From: Yuukianura sp. NJ FZ-2021 | Lineage: Eukaryota | Direction of reading: 5' to 3' | Assembly (NCBI GenBank): GCA_046563655.1 | Contig: CM102285.1 | Location: forward strand, 2,728,001 to 2,792,000 | DNA length: 64,000 bases | Shown: one piece after another, positions 1-64,000 of the stretch | Numbering within the stretch: position 1 is the stretch's first letter | How the letters are laid out: each line of letters starts with the position of its first letter | Position numbers and translations under genes: made by a program | Notes under the pieces: model-generated | Seen by the model: only the letters and a program-made list of their open reading frames with translations | Told to the model about the DNA's origin: nothing | The model's database searches: none

Positions 1-1065
1 TTTTAATATGAATCAAAAGTTACTATTTAGTAATTGTTGATTCATATTAAAATATTAATAAAATTAAAATACTGTAATATTTTTCACTTTAGGTGAAGAT
101 TTAGAAATTGCACCATTCTTTGTGTCTTGTGGAAATTCTTTGGTGTAGTTTACGTAATATCCGTGAGTTAAAAATTTTACGGGTTTGTTTTTGATAAAGT
201 GTGATGCCGAAATTGTTGAAAAGTTATCCCACTGAAGCGTCTGTTCTTGACCAAATTCTCGATTGAACCTAAAGTTTTCAATAAGTAATAATAAATTAAC
301 TTAACATTAGTTGGGTTGAGCAAATTATTATTAATTAACAATCCATCTAGTTTCTTCACTTACTTTGTGTACAGCAGAAAACGAAGCCCATTCACTCTAC
401 TTTCACATAAGTCGAATTTAGAGGTTGCGCAGAAAAGAATGAAAAATTTAAATTTTATCCAGAATTTCATTGTTCGGGAATTTTTCACTTGTTTTCTGTA
501 CAAAGGTACTTTGACCGTGACTTAAATCTTACTTATTATAGTTCAGCGATTGCGATTAGTCTTACTGTTTGAAAAGTGAAACACTCACTGCAGGTTAAAA
601 TTTTTTAGTTATCGTGTTTATACAATTCCCACTGGAAAAAATATGTTGAGCAATACAACATATTACGTCGTGCGAAAATGAAATTCCAAGTCTGATAATT
701 CCCAAATTGTAATTTGTCCTACTTTGATGATTGTCATGGACATATTCATTAGAACTTGCACCAATTTCAAGTTGAGTTGTGCCAGTTCGTGACATTTGGA
801 TGAATTAAAATTACTATTGTGATTGTGATGACACTCATGGCAATAGGAACAATAACAAGTAACTCATTGTTTTTTTTTCTTTTTCTTTTTTTATAGAGAA
901 AGCAGGTTAGGTTCTGTACGAAAGCGTAATAGGGCCACAAAAACTTAGGAGACATCAATCAGTGATTCACTGTTGGTTTAGCTGACGTACTAAATTGAGA
1001 AAACTTTCCAGTGACCAATCGCAGAAAACCTTAATATAATGCAGCTATCCATCGAAACACTATTT

Positions 1066-1308
1066 CCGGAGAGTCTATGCCATAATCTAAGCATCCAAAA
1101 ATCTAGATAGACCAAAATCTGAGCATGCTAAATTCGGTAATTACTATTAAAACTATGCGAACAGAATCTAACATAACGTTAACTCACGCCTAATTCAACT
1201 CGTCTATAACTAACAAAACCTAATCCAAATCAACTGTATCATATTCCTAGATTTCGGTGTGTTTAGATTTTTGTTGCTTAGATTATAGCGTGCTTCGCTA
1301 CCTTCCGG
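1066..1308. mobile_element. Small foldback/MITE-like element
   Basis: Left arm GCCATAATCTAAGCATCCAAAAATCTAGATAGACCAAAATCT (~1079-1120) is an imperfect inverted match to ~1248-1289. CCGG lies at both outer ends and the centre is TAAC/AACCT-rich. Confidence 0.45.
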
Positions 1309-1842
1309 CTTTTTTATCAGCGCAAGAATCCAAAATCTACAAACATTTAAAAGCTTTGACGTCCTTCCTCCCTGGTGTATTTTCAAGCTGTCAATTAGTT
1401 CGTTATAAAAGTTGGAAGCGAATTGGTTTATTGGTTTCAGCGAATGTCTTGTTTTGCTACCCCATATTTCAAATCACCATAGTTCAATTATATCGTTCGA
1501 AAATGCTGGAAGTCAGTGCTGGACGACCATGGGGTGTAATCAAAATGCGAGCAACATGTACCAAGTCAAATTGGGCGGGAAGTTTCGAATATCTGAGAAA
1601 GTTTACGTAGTCATTAAACAGTGTAGTCTGTGCTGGTTTAGATCAAGGTTGACTTTAATTACGAAAGAGGAATTCGATTTTAGATTTTAACCACGGTGGC
1701 TGAGTAGATTGGCTTTAAGCTTTCAGGACTTCTGGATTTAAAAATTACAAGTTCAATACTTCAGTTACGCATTACAGAAAACTTCGCATAGGAAGTAACA
1801 CTAGGGTAGAGGGTACTCTAATTCAAAACTTAAAGTTTGAAA

Positions 1843-3149
1843 ATGTTTAGCCAGAGACAGTACGATTGTTTCACGAAAATTCTTTTGCTTCTTTCACAAT
1901 GGACATACATTTGTCCATTTGAATTCAATCCAGAAACGGAAATGTTTGAACTTCGTCACAATACTGCCAGAACTTTCTTCGGTTACGTTGCCATATTTGC
2001 TCAAATGGCAAACGCAATCTTCTTTGCCTATCTCGCAAGCAAGCAATTTGTAGCGTCGCAGCAAAACGACGCCGTCGTTAGCTGTTTAATGCTTTTAGTG
2101 ACGTTGGCAGCATTAGTGGATGCTATGGCAGGAGAAGTCTGTGCAGCAGAAATCACCGCACTGGCAAACCAGGTTGTCCATATCAACAAGAAACTTGGTA
2201 AAGAAATTTAAAATTTCTACAAAAATTTGAAAAACGAAGATTTGAACAAAAATATGTCCGCTGGATTAGTTATACATTTGAAATATTTTTGTGACGAAGG
2301 GCAAGAGTTATGTGGAATAACATATGTTGAACGACGTTTTGGTGACGTTTTGTACTACGCTGTGACTTTGTCAACGGTCACAGGCGGACCAATCGCACTC
2401 AGCTTTCTGCTGTCCCAAACCTTGACTATGTTCAATTCTCCTTGCATTTCAACTCTTTACCATACGCTTGCAGTGCTATCCCTCGCTTACGCAGCAGTTC
2501 ACTTGGTTACGGAAAGCGTTCTGTTCATTCCATCAATCCAGACGCTCATATTTTGGCTCCAAAAAATTAAGTTAAAACAAATATAGTAATATTAACTTTA
2601 ACTTAAGTGTTAAAACTGTTGTAATTATTTCTGATTGTTTTTAGTCAAAACTGGTCACAAATTGTCAAATTTCGGGAAGATGTGAGCTTTGCAGAGAAAA
2701 TTTCGTTGGTCCAAGTGTACCGGACGATCCAGCTAATGAACGATCTCCACAACAGAGCTTTCGGGTCGATTTGGATTCCCGGGCAAAAATTTGTTTTACT
2801 AACTGCGTTTGGCATGTCAATCTACAGTATCCTTTTCCTCCGTTCTACACTCACTGTACCAGTACTCGTAGTTTGTTTCATGGGAATATTCTTCTCATTG
2901 GCTGGAGCAATTCCATCTGCAGTGGCAATGTCGCAAGTATACAACATTTCATATGAATTGAAACTACGCGGAGCTCAACTGCTGGCGGATGTGCCTTTAA
3001 GTGAAAGAAAACTGATGGCGACAATGTTAAGGTCAATGCCACACTTAAAAGCAAGCGTCGGAAATTTTTACTATATGGAGGGCAAAGCAAAGTTGACGAT
3101 GGTCGACAACATGCTCAATGGCGTCGCTTTTATGTTAATTTCATTTTAA
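1843..3149 (+). CDS. Multi-pass membrane protein, putative GR/OR-superfamily chemoreceptor-like (subfamily I), ~386 aa, 3 exons
   Basis: Exons 1843-2197, 2270-2570 and 2645-3149 join in frame via GT-AG introns (phases 1, 2). Multiple hydrophobic segments; C-terminal RSMPHLKASVGNFYYMEGKAKLTMVDNMLNGVAFMLISF resembles the TM7 region of arthropod chemoreceptors. Confidence 0.7.
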
Positions 3150-3177
3150 ATTATAGGAATTGTATCGTAGCAGGTGA

Positions 3178-3286
3178 AATGATCAAAACAATTCGGTCAA
3201 AACGTGAAAATGTCAACCGCTAAAACATTAGGTTAGGTTTCCGTATGTTTGATCTTCACCTTTTGACCAAATTGTTTTTGACCATT
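3178..3286. mobile_element. Small foldback/MITE-like element with TTAGG-type core
   Basis: AATGATCAAAACAATTCGGTCAAAACGTGAA pairs with TTCACCTTTTGACCAAATTGTTTTTGACCATT; central TTAGGTTAGGTT. Confidence 0.55.
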
Positions 3287-3614
3287 ATGCATGGAATCAA
3301 TCGCACTGTCAAAGGAGTTTATGAATGCCACTTAGCAGCACCAGTAATACAAAAACGACTCCTCAACACTTTCTCCTCAAAAAGTCACGTTTTTGGTGTC
3401 AACTGAATAGTTGGAAATAAGAAATGAAGTACTTTCGACCATAACAAAATGCAATTGATGGTGATTTTATTTTTAGCGTGTAAAAGCAATAGACAAATTA
3501 GTAGACAAAAAGGAATGAGGAAAAGGAGGGAAAAATCAAAATGTAGTTGAGTAGAGACTCAAATTAGCAGCAGCATTGCGTGTTGGAATCTACGCAGGTC
3601 ATAGGTCAAGTGGT

Positions 3615-6191
<2,577 letters not shown>

Positions 6192-8039
6192 GGTTGCTAA
6201 GGTTGGTTTTTTGAGTCGTTGGTGATTGAAGATTGAGGTAGGTGCCGAAGGAGATTTGACGAGTCAAGTAACGATGACCTCAAAGATCCTTGTTGGAGAG
6301 AACAAAGCGGAATGAATGCCGGGAATCGAAGTCAAGAGTTTATGAGATGAAAGCAAGCAGGCGAAGCGAACAAGGGGAAGGAGGTAGACGAGCCAACTCC
6401 CAAAAACCCCCGATGCGTTCAAAAAGAACTTCATGTAAAGCCTAGTTTACACTTTAAAATTCCGGCACCTTAACCGCGTATAAAACAAAGTCAAAAGATA
6501 AAAATGTTAAAATTCTAATCACAATGTTGAAATTTGGAATTATGGTTGTTAATCAAACAAAATTTTCCTATTAAATTTTTGCACTGTGAATCTCGTTTAA
6601 TAGCAGAAGGCGGAACCCATCTTTTGGTTGAAATTTGCAATTCCACTTGATAATCAGACAGATTTTCCTATTAGTATGTTATTTTTGCGACCAAATCAAA
6701 ATAAAGTTTGGATTGGAAAAAAATGCTACCTTAGGGTTTTAATTAATAACTAATCGTAAGTACGGTACCTGTAATAAGTAATAATTTATTGACTAATTAA
6801 CTGTGTTACGATTTTCTTTTTTGTAATCTTATTTCCGTTCAATTTCACAGGAATCGCTCATGTAATGAAGAGAAAATCAACTGATTTTGTTTTTTTATCA
6901 GTTAATTTTACAAGCTATGTTGTGGGTGTTTTTTTTTTGCGATCAATGTTTAACTTTCTAGTAAAAAATTGTTGCCACCTAAGACCTTTTCAGCTAAGCT
7001 GCAAACAACAAATCTCTACTTCACAGAAAATAAAGTTAGACAGAATCAATAGCTGGGTTGGTTCACATTTACTATGAATGATAGATCGAAATTGAGCTCC
7101 ATTTCGTCAATTAATTTTGGACGAATGACCCTCGCGTGCGCCAATTCTTGATAGTGTAGAACTGGCTAAACGCCAAAGAACTGCAAGCCGGCATCCAACC
7201 CAAGAACAACGCCAAGCCCAAGCTTCTAAACGGTCGACTTCACAGTTCATGGTTGACTCAACTTGACAACTCATGGGGAAGGAAATGGACGAGTCCATTA
7301 TGTCAACCAATCAAATCACACCACACCCGATCTCTCCCTGGTAACCCACACACACAACACGGAGCCGAACAAGTATTGTTGCGCAGACTGGGCGCGGCGT
7401 GAATCTAATTGCACGCGATTTCCGGGCGAGACGGCAATTGAAAACACCCGACATTTACTAGATGTAAATGTCACAGCCGTTCGTTCGAACTCAAGTTACG
7501 AGTACGACGATTTAAAAATAGCTTCAGTAACAAGTTAATTACCTAGTTACTGTGACTTCCCTCATTTAACTGACTCAATAAGGTTTCAATGGACAGCGTT
7601 GGCCCTGGCATTTTGTATTCTGAATTCTGAAATGTAGACCGAGAAATGAGGGCAAAGTTTACCCAATTCTTTTTCGTTTAATTTCATTTTCACTGTTCAC
7701 CATGCCAAAAAGCAAGCCCTTAAAATATTGGACGGAATGGATGTGTTTTGAGATCACCCATGACAATGGACAGAATATAAATTAGCTACTACAATAATTT
7801 AACTGGACAGCGTTCTTAAAGCATTTGAGATATGATGGTCCATATGGTTAGTCGATGCACCTAAACTTAAATCTTAAACCCCGCGAAAGTTAAAAAAAAA
7901 CAAAGCTTTGAGGAATTCCTTAAAAGGTTGCAATGGTCAGATCTTCTGCTGAATTGCTTGCGTGGGTTGGTAGCGTGCCGTGTATTCAGCCACATTTGCT
8001 TTCTGTTCTGCAATTTTGGTCATATGTCCTTCCTAGTCC

Positions 8040-11000
8040 TTAGGGTTTGTGCGTTGGTGGATCTTTTGACCTCCTTGTGCTAGTGATGAGCACAAGGAAG
8101 GATATGAGGTCACCCATTAGAATAAATCCAATGCAAACCAACAGTGGAAGAAACACTGGCTTCACAGGAAGATCAAAGTGACTATATCAAAAAGTACCGA
8201 AAATTAAAATATCTTTGATTTCAATCACAATAAAATAATTATTCAAGGAAAGCTAGCTTAGCTATTTACCTCAGAACACTTTCTCCCCGGCCTAAGCCAC
8301 AATTTAGCTCCCGCTGTATAATCCAAAAAAGCCTTCATACATGTTAAAGTTCAAAATTATGAAAACTTGATTTGATGTGAAAAAGCAATTAGTTTACCAT
8401 TAGCAGATTTCCCCTGAACTGCGCAATAGGGTTGGAACAAACTTCGAACGTCGTATTCTTAAATTCAATTCTGGCAATAGGCGGCAGTATCCACGCCACA
8501 GGGGAGAAATTCTGTGTCCAGGATACCCAATCGCCCAAATCCTTCCGATGGACCAAATATCCGCCACTTAAACTCAGCACAAGAAGAATGATCCCACCAA
8601 GAGTAATTCCCCAAGTAGTTCTTGCACAAACAAGGTCAATGGCCCTTAGCCCAGTTAGCAGTGCATAGAGACACAGTGTCGAATACAGGCAAGAGAGGAA
8701 CATCCCATTGGTGTCTCGCACTCCACTTATTGCCATGCCGGGAAGAATGAATATTCCGAGAAAGCAGACGACAAGTATGAAGTCTCCAATTCTCTGAAAC
8801 GAAAAGAATAGCATCACCCATTTTTAGGCTTTGTACTGTGTAATATTGACATTACTTGGGCAAGGAAATGAGCCGCTCTGGAATAAAGCCCTTCTTCGAT
8901 ATCTCCTTCTACTGCTGCTGCTTCACTTCGTTCCTTAGCTAGAAGAAGTAGGAAGAGAGTTACTGGAAGGAATGTAAGAAGGGCCCAATGCAGTCCCATT
9001 CTGTCATAAGCTGAGTTGACATGTCCAGAGCCCCCGAGTCGAATGTCCCAGTAAATGATGCCAACGGATGTGGAAATACCGGCAGCCACGAGCAGAAGCA
9101 AAAACCAATCAAGAAGTCGTGAGCCCAATCCGAATATCCCCAGACATCTAAACATCACATGAACAAAAACTGAATTAGTAAACGAAATCTCCGCGAGTTA
9201 AAACTCAAATCATCTTTCGAATTCCATGTGCTTGAAAGTTAAAGATTACCTCCAGATCAGAAGGACTTCTCCGAGAATAGCCCCCGTTGGACGTCTCAAT
9301 GGATCCGGAAGCGTACGTGGAGGGCCGACTTCCACAGAAGGCAGTTCTTGCCGTCGAGCCCATGCTTCTGCCAAGCCATGAATCCGTATGCTTGACTCCT
9401 GGAGAGCTTCATTGGAGAGGTCATCTTTTGTGACGAGGTCAATGTAATAGTCGGATGGATTCTTGAATGGTGGACACGGATAGTCAATGAAAGCGAAGTA
9501 AGGCAAGAGCTCCGTTCGATGACCGTAGAACAGCGTCCTTCCACCGGATAGAAGTAGAACCTTAGTAAATGTAGAAAACACTTCGAACGTAGGCGGATGT
9601 ATTGTCACTATTGCAATGCCGCTGGTCGATTGCGATCTCACTCCACCGCCTCCACGAGTCCACTCTTCCACCAGACTCATCTAATTCGTGCGACATAAAA
9701 TTGGTATTACAGTTTAATGAAATTCTCGGCTTCATCCTACCATTGCAGGTACTACGTTTCAAAATTGTTTACCAGGAAGAAAGTATCGAAGATATCCAGG
9801 CCTGTGGTTGGTGAGTCCAGCAGAAGAATGTCTGTCCGCAGGATAATTTGGCAGCCGAGAGCGACGCGCTGCTTTTCACCGCTGGTTAGGCTGGACAAAC
9901 GGCTCTTGCCAAGTCCAGTTAACCCCAGAAAATCCAACAGAGCCTCCACCTGTAGCGAATAAAGAAATAGATCTATGTTTAACAGGATTGTTGAGAATCA
10001 TCGACTAAGACGATAACAAGAACATCGTATTAGGTTTTACATCTCCACTAGGTTTCTTAAAAGCAGAATAGAACGATAAGGTTTCAATAGCGGTCAGTTC
10101 CGGATGAAGTTGGACCCCTTTCCGAACAAATCCGAGTCGTCGACCTAGTCGTTGCCCGCTAAGCACGTGCCCATTGAGCACTAATTCTCCTCCAGCCAGT
10201 TGCCGTTTTCCTGCTAAAGCTTCCAATAGTGCCGTGCCTTCATGTGCTGCAAAAGAATTTGAATTTTTATACAAATCAACTTAATACTTTTCTCAAATTC
10301 AAAAAGTGGTAATTTTATAGGAGGATAATAAGGTAAAGACAAACCATCAGTAGCCATCAGGGCCATCATTTCTCCACGACGAAGTTCAAAAGAAACCTGA
10401 TCCACCAGAAGACGCTCTCCTTTTCCATCACTAACGGATAGTCCACCAACCTGTAATCAGTGTTAGAAGTTAGACGTGACTTCTTAGACCTAAACGTAAA
10501 TGTCGAGCTTATAACAAGTATGAAAACTAAGTTTTTTTTAATGTTCTTACTTGAAGATGAGGGAGACCTTGACCTTGGTTTTGAACTTCCCCCATTTTCG
10601 GGTACGTTGGGTTTGAAAAATATTGTCCCTGGTTCCTTGAAGCGAAACCTTTTTCGTATGAAGTTGCACCCTAGAATGTCAAGCCCAAACCAAAACGAAC
10701 TTATGTTCAAATGAAATGATAATATTTTTAAATGTTGCTGAAAAAGAAACATAAAGTTTCAATTTAACACTACCCAGACACTTGCCTTTTTCGACGCAGC
10801 GAGTAAGTTCCCCTCGCTAATTGCTTGCCTCATCCCTTGACCCTGGGGTTGGTTTGTTTTTCTTCTAAACCTATTCATTACTACCCCGTCTGCCCGAATG
10901 TCTATTGCCGAAGAGGCCCTTTGCCCTGGCAGTTGTCCAGGATGTTTCGCTCTCCGTACATCATTCTCTTCATCCCCACTGGAGTCTACGGATCCATCCT

Positions 11001-11398
11001 TGGCTGATGCTGAAGGCGGAATGACCCGCGGAAGCCCGAACTTCAGATACGAAAAGGCACTTGATGCCAACTCGGACCTAAAAAAAATACAACCATTATA
11101 TAGGAACAGTACCTTGCGTGCCACTTTATAATTTACTTTCTATAAATTCCTACCTAGGACCCAAACGTGGATTTGACATGATCGAGTTGACAGTTTCTTC
11201 TTTAAGCGTGAAGTCTCCATAGGGCAAAGGGGACCGTTCTTCAGCTCCGAGTGCTGAATCTGTGAAGTCCGAATTTAGATTTTGCCTGAATATTGACCAT
11301 GCGTGAAGGTCCGACGTTGATGGATCGAGAAGCCGCCTTCCAGAAGCGTAACGACGATCTCCAACTGGAGCTCTGTCCAATTCCCACATCTCGCACAT
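8040..11398 (-). CDS. ABCG-family half transporter (ABCG5/ABCG8-like, NBD then TMD) with degenerate NBD motifs; multi-exon
   Basis: ORF pieces in order: N-terminal DLHAWSIFRQNLNSDFTDSALG, LLVDQVSFELRRGEMMAL, LTSGEKQRVALG, ILLLDSPTTGLD, VTIHPP, CPPFKNPSDYYIDL, then an ABC2-type TMD. The last exon ends ...PPTHKP at TAA 8042-8040. Some internal exon borders are uncertain. Confidence 0.88.
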
Positions 11399-12159
11399 CG
11401 GTTCAACAACGACGGAGAAACGTTACAGCTATACTTACCGTAAATCTCTATCTGTCGACCAAATTGAAAACACTACCTAGTTAATAATTACATAAAACTA
11501 AATAAGAAACCTAAATTCAACTATACTTTCATAAATGCTTGTTTACCAAACAGACCTAACGGTACATGATGATGACAAATGACAGGTAACAGGTGGGTTC
11601 ATTCCCATCAAGAGTGTGACTAATCCTCTGTGTTGTCAGACAAGTTGGGTTGAAGTGATAATACCCGCATGGGGACTTGGGTACACACACGCCAACGCCG
11701 CGATAAACCGCGTGCGAATCCAACCGTACATGCTACGTTTTTAATTCAAAATATTCAAATGAGGCTACATAGACCGTTCAACTCGTTCCAGCAGGAGATC
11801 CAACGATTCATCAGAAATCATTCGGAGAAATTTTGGAATATGCATAGTTTGTTTCTAAACTAATTTACAAAATAGAGTAACCCTAACCTAACCTCGTGAA
11901 TGCTTAATTAACGTAATACGTAGTTTATGTTAAAAAGAAGTACTCATTCTTTGCAATTTACCTACATGGTTCTTCAGTTTTTATAAAAGCACCGAACCTA
12001 TCACGTTTTTGCGACAAGGACATTGAAAAACCTTCATTTGAAACCCATTTCAAATGAAATCGTTAAATTAAATCTGGAAGGTCATTTGCAAAACAATCCT
12101 ATTTGTAATAGGATTCAGCAGTTTGTAGAGGAACGCAACTAGTGCTAAAGCAAAGGAAA

Positions 12160-12867
12160 ATGCGTTACGACTACGGAAATAATACTAAAGCTCGAAAGTC
12201 AAATGGAGCAAGTTTTGGACGTCAATCAAGTCGAAATTTCTTGAGAAAATTCCAGGCTAATCCATTACAACATGTTCGGTAAGTAACTTTGTTTATTTTA
12301 AATATTTTAAACTGCTCTTTATTCTTATATGTTTTTTAAGTTTAATTGGTTTTCAGAAAGTTTTTGTTTCCAAGTATACTGTATGTTGTTACCATTGGCG
12401 CCCTTGTGGTTGAAATAATTCTACTTACGAGGGATATCGTTGAACCGTCATTAGAAGACTACGAAGTAGCGGAAAACGTTGACTACGGCGAGGCTCTTAC
12501 AGTAGAAGACGAAGTTCGGCAAATTTTCAATCTGATTGACAGCATTCAAGACGGACTACTAACACTCACAGAATTTGAAGCCTACGCACTATTTAGATTT
12601 CGTGGTCACACGCCAAATAGTGAACTGGATGAATTTGGTATCGGACGCCCATCGCAGAACGGAGTGGAGAATTCAATAATCGACGACAATTTCCTGAATG
12701 GCCTTGACTTGAACGGGGACAATGTTCTAAACGATGACGAACTTACAGCAGACAACGTAAATGCACTGTTCCATAAAGCCAAAGCAGTGATGGAAACATT
12801 TGATAAAGACAAGAATCAGTTGGTAACATGGAGCGAATTCTCAGTTTATCTTAAATCAATTCAGTAG
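12160..12867 (+). CDS. Single-pass membrane protein with EF-hand Ca2+-binding loops, ~209 aa, 2 exons
   Basis: Exon 12160-12278 (MRYDYGNN...) splices in phase 2 to 12357-12867. Hydrophobic segment FLFPSILYVVTIGALVVEIILL; EF-hand-like loops DSIQDGLLTLTE, DLNGDNVLNDDE and DKDKNQLVTWSE. Confidence 0.72.
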
Positions 12868-12959
12868 TTTTAAAAATTATTACCACTGGAAAAGTTTAGA
12901 TGTGAATTTATTTCAAAACATAAATTTTGCATATAATGCGTGCAAACTTCGTTCTGTTC

Positions 12960-13085
12960 CTTAATGCTGAAAATTTTGAACAACACTGTAAATGAGTGAA
13001 CTCGGAGTCAAAGAAATCCCATAGCAACTCAGTTTTGAAAAAACAATTTTCAACGACCGTACCTATAAGTATTCTATTTACCTTG
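12960..13085. mobile_element. Short CAAGG-ended element with 9-bp TSD
   Basis: Near-identical in reverse complement to 32129-32251; flanked by GTTCTGTTC (12951-12959, 13086-13094). Confidence 0.7.
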
Positions 13086-13144
13086 GTTCTGTTCAACATT
13101 TTTTTTGAATTCCGTGAGATGTTGCAAAATTTTGTAAGTCTACT

Positions 13145-14500
13145 TCACCACTGCGCGTACACGAGTACATTAACAATGCAGTTTGTCAGTACTGAATAGT
13201 AGCAAATGAGAGAATCCTTGTTCAGTTTCATGTAGGGTCCAATTTCCATTTTCAGCGGCTGACAAGCAATGGAGTCCCTTATAGCCGAAATAGACGTCGT
13301 GTAGCGCAAGCGTGATTTGAATTCCAGTGCGCGTCTACTAATGTCACCACCGCTCTTGAGCCAGACATGTACAAAAGCACAAATTATAATGTTTCCAAAT
13401 GCCATAAGCGTAACTATTTGCGTAGGAAAATATCTGTGTAGAATGACAGTGCAGTTCAACATTGTATGATCAAGAATGAGAAAAAAGAAGGCGTATGGTA
13501 GCATTGTCCCGTATGCTGCTTGATAGTTCGTATCCAAAATTTGCAGTTCTTTGTACGCAATGATGCTTTCACGCGACTCCCAACTCCAAGCTTCCCCTCG
13601 GACCTGATTTGGTTCAAACTTGCCCCTACGAAACATTCAAAACAATTTCGGAATTACTTTAGTTAGTAAGTAATTAAGACTATATAGGTAGTTTCGGATG
13701 TAATAAAACAAATTTATGTACAATGTATGTATAAAACCTGAAAACTCTGAGCCAGTGTTTGACTGTATGACAATGCATGACCAGGAACGATGCAAAAACA
13801 CCGATGGCATACATGCCACTCACAGTGACATGCCATTCTACAAGAAAATATGCAAAAAGAACAGGCGGAAATTTGTAAACAGACGTCGGCAGAACTTGTG
13901 AAGGCCAAAATTGTGGACTCATTGGATCGAACAAGACGTTCATCGCTGGTGAGAAAGGGAATACCATCACAAAGTAATGGAATATTGCAGAAATAGTGTT
14001 AGCGTCAATATGGTAGCGAGGCCTCTTTGTCTGCATGTCGTCACTACGATGATAAAGTGCTAAAAGCAATAAAAATATTTCTGAATTTTGCTTTTATCAT
14101 AAATTAAGTTATGAGAATGTTTAGACAATTTAGACAAGATATTACTTGTAAATCGTTGATGAAGTGTGAGCAGTTTTTTATAGTAGATGACGAGTTCCCG
14201 TCTGTATATAACAGAGTGATATTGAAAAAGAAGTGAAAGTAGTCGGCAAAACAGCATGACACCAACTTTTGCTACGACCATCACTGTGCTGCTAGGATTC
14301 ATCAGCAGAGTGTACAGCAGGACAATTTGGTAGCAAGTATCAACAGTGTAGTAGAACAGAGCCAAGAAGTAAAGGAAATAGTAACGTCGTTTGGTCTTGT
14401 GATCCATTTTTTCCGGTTTCCATATTGACGCAGAAATTTTGACTTTGGTAGCGTAATCATTTGTTCTTTCAAAATGCTGAAATGCCTTTTCGGTCAACAT
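13145..14500 (-). CDS. Chemoreceptor-like multi-pass membrane protein, subfamily II copy A, ~385 aa
   Basis: Exons 14500-14146, 14059-13738 and 13625-13145 are in frame. Starts MLTEKAFQHF; ends ACQPLKMEIGPYMKLNKDSLICYYSVLTNCIVNVLVYAQW. Confidence 0.75.
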
Positions 14501-15181
14501 TTTTGAAACTTTGGAAATTCGGTCAGCACTTTTCAAACGATAGCCAGTTTTTGTGTGTGTAGTACTTGCGTGGAGTTAACCTTGACACAAAGTGTTTAGC
14601 TTTCGAGTCGTAATAGGATATGTGAGCTTTTCAATTTCATTTGGGTATAAACAATGAAAAGGAGGAGAAGTTATAAAATAATTAAAATAAGTTTTGTTTT
14701 CGAAACCCTGAAAGGGATGATTGTATTTTGGAAAATGGGTTTTTGGGTTAAACGATAAATATATTAGCATTCTTGTAGCACTCAATTGTTCAAGGTTAGT
14801 CGCTGAGACAATTTGGAACCTTTTTCCATGACTAATCGTTATTTGGTAATTAATTTTGAAAAACATTATAACCTGGAGAAAACATTTCTACTCTAGCGAA
14901 CTTGTGTGATATTGACACAAATCTGAAAAAAACGTGTACAAATTTTAATTCCTCTGGACTTTTTAAAGCCTAAATTTTATGCTAAGTTTAGGCTTTAGGC
15001 ATTTTAGTCATTTCATTAGCTTCTTACAAAAAGTACAACAACATGAGTTTGTCTAATACTTGTTTATTGCGTATATAGACGTGTTTGAACAATGCAATGT
15101 GTCAGAGTCATACAGCGAATTTGCAAATACTATATTTTGCTGTCTCACTAATTTTTTTTAACAAACGGAAAGAAAAGAAAT

Positions 15182-16793
15182 TTATTGCGTGTAAAGGATA
15201 ACTTGAACAATGTAATCCGTTAAGACTGAGTAATAGCAAATCAGTGAATCTTTGTCCAGTTTAAAGTAGGGACCTATTTCCATTTTAAGTGGCCGACAAG
15301 CTCTGGCGTCTTTTACAGCCACAGCAGACGCAGTATAACGCATGCGCACTTTAAACTCCAAGGAGCGTTGGCTTACGTCTCCGCCATTTTTGAGACACAC
15401 ATGCATAAAGGACGAGACTACAATATTTGCCACAACCAGTACTCCCACGATCTGAGTTGGAAAATACTTGTGTAGAATTATAGCGCAGTTGAACATCGTG
15501 TGATCCACAAATAGGGAAAAGTATGCGCATGGCAGCAGTGTCCTGTATGCCGCTTGGTAGTTGGCATCCAGTACTCGCATTTCTTTGTACGCCATGATGT
15601 ATTCGCGTGATTCACAATTAACAACTTTGTCCAAATTGTGTTTCTTCTCAAACTTTTTTCTAAAGAATTTTAAAAATAAAAATCTGATTAATCTGTGATT
15701 CTACCTCTTTTATCCCCCTTAACAATAAAAACCTGAAAATTTGAAGCCAGTGTGTAATTGTGTGAGAATGAAAGACCAAGAATGTTGCAAAAATGCAATC
15801 GACGTATATACCACTTGCGGTGACATGCCATTCCAATAGAAAGTATGCAAATAAAACCGGCGGAAATTTGTAAACTGATGGTGGCAAAATATGGCATGGC
15901 CAAAACTGTGGACTCATGGGGTCAAAGAACACGTTCATAGCTGCCAAAATTGGGTAAATATACACCATGTAGTGACATATTGCTGCGAGTACATTTGCGT
16001 CGAGGGTGCTCCGGGACGCTGGAGGACGGACATATTCGCTGCGATGATGCAATACTAGAAAACAATCAAATATCAAGGCTCCTTGACAACCATTTAGTAT
16101 TCTTTAGCAGGTTGCCTAAAGCCTCAGTTCTTTAGAAAAAAAAATGAGAATAAAAAAAACAGTAAACAAAAGTACCAATTTGAAAAAATTAAGTTTGTGG
16201 TACTAATTTTCTATGCAAAATAATGTACAAATCTTTTATAATACTATGGTTACGATTGCAACTGAACTTTCTTGTGAAATCTAAAAAAGCAAAATTATTA
16301 CGCAACCCTTTAAACAAAATTAAGTCAACAAACCTTGATCAAATATATTGCAACGTTATTTAGCTTGTTTTATGCATTCTTTTTGAGATAACTGCTATAC
16401 TTTGCTAAAAATATCAGCAAAAGATAACACAAAATTACATGTAAATCGTTGATGGAAGGTGACTAGTTTATTGTAGTAAACGACCAGTTCCCTCCGATAT
16501 ATTAAAGAGTGATACTGAAAAAAGAGTGAAAGTATTCTACATATCAGAATGACTCCAACTTTTGACAGAACTGTCACTGTGATGCTTGGATCCATCATTA
16601 GATTGTAGAACAGAACAATTTGGTAAGCACTATCAACAGTGTAATAGAACAAAGCCAAACAGTAGAAAAAATAGTGACGAAATTTGCTCACACGACCAAT
16701 ATTCTCCGGTTTCCAAATGGCAGCCGAAGCCTGTATTTTAGTGCCAAACTCAATCGTTTTTTCAAAATGATAGAATGCCTTTTCGGTCAACAT
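15182..16793 (-). CDS. Chemoreceptor-like protein, subfamily II copy B, ~384 aa
   Basis: Exons 16793-16439, 16054-15733 and 15659-15182 are in frame; clear paralogue of copy A. Confidence 0.75.
16074..16337. mobile_element. MITE with CAAGG...CCTTG termini and 9-bp TSD, in intron 1 of copy B
   Basis: Imperfect TIR CAAGGCTCCTTGAC / GTCAACAAACCTTG; TSD ATCAAATAT (16065-16073, 16338-16346); second copy at 42090-42304. Confidence 0.8.
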
Positions 16794-16969
16794 TGTCACA
16801 ATGATTAATCCGAATGAATAGTTTTCTGGCTGATACACGTCTTTATTAGCACGTATCAAACTCAACTTTGAGACAAAAGTGCAACTCATTAAAGGTATCG
16901 TAAGACATGAGCATATTTTCAATTTAATCTGAGTATGATGAACATTGAAAAGGAGTGAACCTTATCAAT

Positions 16970-17110
16970 TGATTAAACAAGGCCAATTTGGTAGCAAGTA
17001 TCAACAGTGTCGTAAAACAGACTCCAGCTATAGAAGAAACTTCGGTTGGGCATATGATCAAATTTTTCCATTTTTTTTCCAAAATGTTCAAATGCCTTTT
17101 TGGAATTTTC
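16970..17110 (-). pseudogene. Degenerate exon-1 fragment of a subfamily II receptor
   Basis: Contains AAGGCATTTGAACATTTT and ACTGTTGATACTTGCTACCAAATT like copy A exon 1, but the ATG is lost and there are internal deletions. The flanking 17110-17640 parallels 14520-15070. Confidence 0.7.
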
Positions 17111-17646
17111 AAAATTGGGTCAGCAGTTTCCAAACTAAAGACAGATTTTTCCATTGTAACGCAAATTGCGTGAAGTCAACCGTGACACTGGATATGTGAA
17201 CGTTTCAATTTCATTTAGGCATGCACAATGAAAAGGAGGAGAAGTTATAAAATAATTCACATAGGTTTTGTTTTGCGGAAGCTTGAAATGGATCCTTGTA
17301 TTTTGGAAATTGGGCTTATGGGTTAGTCGAAATTTTTAGGCAACCTCGATAAATTTCTTAACCTTGTTGTAGCCCTGAATTCAAGGTCAGTCGATGAGAC
17401 AGTTTTAAACTCTGTTTCCTACAATTAATCGTCATTTGGTAAATATTTTCAAAAAACATACCCTGAAGAAACTATTTTTACGTGAGGTTGCTGAGCGTAT
17501 TCGAAATTTACAAAAATCTAAATTGTAAACTGCTTCGTACTTCTTAAAGGCCAAAGATTGTAGACACTTTTTGCTTCATAGAGTTTCATTCTCTAAGTTT
17601 CTAAGTTACAAAATCGTACAACAGTGAGAATTTGCCTAATACTTGT

Positions 17647-17880
17647 TTATTGCGTGTACAAGAGTGTCCGAACACTGCCATTTGTCAAAATAGCATAATA
17701 GCACATGAGCGAATCTTTGTCCAGTTTCGTACGGTCTTATTTCAATCTTGAGCGGTCGACAAGATCTGGAATGCTTGCGGCTGACTTGGACGTAGTGTGT
17801 CGCATGCGTGATTTGAATTCAAGGGCGCGTTGGTTAATGTCCCCACCACTTTTAAACCAGACATGGGCAAATGACGACGA
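17647..17880 (-). pseudogene. Exon-3 fragment of a subfamily II receptor
   Basis: Encodes HVWFKSGGDINQRALEFKSRMRHTT...RPLKIE...KLDKDSLMCYY...LLYTQ; the upstream exons are missing. Confidence 0.75.
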
Positions 17881-18121
17881 GTATAAACAATGAAAAGTAG
17901 GAGTTATAAAATTATAAAAGTTATAAAATAATTATTATGGCATACGATATAAGAATTTGTTTTGTAAAAGTTGTGGAATTGAAAGAACTTCATGAAATTC
18001 GTTTTTGGAAAATATATTTTTGAGTTGACACCATTTGGAGGAAGATTGCTAAAATTTGTTCAAGTTTTAATACTATTAACATACTATGGTAAACAAGAAC
18101 AAAATTCAGTCAGGGACATTA

Positions 18122-19490
18122 GGGTAGGTGGGGGTAACTGTGGTACGGGGTAACTTGTGATAGTCGGCTATAACTTTGTTATTGTAACGATTTAAGAAAA
18201 TCTAAAAATTAGCTGAGATAGCTGGGGCTAAGTGCTTCATGGTGGGTAAAGGAGGGAGATAATTAAGTCACATTTTCTTACTGAAATCAGTGACACAGCT
18301 GTTAGACCAACTTACAACTCTTCATCCAAATTCTGCTTGCAGATTTTACAATTCAGTTTGCATGGTCTAAGATACGATTTAAACAGTGACTGTTATCTCA
18401 ATCGACATCATCATTGTGGTTAGTGTTGCAATATGATTAGTTTTCAATTTTAGGTAGTTTCGTTAATTAGTTAAACTGATTACCACAATTTCCCCACAAA
18501 TTCACGAAAGTGGGGGCAACTGTGGTTTTAACTAAAGAATAGGAGACTGACGCATAATATATTTTAGATGGTGCGAAAATACGTTCGCAAGACGGACAAA
18601 CGTCAATGGGACAGTGTGCTCATACGCAAAGCGGAAATGCGGAAATGCTAAAAACGATTACTCGGTTTTCAGAAAAAAGAATTCCAGAAATGCGGGGTTT
18701 ATAATTCCAACCTGGAATTTCCAGTCAATCGGGCTACAATTGATGAATCAAACTTTGATCCTACAAAACTTGAGCGTTACAAACGAACTGAACTGAACGA
18801 CACTGAAATTCCCGAGTTGGTCACAACACCGATTGTAGCTGTCGCTACAAATTCTGTTATTCCTCCCGAAAACATTTTTTCGGATTTAGCAAAGATTCTT
18901 CTGAAAACTGTTTCTCCTCAAATCGCTAACGTCACCACTGTGAAAAAAAAACGAATTGATAATGATAACGCAGAGATCATCGCAAAGGAGTCATACCTCA
19001 AGAAAGTAGAGGAAGAAAAACTGATCACAAAATCTAAGAAGATTTCTACTCCAAAAGTGACAAAAGCTAGAGCTTCAAAAGAAAAACCACCACGTGAAAA
19101 ACAATCGATCAAAAAATGGGATAAGCGATGTCGTTTCTAAATTTAACTGATTTGTCTATAGCTCACATGCCTCTGTCACTTAATCGTCGACTTTGGATCA
19201 ATTAAATTTCTTATCCGTAACCAAAATACTACCTACCACAGTTTCCCGCAGACCTACCACAATTACCCCATTTTTGCGGGTAACTGTGATAGGTGATTTT
19301 GAAATTTTGAAAATTATTTAAAAATACTTAAGCATTGAAATTTTTAAAACGTAGGTGGTGGTATTAACTTAGAACAGTATGTGCTAGGCAAGCGTGGTCT
19401 TTAGTTAATTTGTAGTGCTACAAGTTGCGACATTTAAGACGCAAAAGTCGAAAACGTGAAACAAACTACCACAGTTACCCCCACCTACCC
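18122..19490 (+). mobile_element. Internally deleted pogo/Tigger-like (Tc1-mariner superfamily) DNA transposon
   Basis: Perfect 24-bp TIR GGGTAGGTGGGGGTAACTGTGGTA, TA on both flanks, repeated subterminal GGGTAACTGTG motifs. ATG 18568 begins MVRKYVRKTDKRQWD (pogo-type transposase N-terminus), followed by broken frames and a Lys-rich tail ORF. Confidence 0.82.
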
Positions 19491-19722
19491 TACAACAAAC
19501 CTTGTTCTAGTAATATTACAATTTTTTTTAGATTTTGCAATTTTATTTTCCAGATTCACTGAATTTGTTTAACGAACGCCAACAAAAAAATTTAATGCAA
19601 GTAAGGGAGTGGTTGAACATCACAAGTTTGTTAAGACTTATTGTGAGTTAAATTGTAACCCGAACTCTACTCCAGTGCATGAAATATTTTACCTACACCA
19701 AACCTAAAACAACACTACCAAA

Positions 19723-22043
19723 CTACTGGGTGTACAGGAGCACATTAACGATACAATTAGTTAAAACTGCATAGTAGCAAATGAGCGAATCCTTGTCAAG
19801 CTTTGCGTAAGGCCCAATTTCTATTTTCAGAGGCCTACAACCCTTTGCCTCCCTTACAGCCAAAATTGACGTCGTGTAGCGCATATGCGTTTTAAATTGA
19901 AGCGCACTTTGGCTAACGTCTCCCCCACTCTTGAAACAGACATGCACAAATGCGGATACAGCAAAGTTTGACATTAGAGAAATTGCAATTGTACGTTTGA
20001 ACGCAGAACGCGCGTTTACAGCTGACCACTTTCTTTCTGCGTTAGCTGGCAAAGTTCACGTAGGGATTCTAAGTTGAAATCGCACGTTTGAACTTAGAAT
20101 TTTTAAACGTACAAATTCCAAGAATGGAACTTTAAAAATGGAATAGAAAAACCACCATAAGCAAGTATATCCGGTACAAGCATGCTGAAAACTTTTTACC
20201 GCTTACATAAACAGGCTTATTCAACAAACTTTCAACCCCATGACCGTTAGGTCACAAAACGTTTGGAGTCAAAGGTCACACATTGACCTGGCGTAACCCT
20301 ATCTATGCCACTGATATACTCACCGGAAATGGTTTGACCTCTTGAGTCATACAATGTTTATATGCTGCGACTTTTGACCTTCAATTCAAAAATTAGCGCA
20401 AGTCACGCGATGACCTAGCAGTTGACCCCCGAGTGACTTTTGAACTAAAAATCAGAAATTGCAACATTTCATGAATGAGAGTATCACGCCCTTTCCAACG
20501 ATATTTTTCTTGCATAAATTCACCACATAAGACAATGTGGTGACCCTTGACCCCAGGTTCTCATGTTGTGCGGAATAAAAATTTGGTAGAGCTACTGTAG
20601 TAAATCATATATACTGTAGTACTGCAAATAAATCATAGTTATAGCCCATATAAATGAACTGATATATATATCAGTTCATTTATATAGATATTTTATAATA
20701 TAGTATAAGGTTATATTACATTAGTATATTAATTATAAGTTATATTTATCAATTACGTCATAAATATAACTTATTATAATTAATATAATAACAATTTATT
20801 TCAATATAATTGGAAATCCAACATCTAAAACTGAACGTAGGTTCAAACGCGCAATGGATGATTTGTACGTTCAAACTCTTCCAAACTTATAAGTTTACGT
20901 ACGGAGAAAGTCCTCCGCACTAGCGCCCCCTAACCCGTAAAGCTCGCGTAACTCAAAACTCCTACGTGAACGCATAAGTTTACGTACGATTGCAATCTAC
21001 CTATTGCCAATGGCACTAGGATCTGAGTCGGAAAATATCGATGTAGAATTATTGTGCAACTGAACATTGTATGATAAAACATTAGGATAAATAATGCAGA
21101 AGGCATCAGCGTTCTATATGCAACTTGGTAACTGACATCTAAGAGTTGTAGTGCTTTGTAGCCCATGATGCTTTTACGTGACTCGCAATTCGAAACTTTT
21201 CCCCAGATTTCTTCAGGCACAAAATTCTCTCTAAAGTAATAAAAAATTCAAAAATTTCAACATTTTGGATTTCCTTTTTACATTTTTTTTCTAATATGTT
21301 TTGGAACCTTAAAATTTTGAGCCAGTACTTGACTGTATGAAAATGCATGACCAAAAACATTCCAAAAATACATCCAGCAAACACTCCGCTTGCAGAGACA
21401 TGCCACTCTACGATAAAGTATGCAAACCAAATTGGCGGGAACTTGTAAACAGATGTAGGGAGAACTTCAGATGGCCAATACTGTGGACTCATCGGTTCAA
21501 AAAATACGTTCAGAGCTGGAAAAATCGGGAACAGCATCACCGTGTAGTGACAAAGAATAGCAATTGTATTGGCCGTGAGGTGGTACCACGACTCTTTTGG
21601 CCGCTGATCGTCTCCACGATGATGCAGTGCTAAAAATAATCTCAATTCAGTTTTCGTATTGGAAACACATAGGTAGAAGAAAATTTACTTGTGAAATGTT
21701 GATGAAGTTTGACCAACTCCTTGTAGTACATCACAAGTTCTCGCCGATACAAGATACAATGGTACAGAAACAACAGTGCTATTGTTCGACACACCAGAAT
21801 CACTCCAATTTTTGATACAACGGTCATACTAATGTTGGGATCCCTCAGCAGACCATGGAACATAACTATTTGGTAGGAAGCATCCACTGAATAATACAGT
21901 ACATGCAAGATGAACAAAAAATAGTGACGAAATTTCTTGGTACGATCCGCTGCCTCTGGTTTCAAAATCACTAGCGAAATTTTAACTTTGGTACCAAACT
22001 CAATTGTTTTTCTAAAATGTTCAAAAGCCTTTTGGGTCAGCAT
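19723..22043 (-). pseudogene. Subfamily II receptor copy C, exon 3 interrupted by a 1027-bp transposon
   Basis: Exons 22043-21689, 21629-21308 and 21230-21003 + 19972-19723. Removing the insert and one TSD restores a 478-nt exon 3, the same length as in copies B and D. Confidence 0.78.
19976..21002. mobile_element. Non-autonomous TIR element with 3-bp TSD (PIF/Harbinger-like)
   Basis: Imperfect TIR AGAGAAATTGCAATTGTACGT / ACGTACGATTGCAATCTACCT; ATT on both sides (19973-19975, 21003-21005); absent from the paralogous exons. Confidence 0.72.
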
Positions 22044-22350
22044 TGTCAACACTTTGGAGCCTTGATAAAATCGTTTTTGACTAAAAATTCTGCCTTCTTT
22101 CCTGTACGAAGTCAACTTCACATTAATTGTTTACGTCTCAGTAATTAGTTTGTTGCGTACCATGTGTTCAATTTCATTCGAGAGTGGCAATGAAAAGGAG
22201 TGGAAACTCATCAAAAAATTACAATTTTGGAAGGTGTTCTTTATTTCCTTTCGTCAACTTGAGAATTTCGAAGAGTTACAAAAGTTTTCGGAAATTAGGT
22301 TTTCGGTTTGGTAGAATTTTGGCTAATTAATTTTGTAGTGTTTTGATATA

Positions 22351-22560
22351 CAGTGAGAGGCACGAAAACCTGCACACCCCAAATTTGTTTCCCTGGTAAC
22401 AATGAAAATTGTGGAGGCGAAAACGTACCTTTTTGTTAAAACGCTAAAATGTGACTCAAAACTCTCATTGTGGGTTTTTTCGTGAACCGATTTTCCCCCC
22501 ATAATTTAGCAAAATAAACAAAAAGCTACTTTTGAGGTGTGCAGGTTTTCGTGCCTCTCA

Positions 22561-22563
<3 letters not shown>
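22351..22563. mobile_element. Tc1/mariner-like MITE
   Basis: Perfect 28-bp TIR CAGTGAGAGGCACGAAAACCTGCACACC, TA-flanked, 213 bp. Confidence 0.88.
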
Positions 22564-22602
<39 letters not shown>

Positions 22603-22603
22603 T
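22564..22603. repeat. (TA)n microsatellite followed by a T run
   Basis: Directly visible. Confidence 0.9.
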
Positions 22604-23049
22604 GGAGAGTAATTGACATTAGCATTTAGCTTTATCAACAAGGGTTAGGGAATTTCTGGGTTGGGTTGAGGTCCTATGAGGTGGGGCGGTGGTACAGTCA
22701 GATAGTTGGTGAGAAGTTCTGAGGGAAGGACGAAAGGCTTTCTGCTAGAGCTGAACGGGCTAGGGCCCTACCACATATCACAGCTCCAGGCAAGTGACAG
22801 GAACAGCATCGTACGCATACCGGCCCACGACCCCCCTCCACAACAGCAACTACTGACCTCTTCACACGCACCCATAACCCCCAAACTGACCTATCATCCG
22901 AACACCCCATCTGGGCTAGGAAAGTGGAAAAACCATTTCTGGAAAACGACTTTCGTGTCGGCGACGCCGGGACTCGAACCCGCGCCCGTCCAAGGTGTTA
23001 GTAGGATAGAGCCGAAGCTCTAGTCCCCCCGGCCTACGGGCCTTGGACT
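22604..23049 (-). mobile_element. tRNA-derived SINE-like insertion
   Basis: The minus strand has a pol III B-box/T-arm GCGGGTTCGAGTCCCGGCG near its 5' end and a GC-rich body. GTGTTTTGATAT is duplicated at 22338-22349 and 23050-23061. Confidence 0.65.
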
Positions 23050-23400
23050 GTGTTTTGATATTTTGGAGGTCAATTACTCAAGGTCAGTTGATGAAGAATA
23101 GGAGCTTGAAGCGTTATTTCTTTTTACATTCAAAGTTCTACATTCCTAGAACCGTCTAACGCAAACATCACAATACCCGAAGCCGCTTTGAAGTTAGCAA
23201 TTTTTTTGTTTGCTATACTTGTTTTCGAGGTTTTCGTTTTCTTGTTTTGCTATACTTATACGACTTGTCTTTGAAAGTAATTGAGAACGATGAAACTGCA
23301 GTATTTTATGTAAGCTTTTTCAAATTTATTTAAATTTTTGCTCAGAATTCACCAAATTTGATGCCTACAAACAATGAAGACATACCAAGTAGAGGTATAG

Positions 23401-24759
23401 TTATTGAGTGTAAAGGAGTACTTGGACAATGTAATTCGTTAAGAGAGCGAAATAGCAAATGAGTGAGTCCTTATCGAGTTTCATAAAGGGCCCAATTTCC
23501 ACCTTGAGCGGCCGACAAGCTGCCGCGTCCATTAAAGCCAAAACAGACGTGCTACAGCGCATGCGCGCTTTAAACTCTAATGCGTTTTGGCTAACGTCTC
23601 CACCGCTTTTGAGCCACACATGCACGCCTGATGAGAGTACAATATTTCCTATAACGCCTATCACAACGATCTGAGTAGGCAAATATTTATGCAGAATTAT
23701 CATGCAGTTTGTCATTGTGTGATCGAAAATTAATGCAAAGTATGCGCATGGCGTTGCAGTCCTGTATGCTTTTTGGTAGATTGCATCTAGTAGTCGCAGT
23801 TCTTTGTACGCCATGATGTACTCGCGTGGCTCACAATTAAGAACTTCATGCAGATGAAGTTTTTTCTTAAACTTGTTCCTAGAGAATTTTAAAAATCGTA
23901 ATTATTCTCAATGATTTCTGCATTGTCTATTTTTTGATTAATAAAACCTCAAAATTGTGAGCAACTCTTTTAATGCTTGAGGATGCATGATCAAGAAAGA
24001 TCCAAAAACGATACCAGCGTATATACCACTTGCAGTTACATGCCATTCCACTAGAAAGTAAGCAAACAATACTGGCGGGAATTTGTAAACTGATGTTGGC
24101 AAAATATGGGATGGCCAAAACTGTGGACTCATGGGATCAAGAAACACATTCATTGCTGGCAAGATTGGAAAAATTAGCACGTGGTAGTGACCTATTGCTG
24201 CAAGTAAGTTTATGTCGAGGTAGTATCGCGACTTTCCTGTTGGAATATACTCACTGCAATAGTGCAACCCTAAAAAAAACAAATATATTATATGACCACG
24301 ATGTTAAGCTTGTTTTGCATTTTACTTTTATGACAATTGACCAGCCTGGTTGGCCCTAGTTTGCTAAATTTATAAGTGAAAAATATAAAGTTGATCTCGA
24401 TTACTTGTAAACCGTTGATGTAGGTTGACTAGTTTGTTGTAGTAGATGACCATTTCCCGTCGATATATAAACGAATGATATTGGAAAACGAGTGAAACCG
24501 TTCGAAATACCATAATGACTCCAACCTTTGCTAAAACTGTGACGGTAACGGTAGGATCCATTGCTAGACTGTGGAACAGAACAATTTGGCAGATAGTGTC
24601 AACAGTATAGTAGAACAGACCCAAAAAGTAGAAGACATAATAATAAATTCTGCTAATGCGATTCATTTCTTCCGGTTTCCAAATGGCTCCCGAAAGTTTA
24701 AGTTTAGTACCGAATTCAATAATTTTTTCAAAATGATAAAACACCTTTTCCGTCAACAT
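23401..24759 (-). CDS. Chemoreceptor-like protein, subfamily II copy D, ~384 aa
   Basis: Exons 24759-24405, 24269-23948 and 23878-23401 are in frame, with the same exon lengths as copy B (355/322/478). Confidence 0.75.
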
Positions 24760-25200
24760 TCTCAAAATATTGAAACCGAATGAAGGGTTTTAGTTGAGCT
24801 GATACACGTTTTTATTAGCTTGTGTCAAACTCAACCTTGCCACAAAAGTGGTTTCCTTGAAGTTGTGGTAAGACGTGGGAATGTTTTCAGTTTAATTTGA
24901 GTATGAGCAATCAAAAGGAGGGGAACTGATAAAATACTTAAAATAAGCCGACGTTTGTTTCCGCCAGGCGCTTGTAGAGTTGAAGAGTTTTCAAAGTTTT
25001 TGTGATGTATTGTGTATGCCTTTAGGTTAGCACAACTTTGCATTGAAATGTTGAACATTGTTTTCTCTAACCTAACACTTCAAGGCCTTATGATAAGAAA
25101 TTATGTAAATTTGCAATATCACCTTAACTAGCACCCATTCAATATTTACAATTTGGAGTTACTATTTGACATATCAACGGGTAGCAGACATGTTTTTGAT

Positions 25201-26038
25201 TTAGCGGGCACAAATGGAGTTTGTATCGATTTGTGACCGGCATGAAAGGTCGACAAAAAGTTTTGGATCAAAACCGAGCTGCTTAAGATGATCATGAATT
25301 TGCTCTTTGTGTGCAGGGGAAAGCGAATCTGGAGTTGGACCCCACACGGTGAAAGATGATTCGTTGTCTTCCCAGCACGTAACACCGACTAGAAAGTTTT
25401 TGTTGTCTGTCAACGTAAAGGTCAATTTGCCACACAGCGCTATTTGGGACAACACAAAAATTCATTGTCAGATTTCTTGAACACACAAAAATAACTCTAA
25501 ATAAAATTTTTTTAAAGGCACTTACCATATTTACTGCGTGCCTTGAAGTGGATGACTAAATTTTCTTCGATGGTTACGTCGTACTTCATTGGCTTCAAAG
25601 CTCCAAAACCGATGCAGTTGAAATCCAGCAGATCACAAGTCGGGCAGGAGTAGTTGGCAAGCGAGTGTGGAAGATCACAAATTTTTGTGTCTAAAATGTC
25701 ACTGGCAAATCGGTACAGTTCCAGTTGATCGACAAGTAGGTAGTACCATGTCTTAACTGTTCCATTGGTAACCTAAGTTATGTAAAAATGTGTTGGTACA
25801 TTGTGAACTCTTTTTAGTTGTTAAAAGTTTGAAGTTCATGAATTTCTTTGCTCAGTGTTTCAAATAAAATTTAATTAATTAAAAAATAACACAATACCCA
25901 TTCAAAATCCAGTCCGGGATAAGATTGAACAGCGAAACAGCGTCCTTCTTTTGTCGAGTCTTCATTAAGTGCTGGAACGGGAGAAATCCCAAGAAGTGCA
26001 GTCGTGAAGATGTATACAATCGGCTTCATTTTGAGCAT
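25201..26038 (-). CDS. Secreted lipocalin-like protein copy 1, ~208 aa, 3 exons
   Basis: Exons 26038-25898, 25772-25526 and 25439-25201. Signal peptide MKPIVYIFTTALLGISPVPA; C..V.....LDFEW...GT..TWY (SCR1-like); LTDNKNFLVGVTC (SCR2-like); C-terminal helix EQIHDHLKQLGFD as in ApoD-type lipocalins. Confidence 0.62.
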
Positions 26039-26697
26039 TTGAAGTTATTTTTAAAGAGTTGAGGAGCTTTGGAGGTAAGAAGGGAAAAATTGAAAAAAAA
26101 ATCAAACCACGCACACATATTTTCAATAAACGCAATAATGCCTGGGGGTTTTAAAGCTATAAACTGACCTTCGTCTATGTACGATAAACATTGCTCGGTC
26201 AAAATCCTATTTATACAGTTTCGCTGGTCTCAAGGTTTCAAGACAAAAAAAAGTGTTCCTTTGAGCAGCGAAACATATTTACAATTTTACGATGGGATTC
26301 ATGTGACGATTCATGTCCATTTTTTGTGCAGCTGAATTATGGTCAAGGCTTCTAGACAACTAAAAGCTAAACATATTGCTCTAATTTGTAACAACCTGCG
26401 ACGATCCCAAATTTTAAATATAATTCCAATGTGTATTGTAGTGTAAGAAATTGAGACTTAGTACTTATTTCATTTTTCATTATATCCATTTTTATCGTAT
26501 ATTTCTTGCTTATTTTTTTATGACTTATTTGGCTTTTTTTATTACACAACGACGCAAAAAACCTTACAGTAGAGCTCAAAGTTGACTGAAAAAAATTCCT
26601 GGGTTTCCCAACGTATTACTAGGACATAGTAGTAAATACTTATTTAAATTTATTAATTGATTTACATTTATAGGCTTATACAGTGTTTATTTATTTC

Positions 26698-28089
26698 CTA
26701 GCGTGAACCTTGACTTAGCATACACACGAACGATATTGTGCAACTTATAATGTTCTGATTGATGTTTATAACCATTCCTTTATCTACATAGTTCAATGGC
26801 CCACATCTAATACAACACGGTCTCAAAGACTTGATGAATACAGCATATTCTTTGTTTTTATTTGCTTCTACTATTTGAAATTTGGCAATACTGGAACTTG
26901 AATTAGTGAAAATTGACGCAGCAAATGCAACGAAAATGTTAAGGCTAACGATTAATATTGTCGCCACGCCAAAGAAACTAAATAATTCCAGTGAAAAGCC
27001 CAACCCAAAGATTCTTGTATAACACACCACAATACACATCCCAAAAAATACTATTACAGAGACAAAAGGCAATGCCATAAGTTCACTAAATACTTCTGAC
27101 ATAATGTAAACTGTTTTATAAAAATTTGGGTTCAAAACTGCTAAGCTTTGTTTTGGGGAATTTCTTAACGAAGGCGTATGTAACCACTGGAGCAGAACAC
27201 TCATGCTTATGATAACTATCAGTTTATATTGTTCGTACTTGTAAAAAATGAAGTAGACATGTATCCACACAACAATCGTACCTGTGGTAGCAGCAGATAT
27301 TACTATAAACAGTTCTATGTTGTTGTCCAATGTAGGAAAAGTGGAACCTAGTACATATGAACACAGTCTCATCGTATCTGCAAAACAAGCCACGGGAACA
27401 ATACCGATGGAAAACGCAAAGTACTTTTCAAATATGGACATAACGTTCAGAGCTTGGAAGTTCAGTTGTGTTCCGTCGATATAGAAATTCGACCCTGTCA
27501 AGAAATGAAATCATACAGTCCATTTTGTTTTTGAAAATTTGTATAATACTAAACTGTTTAACTTTATTTGCTTAACTTAACTAATTTAACCTTTGTTTAA
27601 ATGTATAACTTTTTGAGTACTCCATCAATTTACAGCGCCTAACCTACCTTGTTCCGACGTCAATATGTACATTAGCATGTTCATATGTTGTTGCCAGAGC
27701 TTCTTTTCCCAAATCTGTTGAACATCAAGAACGACGTTGTGGCATATTATTAAACTAGCCGCCAATAGTAGCATTGTCAGAACTGTATTAAGTTTTCCAG
27801 TGTAGTTGCAGTAAGCACATCCAGCACATATTAAAACAGTGATACAGTCCAGTGCAAATATGCGAAAGGAATTTCTGACATATTTCTCGGATTCATCCAC
27901 GACAAACATTTTTTTGCGAGAACTCCAATACAGTGGATTCTGGTACCGGTCATGTGCTTTGCCAATGTAATGTAGCAACATATCAACGACTTCACGATTA
28001 TGGTTAAGTTTAGCAGGCCTAACCTTGTGACGAGTTATTTTGTTTCTCTTAAGTTGCAACATGATGCTTTTTTCTAATACTTTGATCAT
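26698..28089 (-). CDS. Chemoreceptor-like multi-pass membrane protein, subfamily III copy E, ~412 aa, 2 exons
   Basis: Exons 28089-27648 and 27494-26698 (phase 1). Many TM segments; ends KSLRPCCIRCGPLNYVDKGMVININQNIISCTISFVCML. Confidence 0.68.
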
Positions 28090-29000
28090 TCCAATAACGA
28101 CACGAAATTCCCTACGTTATTTCTGCGTTCAGTGTCTATCGTTCGTTCTTTAGGAAACTGTTCTTTGGCGTTTACGGTTTCACAAATTTTCTGCAAAAAT
28201 TAAGGTTCAGTTACACACAATAGCAATGTACAACGCTATAAAATAAACTAGAGTTTCTTTTCAACAACCACCTACCAAAGACGCTTAAAAAACGAATGAT
28301 TCTTTGAAGATAATGGATCGATTGAGCTTTACAAAATTTTGATGCAAACATTTTTGTTTGCAAAAAATAATCTTGATGCGAAGCGCTTTGCCAACTAAAG
28401 ACAAAAGGGTATAGGCCACTAAATTTTTAAGTTGTAAGATAGAAATCGAGTAACAATACTATCCACCAGCATAATAAGGCGTGTGGCACGCCCCGCGTGC
28501 CTACTGCCTATCTCACTAAAATGCTTTCTTGATAGTATATTTATGGTATTTATACATTATTAAACGAAAATCCAAAAATGCCATCGTATTGTAGAAAAAG
28601 CTACTTTATGGTTTGATGTCTTTTGCTTGTCTGTCTGTCCGGTGGTTGGTTGTACTGTAGTAGTCTGTCTCACAAGATTCAGCTTCAAATTCTTGGTGAA
28701 CCAACACATCAAGCAGTCAGCGACATACCACACATACGTTTGTAAGTAAATGTCTATGACAAAATAATTTTCAACAACATTGCATTATATGCGTGGCTCA
28801 AGGTAAGTTGGTCTTCATCGACTTAATTTAGATTCTGTCCAAATGTTGAATTTGATGGTTGATTTTTATAGGCACATTTTTAAAAACGTTTTCCACCTTT
28901 TGTAGTTTTGTGTGTAAGAAAGTACAGACCGAATTCGTTTTCCTCCGTTGTTTAGGATTCGTCAACTCCATCGCCAGCTAGAGAAAGTTCCTGTTTTTCG

Positions 29001-29192
29001 CAGAATCACCCCATTTTGTGGTACAAGGGTAACTGTAACGCTTGCATCGTTCAATAAACCGTAGGCCATAACCGTTTGGTAGCAAATATCCGCCGAGTAA
29101 TGCACTTGAGCGACGTAGAACAACAAATAATAACGAAATCTCTTTGTGCGATCCATTTTTTCTGGTTTCCAAATTACTGCAGAAAGTTTAAG
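29001..29192 (-). pseudogene. Exon-1 fragment of another subfamily II paralogue at the duplication junction
   Basis: Encodes WKPEKMDRTKRFRYYLLFYVAQVHYSADICYQ...GVIL; truncated at both ends. Confidence 0.7.
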
Positions 29193-29201
29193 CTTATCCC
29201 C

Positions 29202-29409
29202 TAGGATCCATCATTAAATTGTAGAACAGAACAATTTGGTAGATAGTGCCAATAGTGGAGTAGGACAGAGCCAAGCAGTAGAAACAGTAGTGACGAATTT
29301 TGCTTAAACGACTCATTTTCTCCGGTTTCCAAATGGCTCCCGAAATTTTGACTTTAGTACCGAATTTAATCATTTTTTCAAAGTGATAAAATGCCTTTTC
29401 GATCAACAT
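29202..29409 (-). pseudogene. Truncated subfamily II receptor (5' part of exon 1 only)
   Basis: MLIEKAFYHFEKMIKFGTKVKISGAIWKPEK...MMDP, then homology ends. Confidence 0.75.
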
Positions 29410-29890
29410 TTTCAAAATATCGAAACCGACTGAACAGTTTTAGTCGAAGTGATACACGTTTTTATTAACTTGAAGCAAACTCAACCTTGCCACAAAGATA
29501 TTATTCCTTGAAGTTGTGGTAAGACGCGGGCATACTTTCTCAATTTAATTTGAGTATAAGCAATCAAAGCGAGGGGAATTAATAAAATAATTAAAGTAAG
29601 CCGACATTTGTTTCCGCCAGGCATTTGCAGAGTTGAAGAGTTTTGAAATTTGTATGGTATTGTATGGTCAATGTCTTTAGATTAGCAGAACTTATCGTAA
29701 GAAAACGTTGAGCATTATTTTCCCCAACCTAACTGTTGTAGGCCTTATGATACGGAATAATGTAAATTACATTAGGAATATAACCTTAACTAGCACCCAT
29801 TAATTATTTACAATTTGGAGTTATTATTTGGCATATCAAAGGATAGCAGACATGTTTTTGATTTAACCAATACTTGGATTTTGCATCGGT

Positions 29891-30675
29891 TTAGCATGAA
29901 AGGTCGACGAAAAGCTTCGGATCAAAACCGACTTGCTTGAGGTGATCATGAATTTGCCTTTTGTGCGCAGGCGTTAGCGGATCCGGAGTTGGACTCCAAA
30001 CGCTAAAAGATGATTCGTTGTCCTCCCAGCAAGTAACACCAACCACAAAGTTTTCGTTGTCTGTCAATGTAAACGTGAATTTGGCAGACAGAGCTATTTG
30101 GTACAACATGCATTGTCAGATTTTTTTAAACCCACAAAGATAATTCTTTTTTCTTTGAATGCACTTACCATATTTACTGCGTGCTCTGAAGTGGATAGCT
30201 AAATTTTCGTCGATGGTTACGTCGTACTTCCTTGGCTTCAAAGCTCCAAAACCAATGCAGTTGAATCCCAGATCACAAGTCGGACAGGAGTAGTTGGCAA
30301 GCGAGTGCGGGAGATCACAAATTCTTGTGCCTAAAACGTCAGTGGCAAATCGGTACAGTTCCAGTTGATCGACAAGTAGGTAGTACCATACCTTAACTGG
30401 TCCATTGGTAACCTAAATTATGTCAAAAAGTGTCGCTAATTGTGAAATCTTTTTTAGTTAAAAGTTTGAAGTTCATGAATTTCTTTGCTCAGTGTTTCAA
30501 ATAAAATGTAATTAATTAAAAAATAACACAATACCCATTCAAAATCCAGTCCGGGATAAGATTGAACAGCGAAACAGCGTCCTTCTTTTGTCGAGTTTTC
30601 ATTAAGTGCTGGAACGGGAGAAATCGCAAGAAGTGCAGTCGTGAAGATGTATACCATCGGCTTCATTTTGGACAT
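29891..30675 (-). CDS. Secreted lipocalin-like protein copy 2, ~195 aa
   Basis: Exons 30675-30535, 30412-30169 and 30093-29891; paralogue of copy 1 that stops earlier at DLSC. Confidence 0.62.
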
Positions 30676-31321
30676 TTGAAGTTATTTTCAAAGGGTTGAG
30701 GAGCTTTAGAGTTACAAGTAAGAAGGGATAAATTGGAAAAAAATTTAAGCTACAATACACATGTTTTCAATAAACGCTATAATGCCTGGGGGTTTTAAAG
30801 CTATAAGTTGACCTTCGTCTATGTACGATAAACATTGTTCGGTCAAAATCCTATTTATACAATTTCGCTGGTCTCAAGGTCTCAAGACAAAAAAGTTTTT
30901 CTTTGAGCAGCGAGACATACTTTACAATTTTACAATGAGATTCATGTCCGTCTGTTTGTGCAGCCGAATTATGGTCAAGGCTTCTAGACAACTAAGCTAA
31001 GCATATTACTCTAATTTGTAACAACCTGCGACAATCCCAAATTTTTAATATAATTCAAATGTGTTTTGTAGTGTACAAATTGAGACTTACTGATTTCATC
31101 GTTCATTATATCCATTTTTATCGTATATTTCCCGCTCAATTTTCTTATGACTCATTTTACTTTTTTATTACACAACTTCGCAAAAAACCCTACAGTATAG
31201 TTCACAGTTGACTGAAACAAAATTATTGGGTTCCCCAAAGTATCAAGACATAGTTGTAAATACTAGTTTAAATTGATTAATTGATTTACATTTATAGGCT
31301 TATACAGTGTTTATTTATTTC

Positions 31322-32981
31322 TTAGCGTGAACCTTGGCTTAACATACACACGAACGATATTGTGTAACTTATAATGTTCTGATTGATGTTTATAACCATC
31401 CCTTTATCTACATAGTTCAATGGCCCACATCTAATACAACACGGTCTCAAAGACTTGATAAACACAGCATATTCTTTGTTTTTATTTGCTACTATTTGAA
31501 ATTTAGCGATGCTGGAACTTGAATTAGTGTAAACTGATGCAGCAGATGTAACGAAAACGTTAAGGCTAAAGATTAATAATGTAGCCAAAGCAAAGAAACT
31601 AAATAATTCCAGTGAAAAGCCCAACGCAAAGAATCCTGTGTAACACACCACAATAAACATCCCAAAAACTACTATAACAGAGACAAAAGGCAATGCCACA
31701 AGGTCACTAAATACTCCTGACATAATGTAAATTGTTTTGTGAAAATTTGGTTTCAATAAACTTTGTTTTAACGAAGGCGTATGTAACCACTGGAGCAGAA
31801 CATTCATGCTTATGATAGCTACCACTTTGTATTGTTCATACTTGTAAAAAATGAAGTAGACATGTATCCAAACACCAATCGTGATTGTGGTCGCAGCTGA
31901 TATTGCTATAAACAGGTCTACGCTGTTGTTCAATGCAGGAAAAGCTGTACCTAGTACATACGTACACAGCTTCATCAAATCTGCAAAACAAACGACGGGA
32001 ACAATACCTAGGGAAAACACAAAGTACTTTTCAAATATGGACATGACGTTCAGAGCTTGTAAGTTAAGTTGTGTTCCGTCGATGTAGAAATTCGACCCTG
32101 TAAAAAAAATCAAATCATACAGTTCATGCAAGGTAAATAGAATACTTATAGGTACGGTCGTTGAAAATTGTTTTTTCAAAACTGAGTTGCTATGGGATTT
32201 CATTGACTCCGAGTTCACTCATTTACAGTGTTGTTCAAAATTTTCAGCATTTTAGTCTCAATACTTTCGCCGCAAACTTAAAAATAGCTTAAAAACTCGG
32301 ATGAACCTGTATTTTCACTCGGAGTGACGTCACTGTGAGTGAAATTGTAAACAAATAAAGAATCGGTTTTGGTCGCTAAGGCATTTTTGCCGCCCCCTGC
32401 AGTTCATGCATTTTTTTAGTTTTGTCTATTACTAAACTGTTTAACTTTATTTGTTTGTTTCACTTAACTTAACTCACTTAACTTTGTTTAAATGTATAAA
32501 CTTTTTGAATACCCCATAAATTTAAAGCGCCTAACCTACCTTGTTCCGACGTCAATACGCACATTAGTATGTTCATATGTTGTTGCCAGAGCTTCTTTTG
32601 CCAAATCAGTTGAACATCAAGAACGACGTTGTGACATACCATTATACCAGCCGCCAATAGTAGCATTGTCAGAACTGTATCAAGTTTTGCAGTGTAGTTG
32701 CAGTAAGCACATCCGGCACATATTAAAACAGTGATACAGTCCAGTGCAAATATGCAGAAGGAAATTCTGACATAATTCTCGGATTCATCTAAGACAAACA
32801 TTTTTTCGCGAACACTCCAATGCAGTGGATTCTGGTACCGGTCATGCGCTTTCCCAATGTAATGTAGCAACATATCGATGACTTCACGATTATGGTTAAG
32901 TTTAGCAGGCTTAACCTTGTGACGAGTTATGTTGTTTCTCTTAAGTTGCAACATGCTGCTTCTTTCTAATATTTTTACCAT
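31322..32981 (-). CDS. Chemoreceptor-like protein, subfamily III copy F, ~405 aa
   Basis: Exons 32981-32540 and 32097-31322; paralogue of copy E with short in-frame deletions. Confidence 0.68.
32129..32399. mobile_element. CAAGG-ended element with 9-bp TSD in the intron of copy F
   Basis: Absent from the paralogous intron of copy E; CAGTTCATG on both sides (32120-32128, 32400-32408); shares ~120 bp with 12960-13085. Confidence 0.78.
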
Positions 32982-34081
32982 TACAATAATGACACGAAAT
33001 TCCCTACGTTATTTCTGCGTTCAGTGTCTTTCCTTCTTCAGGAAATTGCTTTTCGGCGCTTATGGTTTCGCAAACTTTCTACAGAAAATTAAGGTTCGCA
33101 CGTTAATAGCAATGTAGAACACGCAATAAAATAAACTAGAGTTTCTTTTCAACAGCCACCTACGAAAGACGCTTAAAAAACGAATGATTTTTTGAAGAGA
33201 ATGGATCGATTGAGCTTTACAAAATTTTTGATTCGAACATTTTGTGTTTGTAAAGAACACTTTAATGCAAAACACTTTGCGGAATAAAGATAAAAGGGTA
33301 TAGGTCACTAAATTTTTCAGTTGTGAGAAAGAAATCGACCAACCTTATACTTTCCACTCGCTCAGCTTAATACGGTAAGTGCCTATCCCACTACAATGCT
33401 TTTCTTGGTTAGCATATTTATAGTATTCATAAGTGATAAAACGAAAATCCAGAAATGTCATCGTATTGTGTAGAGAATGCTGCTTTACGGTTTGAGGTCT
33501 CCTGTTTGTCCGTCCGTCCGGTTGTTGGTGGTATTAGTTTGTCTCACAACATTTAGTCTCAACTTGTTGGTCATCCAACAAATCAAGCAGTCGGGGACTT
33601 ACCACATGTGTATGTAAATTTTTATGACAAAATTATTTTCAACCAAATTGCATTATGTGCATGGTCCAAGGTAAGGTGGTCTTCATCGATTAGTAATTCA
33701 GATTCTAATAAAACATAAAATTTGTTGGTTGATTTTTATATATTTTTTAAAACTTTTCACGTTTTGCAATTTTGTGTGTAAGTAAGTACAGACCGATTTC
33801 GTTTTTCCTCCGTTGTTTAGGATTCGTCAACTCCCTCGCCAGCTGGAGAAAGTTCCAGATTTTCGCAGAATTTAAATTTGTAAATAAAGGAGTTAAACTT
33901 TCGTTTTCGCTTGTAAAAATTTAAGCTCCCCTCTCTCCATCATTTGCTTTTGGTATTTGCACCACTGCCATTAACTTTTGTGAATCAATTTCAATTAAAT
34001 TAAAATCAACAGTACACTCTAATATTGCACAATATGCCAATAATTCAACGAAGCGTACAATCTTGTGTCCAAGGGAGGAGA

Positions 34082-37000
34082 ATGTCATCTTTAACTGCTT
34101 TCAGGAGAACACTTCTACAGCAGTTGAAGCATTCAGGTTCAGATTCGTTGACACCTTCACTTACTGCTTCGTTACACATGTCATCTTCATTAACCGAATC
34201 AGGCAGAAGTAGGTTAGTCATCTTTACCAATTTTATTAAATTTAAAAAGTAATAAACAGAGTTGTCCAGAAAGAAGGGAATCTGAATCGTTTTTCAAATA
34301 CCATGCTGTTGTATTACTGTTACGTGTGAATTATTATTATTATATATTGTTTACAGTGGAACCAGCAAAGTTGGTACGAATCCGGAGTCATTTGACATTA
34401 CAATCGTCGGCGGAGGAATTATTGGTGGGTTTACGGTAGAAAATGCATAAATACAGAAAGAAATTACGAATACCGACACTTAAATTAATTTGCTACTGTT
34501 TGAAAGTACAGGCGCTGCAGTGGGTATGCAGTTGGCAGAGCAGCATCCGACACTTCGAATTGCCTTGGTAGAAAAGGAAGATCGTCTCGGTAAGGTCCAC
34601 CAGTATTCCGATTAGTATCAATCATGCACATATGTGTTTTACTTTAGAAACTGATAGTGTTTACGGTGAGCGACGCTCACTGAGCGTTACGCATGTTTAT
34701 TTAACACAAGATTCCTTGACAACGAAAGATGAAGTTTATTAACAGGTTGGGTACTACATCGCTTATTGACAACAAAAAAATTGAACACATTGGTACCCAT
34801 TCGTATGCAAAATTTAAAAAATTCGGCTATATTGTTATGACTGCGATGCCATGAAAGGAAAAGACACTTTTTTGCAAGATAAAAAAAAATGAAATTAGTA
34901 CCCAACCTGTTAAAGAAAATCAGTCTACAAACCTTGACTTAAAATGTTACGTTTACATTGGTTTCTAAATTGGAATATTTCTGATTTAGTTTATGATGAA
35001 CTCTCTCTATGAAACGGGATACGTGAGACTTCGTCATCTGCCGTTCTTATATTTGTTGTTTGGAAGTAGAGATGGCCCCCACGGTGTTTTCTGTTTTGTG
35101 AAACTAGACTTTAGATGAGGCAAGGTTCTTCTTCTTGTTCGATCCACGGTTTCCTGGAGAAAGTAGGGAGAAAGCCCTGTACTACATGTAACCATGTGCT
35201 CCAGGAAAGTTACCGGTAGCCGGCATTCTACCTTTCTCGTCGTTTCACACTTGTGCCTCCTGCCTTACTATGATTGGTTTAGGAAAGAAGCTAGTGGAGA
35301 GCCTTGCTGGATAGAATTTTCATTGAATTTAGACGAAGTCTCTCCGTCTTTGAAAGGAGCATTGGAGCAAGTATCAACTGGGAGTAAAAGCCTTTCCAAA
35401 GACGGTCCAAGAATTCTTTATTACTTTGTGTTTCCTTTGAGCGTCAGTCTCCGTTAGGAAATCAATTTCTCAATGGAATGGAATGGGCCTTTGTAACATT
35501 TAGCATTTGGGCCGAAAGGTAGAGAGAAACGGAGTTGAACGTTGATGAGGTATTCTCTGCACAAATGAATTTTCCAATTAGGTTTCAACTTAATGATGGT
35601 CTCCCTCGATGATTCATTGGACTCTCTCGTGTAGAGTATCATGAAGAGCACGCGGAGACTCATTAAATCTTCTTCTCATCTTCCCCCGCCTTGTCATTTT
35701 CCTAAAGATTTATTTCTTTTGTTTCACAGATCACAACATGATTGATTTCCAAGGTCTTCGTCGTCCAAATTTCAAATCTGGGTGGACATCATGCAAAACC
35801 AGAGAGATGCAATCTTCTTTTCCTAACACCAAGCAGCTTCATCATCATTGATCTTCAACTTTCCTCTCTCTCGGCCATACGAATCTCACTATCAGGCATC
35901 TACGAACTTTCGCGGTTTTTAAATCTTGAACCTTCGCTCCATTTCTTCAACCCAAGTTTGGTTCTCATTCGGCCTTAACTGGAGCAAGGATCAGACAGCG
36001 CAGACGAAGCCCTGGAAGATGAACTATGTTTTGTTAGAAGAAGCTAGAGAATAGGAGAAGGAAGAAGAAGATTGATGGAGTGAAACCCGAAACTAATTAA
36101 ACAAGGAAGTTTAATGGGAGAGGGATAAGGTTCGTCTATAGTCTGTTGGCAAATAGTTACAGAGAACTACCAATAGCATTCTACCTTTGACTGTATAAAA
36201 CTTTGGATGTTTCTGTTCTAAGGTTCTACTCTCATTTCCAGCTTAAGCCTCAAGGACTGATTACACGCAAGATGGACTGGGACTTTTGGGCTTTGGCTAT
36301 AAATCAGGACCACGAACTTTCATGCTCTCCTCACTCCGAACACTAAATAGAAAAGAATAGGCTTCCTGTCAACGATATTTCCGATTCCAATTAATGGCAG
36401 CAAAAGGCACGAAATCTGCGGGCATTCATTTTTCTTCAGTCAAGACACAAGATTGAGGTGCGGCGCATTCAGTTTCCAATTTTTATTCTCTTGCACGCCC
36501 GCATTTTTTCAAGAATTTGACATCAAATGGTTCCAGAGCACCAAAATTCAACTCTCACATTACACCGCCCATGTCAAATGATTGATTTGATTTTCTGTCT
36601 CGATCTGTATAGATTTTTAGACGTTTTCAACCATAAGATGGATTGCAGATCTCATGTTTTGAGAACCTTTTGAAATTTTGGTGGCTTTTAAGGTGTCGCA
36701 GGCTGTTGAGAGCCGATAGATGGTTGAACAGACTGGAAATATTTGTGGATTCGTTTGAAAGTGAGAGTTTTAGGAAAGTGCGTGTAGGAACTACGTTACC
36801 TTGGGAATCCTTGAGTGACTGACTGGGCTTCGTCCCTAGCGACGTGTATTAGATTTCCGTCTTTTGCTGCTCTGAGACCTCTTCTGCCCTTCTTCATTTC
36901 TGTTGCGTTGGTCTTTATTATACTAAAGTGCGTTTTAGACTCGAGGAGGATTTTATGTAGAAGTTAGAATGTCATGGATTAATTGGTATAAATGAGATTA

Positions 37001-40000
37001 TGTTTCGGTTCTCTGCTCACGAGAGAGGTTTCCTCCGCTGTTTCGGTTAGGTTTAAGCTTCGGTGTGTTCCTGGAGCTTCCTGGAAGGGAGGAGGAGTTA
37101 GTTAAATGATGGAATTGGAAACGAGATTGGATGAGGATTTGGGAGCAAGAGTTACTTAATAAAGGACAGGTTCCTAGTTCATAAGTAAAATTAATTAAAA
37201 CCTGTCACAGAGGGGGAATAACCAGCATGAACATCACAAGGGAAAACAAAAAATTAGGAAGAGGCAGTATCATAGCCACTCCTATTATTAGTCATTTTAC
37301 GGTATTAATTTCCCAGATTTCCCTAGGAATTTGGAAGTTGTAAAAAAAACTAAGTGTTATATGCCAGGATTTACGGTATTTTTTTTTGTTTCCAGCAAAA
37401 CATCAAAGTGGACACAACAGTGGAGTTGTTCATGCCGGGATTTACTACAAACCTGGTTCTCTGAAAGCGAAACTGTGCGTTGAAGGTCTGCAGCTCTCCT
37501 ACGCCTACTTCCTTCGAAATGGAATTCCGTACAAGAAATGTGGAAAATTAATCGTTGCTGTGAGTCCAGATGAAATAGGGCCACTGCGAGCACTCTACGC
37601 TCGAGCTCTCCAGAATAATGTCCCTTCACTTCGATTTCTCGAGACGAGAGAGGAAATTAAGAAATATGAACCGAATTGTGAGGTAAGACGAGTGACGACG
37701 ACGCACAGCACACTTTTTTGTCACATCAAATTACACTTTGGAGGCCAAATAAGGAGAAACACGAGTAAAAGTTTTCGTAATTTGTACTGAAAGTGCTTTT
37801 TTTTTTGCATTTTCCAGGGTTTAATGGCAATTTTGTCTCCGGAGACAGGGATTGTGGACTGGGCAGTTGTGACGAACTCCTATGCTTCAAACTTTGTCAA
37901 ATCTGGCGGTTCGGTATTTTTGAATTTTAATGTAACTCGATTCGACCTCAATCAAGGGGAAGACGGAGCTCAATTTCCAGCGTCAATTTTCAGTTCTGAT
38001 GGAAAAGTAAGTCACGTGGTCATTTACGAAACACTTGAAATTCTATTAGATACACACAGTTTCTTAAGTTTCCAAAAAACAACGTTTATTTTTGGGATCG
38101 TTTTTTTAACTTTTGTTTTTTCTTTTGTAGATTTTAAATTCAAAGTACATTTTGACGTGTGGTGGGCTGCATGCGGATCGATTAGCTGCACTGTCTGGTT
38201 GTAGCCCAAATCCGAAAATTATTCCATTCCGAGGCGAGTATCTTCTGCTGAGTAGAGAGAAATGCCCGCTCATCCATGGAAACATTTATCCTGTAAATCA
38301 TTTTATATTCATTCCTAATCTAAGACTCTACCTTCCTCCATTTTCTAAATTCTCTTTTCTACAAAAGCCCGCTTTTGTGAAAAAGGGAATGCGGGAGAAG
38401 TTGGAATTATTTCTTTTTCTGAGAAAGTTTAGGCGGAGGTTAGGGGAGAGAGATGGTACGATTGAAATAGGAGAGAGGCAATTTACGACTCGACCTTTCT
38501 CTATACTTAACGCTTGTGCATTAATCAAGGAGCGAGAGAAGAAAGAGTCTATCACATGAATAATTTTGCCATTCCTGACATTGGAGCAAGGGCGGGAGTT
38601 GCCATAAAGAAGAAATGGGAGTAGAGGGGGCTGTTATCGGGGGGAGAACACAAGAGGGCAATTGGAGAGAGCCAACATATTGTTAAGGACCTGATAACTT
38701 ATAATTAATACCTGATTACATAATGGACCAACTTGGATATTACGTCCAGAAAGAAGATTTTATTACCCGACAACTCCGCCTTTTCTTAAAATTATATAAT
38801 TTCCACCTAGGCTTTCTCCTTTTATTTTCAACTCCCAGACTCACGCATTTCTGGGCAAAAGAGGAAGGCCATGGGACCTACAAATGTGTACGCAAAATTA
38901 TCAACAGTGAATATTGTAGTAAATATGTAATCGCGGAATTACTTCTGACCGGTAGATTTCATTAGTATATGCTAGATAGGAAAACAAAAGTGACCAAAAC
39001 TGAAACATTTACATACTGTAAGGTCAGGAAAACAAGAGAAACTAAGAACGACGGTAAAAATACTACATTTTTCAAAGCAGTTCAAGTTTTTGAGATATTG
39101 GTTGTCCGAAATTTTGTAGATGAAAAAAAAATATCTTGCGCGAAATGTTCGAAAATTTTTTATAACAACCTTTTTTATTTTAAATCATAATAGTCATATT
39201 CACGACATCTCGTGAAGGGGTAACCGAATATTGAGGCAAAAAATATCACGTCGCCCCAGTCTCATCACATATCAAACGCCGCAGATTTTTTTTTATATTT
39301 TTTGTTGTTGATCATTTTGACGTTGACATTTTTGTCTGTCTCATTCTGAACCCTGTCTTGCCTGGAGATGGTGTTGGGAAAATGGGAAAACGTAATGGGT
39401 TTATGCAGCGAGGTCTAAACTGCTACACGCTTGTCCTTCCTGGAACTGCTTGGAGGAACAGAGCTTTCTTTGTTGTGCTTGCTAAGTTAAGTTTGCATAT
39501 AAATTCCGAGGGAGAGGAAACCTAAGGAACGCTGCCTCTTCTACTATTTCAGCTTCCAAGGAGCGCTTCGCTTCAGATATGATCTTTTGCAAAGAGAAAA
39601 CTCATATCAGACAAAAGTAGAGAGAAAGTGAGAAAGGAATATGCCTTGCGAATTCTCATAAAACCAGATAGACTTTCCACTCTCACTCCAAATCGTTCCT
39701 TCCAAGTACAAGTACACTCTCAACTTTTGATATTTTACTTTGCCTAACAGCTCCTGCTCGATGTCCATATGAAGGCAAAAGAAAAAAAAATGCAGTTTCG
39801 GTGTAAACTTTGAGATGAGATGTTTTTGAAGCTTTGTGAATTTGTTGGGTTGAAATGAAGGAGAAAGTGGGTTGATGTGAACTGGTGAGCGTGTAGACGT
39901 TGGAAGAAGCAGAGGTGGGTTCGAATCCTGGGGGAGTGGAAAAAGAAAGTCGTGGGTCCTTATGCCTTGGGAGAGTAGTAAAAAGAGTGGGAAGAAATAA

Positions 40001-43000
40001 AAGGAAACAAAAGGGGTTTTGGCATAAAGGAAAAAGAAACACATTCTTCATCAGAGTTATCTTTCCAAAGTCTATTCTTTTATAAATGTTTCCTTATTTT
40101 CTCCAACACACAGCTTTCTCCCCAACTCCAACTCCCAGTCTCTTCAGTCCACTACTCAAACCTACACTCTTTCGCTGCTTTTCACCAACTATTCGATTTT
40201 TAGTTTTAATCGATTAAACTCACCCTGTAGTTTGGCTTATTTTGAAAGAAAAAAAAACAGAAAAGTTTCTTTAGCAAACCAAAATATGATTTTCCAGACT
40301 TTAAAATTTTTGATTTGCTTAATTAAAATTTGCTTAATTAAATTTGTATTAATACCGAATTTCTGTCGCTACTTTTGAATATTTTGGTTTTTATCGACAG
40401 GCAACTGAGCGTGTATTTGAAGTTTTACGGTATATTGAAAAAATTCGAATGGGGCTAACTAAATGTAGTCTTTTTTGAGGATTTGATACGGTTAGGAATG
40501 AAAATTTCAAGTTTTAACCGAGTGAAAGTGGGGTGAGTTAAATTGAGAGAAAGGGGAGCAGAAGTATGTTTTTGTTGTAGGATTTCTTTTACTGTTCCAC
40601 TTGAAGGTTTTCTTTTCTCTGTTGGGTTTGTAACTCTGAAAAGTTTCCATTATAGGAAACCATAAACTATAAAGTCCAGACGCAACTGGAACTTTGAGTG
40701 GAGCTGTGTATTTTTCTTGCTCAACTTTTGGGTTATGTCTTATGTGTTTTGGACTTCGTTTTGTTACCAGGTACCAGACGCAAGATTCCCGTTTCTCGGA
40801 GTCCATTTTACGCCACGAATGGATGGAAGCGTTTGGCTTGGACCCAATGCCATTCTGGCCTTCCGCAGAGAGGGCTACGCCTGGACTCATTTTGATCACA
40901 GAGATTTTATGGATGCAATCAGATACAAAGGCTTTCACAAACTGGCAACCAAATATCTCACATTCGGACTCACAGAAATGGCCAGATCCCTGTTCCACCA
41001 ACTCCAACTCAAACAACTCCAGAAATATGTCCCAGCCATCCAGGCCAAAGACATCAGTCGGTATGTCATAAACCAAAAACATAACTTTTACGCTTAACCT
41101 TACTGTTAAAGGTTAACTCTGTGCCGATTAGTTAGGGAGACGTTTTCGTTTTGGAAAGCTAAGTTTTTGAAGAATTTGAGCTCCATTTTTTGAAAGTTGA
41201 GCTTCAGAGAAGCTCTTTTTAGCTCAAACGGTACAAAACAGTTTTTGAGAAACGAAAACAGACATTTGTCTTCTATTTGATTTTCCTGGGTGTACATGTG
41301 CCCATTTCCCTCGTCTGTTGAATTTCCAAACTACAGAGAGAGAGAGAGCTCTGTGTTGCAATATGTTTATTTTAGTGATTATCCAATATCAGACGCACAT
41401 TTACGCTTTTGGACAGACACACTAACTCTTTTTCCTCTACTATTTGTTTTGCAACTGACAAGCTAAATGGAACGAAGGAGGGGAAACACTTTTTCATTAA
41501 TTCCAATTTCGAAAAAAGAAGTAAAAAAGAGAAATTAGGCTCAATGAACAGAGAAATGGAAGTTCAAGGATAAGACTTTTCAGGATTCTCAAACTACTCC
41601 TGCATGATTAATTTTCTAACAAGCTAAACCTATAAAACTTGTCGAAAATCCAGTTTGCTGGTTTAGGCAAACATAATTTCCCAAAGTTGCTTTTAATTGG
41701 CCAAAAACTGTTTTGAAAATGAGGAACACCAAACTGTCCTCGTCTGTACGGAGTCCTCTGAAAACCGCAAAGTTTGTCACAACTCAAAAATTGGCTTTGA
41801 CTTTTTTGTTTTTTTCTGATTTCGCATCAAATTTTTATAAAAATTCGATATTCACTTTCACAATTTCTCGTGTTCACTGTTTTTTCACAACTCACTAAAA
41901 AGTGAGTTGTGCGACAATTTCATTTCCTTTTCCTTGTCAAAATTAAAATTTCAAAACTTCAGGGTTCCCTAGGGACATTGTCAGAATTGGGCCAATCACC
42001 TTTCTGTTTTTTTAAATCAGCGTTTTTGGATCGATTCAGGGATTTGAGGAACGTTTAAAACTTGGCTTTATTTTTAAATTGGTTATACTCAAGGTTCCCT
42101 CACAACTATTTAGTATTCTTTAACAGGTTACGTAATAACCTCAGTTGTTTACGAAAAAATGAGAATATCATATAAATAATATGTAAAAAATCGTTTATAA
42201 CGTCGTGGTTACGATATCCTGAATTGCAACTGAACTTTTTGTGAAATTTAAAAACAACACGAGTTATTACGCAACATGTTAAACAAAATTAAGAACAAAC
42301 CTTTGGTTATACTTTTTATCATTATTATTTTGTTTTGGAAATTTGGAGAAAGCAAGATCGCAATTACGCAGAATGGATTGGATTCGTGTGGTTTGTGACT
42401 GAAGCGGCAATTTGAAAAAATGTTTTGGTGGGAAATTTGAATTTGGCGATGAAGCATTTGTGACTTTGTTCATTTGTCGGGGGGAAGGAGCTGGAAGGGG
42501 GCAGTGAGTGCGGTGACAAAGCAATTCCATTAAAGTGAATTAATGAATTTGTTGGTGGTGGGATGCTTGGGTCTTTTATTTGTTTTAGTTTGTGCTTTGG
42601 ACTTCTATTATGTTCTGACTCTGACTTATAGAATGGCCCCATGGCCAGACTCTGTTTTTGCCCAGCACTGCAAGTCTCTCAATCCATGACATTTCTTCTT
42701 CCAAAGACTAATCATGTCGTTAGGTCCACAGAGACGAACTCACGATTTGGCTAAGCGCTCTGATTCGTCTTGATGTCACATTCAGCGACTCAGCAGTCAC
42801 CACCAGAATTCGGCTTCCGAAATACTGCTGGGCACCATGCAGACCCGGCATTCCGAAGAACAAACCATTTGTAACCCCGCTGACCACTGAAGGAGCAGAG
42901 ACAAAGAGTTTAGTTCCTTTGAACCCAGCAAAACCCAATGTGTCACTCCACTTTCCAACTCAAATTTTAATCACCCCATTAGTTTTGATCGATTTTCGGT

Positions 43001-45727
43001 TTTATTCCCTAGGGAATGAAGATTTAGGTTGGTTTAGCTTCTGATTTTAATCAGAAGATGCTTCTCAACCCTAAGCTACTAACGCAGGATTAGGATTTTC
43101 TTGGCGGGAAAAGTTTATAAAGTTGGTGGAAAAGTATCTCTTTGGGTTCTGGGTAGTAAATCTGTGTGGTGTTTGGTGAGAGATTGGAGGCTGGACATTA
43201 GTGACCTCGGAATCTTCTCTCCGTGACCTCAGGATAATGTGATTGTGTAAACGAGGAGCTTTAACTTTTGGCGGGAAAAAAAGTTTTGGGTTGGAAATTG
43301 TTGAGAACAAATGAGACAACGGACGGAGAGGGGGAAAGTTTTGAGCCTTTCTTTTCCCAATAATGAAAAGTTTTAAGGACTTTCCCATGTTCCCGCGATT
43401 CTCCAAAAACTAAAAGCTTAGACTCTGAAGCACAAAACAAAGTTTCTACTAAAGTAAGATTGGAATTGGTTTGAAGGGAAAAGTTGTTGAAGGACTTTGA
43501 ATCACTGGTATTTGGAGAGTCGATTAGTTGCAAACATTTCAACCCACTGTTCCAAACATCCTTCTTTTTTCAAAATACCCGCTTTTAATACTTTCCACTT
43601 TTGGATCGCGCATCTTCCCGTATGCATAAAGCTGACTTTCACAAAAACTCGAAATCGGGAAAGTTCAATTATAGGAATTACTTTCCCGCCAGGACCGCTC
43701 CACACTTGTTCTATCCACTATTTTAATTTTATTTAATTATTTTAATTTTCGCTAATTAATAACAATTATCTTGTTTTTCCTAACACACATTTTTTCTGTG
43801 TTCAATTTTGTGTACTTTTGTCCTCTGCTCTTTTTTTCATCAGTATTCAAGTTTTTCCAGTGTTTTTTTTATATCAAGTGTTTTTCAGTTTCTGGTATTT
43901 TGGAGCACACTGTATTTTTGGTAGCCGTAAACGAAACATTTTTTGGCATTTGGTTTGTGTGGAACACACTGTATTTCCGGGTTACTTGTGTTGTGTAGCT
44001 TGGAAGCGCAGAAAAAGCAGCCAAATTCAAAGTATTGATTCTTGTTAGGCTGTTGGGCTTATTAACTTTTGCACACAAAAGAAAATTAGTCTTTTGTCTT
44101 CTTTCGCTTTTACCCGCTTTTTTCATTTTCGGGAGAAACTTAGAGGGGGAAGAGAAGGCGCGGGCGAAGGAATTGTTAAATTGCATGACTCATTATCATG
44201 ATTCATGGAGGCCCTGCAGGAGACTTCGTTATTCTTTTCTCCCTATCTTATTTTCGCTATAAGAATTTGCACAAAAGTCCAAATAGGCAAAAGATGGAGA
44301 AAAAAAAGTAAACAGAATGATGAATAATCGATGATGACGAACTTGTAGGCAGAAACTGCAGTAACTGCAGGTTTTAGGTGAATTAAGGCAAACTTAAGCC
44401 TGCTTGCACCAACCAATTTCCTATACTGTCCAATGACGATCAATGTCTCTGACTGCTACTTTTATGACTTGGGCTGACATGAAGGAGAGTCCAAGTCAAT
44501 GGAGTCATTTCATATTTCCTTTCCAGAAAAGTATTTTTTGTTTTCTTGTGTAAACCTTGTTTTATGGTTGTTGAAACCAAGACTAAGGAAGTACTGTCGT
44601 TTTAAGCCAATTTGAAATTGGACATGATGCAAGTTAGTGAGGACAAAAATTATGAACAACAAAATCAATAAAACCAATTCCTGTGCGAGTCATTTTTTTC
44701 AACTAAAAAAGACGCAACTGCTGACAAATCAAAGTCGAAATTTTCTTGGGGCCAAAAAAAAACTTGTACTATTAAAATGAACTTTTTCAAGTTCTTACTT
44801 TTAGTGGAAGCGAGGACTATAAACTGATGTTGAGTTGTTGTTTTTGTCAAAAATTCCTTAGGCTGTGTGCAGACTGGGTTTGGTACTGAAAGTTTAAGGA
44901 TTTGTGACCTGAGGGAGAGCGATGTGAAGAATAGCAAGTTTTGACGGGATAAGAAATTGATAGTAGATGACAAAGCTCTTTTTTAATTTTGACAATGGAC
45001 AACCCCTCCCCAATTTCTAAGCCGATCACAATTTGAACCTGTTGAGGAACCAGTATAGTCTAGTCGTTATGTTGGCTTTGCTTAGGTTAGGTGAGTCGGC
45101 AGACTGTACTTTGATCATGTCATGTCAAAGTGGGCAACTTTATCACCATCATGTTAGCGTGTCTCTGCGCCAATGTTGGCTCTCGGAGACTTTTTGAAAT
45201 TTTCTTCCGCTTTTGGCCGCCTCTGATTGTCAGTACAGGAGGCTTTAGCTGTAGCCCCTCTGTGTATTATTGGATTCGCCTCCTACATAATTGATGTCCA
45301 AATTGCATGCAACAACGACCGTAGATTCATTGTTGGATAAAGAAATGTCTTTTCTGGAAATACACTTTATGTCACTCTGTCCGTCTGTCTGTTTGTCTGT
45401 CTGTCTGGGATTTTGAGAATAGTTTGTTTGTATTAGCGTATAGTTTGTTGATTTTATAAGTTTTAGTACGCTTCTTCCAAAAATTGGTCACTAATGCTCT
45501 TTGTTTGTTTTTTTTTTTTTTTTTACAGTGGACCGGCCGGAGTGAGGGCGCAGGCGCTAGATGTGAACGGAGAACTAGTGGATGACTTTGTCTTTGACTC
45601 TGGAACTGGGCCTCTGGCAAGCCGAATTTTGCATGTACGAAATTGTCCTAGTCCTGGAGCCACTTCTTCACTAGCAATCGCCTCCCAAATTTTGGAAAAA
45701 GTCAAGCAGCAGTTCACCGCACTTTGA
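34082..45727 (+). CDS. L2HGDH: L-2-hydroxyglutarate dehydrogenase, mitochondrial, ~467 aa, 8 exons
   Basis: Exons 34082-34212, 34357-34424, 34512-34589, 37396-37682, 37818-38006, 38131-38292, 40771-41060 and 45529-45727 are in frame. Motifs [66 protein letters not shown]; Ser/Arg-rich N-terminal presequence. The start codon is less certain. Confidence 0.93.
34743..34909. mobile_element. TTAA-flanked MITE (piggyBac-like) in L2HGDH intron 3
   Basis: Perfect TIR CAGGTTGGGTACTA / TAGTACCCAACCTG with TTAA on both sides (34739-34742, 34910-34913). Confidence 0.75.
35270..35400 (-). mobile_element. Possible degraded non-LTR retrotransposon reverse-transcriptase remnant
   Basis: Minus-strand translation [25 protein letters not shown] resembles the LINE RT 'QG..LSP' motif; the surrounding frames are broken. 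Confidence 0.35.
42090..42304. mobile_element. Second copy of the CAAGG MITE seen at 16074
   Basis: Shares TTTAGTATTCTTTA, ATTGCAACTGAACTTT and TTATTACGCAAC blocks; TSD GGTTATACT (42081-42089, 42305-42313). Confidence 0.78.
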
Positions 45728-47737
45728 GAACCTCTTTAGAATTTGAGAGTTTCTTTGGGCCAAATTTCAGGATAGAAGTTTTAAGTGAAAATTCGTCTTT
45801 TGAAAATTTGTGAGACGGTAGAATGAAAAGAAGTTTATTTTATTTACAAGTAAAAGCAAAAGTTGAGAGTTGCTTTGAGCAAGACGTTAATCATGGTTCA
45901 TCCAGTTTAGAGTTCGTGCTGCTCTGTAATATGAATATGAATGAGCATGAACCATGAGAGAATTGAAAGGGTTTGATTTATATTTGAGTGCTCTATGGAA
46001 TTTGCGTGGGTTGATCTTGTGTGATGATGAAATGGACGTATGAGCACGTCTTGTAGCTGCAGTCGTAGAGTTAGAGTGCTTACGAGGGAATTAATGCATC
46101 TACAAAGTCCATTAAAGGTTAACTTACTCTATTGGATAACATTAGGCTTACATAAATGGAATGCCTTTGGAGAGTTCTGGACAGCCCTTGCCCTTCCTGC
46201 TAGGCAGGCATTGTTCCTTGTCATATTTGTGCAAAGAGGCCCTCATCAAATCTAAACTTTTCAAAGTTTGGAGCCATGAAATGGGCTCTGCTTTTAGTTG
46301 GTTGGGGTAAGTTGAGACTTTGGAAAAGAACTGCAAATGAAGTAGAAGTATTTTAGATTAGTTTTCTAAATCAGGAGAAACAACTATTACTTGTTTGAAA
46401 TCGGATCCACTTTGGGTGCCTAAAATGGAAGAGAATTCAAATTAATGCTGACAGACAATACGATGGTGAAGGTAGGAGAGAGTTTCCATTAGGAATTAAA
46501 TTATTCCCCGCCTTAAAACGAACTGCGCCAAACAGCGTAGTCAAGCCTTAAACACCAGAAAAAGGTGGAGAAGTGTAAAGGAAGACTGGAAGTTTATTAA
46601 CATGACAGCGTGCAAGGGGTTTCAGACAACTAATTCTGACTTTTATAGGCAGTCCAGGGGTTGTTCAGAATATAAATCACTTTTGATCGATTAAAACCGC
46701 TCGTTTAATTCGATTAACTTCAATGGTCACACAAGCACTTATTATTGTCAACTGCAACCTAGCTAAATTAAAAGTGAACGTTGTGTATTTTTTTTTACTG
46801 AACCCATTTTTTTTTTCAGAAAAGTTGTCTGTATTTCTTGAATTAAATGTTACAAATGACTTTAATCGACTAAAATGCGAGATGGTATTAAACGAAATTC
46901 ATAAACCAGCGTGTAGCATGGGTTTTAGTGAAACGAGATTTTGCGTTTGGTAGTTTTCAGTATGCGAATAGTAAAACCTACTCGAGCGGATCATGTAGTA
47001 TTCGTAACCAGTGAAATCGCTTCGGAGAAAACTTTCTGGCTTTCTTTTGATCTACTATTGCTGTGACTTTTAATTCAAGTTGTGCAAAGTGGTTCACACA
47101 AAAGCACATGAAATGAGAACGCAACTAAATTAATTCTAAGAACAGCTCAACGTAGTACTAGTCTCCAAGCACCGGAAAAAAGGCTTTGAGCTGGTGGAGG
47201 AAGTAGCCTGCTGAGCGCTAACTAATATTTGCTGCCGGGGAGACTCGATCCACCGCCACCGCTTTCCGTAGCCTCTACTTGTCGACATTGGATTCCATAT
47301 TTTTATATCCTTGTTCCCTCTCTGTTGCAATAATCATAAAAATTAAAGTACCTAACCAGCGTAGTTGAATTCTAAACACAACATCCAGGAAAGTTGATAC
47401 GTAGTTCTGTTTTTTTCGAAAAACATTTCTGGAGGGAACTTCATTTCTTTTGTTTCTTAAATCAACGAGGACGTAAATCAAGGGGTGCAGTGGTGATAAG
47501 AGAATTAATTATTGCCACGCAAGAATACAAGAAAAAACAACCTAAAGGTGGGCTGGGCTCAGCAATAAGATTCACATCTCCTTAACATCAAAATAAAATC
47601 TACAGAGTTGCTCTTCAACAATTTTACGCCAGTTTTGCTTCATTCTCAATTCTTTGTAGTTTCGAATTTTAGGTGTGAGGTCTACTAATAGAGTTCACAT
47701 GGTATGGAAAATTGAAATGAAGAGTGTAGAAAAATAT

Positions 47738-47808
47738 AGAGAACCGAGTAAGATTCGCACCTACATCTCTTCAATCCTGGCAGATGTTGTAACCGTTGAG
47801 CTATAGAA
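47738..47808 (-). pseudogene. Degenerate tRNA-like sequence (tRNA pseudogene or SINE head)
   Basis: Minus strand TAGCTCAACGGTTA (A-box-like) and GTAGGTGCGAATCTTAC (B-box/T-arm-like) at tRNA spacing; the stems are imperfect. Confidence 0.45.
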
Positions 47809-47920
47809 ATTTTCTAAATCGGAATTTCTAAATGGAGCAATCGAAATAGCGGCATTAACGTTGGAAACGCTGGAAAATTTTCTATTAAATAATTAAAATT
47901 TCTACAATTAAGAAAAAAAC

Positions 47921-48060
47921 CAACAGCCATTGGTTCAAAATTTAATTGGTTCAACAGTTTAAATGGTTCAAAACATTAGGTTCAATGTGTATTTAGGTGA
48001 GGTTTATAAACTAATTTGTTGAACCATTTTACTTTGAACCAATTTAGTTGAACTAACTGT
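47921..48060. mobile_element. Foldback MITE-like element
   Basis: Four GGTTCAA units followed by inverted TTGAAC(C) units around a TTAGGTGAGGTT centre. Confidence 0.5.
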
Positions 48061-51000
48061 ATGCAACACAACCAGGAGAATTCACAGGAAAAGAAAGAAA
48101 GCCCCATCGGATCGATTCTCACCCGGGGAATTTTTTTTAGTAGTGAACTTGCTCAAACATGAATGCCCATCCTGTACTTTTTCCTGTTGGTATGTGAAGC
48201 TCATTGTGAATCAAATTCATAGGAATGCAAGTGCATTTGTAGTGAAGAAGAGGAGAATAGTTAGATTAGTAGTATAATAGAATAAGACAATGGATGGGAT
48301 TAGCGTGTGCTGGGAGTGGAAACTGAGCGTTAATTAAAAATATAAAAAACTCAAAGTGTTTTTAAGATATCGCAAAGTATCACAATGAGCATTTTAGTTC
48401 CGTTTCTACTGTCCTGTGTGACATTAGACTTGTTTGAAATATTCAATTTTAAATGGAGCTTTTTAGATTTCAGTAAAAATTTCTTATCGAGGAGAACACG
48501 CCATGCTGTGCCGCTTGAGTGGCAGAAGTGGCGTGATAGGTGCAGTTAGACGTTTGTTTTACGCAACCAATATTTAATGAAAGTGGGCTTCACTTTTTAG
48601 TAGGTAAAAAATAATGCCTTTTTGTTGTTGTTTTTTGAATTGAAAAGTGACTAGTTTTGTATTAATTGTTTTATAGGAGGTCGTTTGGTGAAGAATAATT
48701 GGACTAAATTGGTAGTTATTTATTGCTTGGTGCATCTCATCTTTTAATTGCTCTACACAAACTTGTGTCGAAAGTAGTCATTCCAGTTTCGAAATTCAGA
48801 ACGTTCAAATGGAAAAGTTCCATTTTTTACTTATAAGAAAAGGAGATAAGTTTCGAGAAACTACAAAAAAGCGTAAAAAATTTACTTTAACTTTTCCTGG
48901 TCAACAGGAAACTATTAATTTCAACATTACGTGCAAAGGATTTACTTTTTTTTAAATGTGAAATGTTGCAAACTAAAGTCAGTTAGCAGATGCGTAACGA
49001 TGTAAATTTTTTAAAAGTAAAGCGTTTCATGCACAAATTAGGTACGGAATAAGTTGATTGATGTGTGACAAGGCTGTTGACTCAAATGAAGTGTCGTTTT
49101 TTAAGTAAAAAACGTGAAACTCGGTGGTAACGTTTAAACTGAAACATTTAACACTACAACATACGGATGTTCACACAAAATTTGGAATCAAAAAAATGGA
49201 AAATTTTCTTGAAACTTGAAATTCTGCTTCGGTTGAATTAAATTTTCCTCCGTTTTTTTCCTTCTGGTATCTGTTCCTTGGAGGACTAAAATCCATTAGG
49301 TTTAGGCTAAAATGTTGAGTGTGTAAAATTGGCATTTAATCATCCCGACCCTAGTGTGAAAAGCAGTTTTTTCCGTTAAGACAAGAGGGGGAAGAGGTTA
49401 AGAATTCCTTACATTAGGTTTTAGCCTAACGTTAAACCTTAGAATCAATTGTTATTAGGCTAATGGAAGGAGAGCTCGTGTGAATGGGATTAATAATTCA
49501 AAATGAAATGATAGGCAAAGTCTCTATCTCCAATATGATCTCTTAAGGGCTCTTCCTTCCAAGTCAGGTTAAGTTAGGAGGTTATGTTAGAAGAAAAAGA
49601 GCGTCTCTTAAGAAGATGGGCAGAGACAGGGAAGGCCTCCAGGGACAACTTGGAAGTTAGTAAAAAAGGAGGGAAATTGAGCATTTCAAAAATTATGCTC
49701 ATAATACCATGAGTTATGGATACGACTATGCAGTTTCTATGAGGCGTTGCGCTGCGAGGAGGCGCTGTTTGTACGAAAATAAAACATTCTGAGGCAAAGT
49801 TTAAAAACAAAATTGAAAATTTTGTTATGAGTTTTTAAATTTCGAGACAGCAAGGACATAAACTTTGGACAAAATCAAAAGTTGGCGATTATTTCTATTA
49901 CTATACAGCATTGACTAAAATGTTTTTGTTATTTTTTTTTGGTAAATCAGTTCATGCTTTGGAAACAATGAATTTTTGTGCAGGATTTATTTACACTCAT
50001 TTGATACACGATTTTTGTGCATGGTAAAAGGGCAAATGGTTAACAAGAAAAAAATTACTACTTCGTAAACTGAAAACTTTTGTTGAAAAAAAAAAGATTC
50101 CAGTTGTTTGTTAGTATCATGAAGACAACAATTAATTGAGCCAAATGCAAAGGCCAAAAAAAATTTCAACTAAAAAAGTTGCAGAAGTGACAATAAATTT
50201 TTGGTGTGGTGCAGTTAGTGTAGAAACGAGTAAAGTCATAAATCAATTGGAGTTTGAACGAAGTTGTAACTTTTGCAAAAGTTTCTCTCTCCGTTTGTTT
50301 TATGTTGTTTTGAGAGGGGGGAAATTGTAGAAAATTAGCCCACAGCAGGATGTTGTTTTGCATCATGCGTCACAAGATGTGTTTTTGTGCACAACCCTCT
50401 TTTGTAACTTTTCAATAAAACGAGTTATGTTTTCTTATTTCTGTTTTCGACTTTTCAAAAAGTTAACTACTCTCCTGGGCACATCACAACTCTCCAACAT
50501 TTTCAACATGTTTACGATTATGCCCATGTGTGGTTGTGGTGCAACAGAAATTGCGGTTTTAAACTCAGTTATTACCGAAACTAAAAACTGTTAATTTTAG
50601 CAACCATTGTCACCCCATAGACATTTTTTACTTCATCTTGAAGGTTACTGCTTCCCGTATTGTTGGTTACCAAGGTTACTCATGTTTCAGGTTACCCTTC
50701 GGAATTCTGTTGAAACCATGGTTACCGGATACCGTACCGTGTCTTCTAAAATTTAAGTTTGACTCCGCGGGTGACCTGGCGCACAACTGGTTTTGTCTCC
50801 CTCTTAAGATTTTTTAGATTTTTTTTTTTGAAATTTCAAACTCTCAGAAGTTGTAGAATTTTTATTTGGTCTAACGACACTTGTTTCTGTTGAAATTAAG
50901 CAGAGTGCTTGTCCTAGTTCCTTTGTTTGGATCCTGAGAACCTTTTGCCTTCTTGAAATAATTTCGAGTTCCATCACGTCTCTGTTTAATGATCCAGCTC

Positions 51001-54000
51001 CAACATTTTTTTTAGAAACTGGATTCTGGATGCGGGTAAAAACCCGTGGGATCCACTTCCATTGCCTCCATTTCTCTCATTATGCAACTGCACTTTTGGA
51101 CTGCAGGCCGCCTGCAAACCAAGAAACATTAAAATTTCAATTTCCAGTAAATTTTTTTTTCAAGGTTTGTTCAAATTCTTTAGAAATTTGCTCTCTGGGC
51201 ATCTTTGAGCCAAATATGGACCGAAAGAATAAAGGTTTTGTGTAGAATAAGGTGTTCAGAAGACGTTGTTGTTGTGTGGATGTTCTGGAAAGAGAGTGAT
51301 GGAATGATGATGAAAATGATGCAAGGGAGATTGTGGATTGTGGAATACACAATCCACAGTATGGTTTGTAGATTTGAACACAATCTGAGCAACTTAAAGT
51401 CTTGGAGAGTTATGGAGATGCGTACAATTTGAAGTGTTTGTGCTTTCATGAGGCTCAACAATGGAGAAATCCAATTATGCCCAAACATTCTTCCAAGCAC
51501 GACATTCCTCGCTGATCAGCAAGTCATTTTGTATACTTGTATACCATGGCTCAAAAATAATCTAGACAATACTATTAATACTTATTCTTATGGGCCGCAG
51601 TTTCAAAATTTTTAGAGGATTTTGAAAATGGCGGAATTGAATAGTTGATAAGGGGATGTCCATTTCGATCCATACTCATTCAATAGTAAAAACATTTTCT
51701 CCTAACGTGCAGTTGGAAAAGGAGAAAGCGATTTAGACAAAGACAAAACCTTTAAGATTGTCCAAATAGGAAATTTCTAGTTAAAAAGAGCTTTTTCCAT
51801 CAAAATAAATATTTAATGGTTTTAAAAATTAAGCAACGTGGGAACAACGTGCAATCTAAAAAGCTTTTCAATACAAGCGATATTCAAAATTCAATTATTT
51901 TCAAACAACCAATTGGCAAATTTTCACAAAAAGAAATCAAATGACAATTTTTGTCTGAAAAGAAACAACGATAAATTAATTTGTAATTCAATTACATTTT
52001 TATCCCAAGTATACTTTGAAAAAAAGAAGAAAAACGATTTTCGAAATTTGGGGAAAAAAAGTTTCGAAAAAGGTTTCATCAAAACGACATGATATGCATG
52101 TTCAGATGTTTGTGGTTTCAAAGGAACTGTTTTTAAAAAAGAATTGTCTAATTTCAATTTTTGAGAGTAGGGAAGTACTGTACTATTTTATTCATAAAAT
52201 GAGTTGGTCGTTACCGTAAAGTTTCGTAAAAGTAAACGATTATTTTCTATATTAATAAGGATAATGTTCGTGGGTTAGTAGATTGTTTGCTACTTTCCAG
52301 ACTCTATAGTTTAATATCATTTTTGAAAATGGTGGTTCTTAGGTTTTGAAACTGCCAAGTTGCAAAACTAAGGAATTGTGGAGATGATTACCTCCTTTTA
52401 AACCGAAGTGCTTTGTTTCTAAAGTCTCCTTTTCAGTATAGATGAAAATGCGGGCAGGAAGGGAAAGTTGCCGGGAAGTTTTGAAAAAGAAGTTGGAAAA
52501 CGCAATTAAGAATGAAAGGAGAAACAATAATCCGCTTATGGCTCCAACTGAAGGAGATGAGATTGGTTAGGGTAGGTTTGGGGAAAGATAATAAAGAAAG
52601 AAGAAGATGCTTCAAAATTTGAGAGACTTTGGAGGGAAACTGTCAGTGGGGGGCTTAAAGAATGGTTGAAACGCAACGTCAGTTAACGCAGGTTAATTGA
52701 AATTTTAATGGAAGAGAAGTTAAGGACGGTGAGGCTTAGAGTTATTATTTCTCTCCTCTTATTATCATTTTCAAAAAAAAATTAACTTTTTAAAGAAAAC
52801 TTTCACTACCAAACTACTCAAGAAACTTCAACTTTCAAAAGTATTTAGCAAAATTTCTGACAAAATTTAATTTCGGATTATCGGAACAATTTTCAAAAAG
52901 TTTCAGTTTTAGGTTTTAAGCTAAAATTCCCGTTTTTAACTTATAAGTGCCATAATTTCTCAAATTGTTTTCTGATAACAAAAGTAGTTGAGGTGTATTG
53001 AAATCCATTTCCATTTAAATTTCATAAATTTAGGGCATAATAAGAGTCCAATTCAACCTGGACTAATTTTTTTGCACTTCTCTGATTTTTGATAATAAGC
53101 GCCACTTGAGGTAACGTTATTAGAAGTTTTACGGTAACTCAAACCCGTTCGATGTTGTTGTATACAATTTCAAGGACTTCTGTGTTTGTGTGTACGTATG
53201 TATATATTTATGTATAATATACTTTATTTAGCCAAGGCAACTTTGTTTTGAGCAGCTCAGAGTTAGTTAGTGTAAGTTTTGGATAAGATAATGAAGGAGC
53301 GCCAGTCCACTCGAATCAAGTTTGTTTACGCCAAAGTACGTAGAATTTACTACAGCTAATTACGTAACTAGAATTTCCACTCATTATACCATTGTACAAA
53401 TGAAGTGGGGCATACGAAACGAAAGAACGAGAGGATTCTATTCTAACGTCCTTCACTCCTGTCATTCCCCTCGTCACAAATATTTTGTTTCCATTTGGAA
53501 AAGTGTGGGCGAGGTTTCAAATCGCATTGACAAAAAATGAAACTATTCCACAGACTCAGCAGAAGTGGAACCGTGACGAAAGGGGTTTATTTTCGTCAAT
53601 CCATTGCGCCTGCGCGTCACTGCAGTTTGGCCTTAATCCTTGCGATTTCTATTGCCCAATTGGAACTCATGACAAGAACTAAAGACTAAAGACGGATTGT
53701 CAAATCTAAATATCATTAATAACATTTTAGGTTCTTGGAAGTTGGGCAAATCCGACCGGTATGGATTGTTTAAATCTTTTTGAATTTTTGAAAGTTCAAA
53801 GCACTCCGCCTAAAAAGTTTAAATTGGAGCAGGGATAAATGTGTTTTGGATTCACAGAAAGTTTAACATGGTTTTTCCAAGAGATGATTTTAGAGGTCGA
53901 GAGGTCAAAATCATCGAAATTGTTTCGGTTTCGAATGGAGTGGATGAGCATCTGCCGGCATTTGAGTGGTGCGCGGCTCGGTTAGATTAAACAAAAAACA

Positions 54001-55810
54001 CTGAATGTTACCAACAGCATGTCGTTGGCAATCACTCTCACTTTATGATGACGACGGATGTGTGATAGTCTATGGACTATGCCAAAATTGGCACAAAAAA
54101 AATTGAAGCTGGCAGCATAAATGGTGGAGCAGAGCATCTTCAAAAATATAATTTCTGCCGGTTGCGGACTTCCTGTGCGATTACGAGGTTGGAGAATCTT
54201 CATAGTCTCTTAATACATCATCGTCATATCAAATTAAAAAAAAAACTTTTAAACTAAATTTTTTTTAACTTTAGTTTGTAGCTTGATGGAAGAAATGGTC
54301 AAGAGAAAGTGCAAAGTTAAATTTTTTGAAGAGAACTTGGAGCCTCCCGTGTCACTTTCAATCAACTCGTTCATCTATTATTTCCAAGTACCTAAATTCA
54401 AAAATTGGAATTCTGTTTTCAAAAAGTTTTCACTTTCAAAAAGTTAAAAACTGTTCTTATTAAAAGCAACTTTTTAGCACTGTTCTTGGCCAAAACTTTG
54501 TCAGTTTGATTGAAGTTGTTGATTAGGATCCACCTTCTTGCAATTCTCTCTGAATCGTCGGTGAAAACGAAATGTTTTCTTTATGTTATCGATTTTCGGA
54601 GCCACTTTGAATCGTCCCACGTTTCAAATTATTCAGGAAATGCCGGCTAGACTGTCCAAGGTCAAGCCAATAGTAATCTAACCTAAAAGCCTTACCTAAC
54701 ATAACATTTATAACATAACTTCAGTTCAATTCTAACATAAGTACATAATATCGGTCTACAAAACTGACATTTTTGCAAACAAAATGGTGAATTACATTAA
54801 TTTCAGCTTGACTAGCGTGGCACTTGAATGCTATAATTACGGAACGTCACCGGAATTGCGGTAAAACTCAAATTTTGACGGTACAGAACAAGCCGCAGAC
54901 CGGTTCAAGGTAAGTTTTCAAGTTCAGGGCAAAGCTGGACATGTCTTTGTTGGTGAAAAGGACTTTCACTGCTCTCCGTTTTCCTAAACCTAACCATACC
55001 ATTTTGTATGGAGCCTAAATTTGGAGTTTCCCTCAAACCGGGGAGGGTTGGAGGAAGGATCCTAGCTGAGTCTCCGCAGGCCCGCCTGGTGAGCCGCACA
55101 AAAAAAGTTTAATGATCATGATTTTCATTCACAAGTCCACGGAGGCTCCCTTTGTGTTGTACGAGTGTGTGCTCGCATGCGCACTCTCTTCCAAGTTTCC
55201 TTTGTGCTGTAACTTAACTTAGCCGTGGAAACTCCAAGCTGCTCGATACTCCAAGCTCGTATTCTGCCTTCCCCGGTCCCTAGCTCGCCTTTTACTCGGA
55301 GTTCGGAATGCAGGCGAAGCTTGCAGTCGAGCGCAAGCTCTGACTCACAAAAAATGCACCAGAGAAAGGTGGTTTCTCGCTTGTTCGGAGTTTTAGCTCA
55401 GGGAGAGTCTATGTCTCAATGGAGAAAGGGGGACTGTTGCGCCAAGGTCATTCCAGGGGGGCCCTGGCCCCTCCTGACCTGCACCCAGCTAGTCCCCTGA
55501 TCTGACTACCCCCGACCCGCCCCCACCCGCCGGGGTCACCTTGTAGGGCGGGCTAAGGTATGTTTAAAGTTACACCAAATCTTCCTCCCCTTTCTCTGGG
55601 CTAAATAGACTCTTCCACTCGGATGCAGCTGACTGGCGTACTCGCTTACTATGGTGGTACGCAACCGTAGTTTTTTCTACAACTATACAAAACGAGTTGA
55701 GTGTGTAAAAAGGACTTTTCCATCGCGAGCTGCTCACTCCACCACAATTCTCAGTCAGAAAACGAAAGAGTCAGTCTGCAGGAACGAGTAGGAGCGGGAG
55801 GTTTGATTGA

Positions 55811-55890
55811 TTCTCACTATTGTCCTAAGATTAACAACAAAGAAGTGTATCTCACTAGTGTCCTAAGATTTTGGTAACAAAGAGTAAGTG
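55811..55890. repeat. Imperfect direct repeat (2 copies)
   Basis: TCTCACTA(T/G)TGTCCTAAGATT...AACAAAGA occurs twice in tandem. Confidence 0.7.
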
Positions 55891-58343
55891 GAGGGTGTGG
55901 GACCAATAGTTGCTGGTTTACAAACGAGAACGGTCAAAGTACAAACTTCTACAAAAAATTGAAACGGTAATCTCAGGAGACTCAGTTTTAGGAACAAAAG
56001 TGACTACCATATTTTAAGTTGTTTTCAATTTTGTAGTCAAAAATTTTGAAAACCTTAGTTTTTTTAAATTTAGTTGCGATATTTCTCAAAATACAAATCA
56101 AAACCTACCGAGTTTGGAGAACGTGAGATCTTTACTGCCATTTTTTGAAAATCCCTTCTCAAACTTTAGTATTTTCTGTCGTTAGATTCTATTTGTCGTG
56201 GCTATTGCTTTAAGAATTTTTGTTATTGTGCTAAATATTTGGAAGCGGTAGTGTTTGAACTTAAGGACACGACCGAGAAAGTGAGTTTCTATAAATCTAT
56301 AGTTGACGAAGGGTATCGGACTTAGTCATTCGCCAACCATCGACCAGTCAACATCTAACTGTAACTACACCAGTCAACGACATCAGACTTACGAGGGTCG
56401 ACAAACCACAAGAGTCAACGGTATTTGAACATATTTGAACAATTACTTTGAGACAGTAGTCAGAGTTAATTTATACTTCGCAGTTAAGGAAAGTCAAATT
56501 AATTGAAATTAGTTATCTCTTTCCTCCTTCAAACCAACAATAGCTATAACTTTTAACTAGTGGTTTTACAATCCTAACTTTTTAAATCACAGTGGGAAGT
56601 TTTGTAAAAATTCACAATTTTTACAAAAACAAAATTTAATTAGAAAATTTTTTAAATAAACGTTGATGTTGTTAATTTCTCCTTACGATAACCTAACAGC
56701 AACGATATCTGGCAACGTAGCCATTTTTTCAAATTACATTTTTTTTAGAAAAGGGAGAAAATTGATAATTTTTAGAACAATAGCAGATATTTTTCTCGAA
56801 TGTTTGAAAAAAATGAATTCCAGTTTTCATGAAACTACCTTCCGAAAATTACGAAATCCCGCAAAAAAAAGAGAAAACTTTTCCAAGTTTTGGAATTTCA
56901 AAAAAGTAGTTCTCTCTTTGTCTACTCGGCAGCATCTCAACCAATGACACAATAGCAGTTGTTTCAAAATTTTGAAAATACGATTTCCAAAATTTTGAAA
57001 TGTATTAAGCTTTAAGCAGTCACTAATTAACACGGATTACGACTAGTGTTTGGAATGTTTCTTTTGACAACCTACATAAGTGTTTCACATAACTCAAAAA
57101 AATTAATTCCGAACCACAAGTCAAAACCGGGTCAATCAATCAAAAAACCGTAAGAATTCTCAGAACCTTAGTTAATTCTACACGCTTTTCCTCAAGGCGT
57201 GTCTATATTCCTGCTTTTAAAAATTTCGCAACATTTTGCACCGTAAGACAAAACGTACCAAAGCATATAAAAGTGTTTTTTTTTTTTTTTGAACAGAAAA
57301 TAGAAAATATAAAAGTTGTTTTTCAAATTATAAAAATGCAACAGGGTTGATGAATCATCAAAATAAGCTCCCTATTGTTGTTAATCGATCAAAACAATTT
57401 CATAACTTTTAATTTCCTATTGTTCTAAAAATTAATTGATTGGTTTCCATTAATCTGATTCTAAGCTAAGAGAAACATAGTTGACTAATTTATGGTACTA
57501 AAACGTAAGACGTATTTTTCCAAAAAAACGTGTCTAAATTTCCGAAATTTTTTCAAAACATTTCGTTTTTCGGTTACGGTCGTCGTTTTTACCATGTTGG
57601 GTATCGGATTTTGAGATGTATGACGTGGATCTTAAAAGATCATCACACAGCTCATCAGTCATTGGTTGACACGATGGCTCGACGAAAGTACCAAACCAGT
57701 TTTGTGTCACTCTGGCGTAAGTCGGCCCATTGTTAAGTCGAACCAGAGTTTCAAATTGATTGAATTTGCGATTCGGCTTTAGTTAGAGTGATGTGCGATA
57801 TGCATAACAGCATTTCCCAACTGTCATGTAAGCCTTATTTTGACTGGTGAGCTGACTTTTTGATCTGGATTTGGCCATGATACCACACGGTTCTTAGTTC
57901 GACTCACAAGTTTCACAGAGATCAAAAGTGGGGTCCATTGACCCCCGTATGGTTTCTGATTCGTAATCCGAGAGTAGAGTTGTGCTGGATTGTTACTCTT
58001 TTTCTGTTATTCAACTGTTATCTCACTTTTGGTCAGATCCAGGAAGACTCTGTGTCACCACCACCAGCAGGACTCGAATCAGAACTTAATTGGGCTCCTC
58101 ATCAAACCCTACGCGATTAACTCGACTCTGTTCAACTAATCAAGCGCACCACAGTACAGCTCTAACTTCCTCCGAGTCCACCCAAAAGTTAACCTAAAGT
58201 TAACCTAACCTAAAGTCCAGCAGTGGAGGCGACTTGACTCGAAGAGATCCACTTGAAGCACAGATCTGGTTCATCCTTTTGATCACACAACGCACTACCA
58301 TGCTCAACTGACATCTTGAACGCCACCCGCAGAGGGAGAAAAT

Positions 58344-58412
58344 ATGCTCAGATTCTTGACCCATAAGCTCAGAACACAGTCACTAAACGAAGAGCAAGAC
58401 GAAATTCAAAAG
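58344..58412 (+). CDS. Candidate first coding exon of an unidentified gene continuing beyond or sparsely through the window
   Basis: AATATG start, 23 codons MLRFLTHKLRTQSLNEEQDEIQK, then a strong phase-0 donor AAG|GTAAGA. No downstream exon was identified. Confidence 0.35.
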
Positions 58413-61400
58413 GTAAGAGAGACATTTTAGCTTTTAAAAAATAACTAAGATCTTTCCGCGCAAAACTGGATTCAAAATTGAAAATTCAGTTCAAATCCTG
58501 ACCTAAACTCATATCGGTTCAACTTCAAAAAAAGAGGAAAATTTAAGGAATTGCAAGTTCTGAAAATGTTCGGAGCCGAAATGGCGCGTTATTTCTTCAG
58601 AACGCAAAATGACGCGTTTTTTTCGGGGAGCTCTTTTTTTTTTTTTCAAAGTAAAAGATGCTGTCATTTGATGTGATCTCTGGCCTGTTAGGAACGACGA
58701 CATTCTTGGAGCGTGAGTCGGGTTATGGTTTGGCATCGAGAGCGGAGCGACTAAAAGGACTGTGATTGGATCTCGGTTGACTCTTGTGCGGAGGCTGTTT
58801 GGTTGAAGTAAGGCGCGCAGAGTTTAATAGTCAATTATCAAGTTCGTCAAGTGGCAAAGTGCCCATTGTTTCAAATTCTATTAAGTTGGAGGGAGAAGAT
58901 GGAAAAAGCTAATAGAAAACTGAATTGAGGTTCACTACTCCTCAGAGTCACACAGATTCAATTGTCCGTTTCATCTCGCAATGTTACCAAGGTACGGTCG
59001 TATGGGAGGCAACAAACAATTTCAAATGCTCCCGGGGAACGAGAGTTTCTGTGTGAGTGAGAAGCTCAGACCGACGTAGGCATTGTTAATAGCCCCTTAA
59101 CAACCTGAGACAGATCCTAATTGCACTTAAATTTTCAACAAACAGGAATTGTTTTCTGCAATTTTTTCGCCTTTTCAAATGAGTTTTACTGGCAGGAGAA
59201 AGGCATTTGGCCCTTTCACGCTTCCGAAAGTTTCCGATCCTTGTAAAAACAATTTTTTTCGGCAATGCCCATGCAGTTTGAAATTTCTTGCTGAGATTTG
59301 TGAAATTACAGCGAAACATTGAAGTTTTGCAAACAAGCTGTTCAGACTAAGTTTGCATCTAGAGAGGCGTTCAACCTTTGACCTTGGCCGATTCGTTTTG
59401 GTTTAAATGGCTGTTTTGTTAATTAGAAATTAAGAGTGGAATCAGTTGATTGTGATTGCGAGTGCCTCGGGCGGTAGTTAATTTGGCTGTGACCACTTGA
59501 ATATTGGACATTGTAGGGTATAGAACTGTTCCGTAGGTCTGTGCTGCCCTCCCCTTTACGTTAGGTTAGCCTAACTTTTGTTCTAACAATGTAAAATGCT
59601 TAAATTGCGTGTAACAATCTGTACAATTAGGCAGGGAGTAAATTATGGCTCATATTGGCCTCACTCTCTCTCCTTCCTTCTGCACTGTTTGCACAGCATA
59701 ATGAACTCTTCACAAGACAAGGCAAAACGTCCACGCCACACGTTTTTTTTACAACTGACATTTTAGTTTTCGTCGATTAGTGTCACTCGCCAATTTTTTC
59801 CAATTTGATTCGCGCTTCACAGGAATGCTTTACGTCTTCACTGGACATCGATTCAGACCTTGGGAGTCGTCCTAATCATAAAAACGTTTGACAAAAGTGT
59901 TTACAATTCTCGCTTTCTTTTTAGAATTAAGAAAATATTTTTATGGACAATATTTTTGCATTCTAAAGTATGTACACACTTATTTTTGTATTATAATATA
60001 TATAACAAGAATCTTGGCTGGCCTTGGGCCAGCCAAAGATTCTTGACTGTTGCGTACGTACCAGTTTGACGCACTAATTGCAAAAAAAAAACGATATCCC
60101 AATCGTTAAATTAACAAAAAGATCGACCAACCAAAATTGGGTACAATTAGTTAGTATTTAGTTTACTTCAACCCTTGAGTTTTATAAAAGGAGTAAATTG
60201 CGCACAGAGGGTGGATAGCAATCCGAGGAATCCGAAATCGACTTTTAGCCAGACCCTGAGGAAGAGGACACACGAACAGACGTCTTTAGGCATTTTCCCT
60301 TATGTAGAAGATGAATATTCAATATTTGTTAATATATTTTGTTAAGTTCAGAATTGGAGAATTAAGCTGAATAAATTTCAAGCGACTCCAGGTTGAGTAA
60401 AATCGAGTGAAAGTGGAGTGAGTAAAATGATTGCGTGAGTCTGTGTGGACTGTTGAATTTGAGAGTTGAGTAAAGGCGAAGCTGATAAAGGGCAAAGTAA
60501 CTTTTTCGCTTGTGCTCACGAAATAAGCTGAATTTGTAAGTTTGTGAGTAGAGAATATCCAAGGTTTCCTGTTACTCAACTTACGAGAGTAGTCTGAGTA
60601 ATAGCAGAACAATCGTTAGTCTTTCGCTTTAATTTGACCCTACACCTCTTGACTCTTGCGCTACATTTTACATGGATAATAATTAGTCCCCAATCTACTA
60701 TTACAAACAGTATTGAGGCGCACAACTCTCCCGAGTTCAACATTTTGCAACTTTCAATTAAAAACGATACAGGAGAGTCAAATTGGAAATTTTGAGGATG
60801 ATTTTACTCAAAGCATGACCTAATTCATCAATTTCCAGCTGCAAAATCTACAGAAAAAATGTTAAAAAGACTTTGAGTTGAAAAGTTCAGTTTTAGGAAA
60901 CATGTGGAGCAAGAGGTCAATGACCTCATAACTTCAACTCTGCATCTAATCAGTAATTATGCACAGCCAATGAGTCGGACCATCAGCACAGCTTTTGAGC
61001 TCAATTTTACAACTCTGAGCCTAGTTTTTTTAAAAGTTGGAGCTAAAAAATCCACTTGAAAAAATATAATGTATAAAAAAAGTTAGTGACGCTCGTTCAA
61101 AATCCACTTGTGACTTGTAGTACTGAGATTAGGCCTCCAAAAAGTTATTTTTGCAATGCACTTTGTATGACCTTGCAACGTGTTAAACTATGCAGTTTTT
61201 GTGCAACAGGCGAACGATGTGATGAGTTGCACGTTTCCAGTTACTGCTAACATTGTTTTTCAGTTTTAGGAAACATACCAAAATTTCAAAACTTTTTAAT
61301 TCCACTTTATAGGGTTGTGTAGGTTGAAACATTTCTGTTTTTCAAAGTACAGATCGTTTATTAAAGTTGGAATTGAGAGTTGAGCAGTTGGTAATGTTAT

Positions 61401-64000
61401 GCTATGTAGGTTAGGTTGACAGGCGCGAGATTTGAAATGAGTTCATACCCTCCGATTCTCCTTGTCAAAAGTGTGAGATGGAGAATTAATTAGTCAAGTT
61501 CTAAATGTCTTTTGCTTTTTGCTGAAGACGAGGGATGAGATTTTGTATTTGTGAAACTAACCAACCAATGTTAACTATTTCAAATGATCCATAAGTGCAG
61601 GCTGACTGACAGGCAGATGGATTCTCATTCTCAAGTTTCTATTTTTTTTAAGTTTAAAAAAATTCAAGCACTTTATGCCTTTCAAAATCTACGGGATCAT
61701 TTCATCATTGAAATTAGGATTATACTTTAGTTTTTAAAGTTACAAGAGCTATGGGCGCGATTTTGATTTTGAAACGTTGAAATTTCACTAAAGGTGTTAG
61801 GTTAGATTACTTTCTTGGGGGCGGGGTGTGCAAAAGTGGGTGGGGAGTGAATGACAATATAGATGGCAGAGGGATGGGGGGAAATGTGGTTCATTTTGAC
61901 ATTTCGTTAGGTTAGGTTTAGTTTAGCCTAAAGGAGGGCAGGAGAGTAATGGGAATGGAAGTGACACTGAGGTCATTCCCATTTGGATTCCATTTCCTTC
62001 TGGGATCGACGACTGGCACAAACATGTGAGTTGGTTGACCTACATGGGAGTTATGGGGGGAGAGGTGTTTCACAAACACATTCGATAGGTTTAAAAACTT
62101 CTACGAGGATCAATCTTCCGCGTAAGATGAAAGAGGGATTCGAGGAGCGCGGGAGATCAAAATCAAAAATGGAGTTCAAACTATACCTCTAAGATGCTTG
62201 GAGGATGCGGAATTGGGCAAAAGTGGGGCATCGTGAGAAAATTGTGTACTTTTAGGGTGGGGTTAAACAGAGTTGTAAAGTTCAAGGATGACCAAAAACT
62301 TTTGATCAGTCTTGTACTTTTTTTTTGTAGTACCCACTGCGTAGCGACTTGCAAGTTAAAATATTTCCGCGTAGCGATGACTTACTTAGCAACAGTCTAA
62401 AAGTGTAGTTGTAGTTAGACTTTTTATAATTTAAGCACAAATATACAAAATTTAGGATAGGAAGGTATAGGTTAAGTATAATTAAGTACAAGTAGGTGCC
62501 CTTTACAGTGAATAAGTCATTTTTCGGAGCCTGTTAGTTAGCATGTGTTTTGAAGGGGCAGCTCCAAGGTACACTTGAAGGGACCTGAAATGTTATGTTT
62601 ACCCTTACTTTTGAAGTTAATTTCATCGTATGCCACTTTTTGCAAAAATGCTGCTCTGATGATGTAAGTCGATGCTGAAACGTGATCCGTCTGTTTACGT
62701 TTTCTAGAAATGTTGACGAGGGACGTAAGAGTAGTTCTCGTGTATTATTTCCCAAATGAGATGCGCGGACAAAAGGGAAAAAAAATCTTTTTGCTTTTCG
62801 TGCTAAACATGTCCTAATGGATCCCTGTTTTCGGCATCCGAATTAATGCTCAACTGACATGTTTTCTCTCCTCCTGGAATCTTTTGTATCTTTGGTTACC
62901 AATTGTCTCTTCTTCTATTCTAGGAAACCCAGCCTATTCTAGCAAACAGAACAAGAGTAGAGTTGTAGGCTCGAAAGCACTTTGGGATTAATGCTTCAAC
63001 TCAAATATTTATACTGATCTTGAGAAATAAATAGGAAGGCATAGTTGTATTTAATGGAAATGAAAAAGAGGAGGACATCCCACACTCTTATACGACGACG
63101 GTGACAAAAAGGTTCTTTTTGTTTGTTCTTTTGTGTGTCTTTTTTATACTTTTCCAAGGAAAGTAAGACTCATTTTCAAAAAATGAAAAAAAAAAAAAAT
63201 ACAGAGATTTTGGGGTTTCCAAACTAGTCATCTCATCATCGTTTTAAATCCGGCTCCCTCCGGGGTAGTATCTTCTGAATAATGAAAAATTATTGCCGAT
63301 CTCTGCATCTATTGTTGGGAAAACACAAGTGCTTAAGTGTCCCTTTGTTTCCCAGGGGCCAAGGGCTCCCTTTATATGTTCAGAAGGGTCCCCTCATACT
63401 TGTACGAAGGGTTCAACTTTTTAGCCTTGGCGTTTTTCTATTAATAAATCTTTTCCTGGTGGGTTTCGGGTTGTATGCTCTCTGTACTACTCAAACTCTA
63501 GCGGAAGCAGGGAATCGGTATTGCTAGGTTAACCTAATGGTTAGGTTTTAGATTTTAGGTTAGGATGTGAGGCTTGAATTAAGATGGAGCTGGGAAGTCT
63601 GTCCGATTAGGGTCTGATGTCCGTCAGAGACTCGGCGGAGTGAGAAATAAAGGAGATTGTGCGACTTCCATCCACTTCCACATGAAATGTCAAACAAGTT
63701 TGTGCTCAAAGTTCTTACGAAAGAAGAACATCCAAGGACAGTGTAGTATCACTTTGAGAAAAGATTTTGAAGTTTCCCAGAACAATTTCAAAAGTGGAGG
63801 CGGAGAGTTCGGTTGGTGGCGGGAGTTAAGGCAGTTTGGATACGTAGAATGGAGGGACAGCAGCAGTAGTCTCTGGAGTCTTCCTTGTAATTGCCTGTCG
63901 GAGAAGGAGACACTGCACGAGAACACCCGCGGCTTCAACTTACTTCCACTACTACATTTTCGATTTAAATCAGACGCATTTTTACCGATTTTAAACAAAA

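Follow-up and report, generated by a model that had tools for sequence, protein, structure and literature searches.

The window, the whole 64,000-nucleotide stretch of DNA analysed here, contains seven gene copies falling into three groups (G1, group I and group II). Six copies are intact and encode proteins of 384–412 amino acids, and one is disrupted, in agreement with the count given in the original prediction (G1; I_a, I_b, I_d and I_e; II_a and II_b). Additional fragments are also present.

1843–3149, + strand: G1, singleton gene, 386 aa; exons 1843–2197 (355 nt), 2270–2570 (301 nt) and 2645–3149
13145–14500, - strand: I_a, group I gene, 385 aa; exons 14500–14146 (355 nt), 14059–13738 (322 nt) and 13625–13145 (481 nt); intron phases 1 and 2
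15182–16793, - strand: I_b, group I gene, 384 aa; exons 16793–16439 (355 nt), 16054–15733 (322 nt) and 15659–15182 (478 nt); intron phases 1 and 2
17639–17931, - strand: group I 3'-end remnant (S6–S7 region only), pseudogene fragment, found by tblastn and by HMM matches with E 4.2e-10 and 4.6e-4
19723–20055, - strand: group I 3' piece matching I_b residues ~295–384, HMM E 1.3e-30
20930–22043, - strand: I_d, disrupted group I gene; intact exons 22043–21689 (355 nt) and 21629–21308 (322 nt)
23401–24759, - strand: I_e, group I gene, 384 aa; exons 24759–24405 (355 nt), 24269–23948 (322 nt) and 23878–23401 (478 nt); intron phases 1 and 2
26698–28089, - strand: II_a, group II gene, 412 aa; exons 28089–27648 (442 nt) and 27494–26698 (797 nt); one phase-1 intron of 153 nt
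29001–29409, - strand: two group I first-exon fragments, left by a segmental duplication (24552–29006 with 29202–33871)
31322–32981, - strand: II_b, group II gene, 405 aa; exons 32981–32540 (442 nt) and 32097–31322 (776 nt); one phase-1 intron of 442 nt

In the disrupted copy I_d, the third exon (starting at 21230) is divergent past residue ~318 and runs into a premature stop at 20930; the 3' piece at 19723–20055 lies about 0.96 kb downstream of this truncated body. The fragments around 17639–17931 and at 29001–29409 do not figure in the list of the original prediction.

All 12 introns of the seven gene copies have GT...AG ends and all are in phase 1 or phase 2. G1 and the four group I genes each begin with a coding exon of exactly 355 nt and have a phase-1 and then a phase-2 intron (72 and 74 nt, respectively, in G1); the second exon measures 322 nt in group I versus 301 nt in G1. 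For this second exon of G1, an alternative acceptor would place the exon start at 2300. The group II genes (26.7–33 kb, with tails SCTISFVCML) have a first exon of 442 nt and a single phase-1 intron. The shared 355-nt exon and intron phases, which had been ascribed to G1 and a "subfamily II", therefore hold for G1 and the genes at 13–25 kb but not for those at 26.7–33 kb; the claim is valid only if the name refers to the former, because the latter start with the 442-nt exon. The last exons are uninterrupted (478–797 nt). That of I_b encodes S5, S6, S7a, the beta-hairpin and S7b, and in all 27 relatives found outside the window S5–S7b are likewise in one open frame. The carboxy-terminal phase-0 introns typical of gustatory receptors (GRs) are absent.

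The carboxy-terminal ends of the proteins are ...TDYIVQVILYTQ, ...NGVAFMLISF and ...SCTISFVCMLSQGSR. The TYhhhhhQF motif of TM7 is absent; in its place are tails resembling [N/D]-Y-T-[I/V]-x-L-L-[L/Y], without the conserved Q/F (family consensus [N/D]-Y-T-I-x-L-L-L). Both hallmarks of GRs that had been reported missing, this motif and an interrupted last exon, are thus indeed lacking. The preceding loop was said to follow [RKC]-x-P-x5-G-x-[FY] in all copies, which proved too general: the expression fits three of the six intact proteins, all of group I, while the loop reads P-x6-G-N-F in G1 and R-P-x5-G-P-L in group II. The loop and the terminal hydrophobic helix are nevertheless homologous across the groups, with the loop consensus [S/A]-C-R-P-L-x-x-x-[V/I]-G-x-[F/Y].

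BLASTP reveals no similarity between the groups, and none is detectable between their first exons. A family HMM was built from group I and the 27 outside relatives, excluding G1 and group II, and was run on 1,253 open reading frames of the window. It matches the last exon of G1 (E 1.8e-12), II_b (1.2e-6) and II_a (2e-4), the next, unrelated frame being at 0.52. Profile alignment with hhalign gives probabilities of 94.8 for G1 (140 columns) and 92.7 for group II (93 columns). Judged by these profile comparisons, the three groups are one family. Within group I, dN/dS is 0.16–0.28 (0.16–0.19 for I_a against I_b and I_e), and II_a and II_b are 82% identical, with dN/dS 0.48 and dS 0.16. The genes are real beyond chance and under constraint, because dN/dS is 0.16–0.48, all 12 introns have GT-AG ends and 27 relatives exist outside. 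Each group has its own separate relatives elsewhere, so that the label "lineage-specific" is not established. Among 1.84 billion representative proteins no full-length predicted protein of the family was found; in large protein collections the branch is present as single-exon open-reading-frame fragments only.

Two segments were folded: the second exon of group II (S3–S7b, model 1) and the last exon of group I (S5–S7b, model 2), with G1 and S1–S2 lying outside both models. Model 1 (264 residues) has a pLDDT of 72.8, its first 120 residues, under which the alignment is shallow, being at 55–65. Model 2 (158 residues) has a pLDDT of 86.9 and a pTM of 0.73. When the models are compared with known structures using Foldseek, the first 13 matches listed for model 1 are all odorant receptors (ORs) or GRs, with a best E of only 0.18. 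Among the matches listed for model 2, ranks 1–20 (19 rows) are all OR/GR, with a probability of up to 1.00, TMq up to 0.70 and a best E of 0.021. At E ≤ 0.001 neither model has a match. Out of 48,161 chains, the two independent models, one from each of two groups, pick GR/OR almost exclusively, and these alignments cover 91–97% of model length and run co-linearly to the receptor carboxy-termini; the unrelated matches span 77–161 residues.

According to DSSP, model 2 contains a helix (residues 112–120), two short strands (127–128 and 132–133) and a final helix (138–157), and model 1 a helix (214–221), bridges at 229 and 235, and a helix (238–262). Both match the succession of S7a, beta-hairpin and pore-lining S7b given for GRs in the review PMC12635824. 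In the models, the conserved loop is the S7a–S7b beta-hairpin and what had been called the final hydrophobic helix is S7b. A GR/OR-type core and anchor-domain fold was found for S3–S7b of group II and S5–S7b of group I; the prediction for the carboxy-terminal two-thirds of the proteins is a GR/OR fold in which S4–S6 are long helices and a short S7a leads through a beta-hairpin to the terminal S7b helix. The 7TM ion-channel fold foreseen in the original prediction is borne out by both models, in the co-linear OR/GR matches and in the S7a, hairpin and S7b arrangement. By hydropathy only, Kyte-Doolittle plots have seven peaks for I_a, I_b and I_e, six for G1 and eight for group II. In group I, lysines and arginines total 33–36 on the loops of the amino-terminal side versus 2 on the other side, the loops being derived from hydropathy.

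For the searches with Pfam profiles, spliced genes were scanned exon by exon (18 exon translations). None of the 18 reaches the gathering score of 7tm_7 (PF08395, 26.6 bits) in these single-exon scans. The sole match to the profile is exon 1 of G1, of which residues 12–92 align with positions 2–82 of 370 at 16.3 bits (E 0.0063), below threshold. One of 28 relatives, P0005, matches positions 215–323 of 370 with its residues 24–126, at 22.4 bits (E 8.6e-5), also below 26.6. Both matches are co-linear with the profile, at the expected positions. The 7tm_6 profile (PF02949) was matched by 0 of 18 exon translations at E ≤ 10 and 0 of 28 relatives at E ≤ 0.5, again exon by exon. Of the two receptor profiles that had been named beforehand, 7tm_7 therefore gives sub-threshold signals and 7tm_6 none. 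Profile and single-sequence searches of the PDB sequences gave no matches at E ≤ 10.

The proteins resemble arthropod GRs (7tm_7; solved structures DmGr43a, BmGr9 and DmGr64a) in their length of about 385–410 residues, in seven putative TM segments with the amino-terminus probably inside (for group I, from hydropathy), in the predicted S3–S7b fold with S7a, beta-hairpin and S7b, in ending a few residues past the last helix and in their tandem arrangement with pseudogenes. They differ in that exon-by-exon scans give no 7tm_7 match above the gathering score, and in that the three carboxy-terminal phase-0 introns are all absent; a phase-1 intron instead follows the helix after TM2, and two of the groups also have a phase-2 intron before S5. 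For Daphnia pulex, the gene descriptions in Penalva-Arana et al. 2009 (PMC2680840) report that Gr42–46 have lost the three phase-0 introns and that Gr42–44 have a phase-1 intron near the amino-terminus, the pattern of group II as far as intron descriptions can be compared. The intron sets are not identical: as described there, Gr45 lacks introns altogether and Gr46 carries two in phase 2, a phase also present in our cluster. The Tetranychus urticae clades TuGR-A and TuGR-B, in the account of Ngoc et al. 2016 (PMC5203786), are likewise expanded arthropod GRs without a recognisable TYhhhhhQF, with introns departing from the ancestral pattern and with pseudogenes in their clusters; as a difference from what is described for them, phase-0 introns are wholly absent from the cluster in the window. 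TYhhhhhQF is not a strict requirement for a GR, because these accepted clades, as presented in PMC5203786, lack it too. The gene structure that had been called atypical is thus what is observed, but it has precedents in these two accounts (PMC2680840, PMC5203786), which report intron loss and motif decay of a like kind in the GRs of Daphnia and of spider mites. Drosophila Grl proteins and other "cryptic" 7TM ion channels (7TMICs), as Benton & Himmel 2023 (PMC9998090) describe them, also have a GR/OR fold seen by structure with almost no sequence similarity, and they are candidate chemoreceptors, some of them in tandem; in that description, the Grls differ in being conserved in flies only and in Grl36a keeping a phase-0 intron in common with Gr36. 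Insect ORs and Orco (7tm_6) differ from our proteins in the 7tm_6 signal, seen in 0 of 18 exons and 0 of 28 relatives.

We consider it probable (about 0.72) that the tandem array, in which six genes are intact and one is disrupted and which includes several fragments, encodes proteins of the 7TMIC superfamily that belong to its gustatory-receptor lineage and have diverged strongly. The fold matches of both models support the earlier proposal of a poorly characterised branch of these chemoreceptors. The cluster adds to a known kind of gene family and is not a new kind of system. By analogy with solved GRs and ORs, the amino-terminus would be intracellular, the proteins would assemble as tetramers via the cytosolic parts of S4–S7a, and a central cation pore lined by S7b would open when a small ligand binds in a pocket formed by S1–S6; the same analogy suggests a chemoreceptor role in sensory neurons. 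Tandem and segmental duplications, with some copies decaying into pseudogenes, would have enlarged the array in the manner usual for chemoreceptor genes. Relative to canonical GRs, the family would have lost the ancestral carboxy-terminal phase-0 introns while its TYhhhhhQF pore motif decayed. With this motif decayed, the gate would have to be formed by residues other than the canonical Q/F.

The same fold could serve a protein that is no chemoreceptor and whose role is not sensory or not chemical, as has been proposed for GrlHz or PHTF and is known for the nematode light sensor LITE-1. The fold evidence is equal for this reading, the canonical Q/F pore motif is absent, and members with non-neuronal expression or unknown function are among those described by Benton & Himmel 2023 (PMC9998090). 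Nevertheless we regard it as unlikely: chemoreceptor arrays typically expand in tandem, as this one has, and leave pseudogenes and fragments behind, which housekeeping 7TMICs seldom do, and three old subfamilies in one array and relaxed constraint in recent duplicates (dN/dS 0.48) are equally chemoreceptor-typical. That the proteins are an unrelated, lineage-specific family of multi-pass membrane proteins, their likeness to GRs and ORs being that of a generic helical bundle or an artefact of predicting partial sequences, appears very improbable. No sequence search passes a curated threshold and the alignment behind residues 1–120 of model 1 is shallow, but against this stand the near-exclusive and co-linear choice of GR/OR chains, over 91–97% of model length, by two independent models, the S7a, hairpin and S7b succession, which is a specific feature, and the two sub-threshold 7tm_7 matches at their expected profile positions. 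Membership of the OR branch instead of the GR branch is hardly credible, given that group II scores 10.4–11.0 with GRs versus 8.1–9.7 with ORs and that Pfam signals are to 7tm_7 only.

A further, doubtful possibility is that the three groups and 28 unannotated relatives are a separate old 7TMIC family, phylogenetically neither GR nor OR, as the Drosophila Grls may be, wholly missed by genome annotation; a language-model lead points to an arthropod taxon. Its signature may be Y-R-x-L-Q-x-L ... S-C-R-P-L-x3-V-G-x-F ... N-Y-T-I-x-L-L-L, its gene structure may be defined by the phase-1 intron after the helix following TM2 and an intronless S5–S7b exon, and its pore gate may lack the canonical Q/F.

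As probable divergent members of the GR lineage, these genes leave the known range of receptor kinds unchanged. Chemoreceptor repertoires are counted by sequence similarity, and here a whole sub-branch is missed by Pfam, PDB sequence and word-based protein searches; predicted structure recognises the family where sequence databases fail. Should such genes prove widespread, the number of receptors in the host lineage has been underestimated, and comparisons of gain and loss of taste and smell receptors would need another look. Natural pore-helix variants without the Q/F gate would also be useful for questions of gating in 7TM ion channels. Protein-language-model neighbours, which serve as leads only, are clusters of arthropod hypothetical proteins (score 0.97); the named clusters among those listed carry DUF3537 (0.90), DUF267 on 10% of members (0.90) and 7tm_7 on 16% (0.90).

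The locus is a real tandem cluster of genes for divergent gustatory receptor (GR)-like seven-transmembrane ion channels (7TMICs), a function predicted from modelled structure. Gene models were rebuilt from stop-to-stop open reading frames (ORFs) and the raw sequence, and they bear out the seven copies, the lengths of about 385-410 amino acids and the single disruption described earlier:

1843-2197, 2270-2570 and 2645-3149, + strand: the three exons of G1, a single gene of 386 amino acids; an alternative acceptor would place the start of exon 2 at 2300
13-25 kb, - strand: group I, four genes (I_a, I_b, I_d and I_e) with a 355-nt exon 1 and a 322-nt exon 2
26.7-33 kb, - strand: group II, two genes (II_a and II_b) with a 442-nt exon 1 and a second exon of 776-797 nt
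about 17639-17931 and about 29001-29409: further remnants

All 12 introns start with GT and end with AG. The phase-1 and phase-2 introns of the original prediction are present, in that order, in G1 and group I; group II contains one phase-1 intron only. The 355-nt exon followed by two introns, which had been given for the + strand gene and 'subfamily II', is found in G1 and the genes at 13-25 kb, but not in those at 26.7-33 kb. For group II, a 355-nt starting exon was dropped, as an ATG is absent at that distance, and so was an upstream ATG exon at 28351-28272, the ATG of which is not kept in II_b. The last exon is devoid of introns and the canonical TYhhhhhQF motif is absent, both as reported. 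In group I, the intact genes I_a, I_b and I_e have a last exon of 478-481 nt, and that of I_d has a premature stop after 301 nt. The latter gene is broken: its exon 3 diverges, with a stop at 20930, and a 3' piece (19723-20055) is located about 0.96 kb from it; the two overlap by some 24 codons when the proteins are aligned.

The stretches 24552-29006 and 29202-33871, about 84-86% identical, are the two copies of a tandem segmental duplication some 4.5 kb long. This duplication gave rise to II_b and to a copied small ORF gene, and cut a group I copy down to the 5' part of its first exon. Inside it, between the group I and group II genes, lies a duplicated pair of cysteine-containing ORFs of two exons each (25146-25772 and 29891-30412, both on the - strand, e.g. 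'...CDLPHSLANYSCPTCDL...'), with zero Pfam matches. By the coding-sequence measure dN/dS, the cluster genes are something other than chance ORFs: the ratio is 0.16-0.28 for pairs within group I, where dS is 0.7-1.5, and 0.48 for II_a against II_b, where dS is 0.16.

G1, group I and group II are established as one family by profile comparison, linked through their C-terminal third. Between-group BLASTP gave nothing significant, and a group I exon 1 profile reveals no similarity to exon 1 of G1 or II_a (hhalign probabilities 0.2 and 0.1); the common 355-nt length, having no gapless alignment behind it, could partly be coincidence. With the last exon of group I as query, an exhaustive HMMER search retrieved 27 relatives at E<=0.001, every one a single-ORF fragment of 137-239 amino acids holding the whole last exon. 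A family HMM made from group I and these relatives, with G1 and group II left out, was run on the 1,253 ORFs of the window. It finds the G1 last exon with E 1.8e-12, II_b with 1.2e-6 and II_a with 2e-4, the next ORF being at 0.52, and detects no extra family member beyond 1.8-33 kb. In hhalign, G1 reaches a probability of 94.8 and group II one of 92.7.

The six window sequences occupy three separate places in a tree built from the C-terminal region: group I falls within a supported 13-member clade, group II pairs with the outside relative P0028 (100/100) and G1 forms a long, lone branch. These separate places and the outside relatives therefore indicate that the three groups are old subfamilies with kin elsewhere, not recent local inventions. 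Four of the relatives (P0019, P0024, P0025 and P0027) are longer single ORFs (199-239 amino acids) that reach upstream of S5, like group II; part of the wider family therefore lacks the phase-2 intron before S5.

The identity of the family is decided by its predicted structure, the sequence libraries barely detecting it. Both predicted models, of group II exon 2 and of the group I last exon, contain a short helix that leads into a beta-hairpin and then a final helix, the arrangement described for S7a, the beta-hairpin and the pore-lining S7b of GRs in a review (PMC12635824). The fold models, which cover S3-S7b of group II and S5-S7b of group I, show a GR/odorant receptor (OR)-like fold from S3 to S7b with this S7a/hairpin/S7b architecture, supporting the original reading of a divergent branch of 7TM ion-channel chemoreceptors; the Foldseek E-values are all above 0.001. 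In the models, the conserved loop noted before is the S7a-S7b beta-hairpin. Across the family it reads [S/A]-C-R-P-L-x3-[V/I]-G-x-[F/Y] in consensus, the glycine being present in 33 of 34 sequences. The pattern as first written, [R/K/C]-x-P-x-x-x-x-x-G-x-[F/Y], literally matches only three of the six intact proteins: in G1 the P and the G are one residue further apart, and group II has a final L in place of F/Y. Hydropathy and the positive-inside count give the expected seven transmembrane segments with the amino-terminus inside for group I, the picture being less clean for G1 (six hydropathy peaks) and group II (eight peaks). A four-copy complex prediction for the I_b last exon (score 0.00, alignment unused, fold uncertain) weighs neither way.

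Pfam, fold and language-model tests were all run exon by exon. The GR family 7tm_7 matches one of 18 exon translations (G1 exon 1, 16.3 bits) and one of 28 relatives (P0005, 22.4 bits), against a cut-off of 26.6; these sub-cut-off matches are co-linear with the model (positions 2-82 for the N-terminal exon and 215-323 of 370 for the C-terminal exon). The OR family 7tm_6, proposed as a further check, matches neither the 18 translations nor the 28 relatives. Sequence searches of the PDB with profile A2, G1 exon 1 and P0005 gave no matches at E<=10. In word-indexed protein searches, full-length relatives were absent for the I_b last exon (E<=0.001, 235 candidates) and the G1 last exon (E<=0.01, 743 candidates), and II_a exon 2 had P0028 as its single match. 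Scanning the window for Rfam families and for tRNAs gave zero matches. Language-model neighbours, taken as leads only, are clusters of arthropod 'hypothetical protein' entries (0.97); the named clusters among the neighbours listed, each at 0.90, are DUF3537, one that is partly DUF267 and one that is partly 7tm_7. DUF267 is presumably the nematode SRR family. DUF3537 is a 7TMIC family according to PMC9998090.

By analogy with solved GRs and ORs, the proteins would form tetramers joined via a cytosolic anchor domain, S7b would line a cation pore opened by ligand binding, and expression would be expected in chemosensory neurons. With TYhhhhhQF and its canonical Q and F missing, the gate would have to rely on different residues in the [N/D]-Y-T-I-x-L-L-L tail.

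PMC2680840 describes Daphnia pulex Gr42-46 as a divergent subfamily in which all three ancestral phase-0 introns are lost, Gr42-44 having a phase-1 intron near the amino-terminus. Compared by intron description, this architecture is of the same kind as that of the cluster, and group II fits the pattern. Large clades of spider-mite GRs lack a recognisable TYhhhhhQF (PMC5203786), and the Drosophila Grls are recognisable by structure only (Benton & Himmel, PMC9998090). The 'atypical architecture' therefore has published precedent. A preprint by Himmel et al. (10.1101/2023.08.30.555482) mentions neither arthropods, Daphnia, crustaceans nor chelicerates; a paper describing this particular family signature was not found in the literature searched, though one may exist.

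The window is eukaryotic, with a G+C content of about 34-46%. Its introns are short and of the GT-AG kind, and several genes are recognisably of animal type:

3615-6005, - strand: intron-containing alpha-tubulin gene (Pfam Tubulin E 4.8e-40, Tubulin_C E 4.3e-31), where G+C peaks locally at 0.46
8389-11400, - strand: ABCG-type half-transporter of several exons (ABC2_membrane and ABC2_membrane_7 matches)
12346-12867, + strand: EF-hand protein, single ORF (EF-hand_7 E 1.8e-10), on the strand opposite to the group I array and directly upstream of it
37344-41100, + strand: multi-exon FAD-dependent oxidoreductase (Pfam DAO E 5e-14), the ORF text of which suggests the L-2-hydroxyglutarate-dehydrogenase type

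Between I_d and I_e, the stretch 22698-23023 contains overlapping ORFs of 99-105 amino acids on both strands, with zero Pfam matches, and could represent a repeat or the remains of a mobile element. A lysine-rich ORF of 162 amino acids (18551-19140, + strand), likewise with zero Pfam matches, has group I 3' leftovers on either side, the remnant near 17.7 kb and the 19.7 kb piece; this ORF may be derived from a mobile element and tied to the disruption of the array there.

Follow-up and report, generated by a model that had tools for sequence, protein, structure and literature searches.

Insect gustatory and olfactory receptors (GRs and ORs), including Gr43a, Gr64a, BmGr9, MhOR5, and Orco, are ligand-gated 7-TM ion channels of about 400 aa with about seven hydrophobic segments, an inverted topology that places the N-terminus inside, and a conserved TM7 motif, T-Y-x-x-x-x-x-Q-F, encoded by genes with few introns that lie in tandem arrays. 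It is established that chemoreceptor arrays undergo birth-and-death evolution through tandem segmental duplication and gene conversion. The breakpoints of such duplications fall inside neighboring paralogs and leave truncated pseudogene stumps, while the copies show mosaic divergence and are both retained under relaxed but real constraint. Lipocalins fold as an eight-stranded antiparallel beta-barrel followed by a C-terminal helix and are marked by a G-x-W motif in strand A, a T-D-Y-type motif in strands F/G, and an arginine in strand H. Vertebrate odorant-binding proteins (OBPs) and major urinary proteins (MUPs) are soluble barrels ferrying hydrophobic ligands, and the OBPs are described, in the passages cited, as working with GPCR-type receptors (PMC3134979). 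In arthropods, lipocalins have been proposed to carry semiochemicals, on the grounds that their genes have expanded and are expressed in chemosensory organs (Zhu et al., 2021, PMC8214410; Varroa data in PMC11534843), and the passages cited from Zhu et al. also describe lipocalin genes as occurring in clusters, whereas a tick study, in the part cited, argued against tick lipocalins as chemosensory carriers (PMC5536051).

The window analyzed here, a 64 kb stretch of the Yuukianura sp. genome, contains a tandem duplication of about 4.7 kb, with all genes of both units on the minus strand (Table 1). Each unit encodes a multi-pass membrane protein in two exons (412 and 405 aa; receptors IIIa and IIIb) and a secreted protein in three exons (205 and 192 aa; lipocalin-like genes A and B). 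Self-BLASTN recovered two collinear blocks, 24552–27523 versus 29202–32127 (85.9% over 2997 columns) and 27538–29006 versus 32421–33871 (83.9% over 1499 columns), giving an identity of 84–86% between the units, and 19 of the 20 direct-repeat families detected in the 20–40 kb region by a repeat finder include a pair spaced 4603–4892 nt. Both searches confirm the original prediction that a subfamily-III receptor, a lipocalin-like gene, and the 5' end of a subfamily-II receptor were duplicated together on a single strand, and its outer coordinates coincide exactly with the BLASTN block ends (24552 and 33871). The predicted picture is amended in that the period is unequal, lipocalin-like gene B stops early, a second exon-1 fragment lies at the junction, and the divergence between the units is a mosaic.

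Table 1. Features of the tandem duplication and its flanks (positions within the window)
Feature	Position	Strand	Details
II-4 (intact subfamily-II receptor), exon 1	24405..24759	-	Gene runs on to 23401
Tandem unit 1	24552..29006	-	Downstream copy by transcription direction; BLASTN blocks and MAFFT alignment of units
Lipocalin-like gene A	25201..26029	-	Exons 26029-25898, 25772-25526, 25439-25201; 205 aa
Low-divergence tract	25516..28343	.	Mismatches 9.2% within vs 18% outside
Receptor IIIa	26698..28089	-	Exon 1 28089-27648, exon 2 27494-26698; 412 aa; open frame, GT-AG
Second subfamily-II exon-1 fragment	29001..29204	-	Codons ~16-83; unit junction; tblastn E=3.9e-16
Tandem unit 2	29202..33871	-	Upstream copy; repeat finder, BLASTN, MAFFT
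Truncated subfamily-II exon 1	29203..29409	-	207-nt stump, codons 1-69; end of unit 2
Lipocalin-like gene B	29891..30666	-	Exons 30666-30535, 30412-30169, 30093-29891; 192 aa
Receptor IIIb	31322..32981	-	Exon 1 32981-32540, exon 2 32097-31322; 405 aa; open frame, GT-AG
Unit-2-specific insertion in IIIb intron	32129..32420	.	~290 nt; 11-nt direct repeat on both flanks

The period measures 4.65 kb or 4.89 kb depending on the side, a difference that results from the insertion in the IIIb intron; 123 nt of this insertion are 99% identical, in inverted orientation, to 12963–13085, and it is probably a small mobile element. The breakpoint at 24552 lies inside the first exon of II-4, which is an intact subfamily-II receptor gene. 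In unit 2, the third gene is truncated, as predicted: it retains codons 1–69 of a subfamily-II exon 1 (29409–29203) and nothing more, and no exons 2–3 come after the stump. The junction fragment, at 43% amino acid identity, is more diverged and older-looking. With this truncated copy, the fragments, and a disrupted gene, the array in the window resembles the birth-and-death arrays of insect GRs and ORs.

Receptors IIIa and IIIb are identical at 335 of 405 aligned residues, and a Kyte-Doolittle scan of their spliced models found about seven hydrophobic segments, at lengths within the range of about 370–450 aa expected of GRs and ORs. Unlike the insect superfamily, the receptor III family has just 26 relatives among 1.84 billion representatives in a profile search, and neither its exons in the window nor 25 of the relatives match Pfam 7tm_7 (PF08395) or 7tm_6 (PF02949). 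Exon 1 of subfamily I reached E=0.0038 and 17 bits against 7tm_7, short of the cut-off of 26.6. The family has the C-terminal signature S-L-R-x-C-R-I-x-C-G-x-x-Y-F-x-D, and its alignment ends in N-x-A-I-x-N-x-T-I-S-x-x-x-x-x-K, a layout resembling the TM7 motif with the canonical residues missing; T-Y...Q-F is not evident. In hhalign comparisons, the family profile aligned collinearly, anchored at the C-terminus, with subfamily I (P=2.4e-4) and subfamily II (P=3.9e-3). The fold evidence is that of P0012, a full-length remote homolog of the window's receptor (profile E=1.3e-8), whose predicted model is helical (pLDDT 73.6, pTM 0.62); the window receptor's own model, of exon 2 only, had a pLDDT of 38 and was unusable. 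In a Foldseek search of the PDB with the P0012 model, all 21 matches listed for ranks 1–23 were insect Gr64a, Gr43a, Gr9, OR5, Orco, OR10, or OR28, over the full length, with E-values of 3e-5 to 0.026 and TM-scores of 0.44–0.61, and the next match had E=1.2. Because the model resembles insect GR and OR structures alone, the predicted label of a receptor holds, and the modeled fold points to a very divergent family with the 7-TM ion-channel fold of the insect GR/OR type that has been overlooked by Pfam.

The small secreted protein is probably a lipocalin. As read from the gene models, both proteins begin with a hydrophobic N-terminus, which in A reads as a signal, and agree with the secreted lipocalin format of about 160–200 aa. 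The mature part of A contains nine cysteines, two of which are missing from B, where a CAA>TAA change, together with the loss of 6 nt, places the stop 13 codons ahead of that of A. Exon 3 of gene A matches the lipocalin profile PF00061 at 16.7 bits (E=0.0086–0.011), under the gathering cut-off of 23, in scans that were done exon by exon, which lowers the reachable score. The match spans profile positions 82–141 of 145, which is the C-terminal half expected for this C-terminal exon, and the top family is the one predicted beforehand. With the language-model features of the Atlas, the ten best family-bearing matches of exon 3 all belong to one family or clan (families listed: VDE, Lipocalin, Lipocalin_2, Lipocalin_10, and Triabin), the best scoring 0.90 with 187 of 256 features in common and a recognition value of 2722 against a mark of 2300, a result treated as a lead only; one third of shuffled proteins likewise gain ten concordant matches. 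Both A and B carry T-D-N with a cysteine nine residues on, an arrangement known from lipocalins.

That the protein is instead another cysteine-rich secreted protein, with its weak lipocalin signals due to chance, is rather unlikely, yet several observations fit this reading. The Pfam score stays under threshold and is found in one copy only, as exon 3 of gene B and exon 2 of both copies gave no Pfam Lipocalin match at E<=10, and exon 2 had no usable signal in Pfam, Atlas, or PDB searches. K-T-W-Y (A) and K-V-W-Y (B) stand in place of the canonical G-x-W, no sequence relatives were found among 5.8 billion proteins, and PDB sequence searches returned no lipocalin. Against chance stand the placement of the Pfam match in the expected part of the predicted family, the Atlas value above its mark, the size, signal peptide, and T-D-N with cysteine, and the finding that none of 107 control ORFs matched a lipocalin family. 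The predicted name is retained as a probable one, upheld by the signal peptide, size, sub-threshold profile match, and clan look-alikes, and weakened by the missed Pfam threshold and the lack of detected homologs.

All four genes of the two units keep intact frames and GT-AG introns, as predicted, and purifying selection acts on both gene pairs according to the comparison of their copies. The dN/dS ratio is 0.52 (bootstrap 0.37–0.77) for the receptor pair, a pairwise value that alone could mask one decaying copy, and 0.28 (0.16–0.51) for the lipocalin-like pair, with Fisher tests of synonymous versus non-synonymous change giving p=0.0017 and p=1.1e-5, respectively. The neutrality by which the original prediction would have fallen was therefore not seen. 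Its statement that the indels are in frame holds: five of five in coding sequence are multiples of 3, against 8 of 41 in non-coding sequence (p=9e-4). It is very unlikely that either unit is decaying and has lost function, its frames being open only for want of time. Such decay might be read from the loss of the last 13 codons and two cysteines in lipocalin-like B, the insertion of a probable mobile element in IIIb, a receptor dN/dS that fits one neutral and one constrained copy, and a marginal receptor relative-rate asymmetry (14 versus 5 unique changes, p 0.04–0.06, with IIIa the faster). However, all frames and splice sites are intact at a nucleotide divergence of 8–10% in receptor coding exons and 8–18% in lipocalin-like exons, the coding indels preserve the frame, and the most diverged part, lipocalin-like exon 3, shows a dN/dS of 0.14 (0.05–0.32). 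Moreover, the faster receptor copy is not the one bearing the insertion.

The divergence between the units is uneven, with a central low-divergence tract (Table 1) supported by a likelihood ratio (LRT 69) that none of 40 permutations attained. The contrast extends to non-coding sequence, where inner and outer divergence differ (p=3e-6), and runs through the lipocalin-like gene itself, where dS is 0.08 versus 0.6. This pattern suggests gene conversion. The tract covers the lipocalin promoter region, and regulatory constraint is for that reason not fully separable from gene conversion.

The original prediction proposed a physically linked, possibly co-regulated carrier/receptor system. In such a system, the lipocalin would deliver hydrophobic ligands to the adjoining receptor, a role like that of vertebrate OBPs and MUPs, and the pair would have been duplicated and kept as a unit to allow joint divergence; we consider this improbable. 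The two genes lie on one strand, 668 nt apart from the receptor stop to the lipocalin-like ATG, were duplicated together, and show purifying selection on both members of both units; a functional pair would likewise be expected to be retained jointly over the divergence seen here, about 0.18 substitutions per non-coding site. The published carrier proposal adds to this: like the lipocalins discussed there, in the passages cited, the secreted protein has about 200 aa, several cysteines, a local duplication, and a weak PF00061 match (PMC8214410). In contrast to those lipocalins, the gene here lies beside a chemoreceptor gene and not beside further lipocalins, and its protein has no detectable sequence relatives; the passages concerned make no mention of receptor linkage. 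Likewise, no sequence relationship to vertebrate OBPs or MUPs was found in PDB searches, and the GPCR-type receptors of the former are, as far as the cited passages describe them, unrelated to the receptors here (PMC3134979). The tick study mentioned above speaks against the carrier role as well.

The whole case goes back to a single ancestral adjacency that was copied once, and any two useful neighbors within one segmental duplication would give this pattern. Linkage was not observed elsewhere, whether at further loci or in further species: the five other receptor genes of the window all lack a lipocalin neighbor, tblastn finding the two known copies only, and none of nine metagenome contigs with distant family members carries a lipocalin signal (best tblastn E=0.55; 0 of 107 ORFs with a lipocalin family in Pfam). 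These contigs of 1.3–6.5 kb, with receptors 31–43% identical to the query and the contig of the closest relative, P0001, left out, make this a weak negative test because they are short and the relatives remote. One of the nine contigs encodes the query protein itself. In addition, the TAG stop of receptor IIIa is directly followed by its own poly(A) signal, AATAAA (26695–26690), which makes a shared transcript unlikely; with the intervening distance, it suggests that the receptor and the lipocalin-like gene are separate transcription units. A bolder form of the idea, in which an orphan lipocalin-type carrier was recruited to a Pfam-invisible GR-like branch and the two-gene sensory cassette was co-inherited, duplicated, gene-converted, and selected, is highly improbable.

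With no positive support for a coupled module, passive hitch-hiking, which the original prediction named as its alternative, is the better supported reading, and we infer that functional coupling is absent. The locus probably represents an old tandem segmental duplication in a lineage-specific GR-type cluster, in which the lipocalin-like gene was carried along and was duplicated, most likely, because of its position between receptor genes and not because of a joint function. The duplicated segment started just upstream of receptor III, took in the secreted-protein gene, and ended inside exon 1 of the next receptor gene, of which a stump remained. Purifying selection has since kept both the receptor and the secreted-protein copies, and gene conversion has probably re-homogenized the central tract, most clearly between the 3' end of the receptor gene and exon 2 of the lipocalin-like gene. 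In its stumps, mosaic divergence, and retained copies, the locus matches the chemoreceptor-array duplications outlined above, from which it differs in nothing essential except for a non-receptor secreted-protein gene as passenger.

To a specialist, the receptor family, the orphan protein, and the evolution of the cluster are all unsurprising. Functional coupling, if true, would offer a specific receptor/carrier couple with which to test the proposal of arthropod semiochemical carriers, still untested so far. The cassette, if true, would give an invertebrate example of a binding protein and a receptor in physical linkage, and would lend the idea of lipocalins in that role direct support from a genome. 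The value of the locus lies in a very divergent family of GR/OR fold missed by Pfam and sparsely represented among known proteins, in a lipocalin candidate that is an orphan secreted protein, and in a chemoreceptor cluster where segmental duplication, pseudogene stumps, and probable gene conversion are cleanly displayed.

Self-BLASTN resolved the tandem duplication into two collinear blocks, 24552-27523 against 29202-32127 (85.9% over 2997 columns) and 27538-29006 against 32421-33871 (83.9% over 1499 columns), and 19 of the 20 direct-repeat families detected by a repeat finder at 20-40 kb of the window contained a pair spaced 4603-4892 nt apart. These limits agree with the original prediction, in which a block comprising a receptor, a lipocalin-like gene and the start of a third gene, all on one strand, had been copied as a whole (unit 1, 24552-29006; unit 2, 29202-33871). 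The shared strand, which is the minus strand, and the truncation of the third gene in unit 2 were likewise recovered. Unit 1 terminates within exon 1 of an intact three-exon subfamily II receptor gene (24759-23401), and in unit 2 only codons 1-69 of a subfamily II exon 1 are present. The second exon-1 fragment found at the junction by tblastn is no simple continuation of the truncated copy that it adjoins, a hint that this site was rearranged more than once. The two BLASTN blocks are separated by an insertion found in unit 2 only, of which 123 nt match 12963-13085 in inverted orientation with 99% identity. The insertion is probably a small mobile element that is young or was recently active. 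The copy at 12963-13085 lies just downstream of the first subfamily II gene.

Features of the two units and of the surrounding region (window coordinates)
Feature	Position	Strand	Remarks
Subfamily I receptor gene	1834-3149	plus	3 exons; opposite strand to subfamily II array
Alpha-tubulin	3615-6005	minus	flanking housekeeping gene
ABC-2/ABCG-type transporter	8389-9680	minus	flanking housekeeping gene
EF-hand protein	12346-12867	plus	flanking housekeeping gene
Four subfamily II receptor genes	13.1-14.6, 15.2-16.8, 19.7-22.0, 23.4-24.8 kb	minus	3 exons each; array 13145-24789
Orphan subfamily II exon-3 fragment	17877-17650
Secreted protein A (unit 1)	26029-25898, 25772-25526, 25439-25201	minus	205 aa
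Receptor IIIa (unit 1)	28089-27648, 27494-26698	minus	412 aa
Low-divergence tract	about 28343-25516		9.2% mismatches vs 18% outside; two-rate segmentation, LRT 69
Second subfamily II exon-1 fragment	29204-29001		codons ~16-83, more diverged; exactly at unit junction
Truncated subfamily II exon 1	29409-29203	minus	end of unit 2
Secreted protein B (unit 2)	30666-30535, 30412-30169, 30093-29891	minus	192 aa
Receptor IIIb (unit 2)	32981-32540, 32097-31322	minus	405 aa
Insertion	32129-32420		~290 nt; in receptor IIIb intron; flanked by 11-nt direct repeat
FAD-dependent oxidoreductase (DAO family)	37344-41097	plus	flanking housekeeping gene

All introns in the four gene models of the units are GT-AG. 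In both units AATAAA stands immediately 3' of the receptor stop, and 668 nt lie between the receptor end and the next downstream ATG; receptor and lipocalin-like gene are therefore likely to be separate transcription units. The small protein has a hydrophobic N-terminal signal and a mature length of about 185 aa, with nine cysteines in copy A and seven in copy B. Copy B lacks two cysteines present in A, and a 6-nt deletion together with a CAA>TAA substitution makes it 13 codons shorter at its end.

The subfamily III genes had been taken for receptors, and a fold model of a remote relative supports this. No Pfam family was found on single receptor III exons or in any of the 25 receptor III relatives scanned. 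A word-indexed search gave one exon 2 match among 711 candidates (P0001, 42% identity), and when 1.84 billion representatives were searched exhaustively with a profile, 26 relatives came up at E<=1e-3, of which P0012 and P0019 are full length. The family alignment, headed by P0012, comprised 28 rows after two of 30, exon-1 pieces misaligned by MAFFT, had been left out. The model built from it reached pLDDT 73.6 and pTM 0.62; the model of receptor III exon 2 itself, from a three-row alignment, reached pLDDT 38 and was discarded. In a Foldseek search of the PDB with the P0012 model, all 21 listed rows, at ranks 1-23, were insect gustatory/olfactory receptor (GR/OR) chains (Gr64a, Gr43a, BmGr9, MhOR5, Orco, ApOR5, AgOR28 and AaOR10), with full-length alignments and E values of 3e-5 to 0.026; the following hit had E=1.2. 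With hhalign, the 28-row profile gave weak collinear matches, extending up to the C-termini, to subfamily I (P=2.4e-4) and also to subfamily II (P=3.9e-3), and shallow profiles of the three subfamilies gave no match to one another (P 0.18-0.37). The only 7tm_7 match in the window was a sub-threshold one in subfamily I exon 1 (E=0.0038). The Foldseek matches and the profile alignments to subfamilies I and II place receptor III in the GR/OR superfamily, and its status as a divergent member of these seven-transmembrane channels is supported, the fold being that of the remote relative P0012. The family carries a strongly conserved C-terminal signature, S-L-R-x-C-R-I-x-C-G-x-x-Y-F-x-D-R-G-V, for which Pfam has no model. 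Its members were found on eukaryote-like metagenome contigs of about 37-41% GC, and introns are absent from at least one of them (L005:28-1278).

The small secreted protein is quite probably a lipocalin, as proposed, judging from its third exon. Exon 3 of copy A matched PF00061 (Lipocalin) at E=0.0086-0.011 with 16.7 bits, below the cut-off of 23, and the alignment covered profile positions 82-141 of 145, as expected for a C-terminal exon; none of 107 unrelated control ORFs matched a lipocalin family in Pfam. In the ESM Atlas, the best ten family-bearing look-alikes of exon 3 all belonged to one family or clan, the families shown were lipocalin-type, and the top score was 0.90, with 187 of 256 features in common. 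No lipocalin signal was obtained in Pfam from exon 3 of copy B or exon 2 of either copy, and exon 2 had no usable look-alike in the Atlas. The classic lipocalin motif G-x-W is non-canonical here. PDB sequence searches with single exons and two-row profiles retrieved no lipocalin, and the annexin, ATG12 and PPR protein that they returned (E 0.39-1.1) were rejected as chance matches. No homologue was found in a collection of 5.8 billion proteins; none of ten candidates scored when exon 2 was compared with longer proteins, and exon 3 had no candidate at near lengths.

The divergence between the units is mosaic. Jukes-Cantor distances in non-coding sequence were 0.19 upstream of the receptor and 0.18 in its intron, 0.11 in the receptor-lipocalin spacer and 0.07 in lipocalin intron 1, and 0.20 in lipocalin intron 2 and 0.18 in the downstream part; dS followed the same pattern, at 0.08 in lipocalin exons 1-2 versus 0.6 in exon 3. 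The LRT of the low-divergence tract was attained in none of 40 permutations, and non-coding sites alone differed between the tract (72 mismatches in 767) and its outside (254 in 1545; p=3e-6). Because synonymous and non-coding sites vary together, gene conversion after the duplication is the simplest cause, and regulatory constraint on the lipocalin promoter retains a small residual probability. In kind, the event is an ordinary segmental duplication, probably followed by gene conversion. Comparing dN/dS between the units, a proposed check, gave 0.52 for the receptors (bootstrap 0.37-0.77; 335 of 405 aa identical; synonymous versus non-synonymous Fisher p=0.0017) and 0.28 for the secreted proteins (0.16-0.51; 167 of 192 aa identical; p=1.1e-5), indicating constraint in both pairs. 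Lipocalin exon 3 is strongly constrained (0.14, 0.05-0.32), and lipocalin exons 1-2 taken by themselves give an uninformative value (0.69, 0.31-2.3) as a consequence of the mosaic. The coding indels, earlier read as in frame, were multiples of three in five of five cases; among the 41 indels of introns and spacers, 8 were (p=9e-4). A relative-rate test with P0001 as outgroup showed a marginal asymmetry (14 unique changes in IIIa versus 5 in IIIb; p 0.04-0.06). It is unlikely, given this constraint and the intact frames, that one whole unit is decaying neutrally. Taken together, these sequence comparisons make both units look functional.

The surrounding region is rich in genes with short introns, and Rfam gave no match within the window. 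The last exon of the third subfamily II gene is split by about 1 kb (21232-20993 / 19995-19726); this and the orphan exon-3 fragment are typical birth-and-death debris. A functional coupling of receptor and lipocalin, the carrier/receptor chemosensory module originally envisaged, is unsupported. The duplication, the receptor and the constraint stand and the lipocalin is probable, but the adjacency goes back to a single ancestral event that was duplicated once, and the predicted linkage did not recur at other loci: tblastn found no lipocalin sequence in the 64 kb outside the two units, and so none beside the five other receptor genes, one of subfamily I (1.8-3.1 kb) and four of subfamily II (13.1-24.8 kb). 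Metagenome pattern scans matched 317 stretches with one alignment, none confirmed, and yielded nine loci with another. The nine contigs (1.3-6.5 kb) carrying distant receptor III family members had no lipocalin-like neighbour (best tblastn E 0.55; Pfam lipocalin families in 0 of 107 ORFs), a weak test given such short contigs and such remote relatives; the neighbours are an ABC transporter, an RPE65-type oxygenase and a BED-finger protein. The favoured reading is the alternative already named in the original prediction, passive hitch-hiking of the lipocalin-like gene in an array of chemoreceptors.

Odorant carriers are lipocalins in vertebrates (OBPs) and members of other families in arthropods (PMC3134979). 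Arthropod lipocalins have already been proposed as semiochemical carriers on the grounds of gene expansion, clustering among lipocalins and sensory-organ expression (Zhu et al., 2021; PMC8214410), and the accessible part of that paper says nothing of receptor genes being linked to them. Lipocalins are reported to be enriched in the Varroa foreleg (PMC11534843), and a chemosensory role has been argued against for tick lipocalins (PMC5536051). The literature searched held no report of receptor-lipocalin linkage. What is new here is a divergent receptor family with the GR/OR fold and an orphan lipocalin candidate, each belonging to a known kind.
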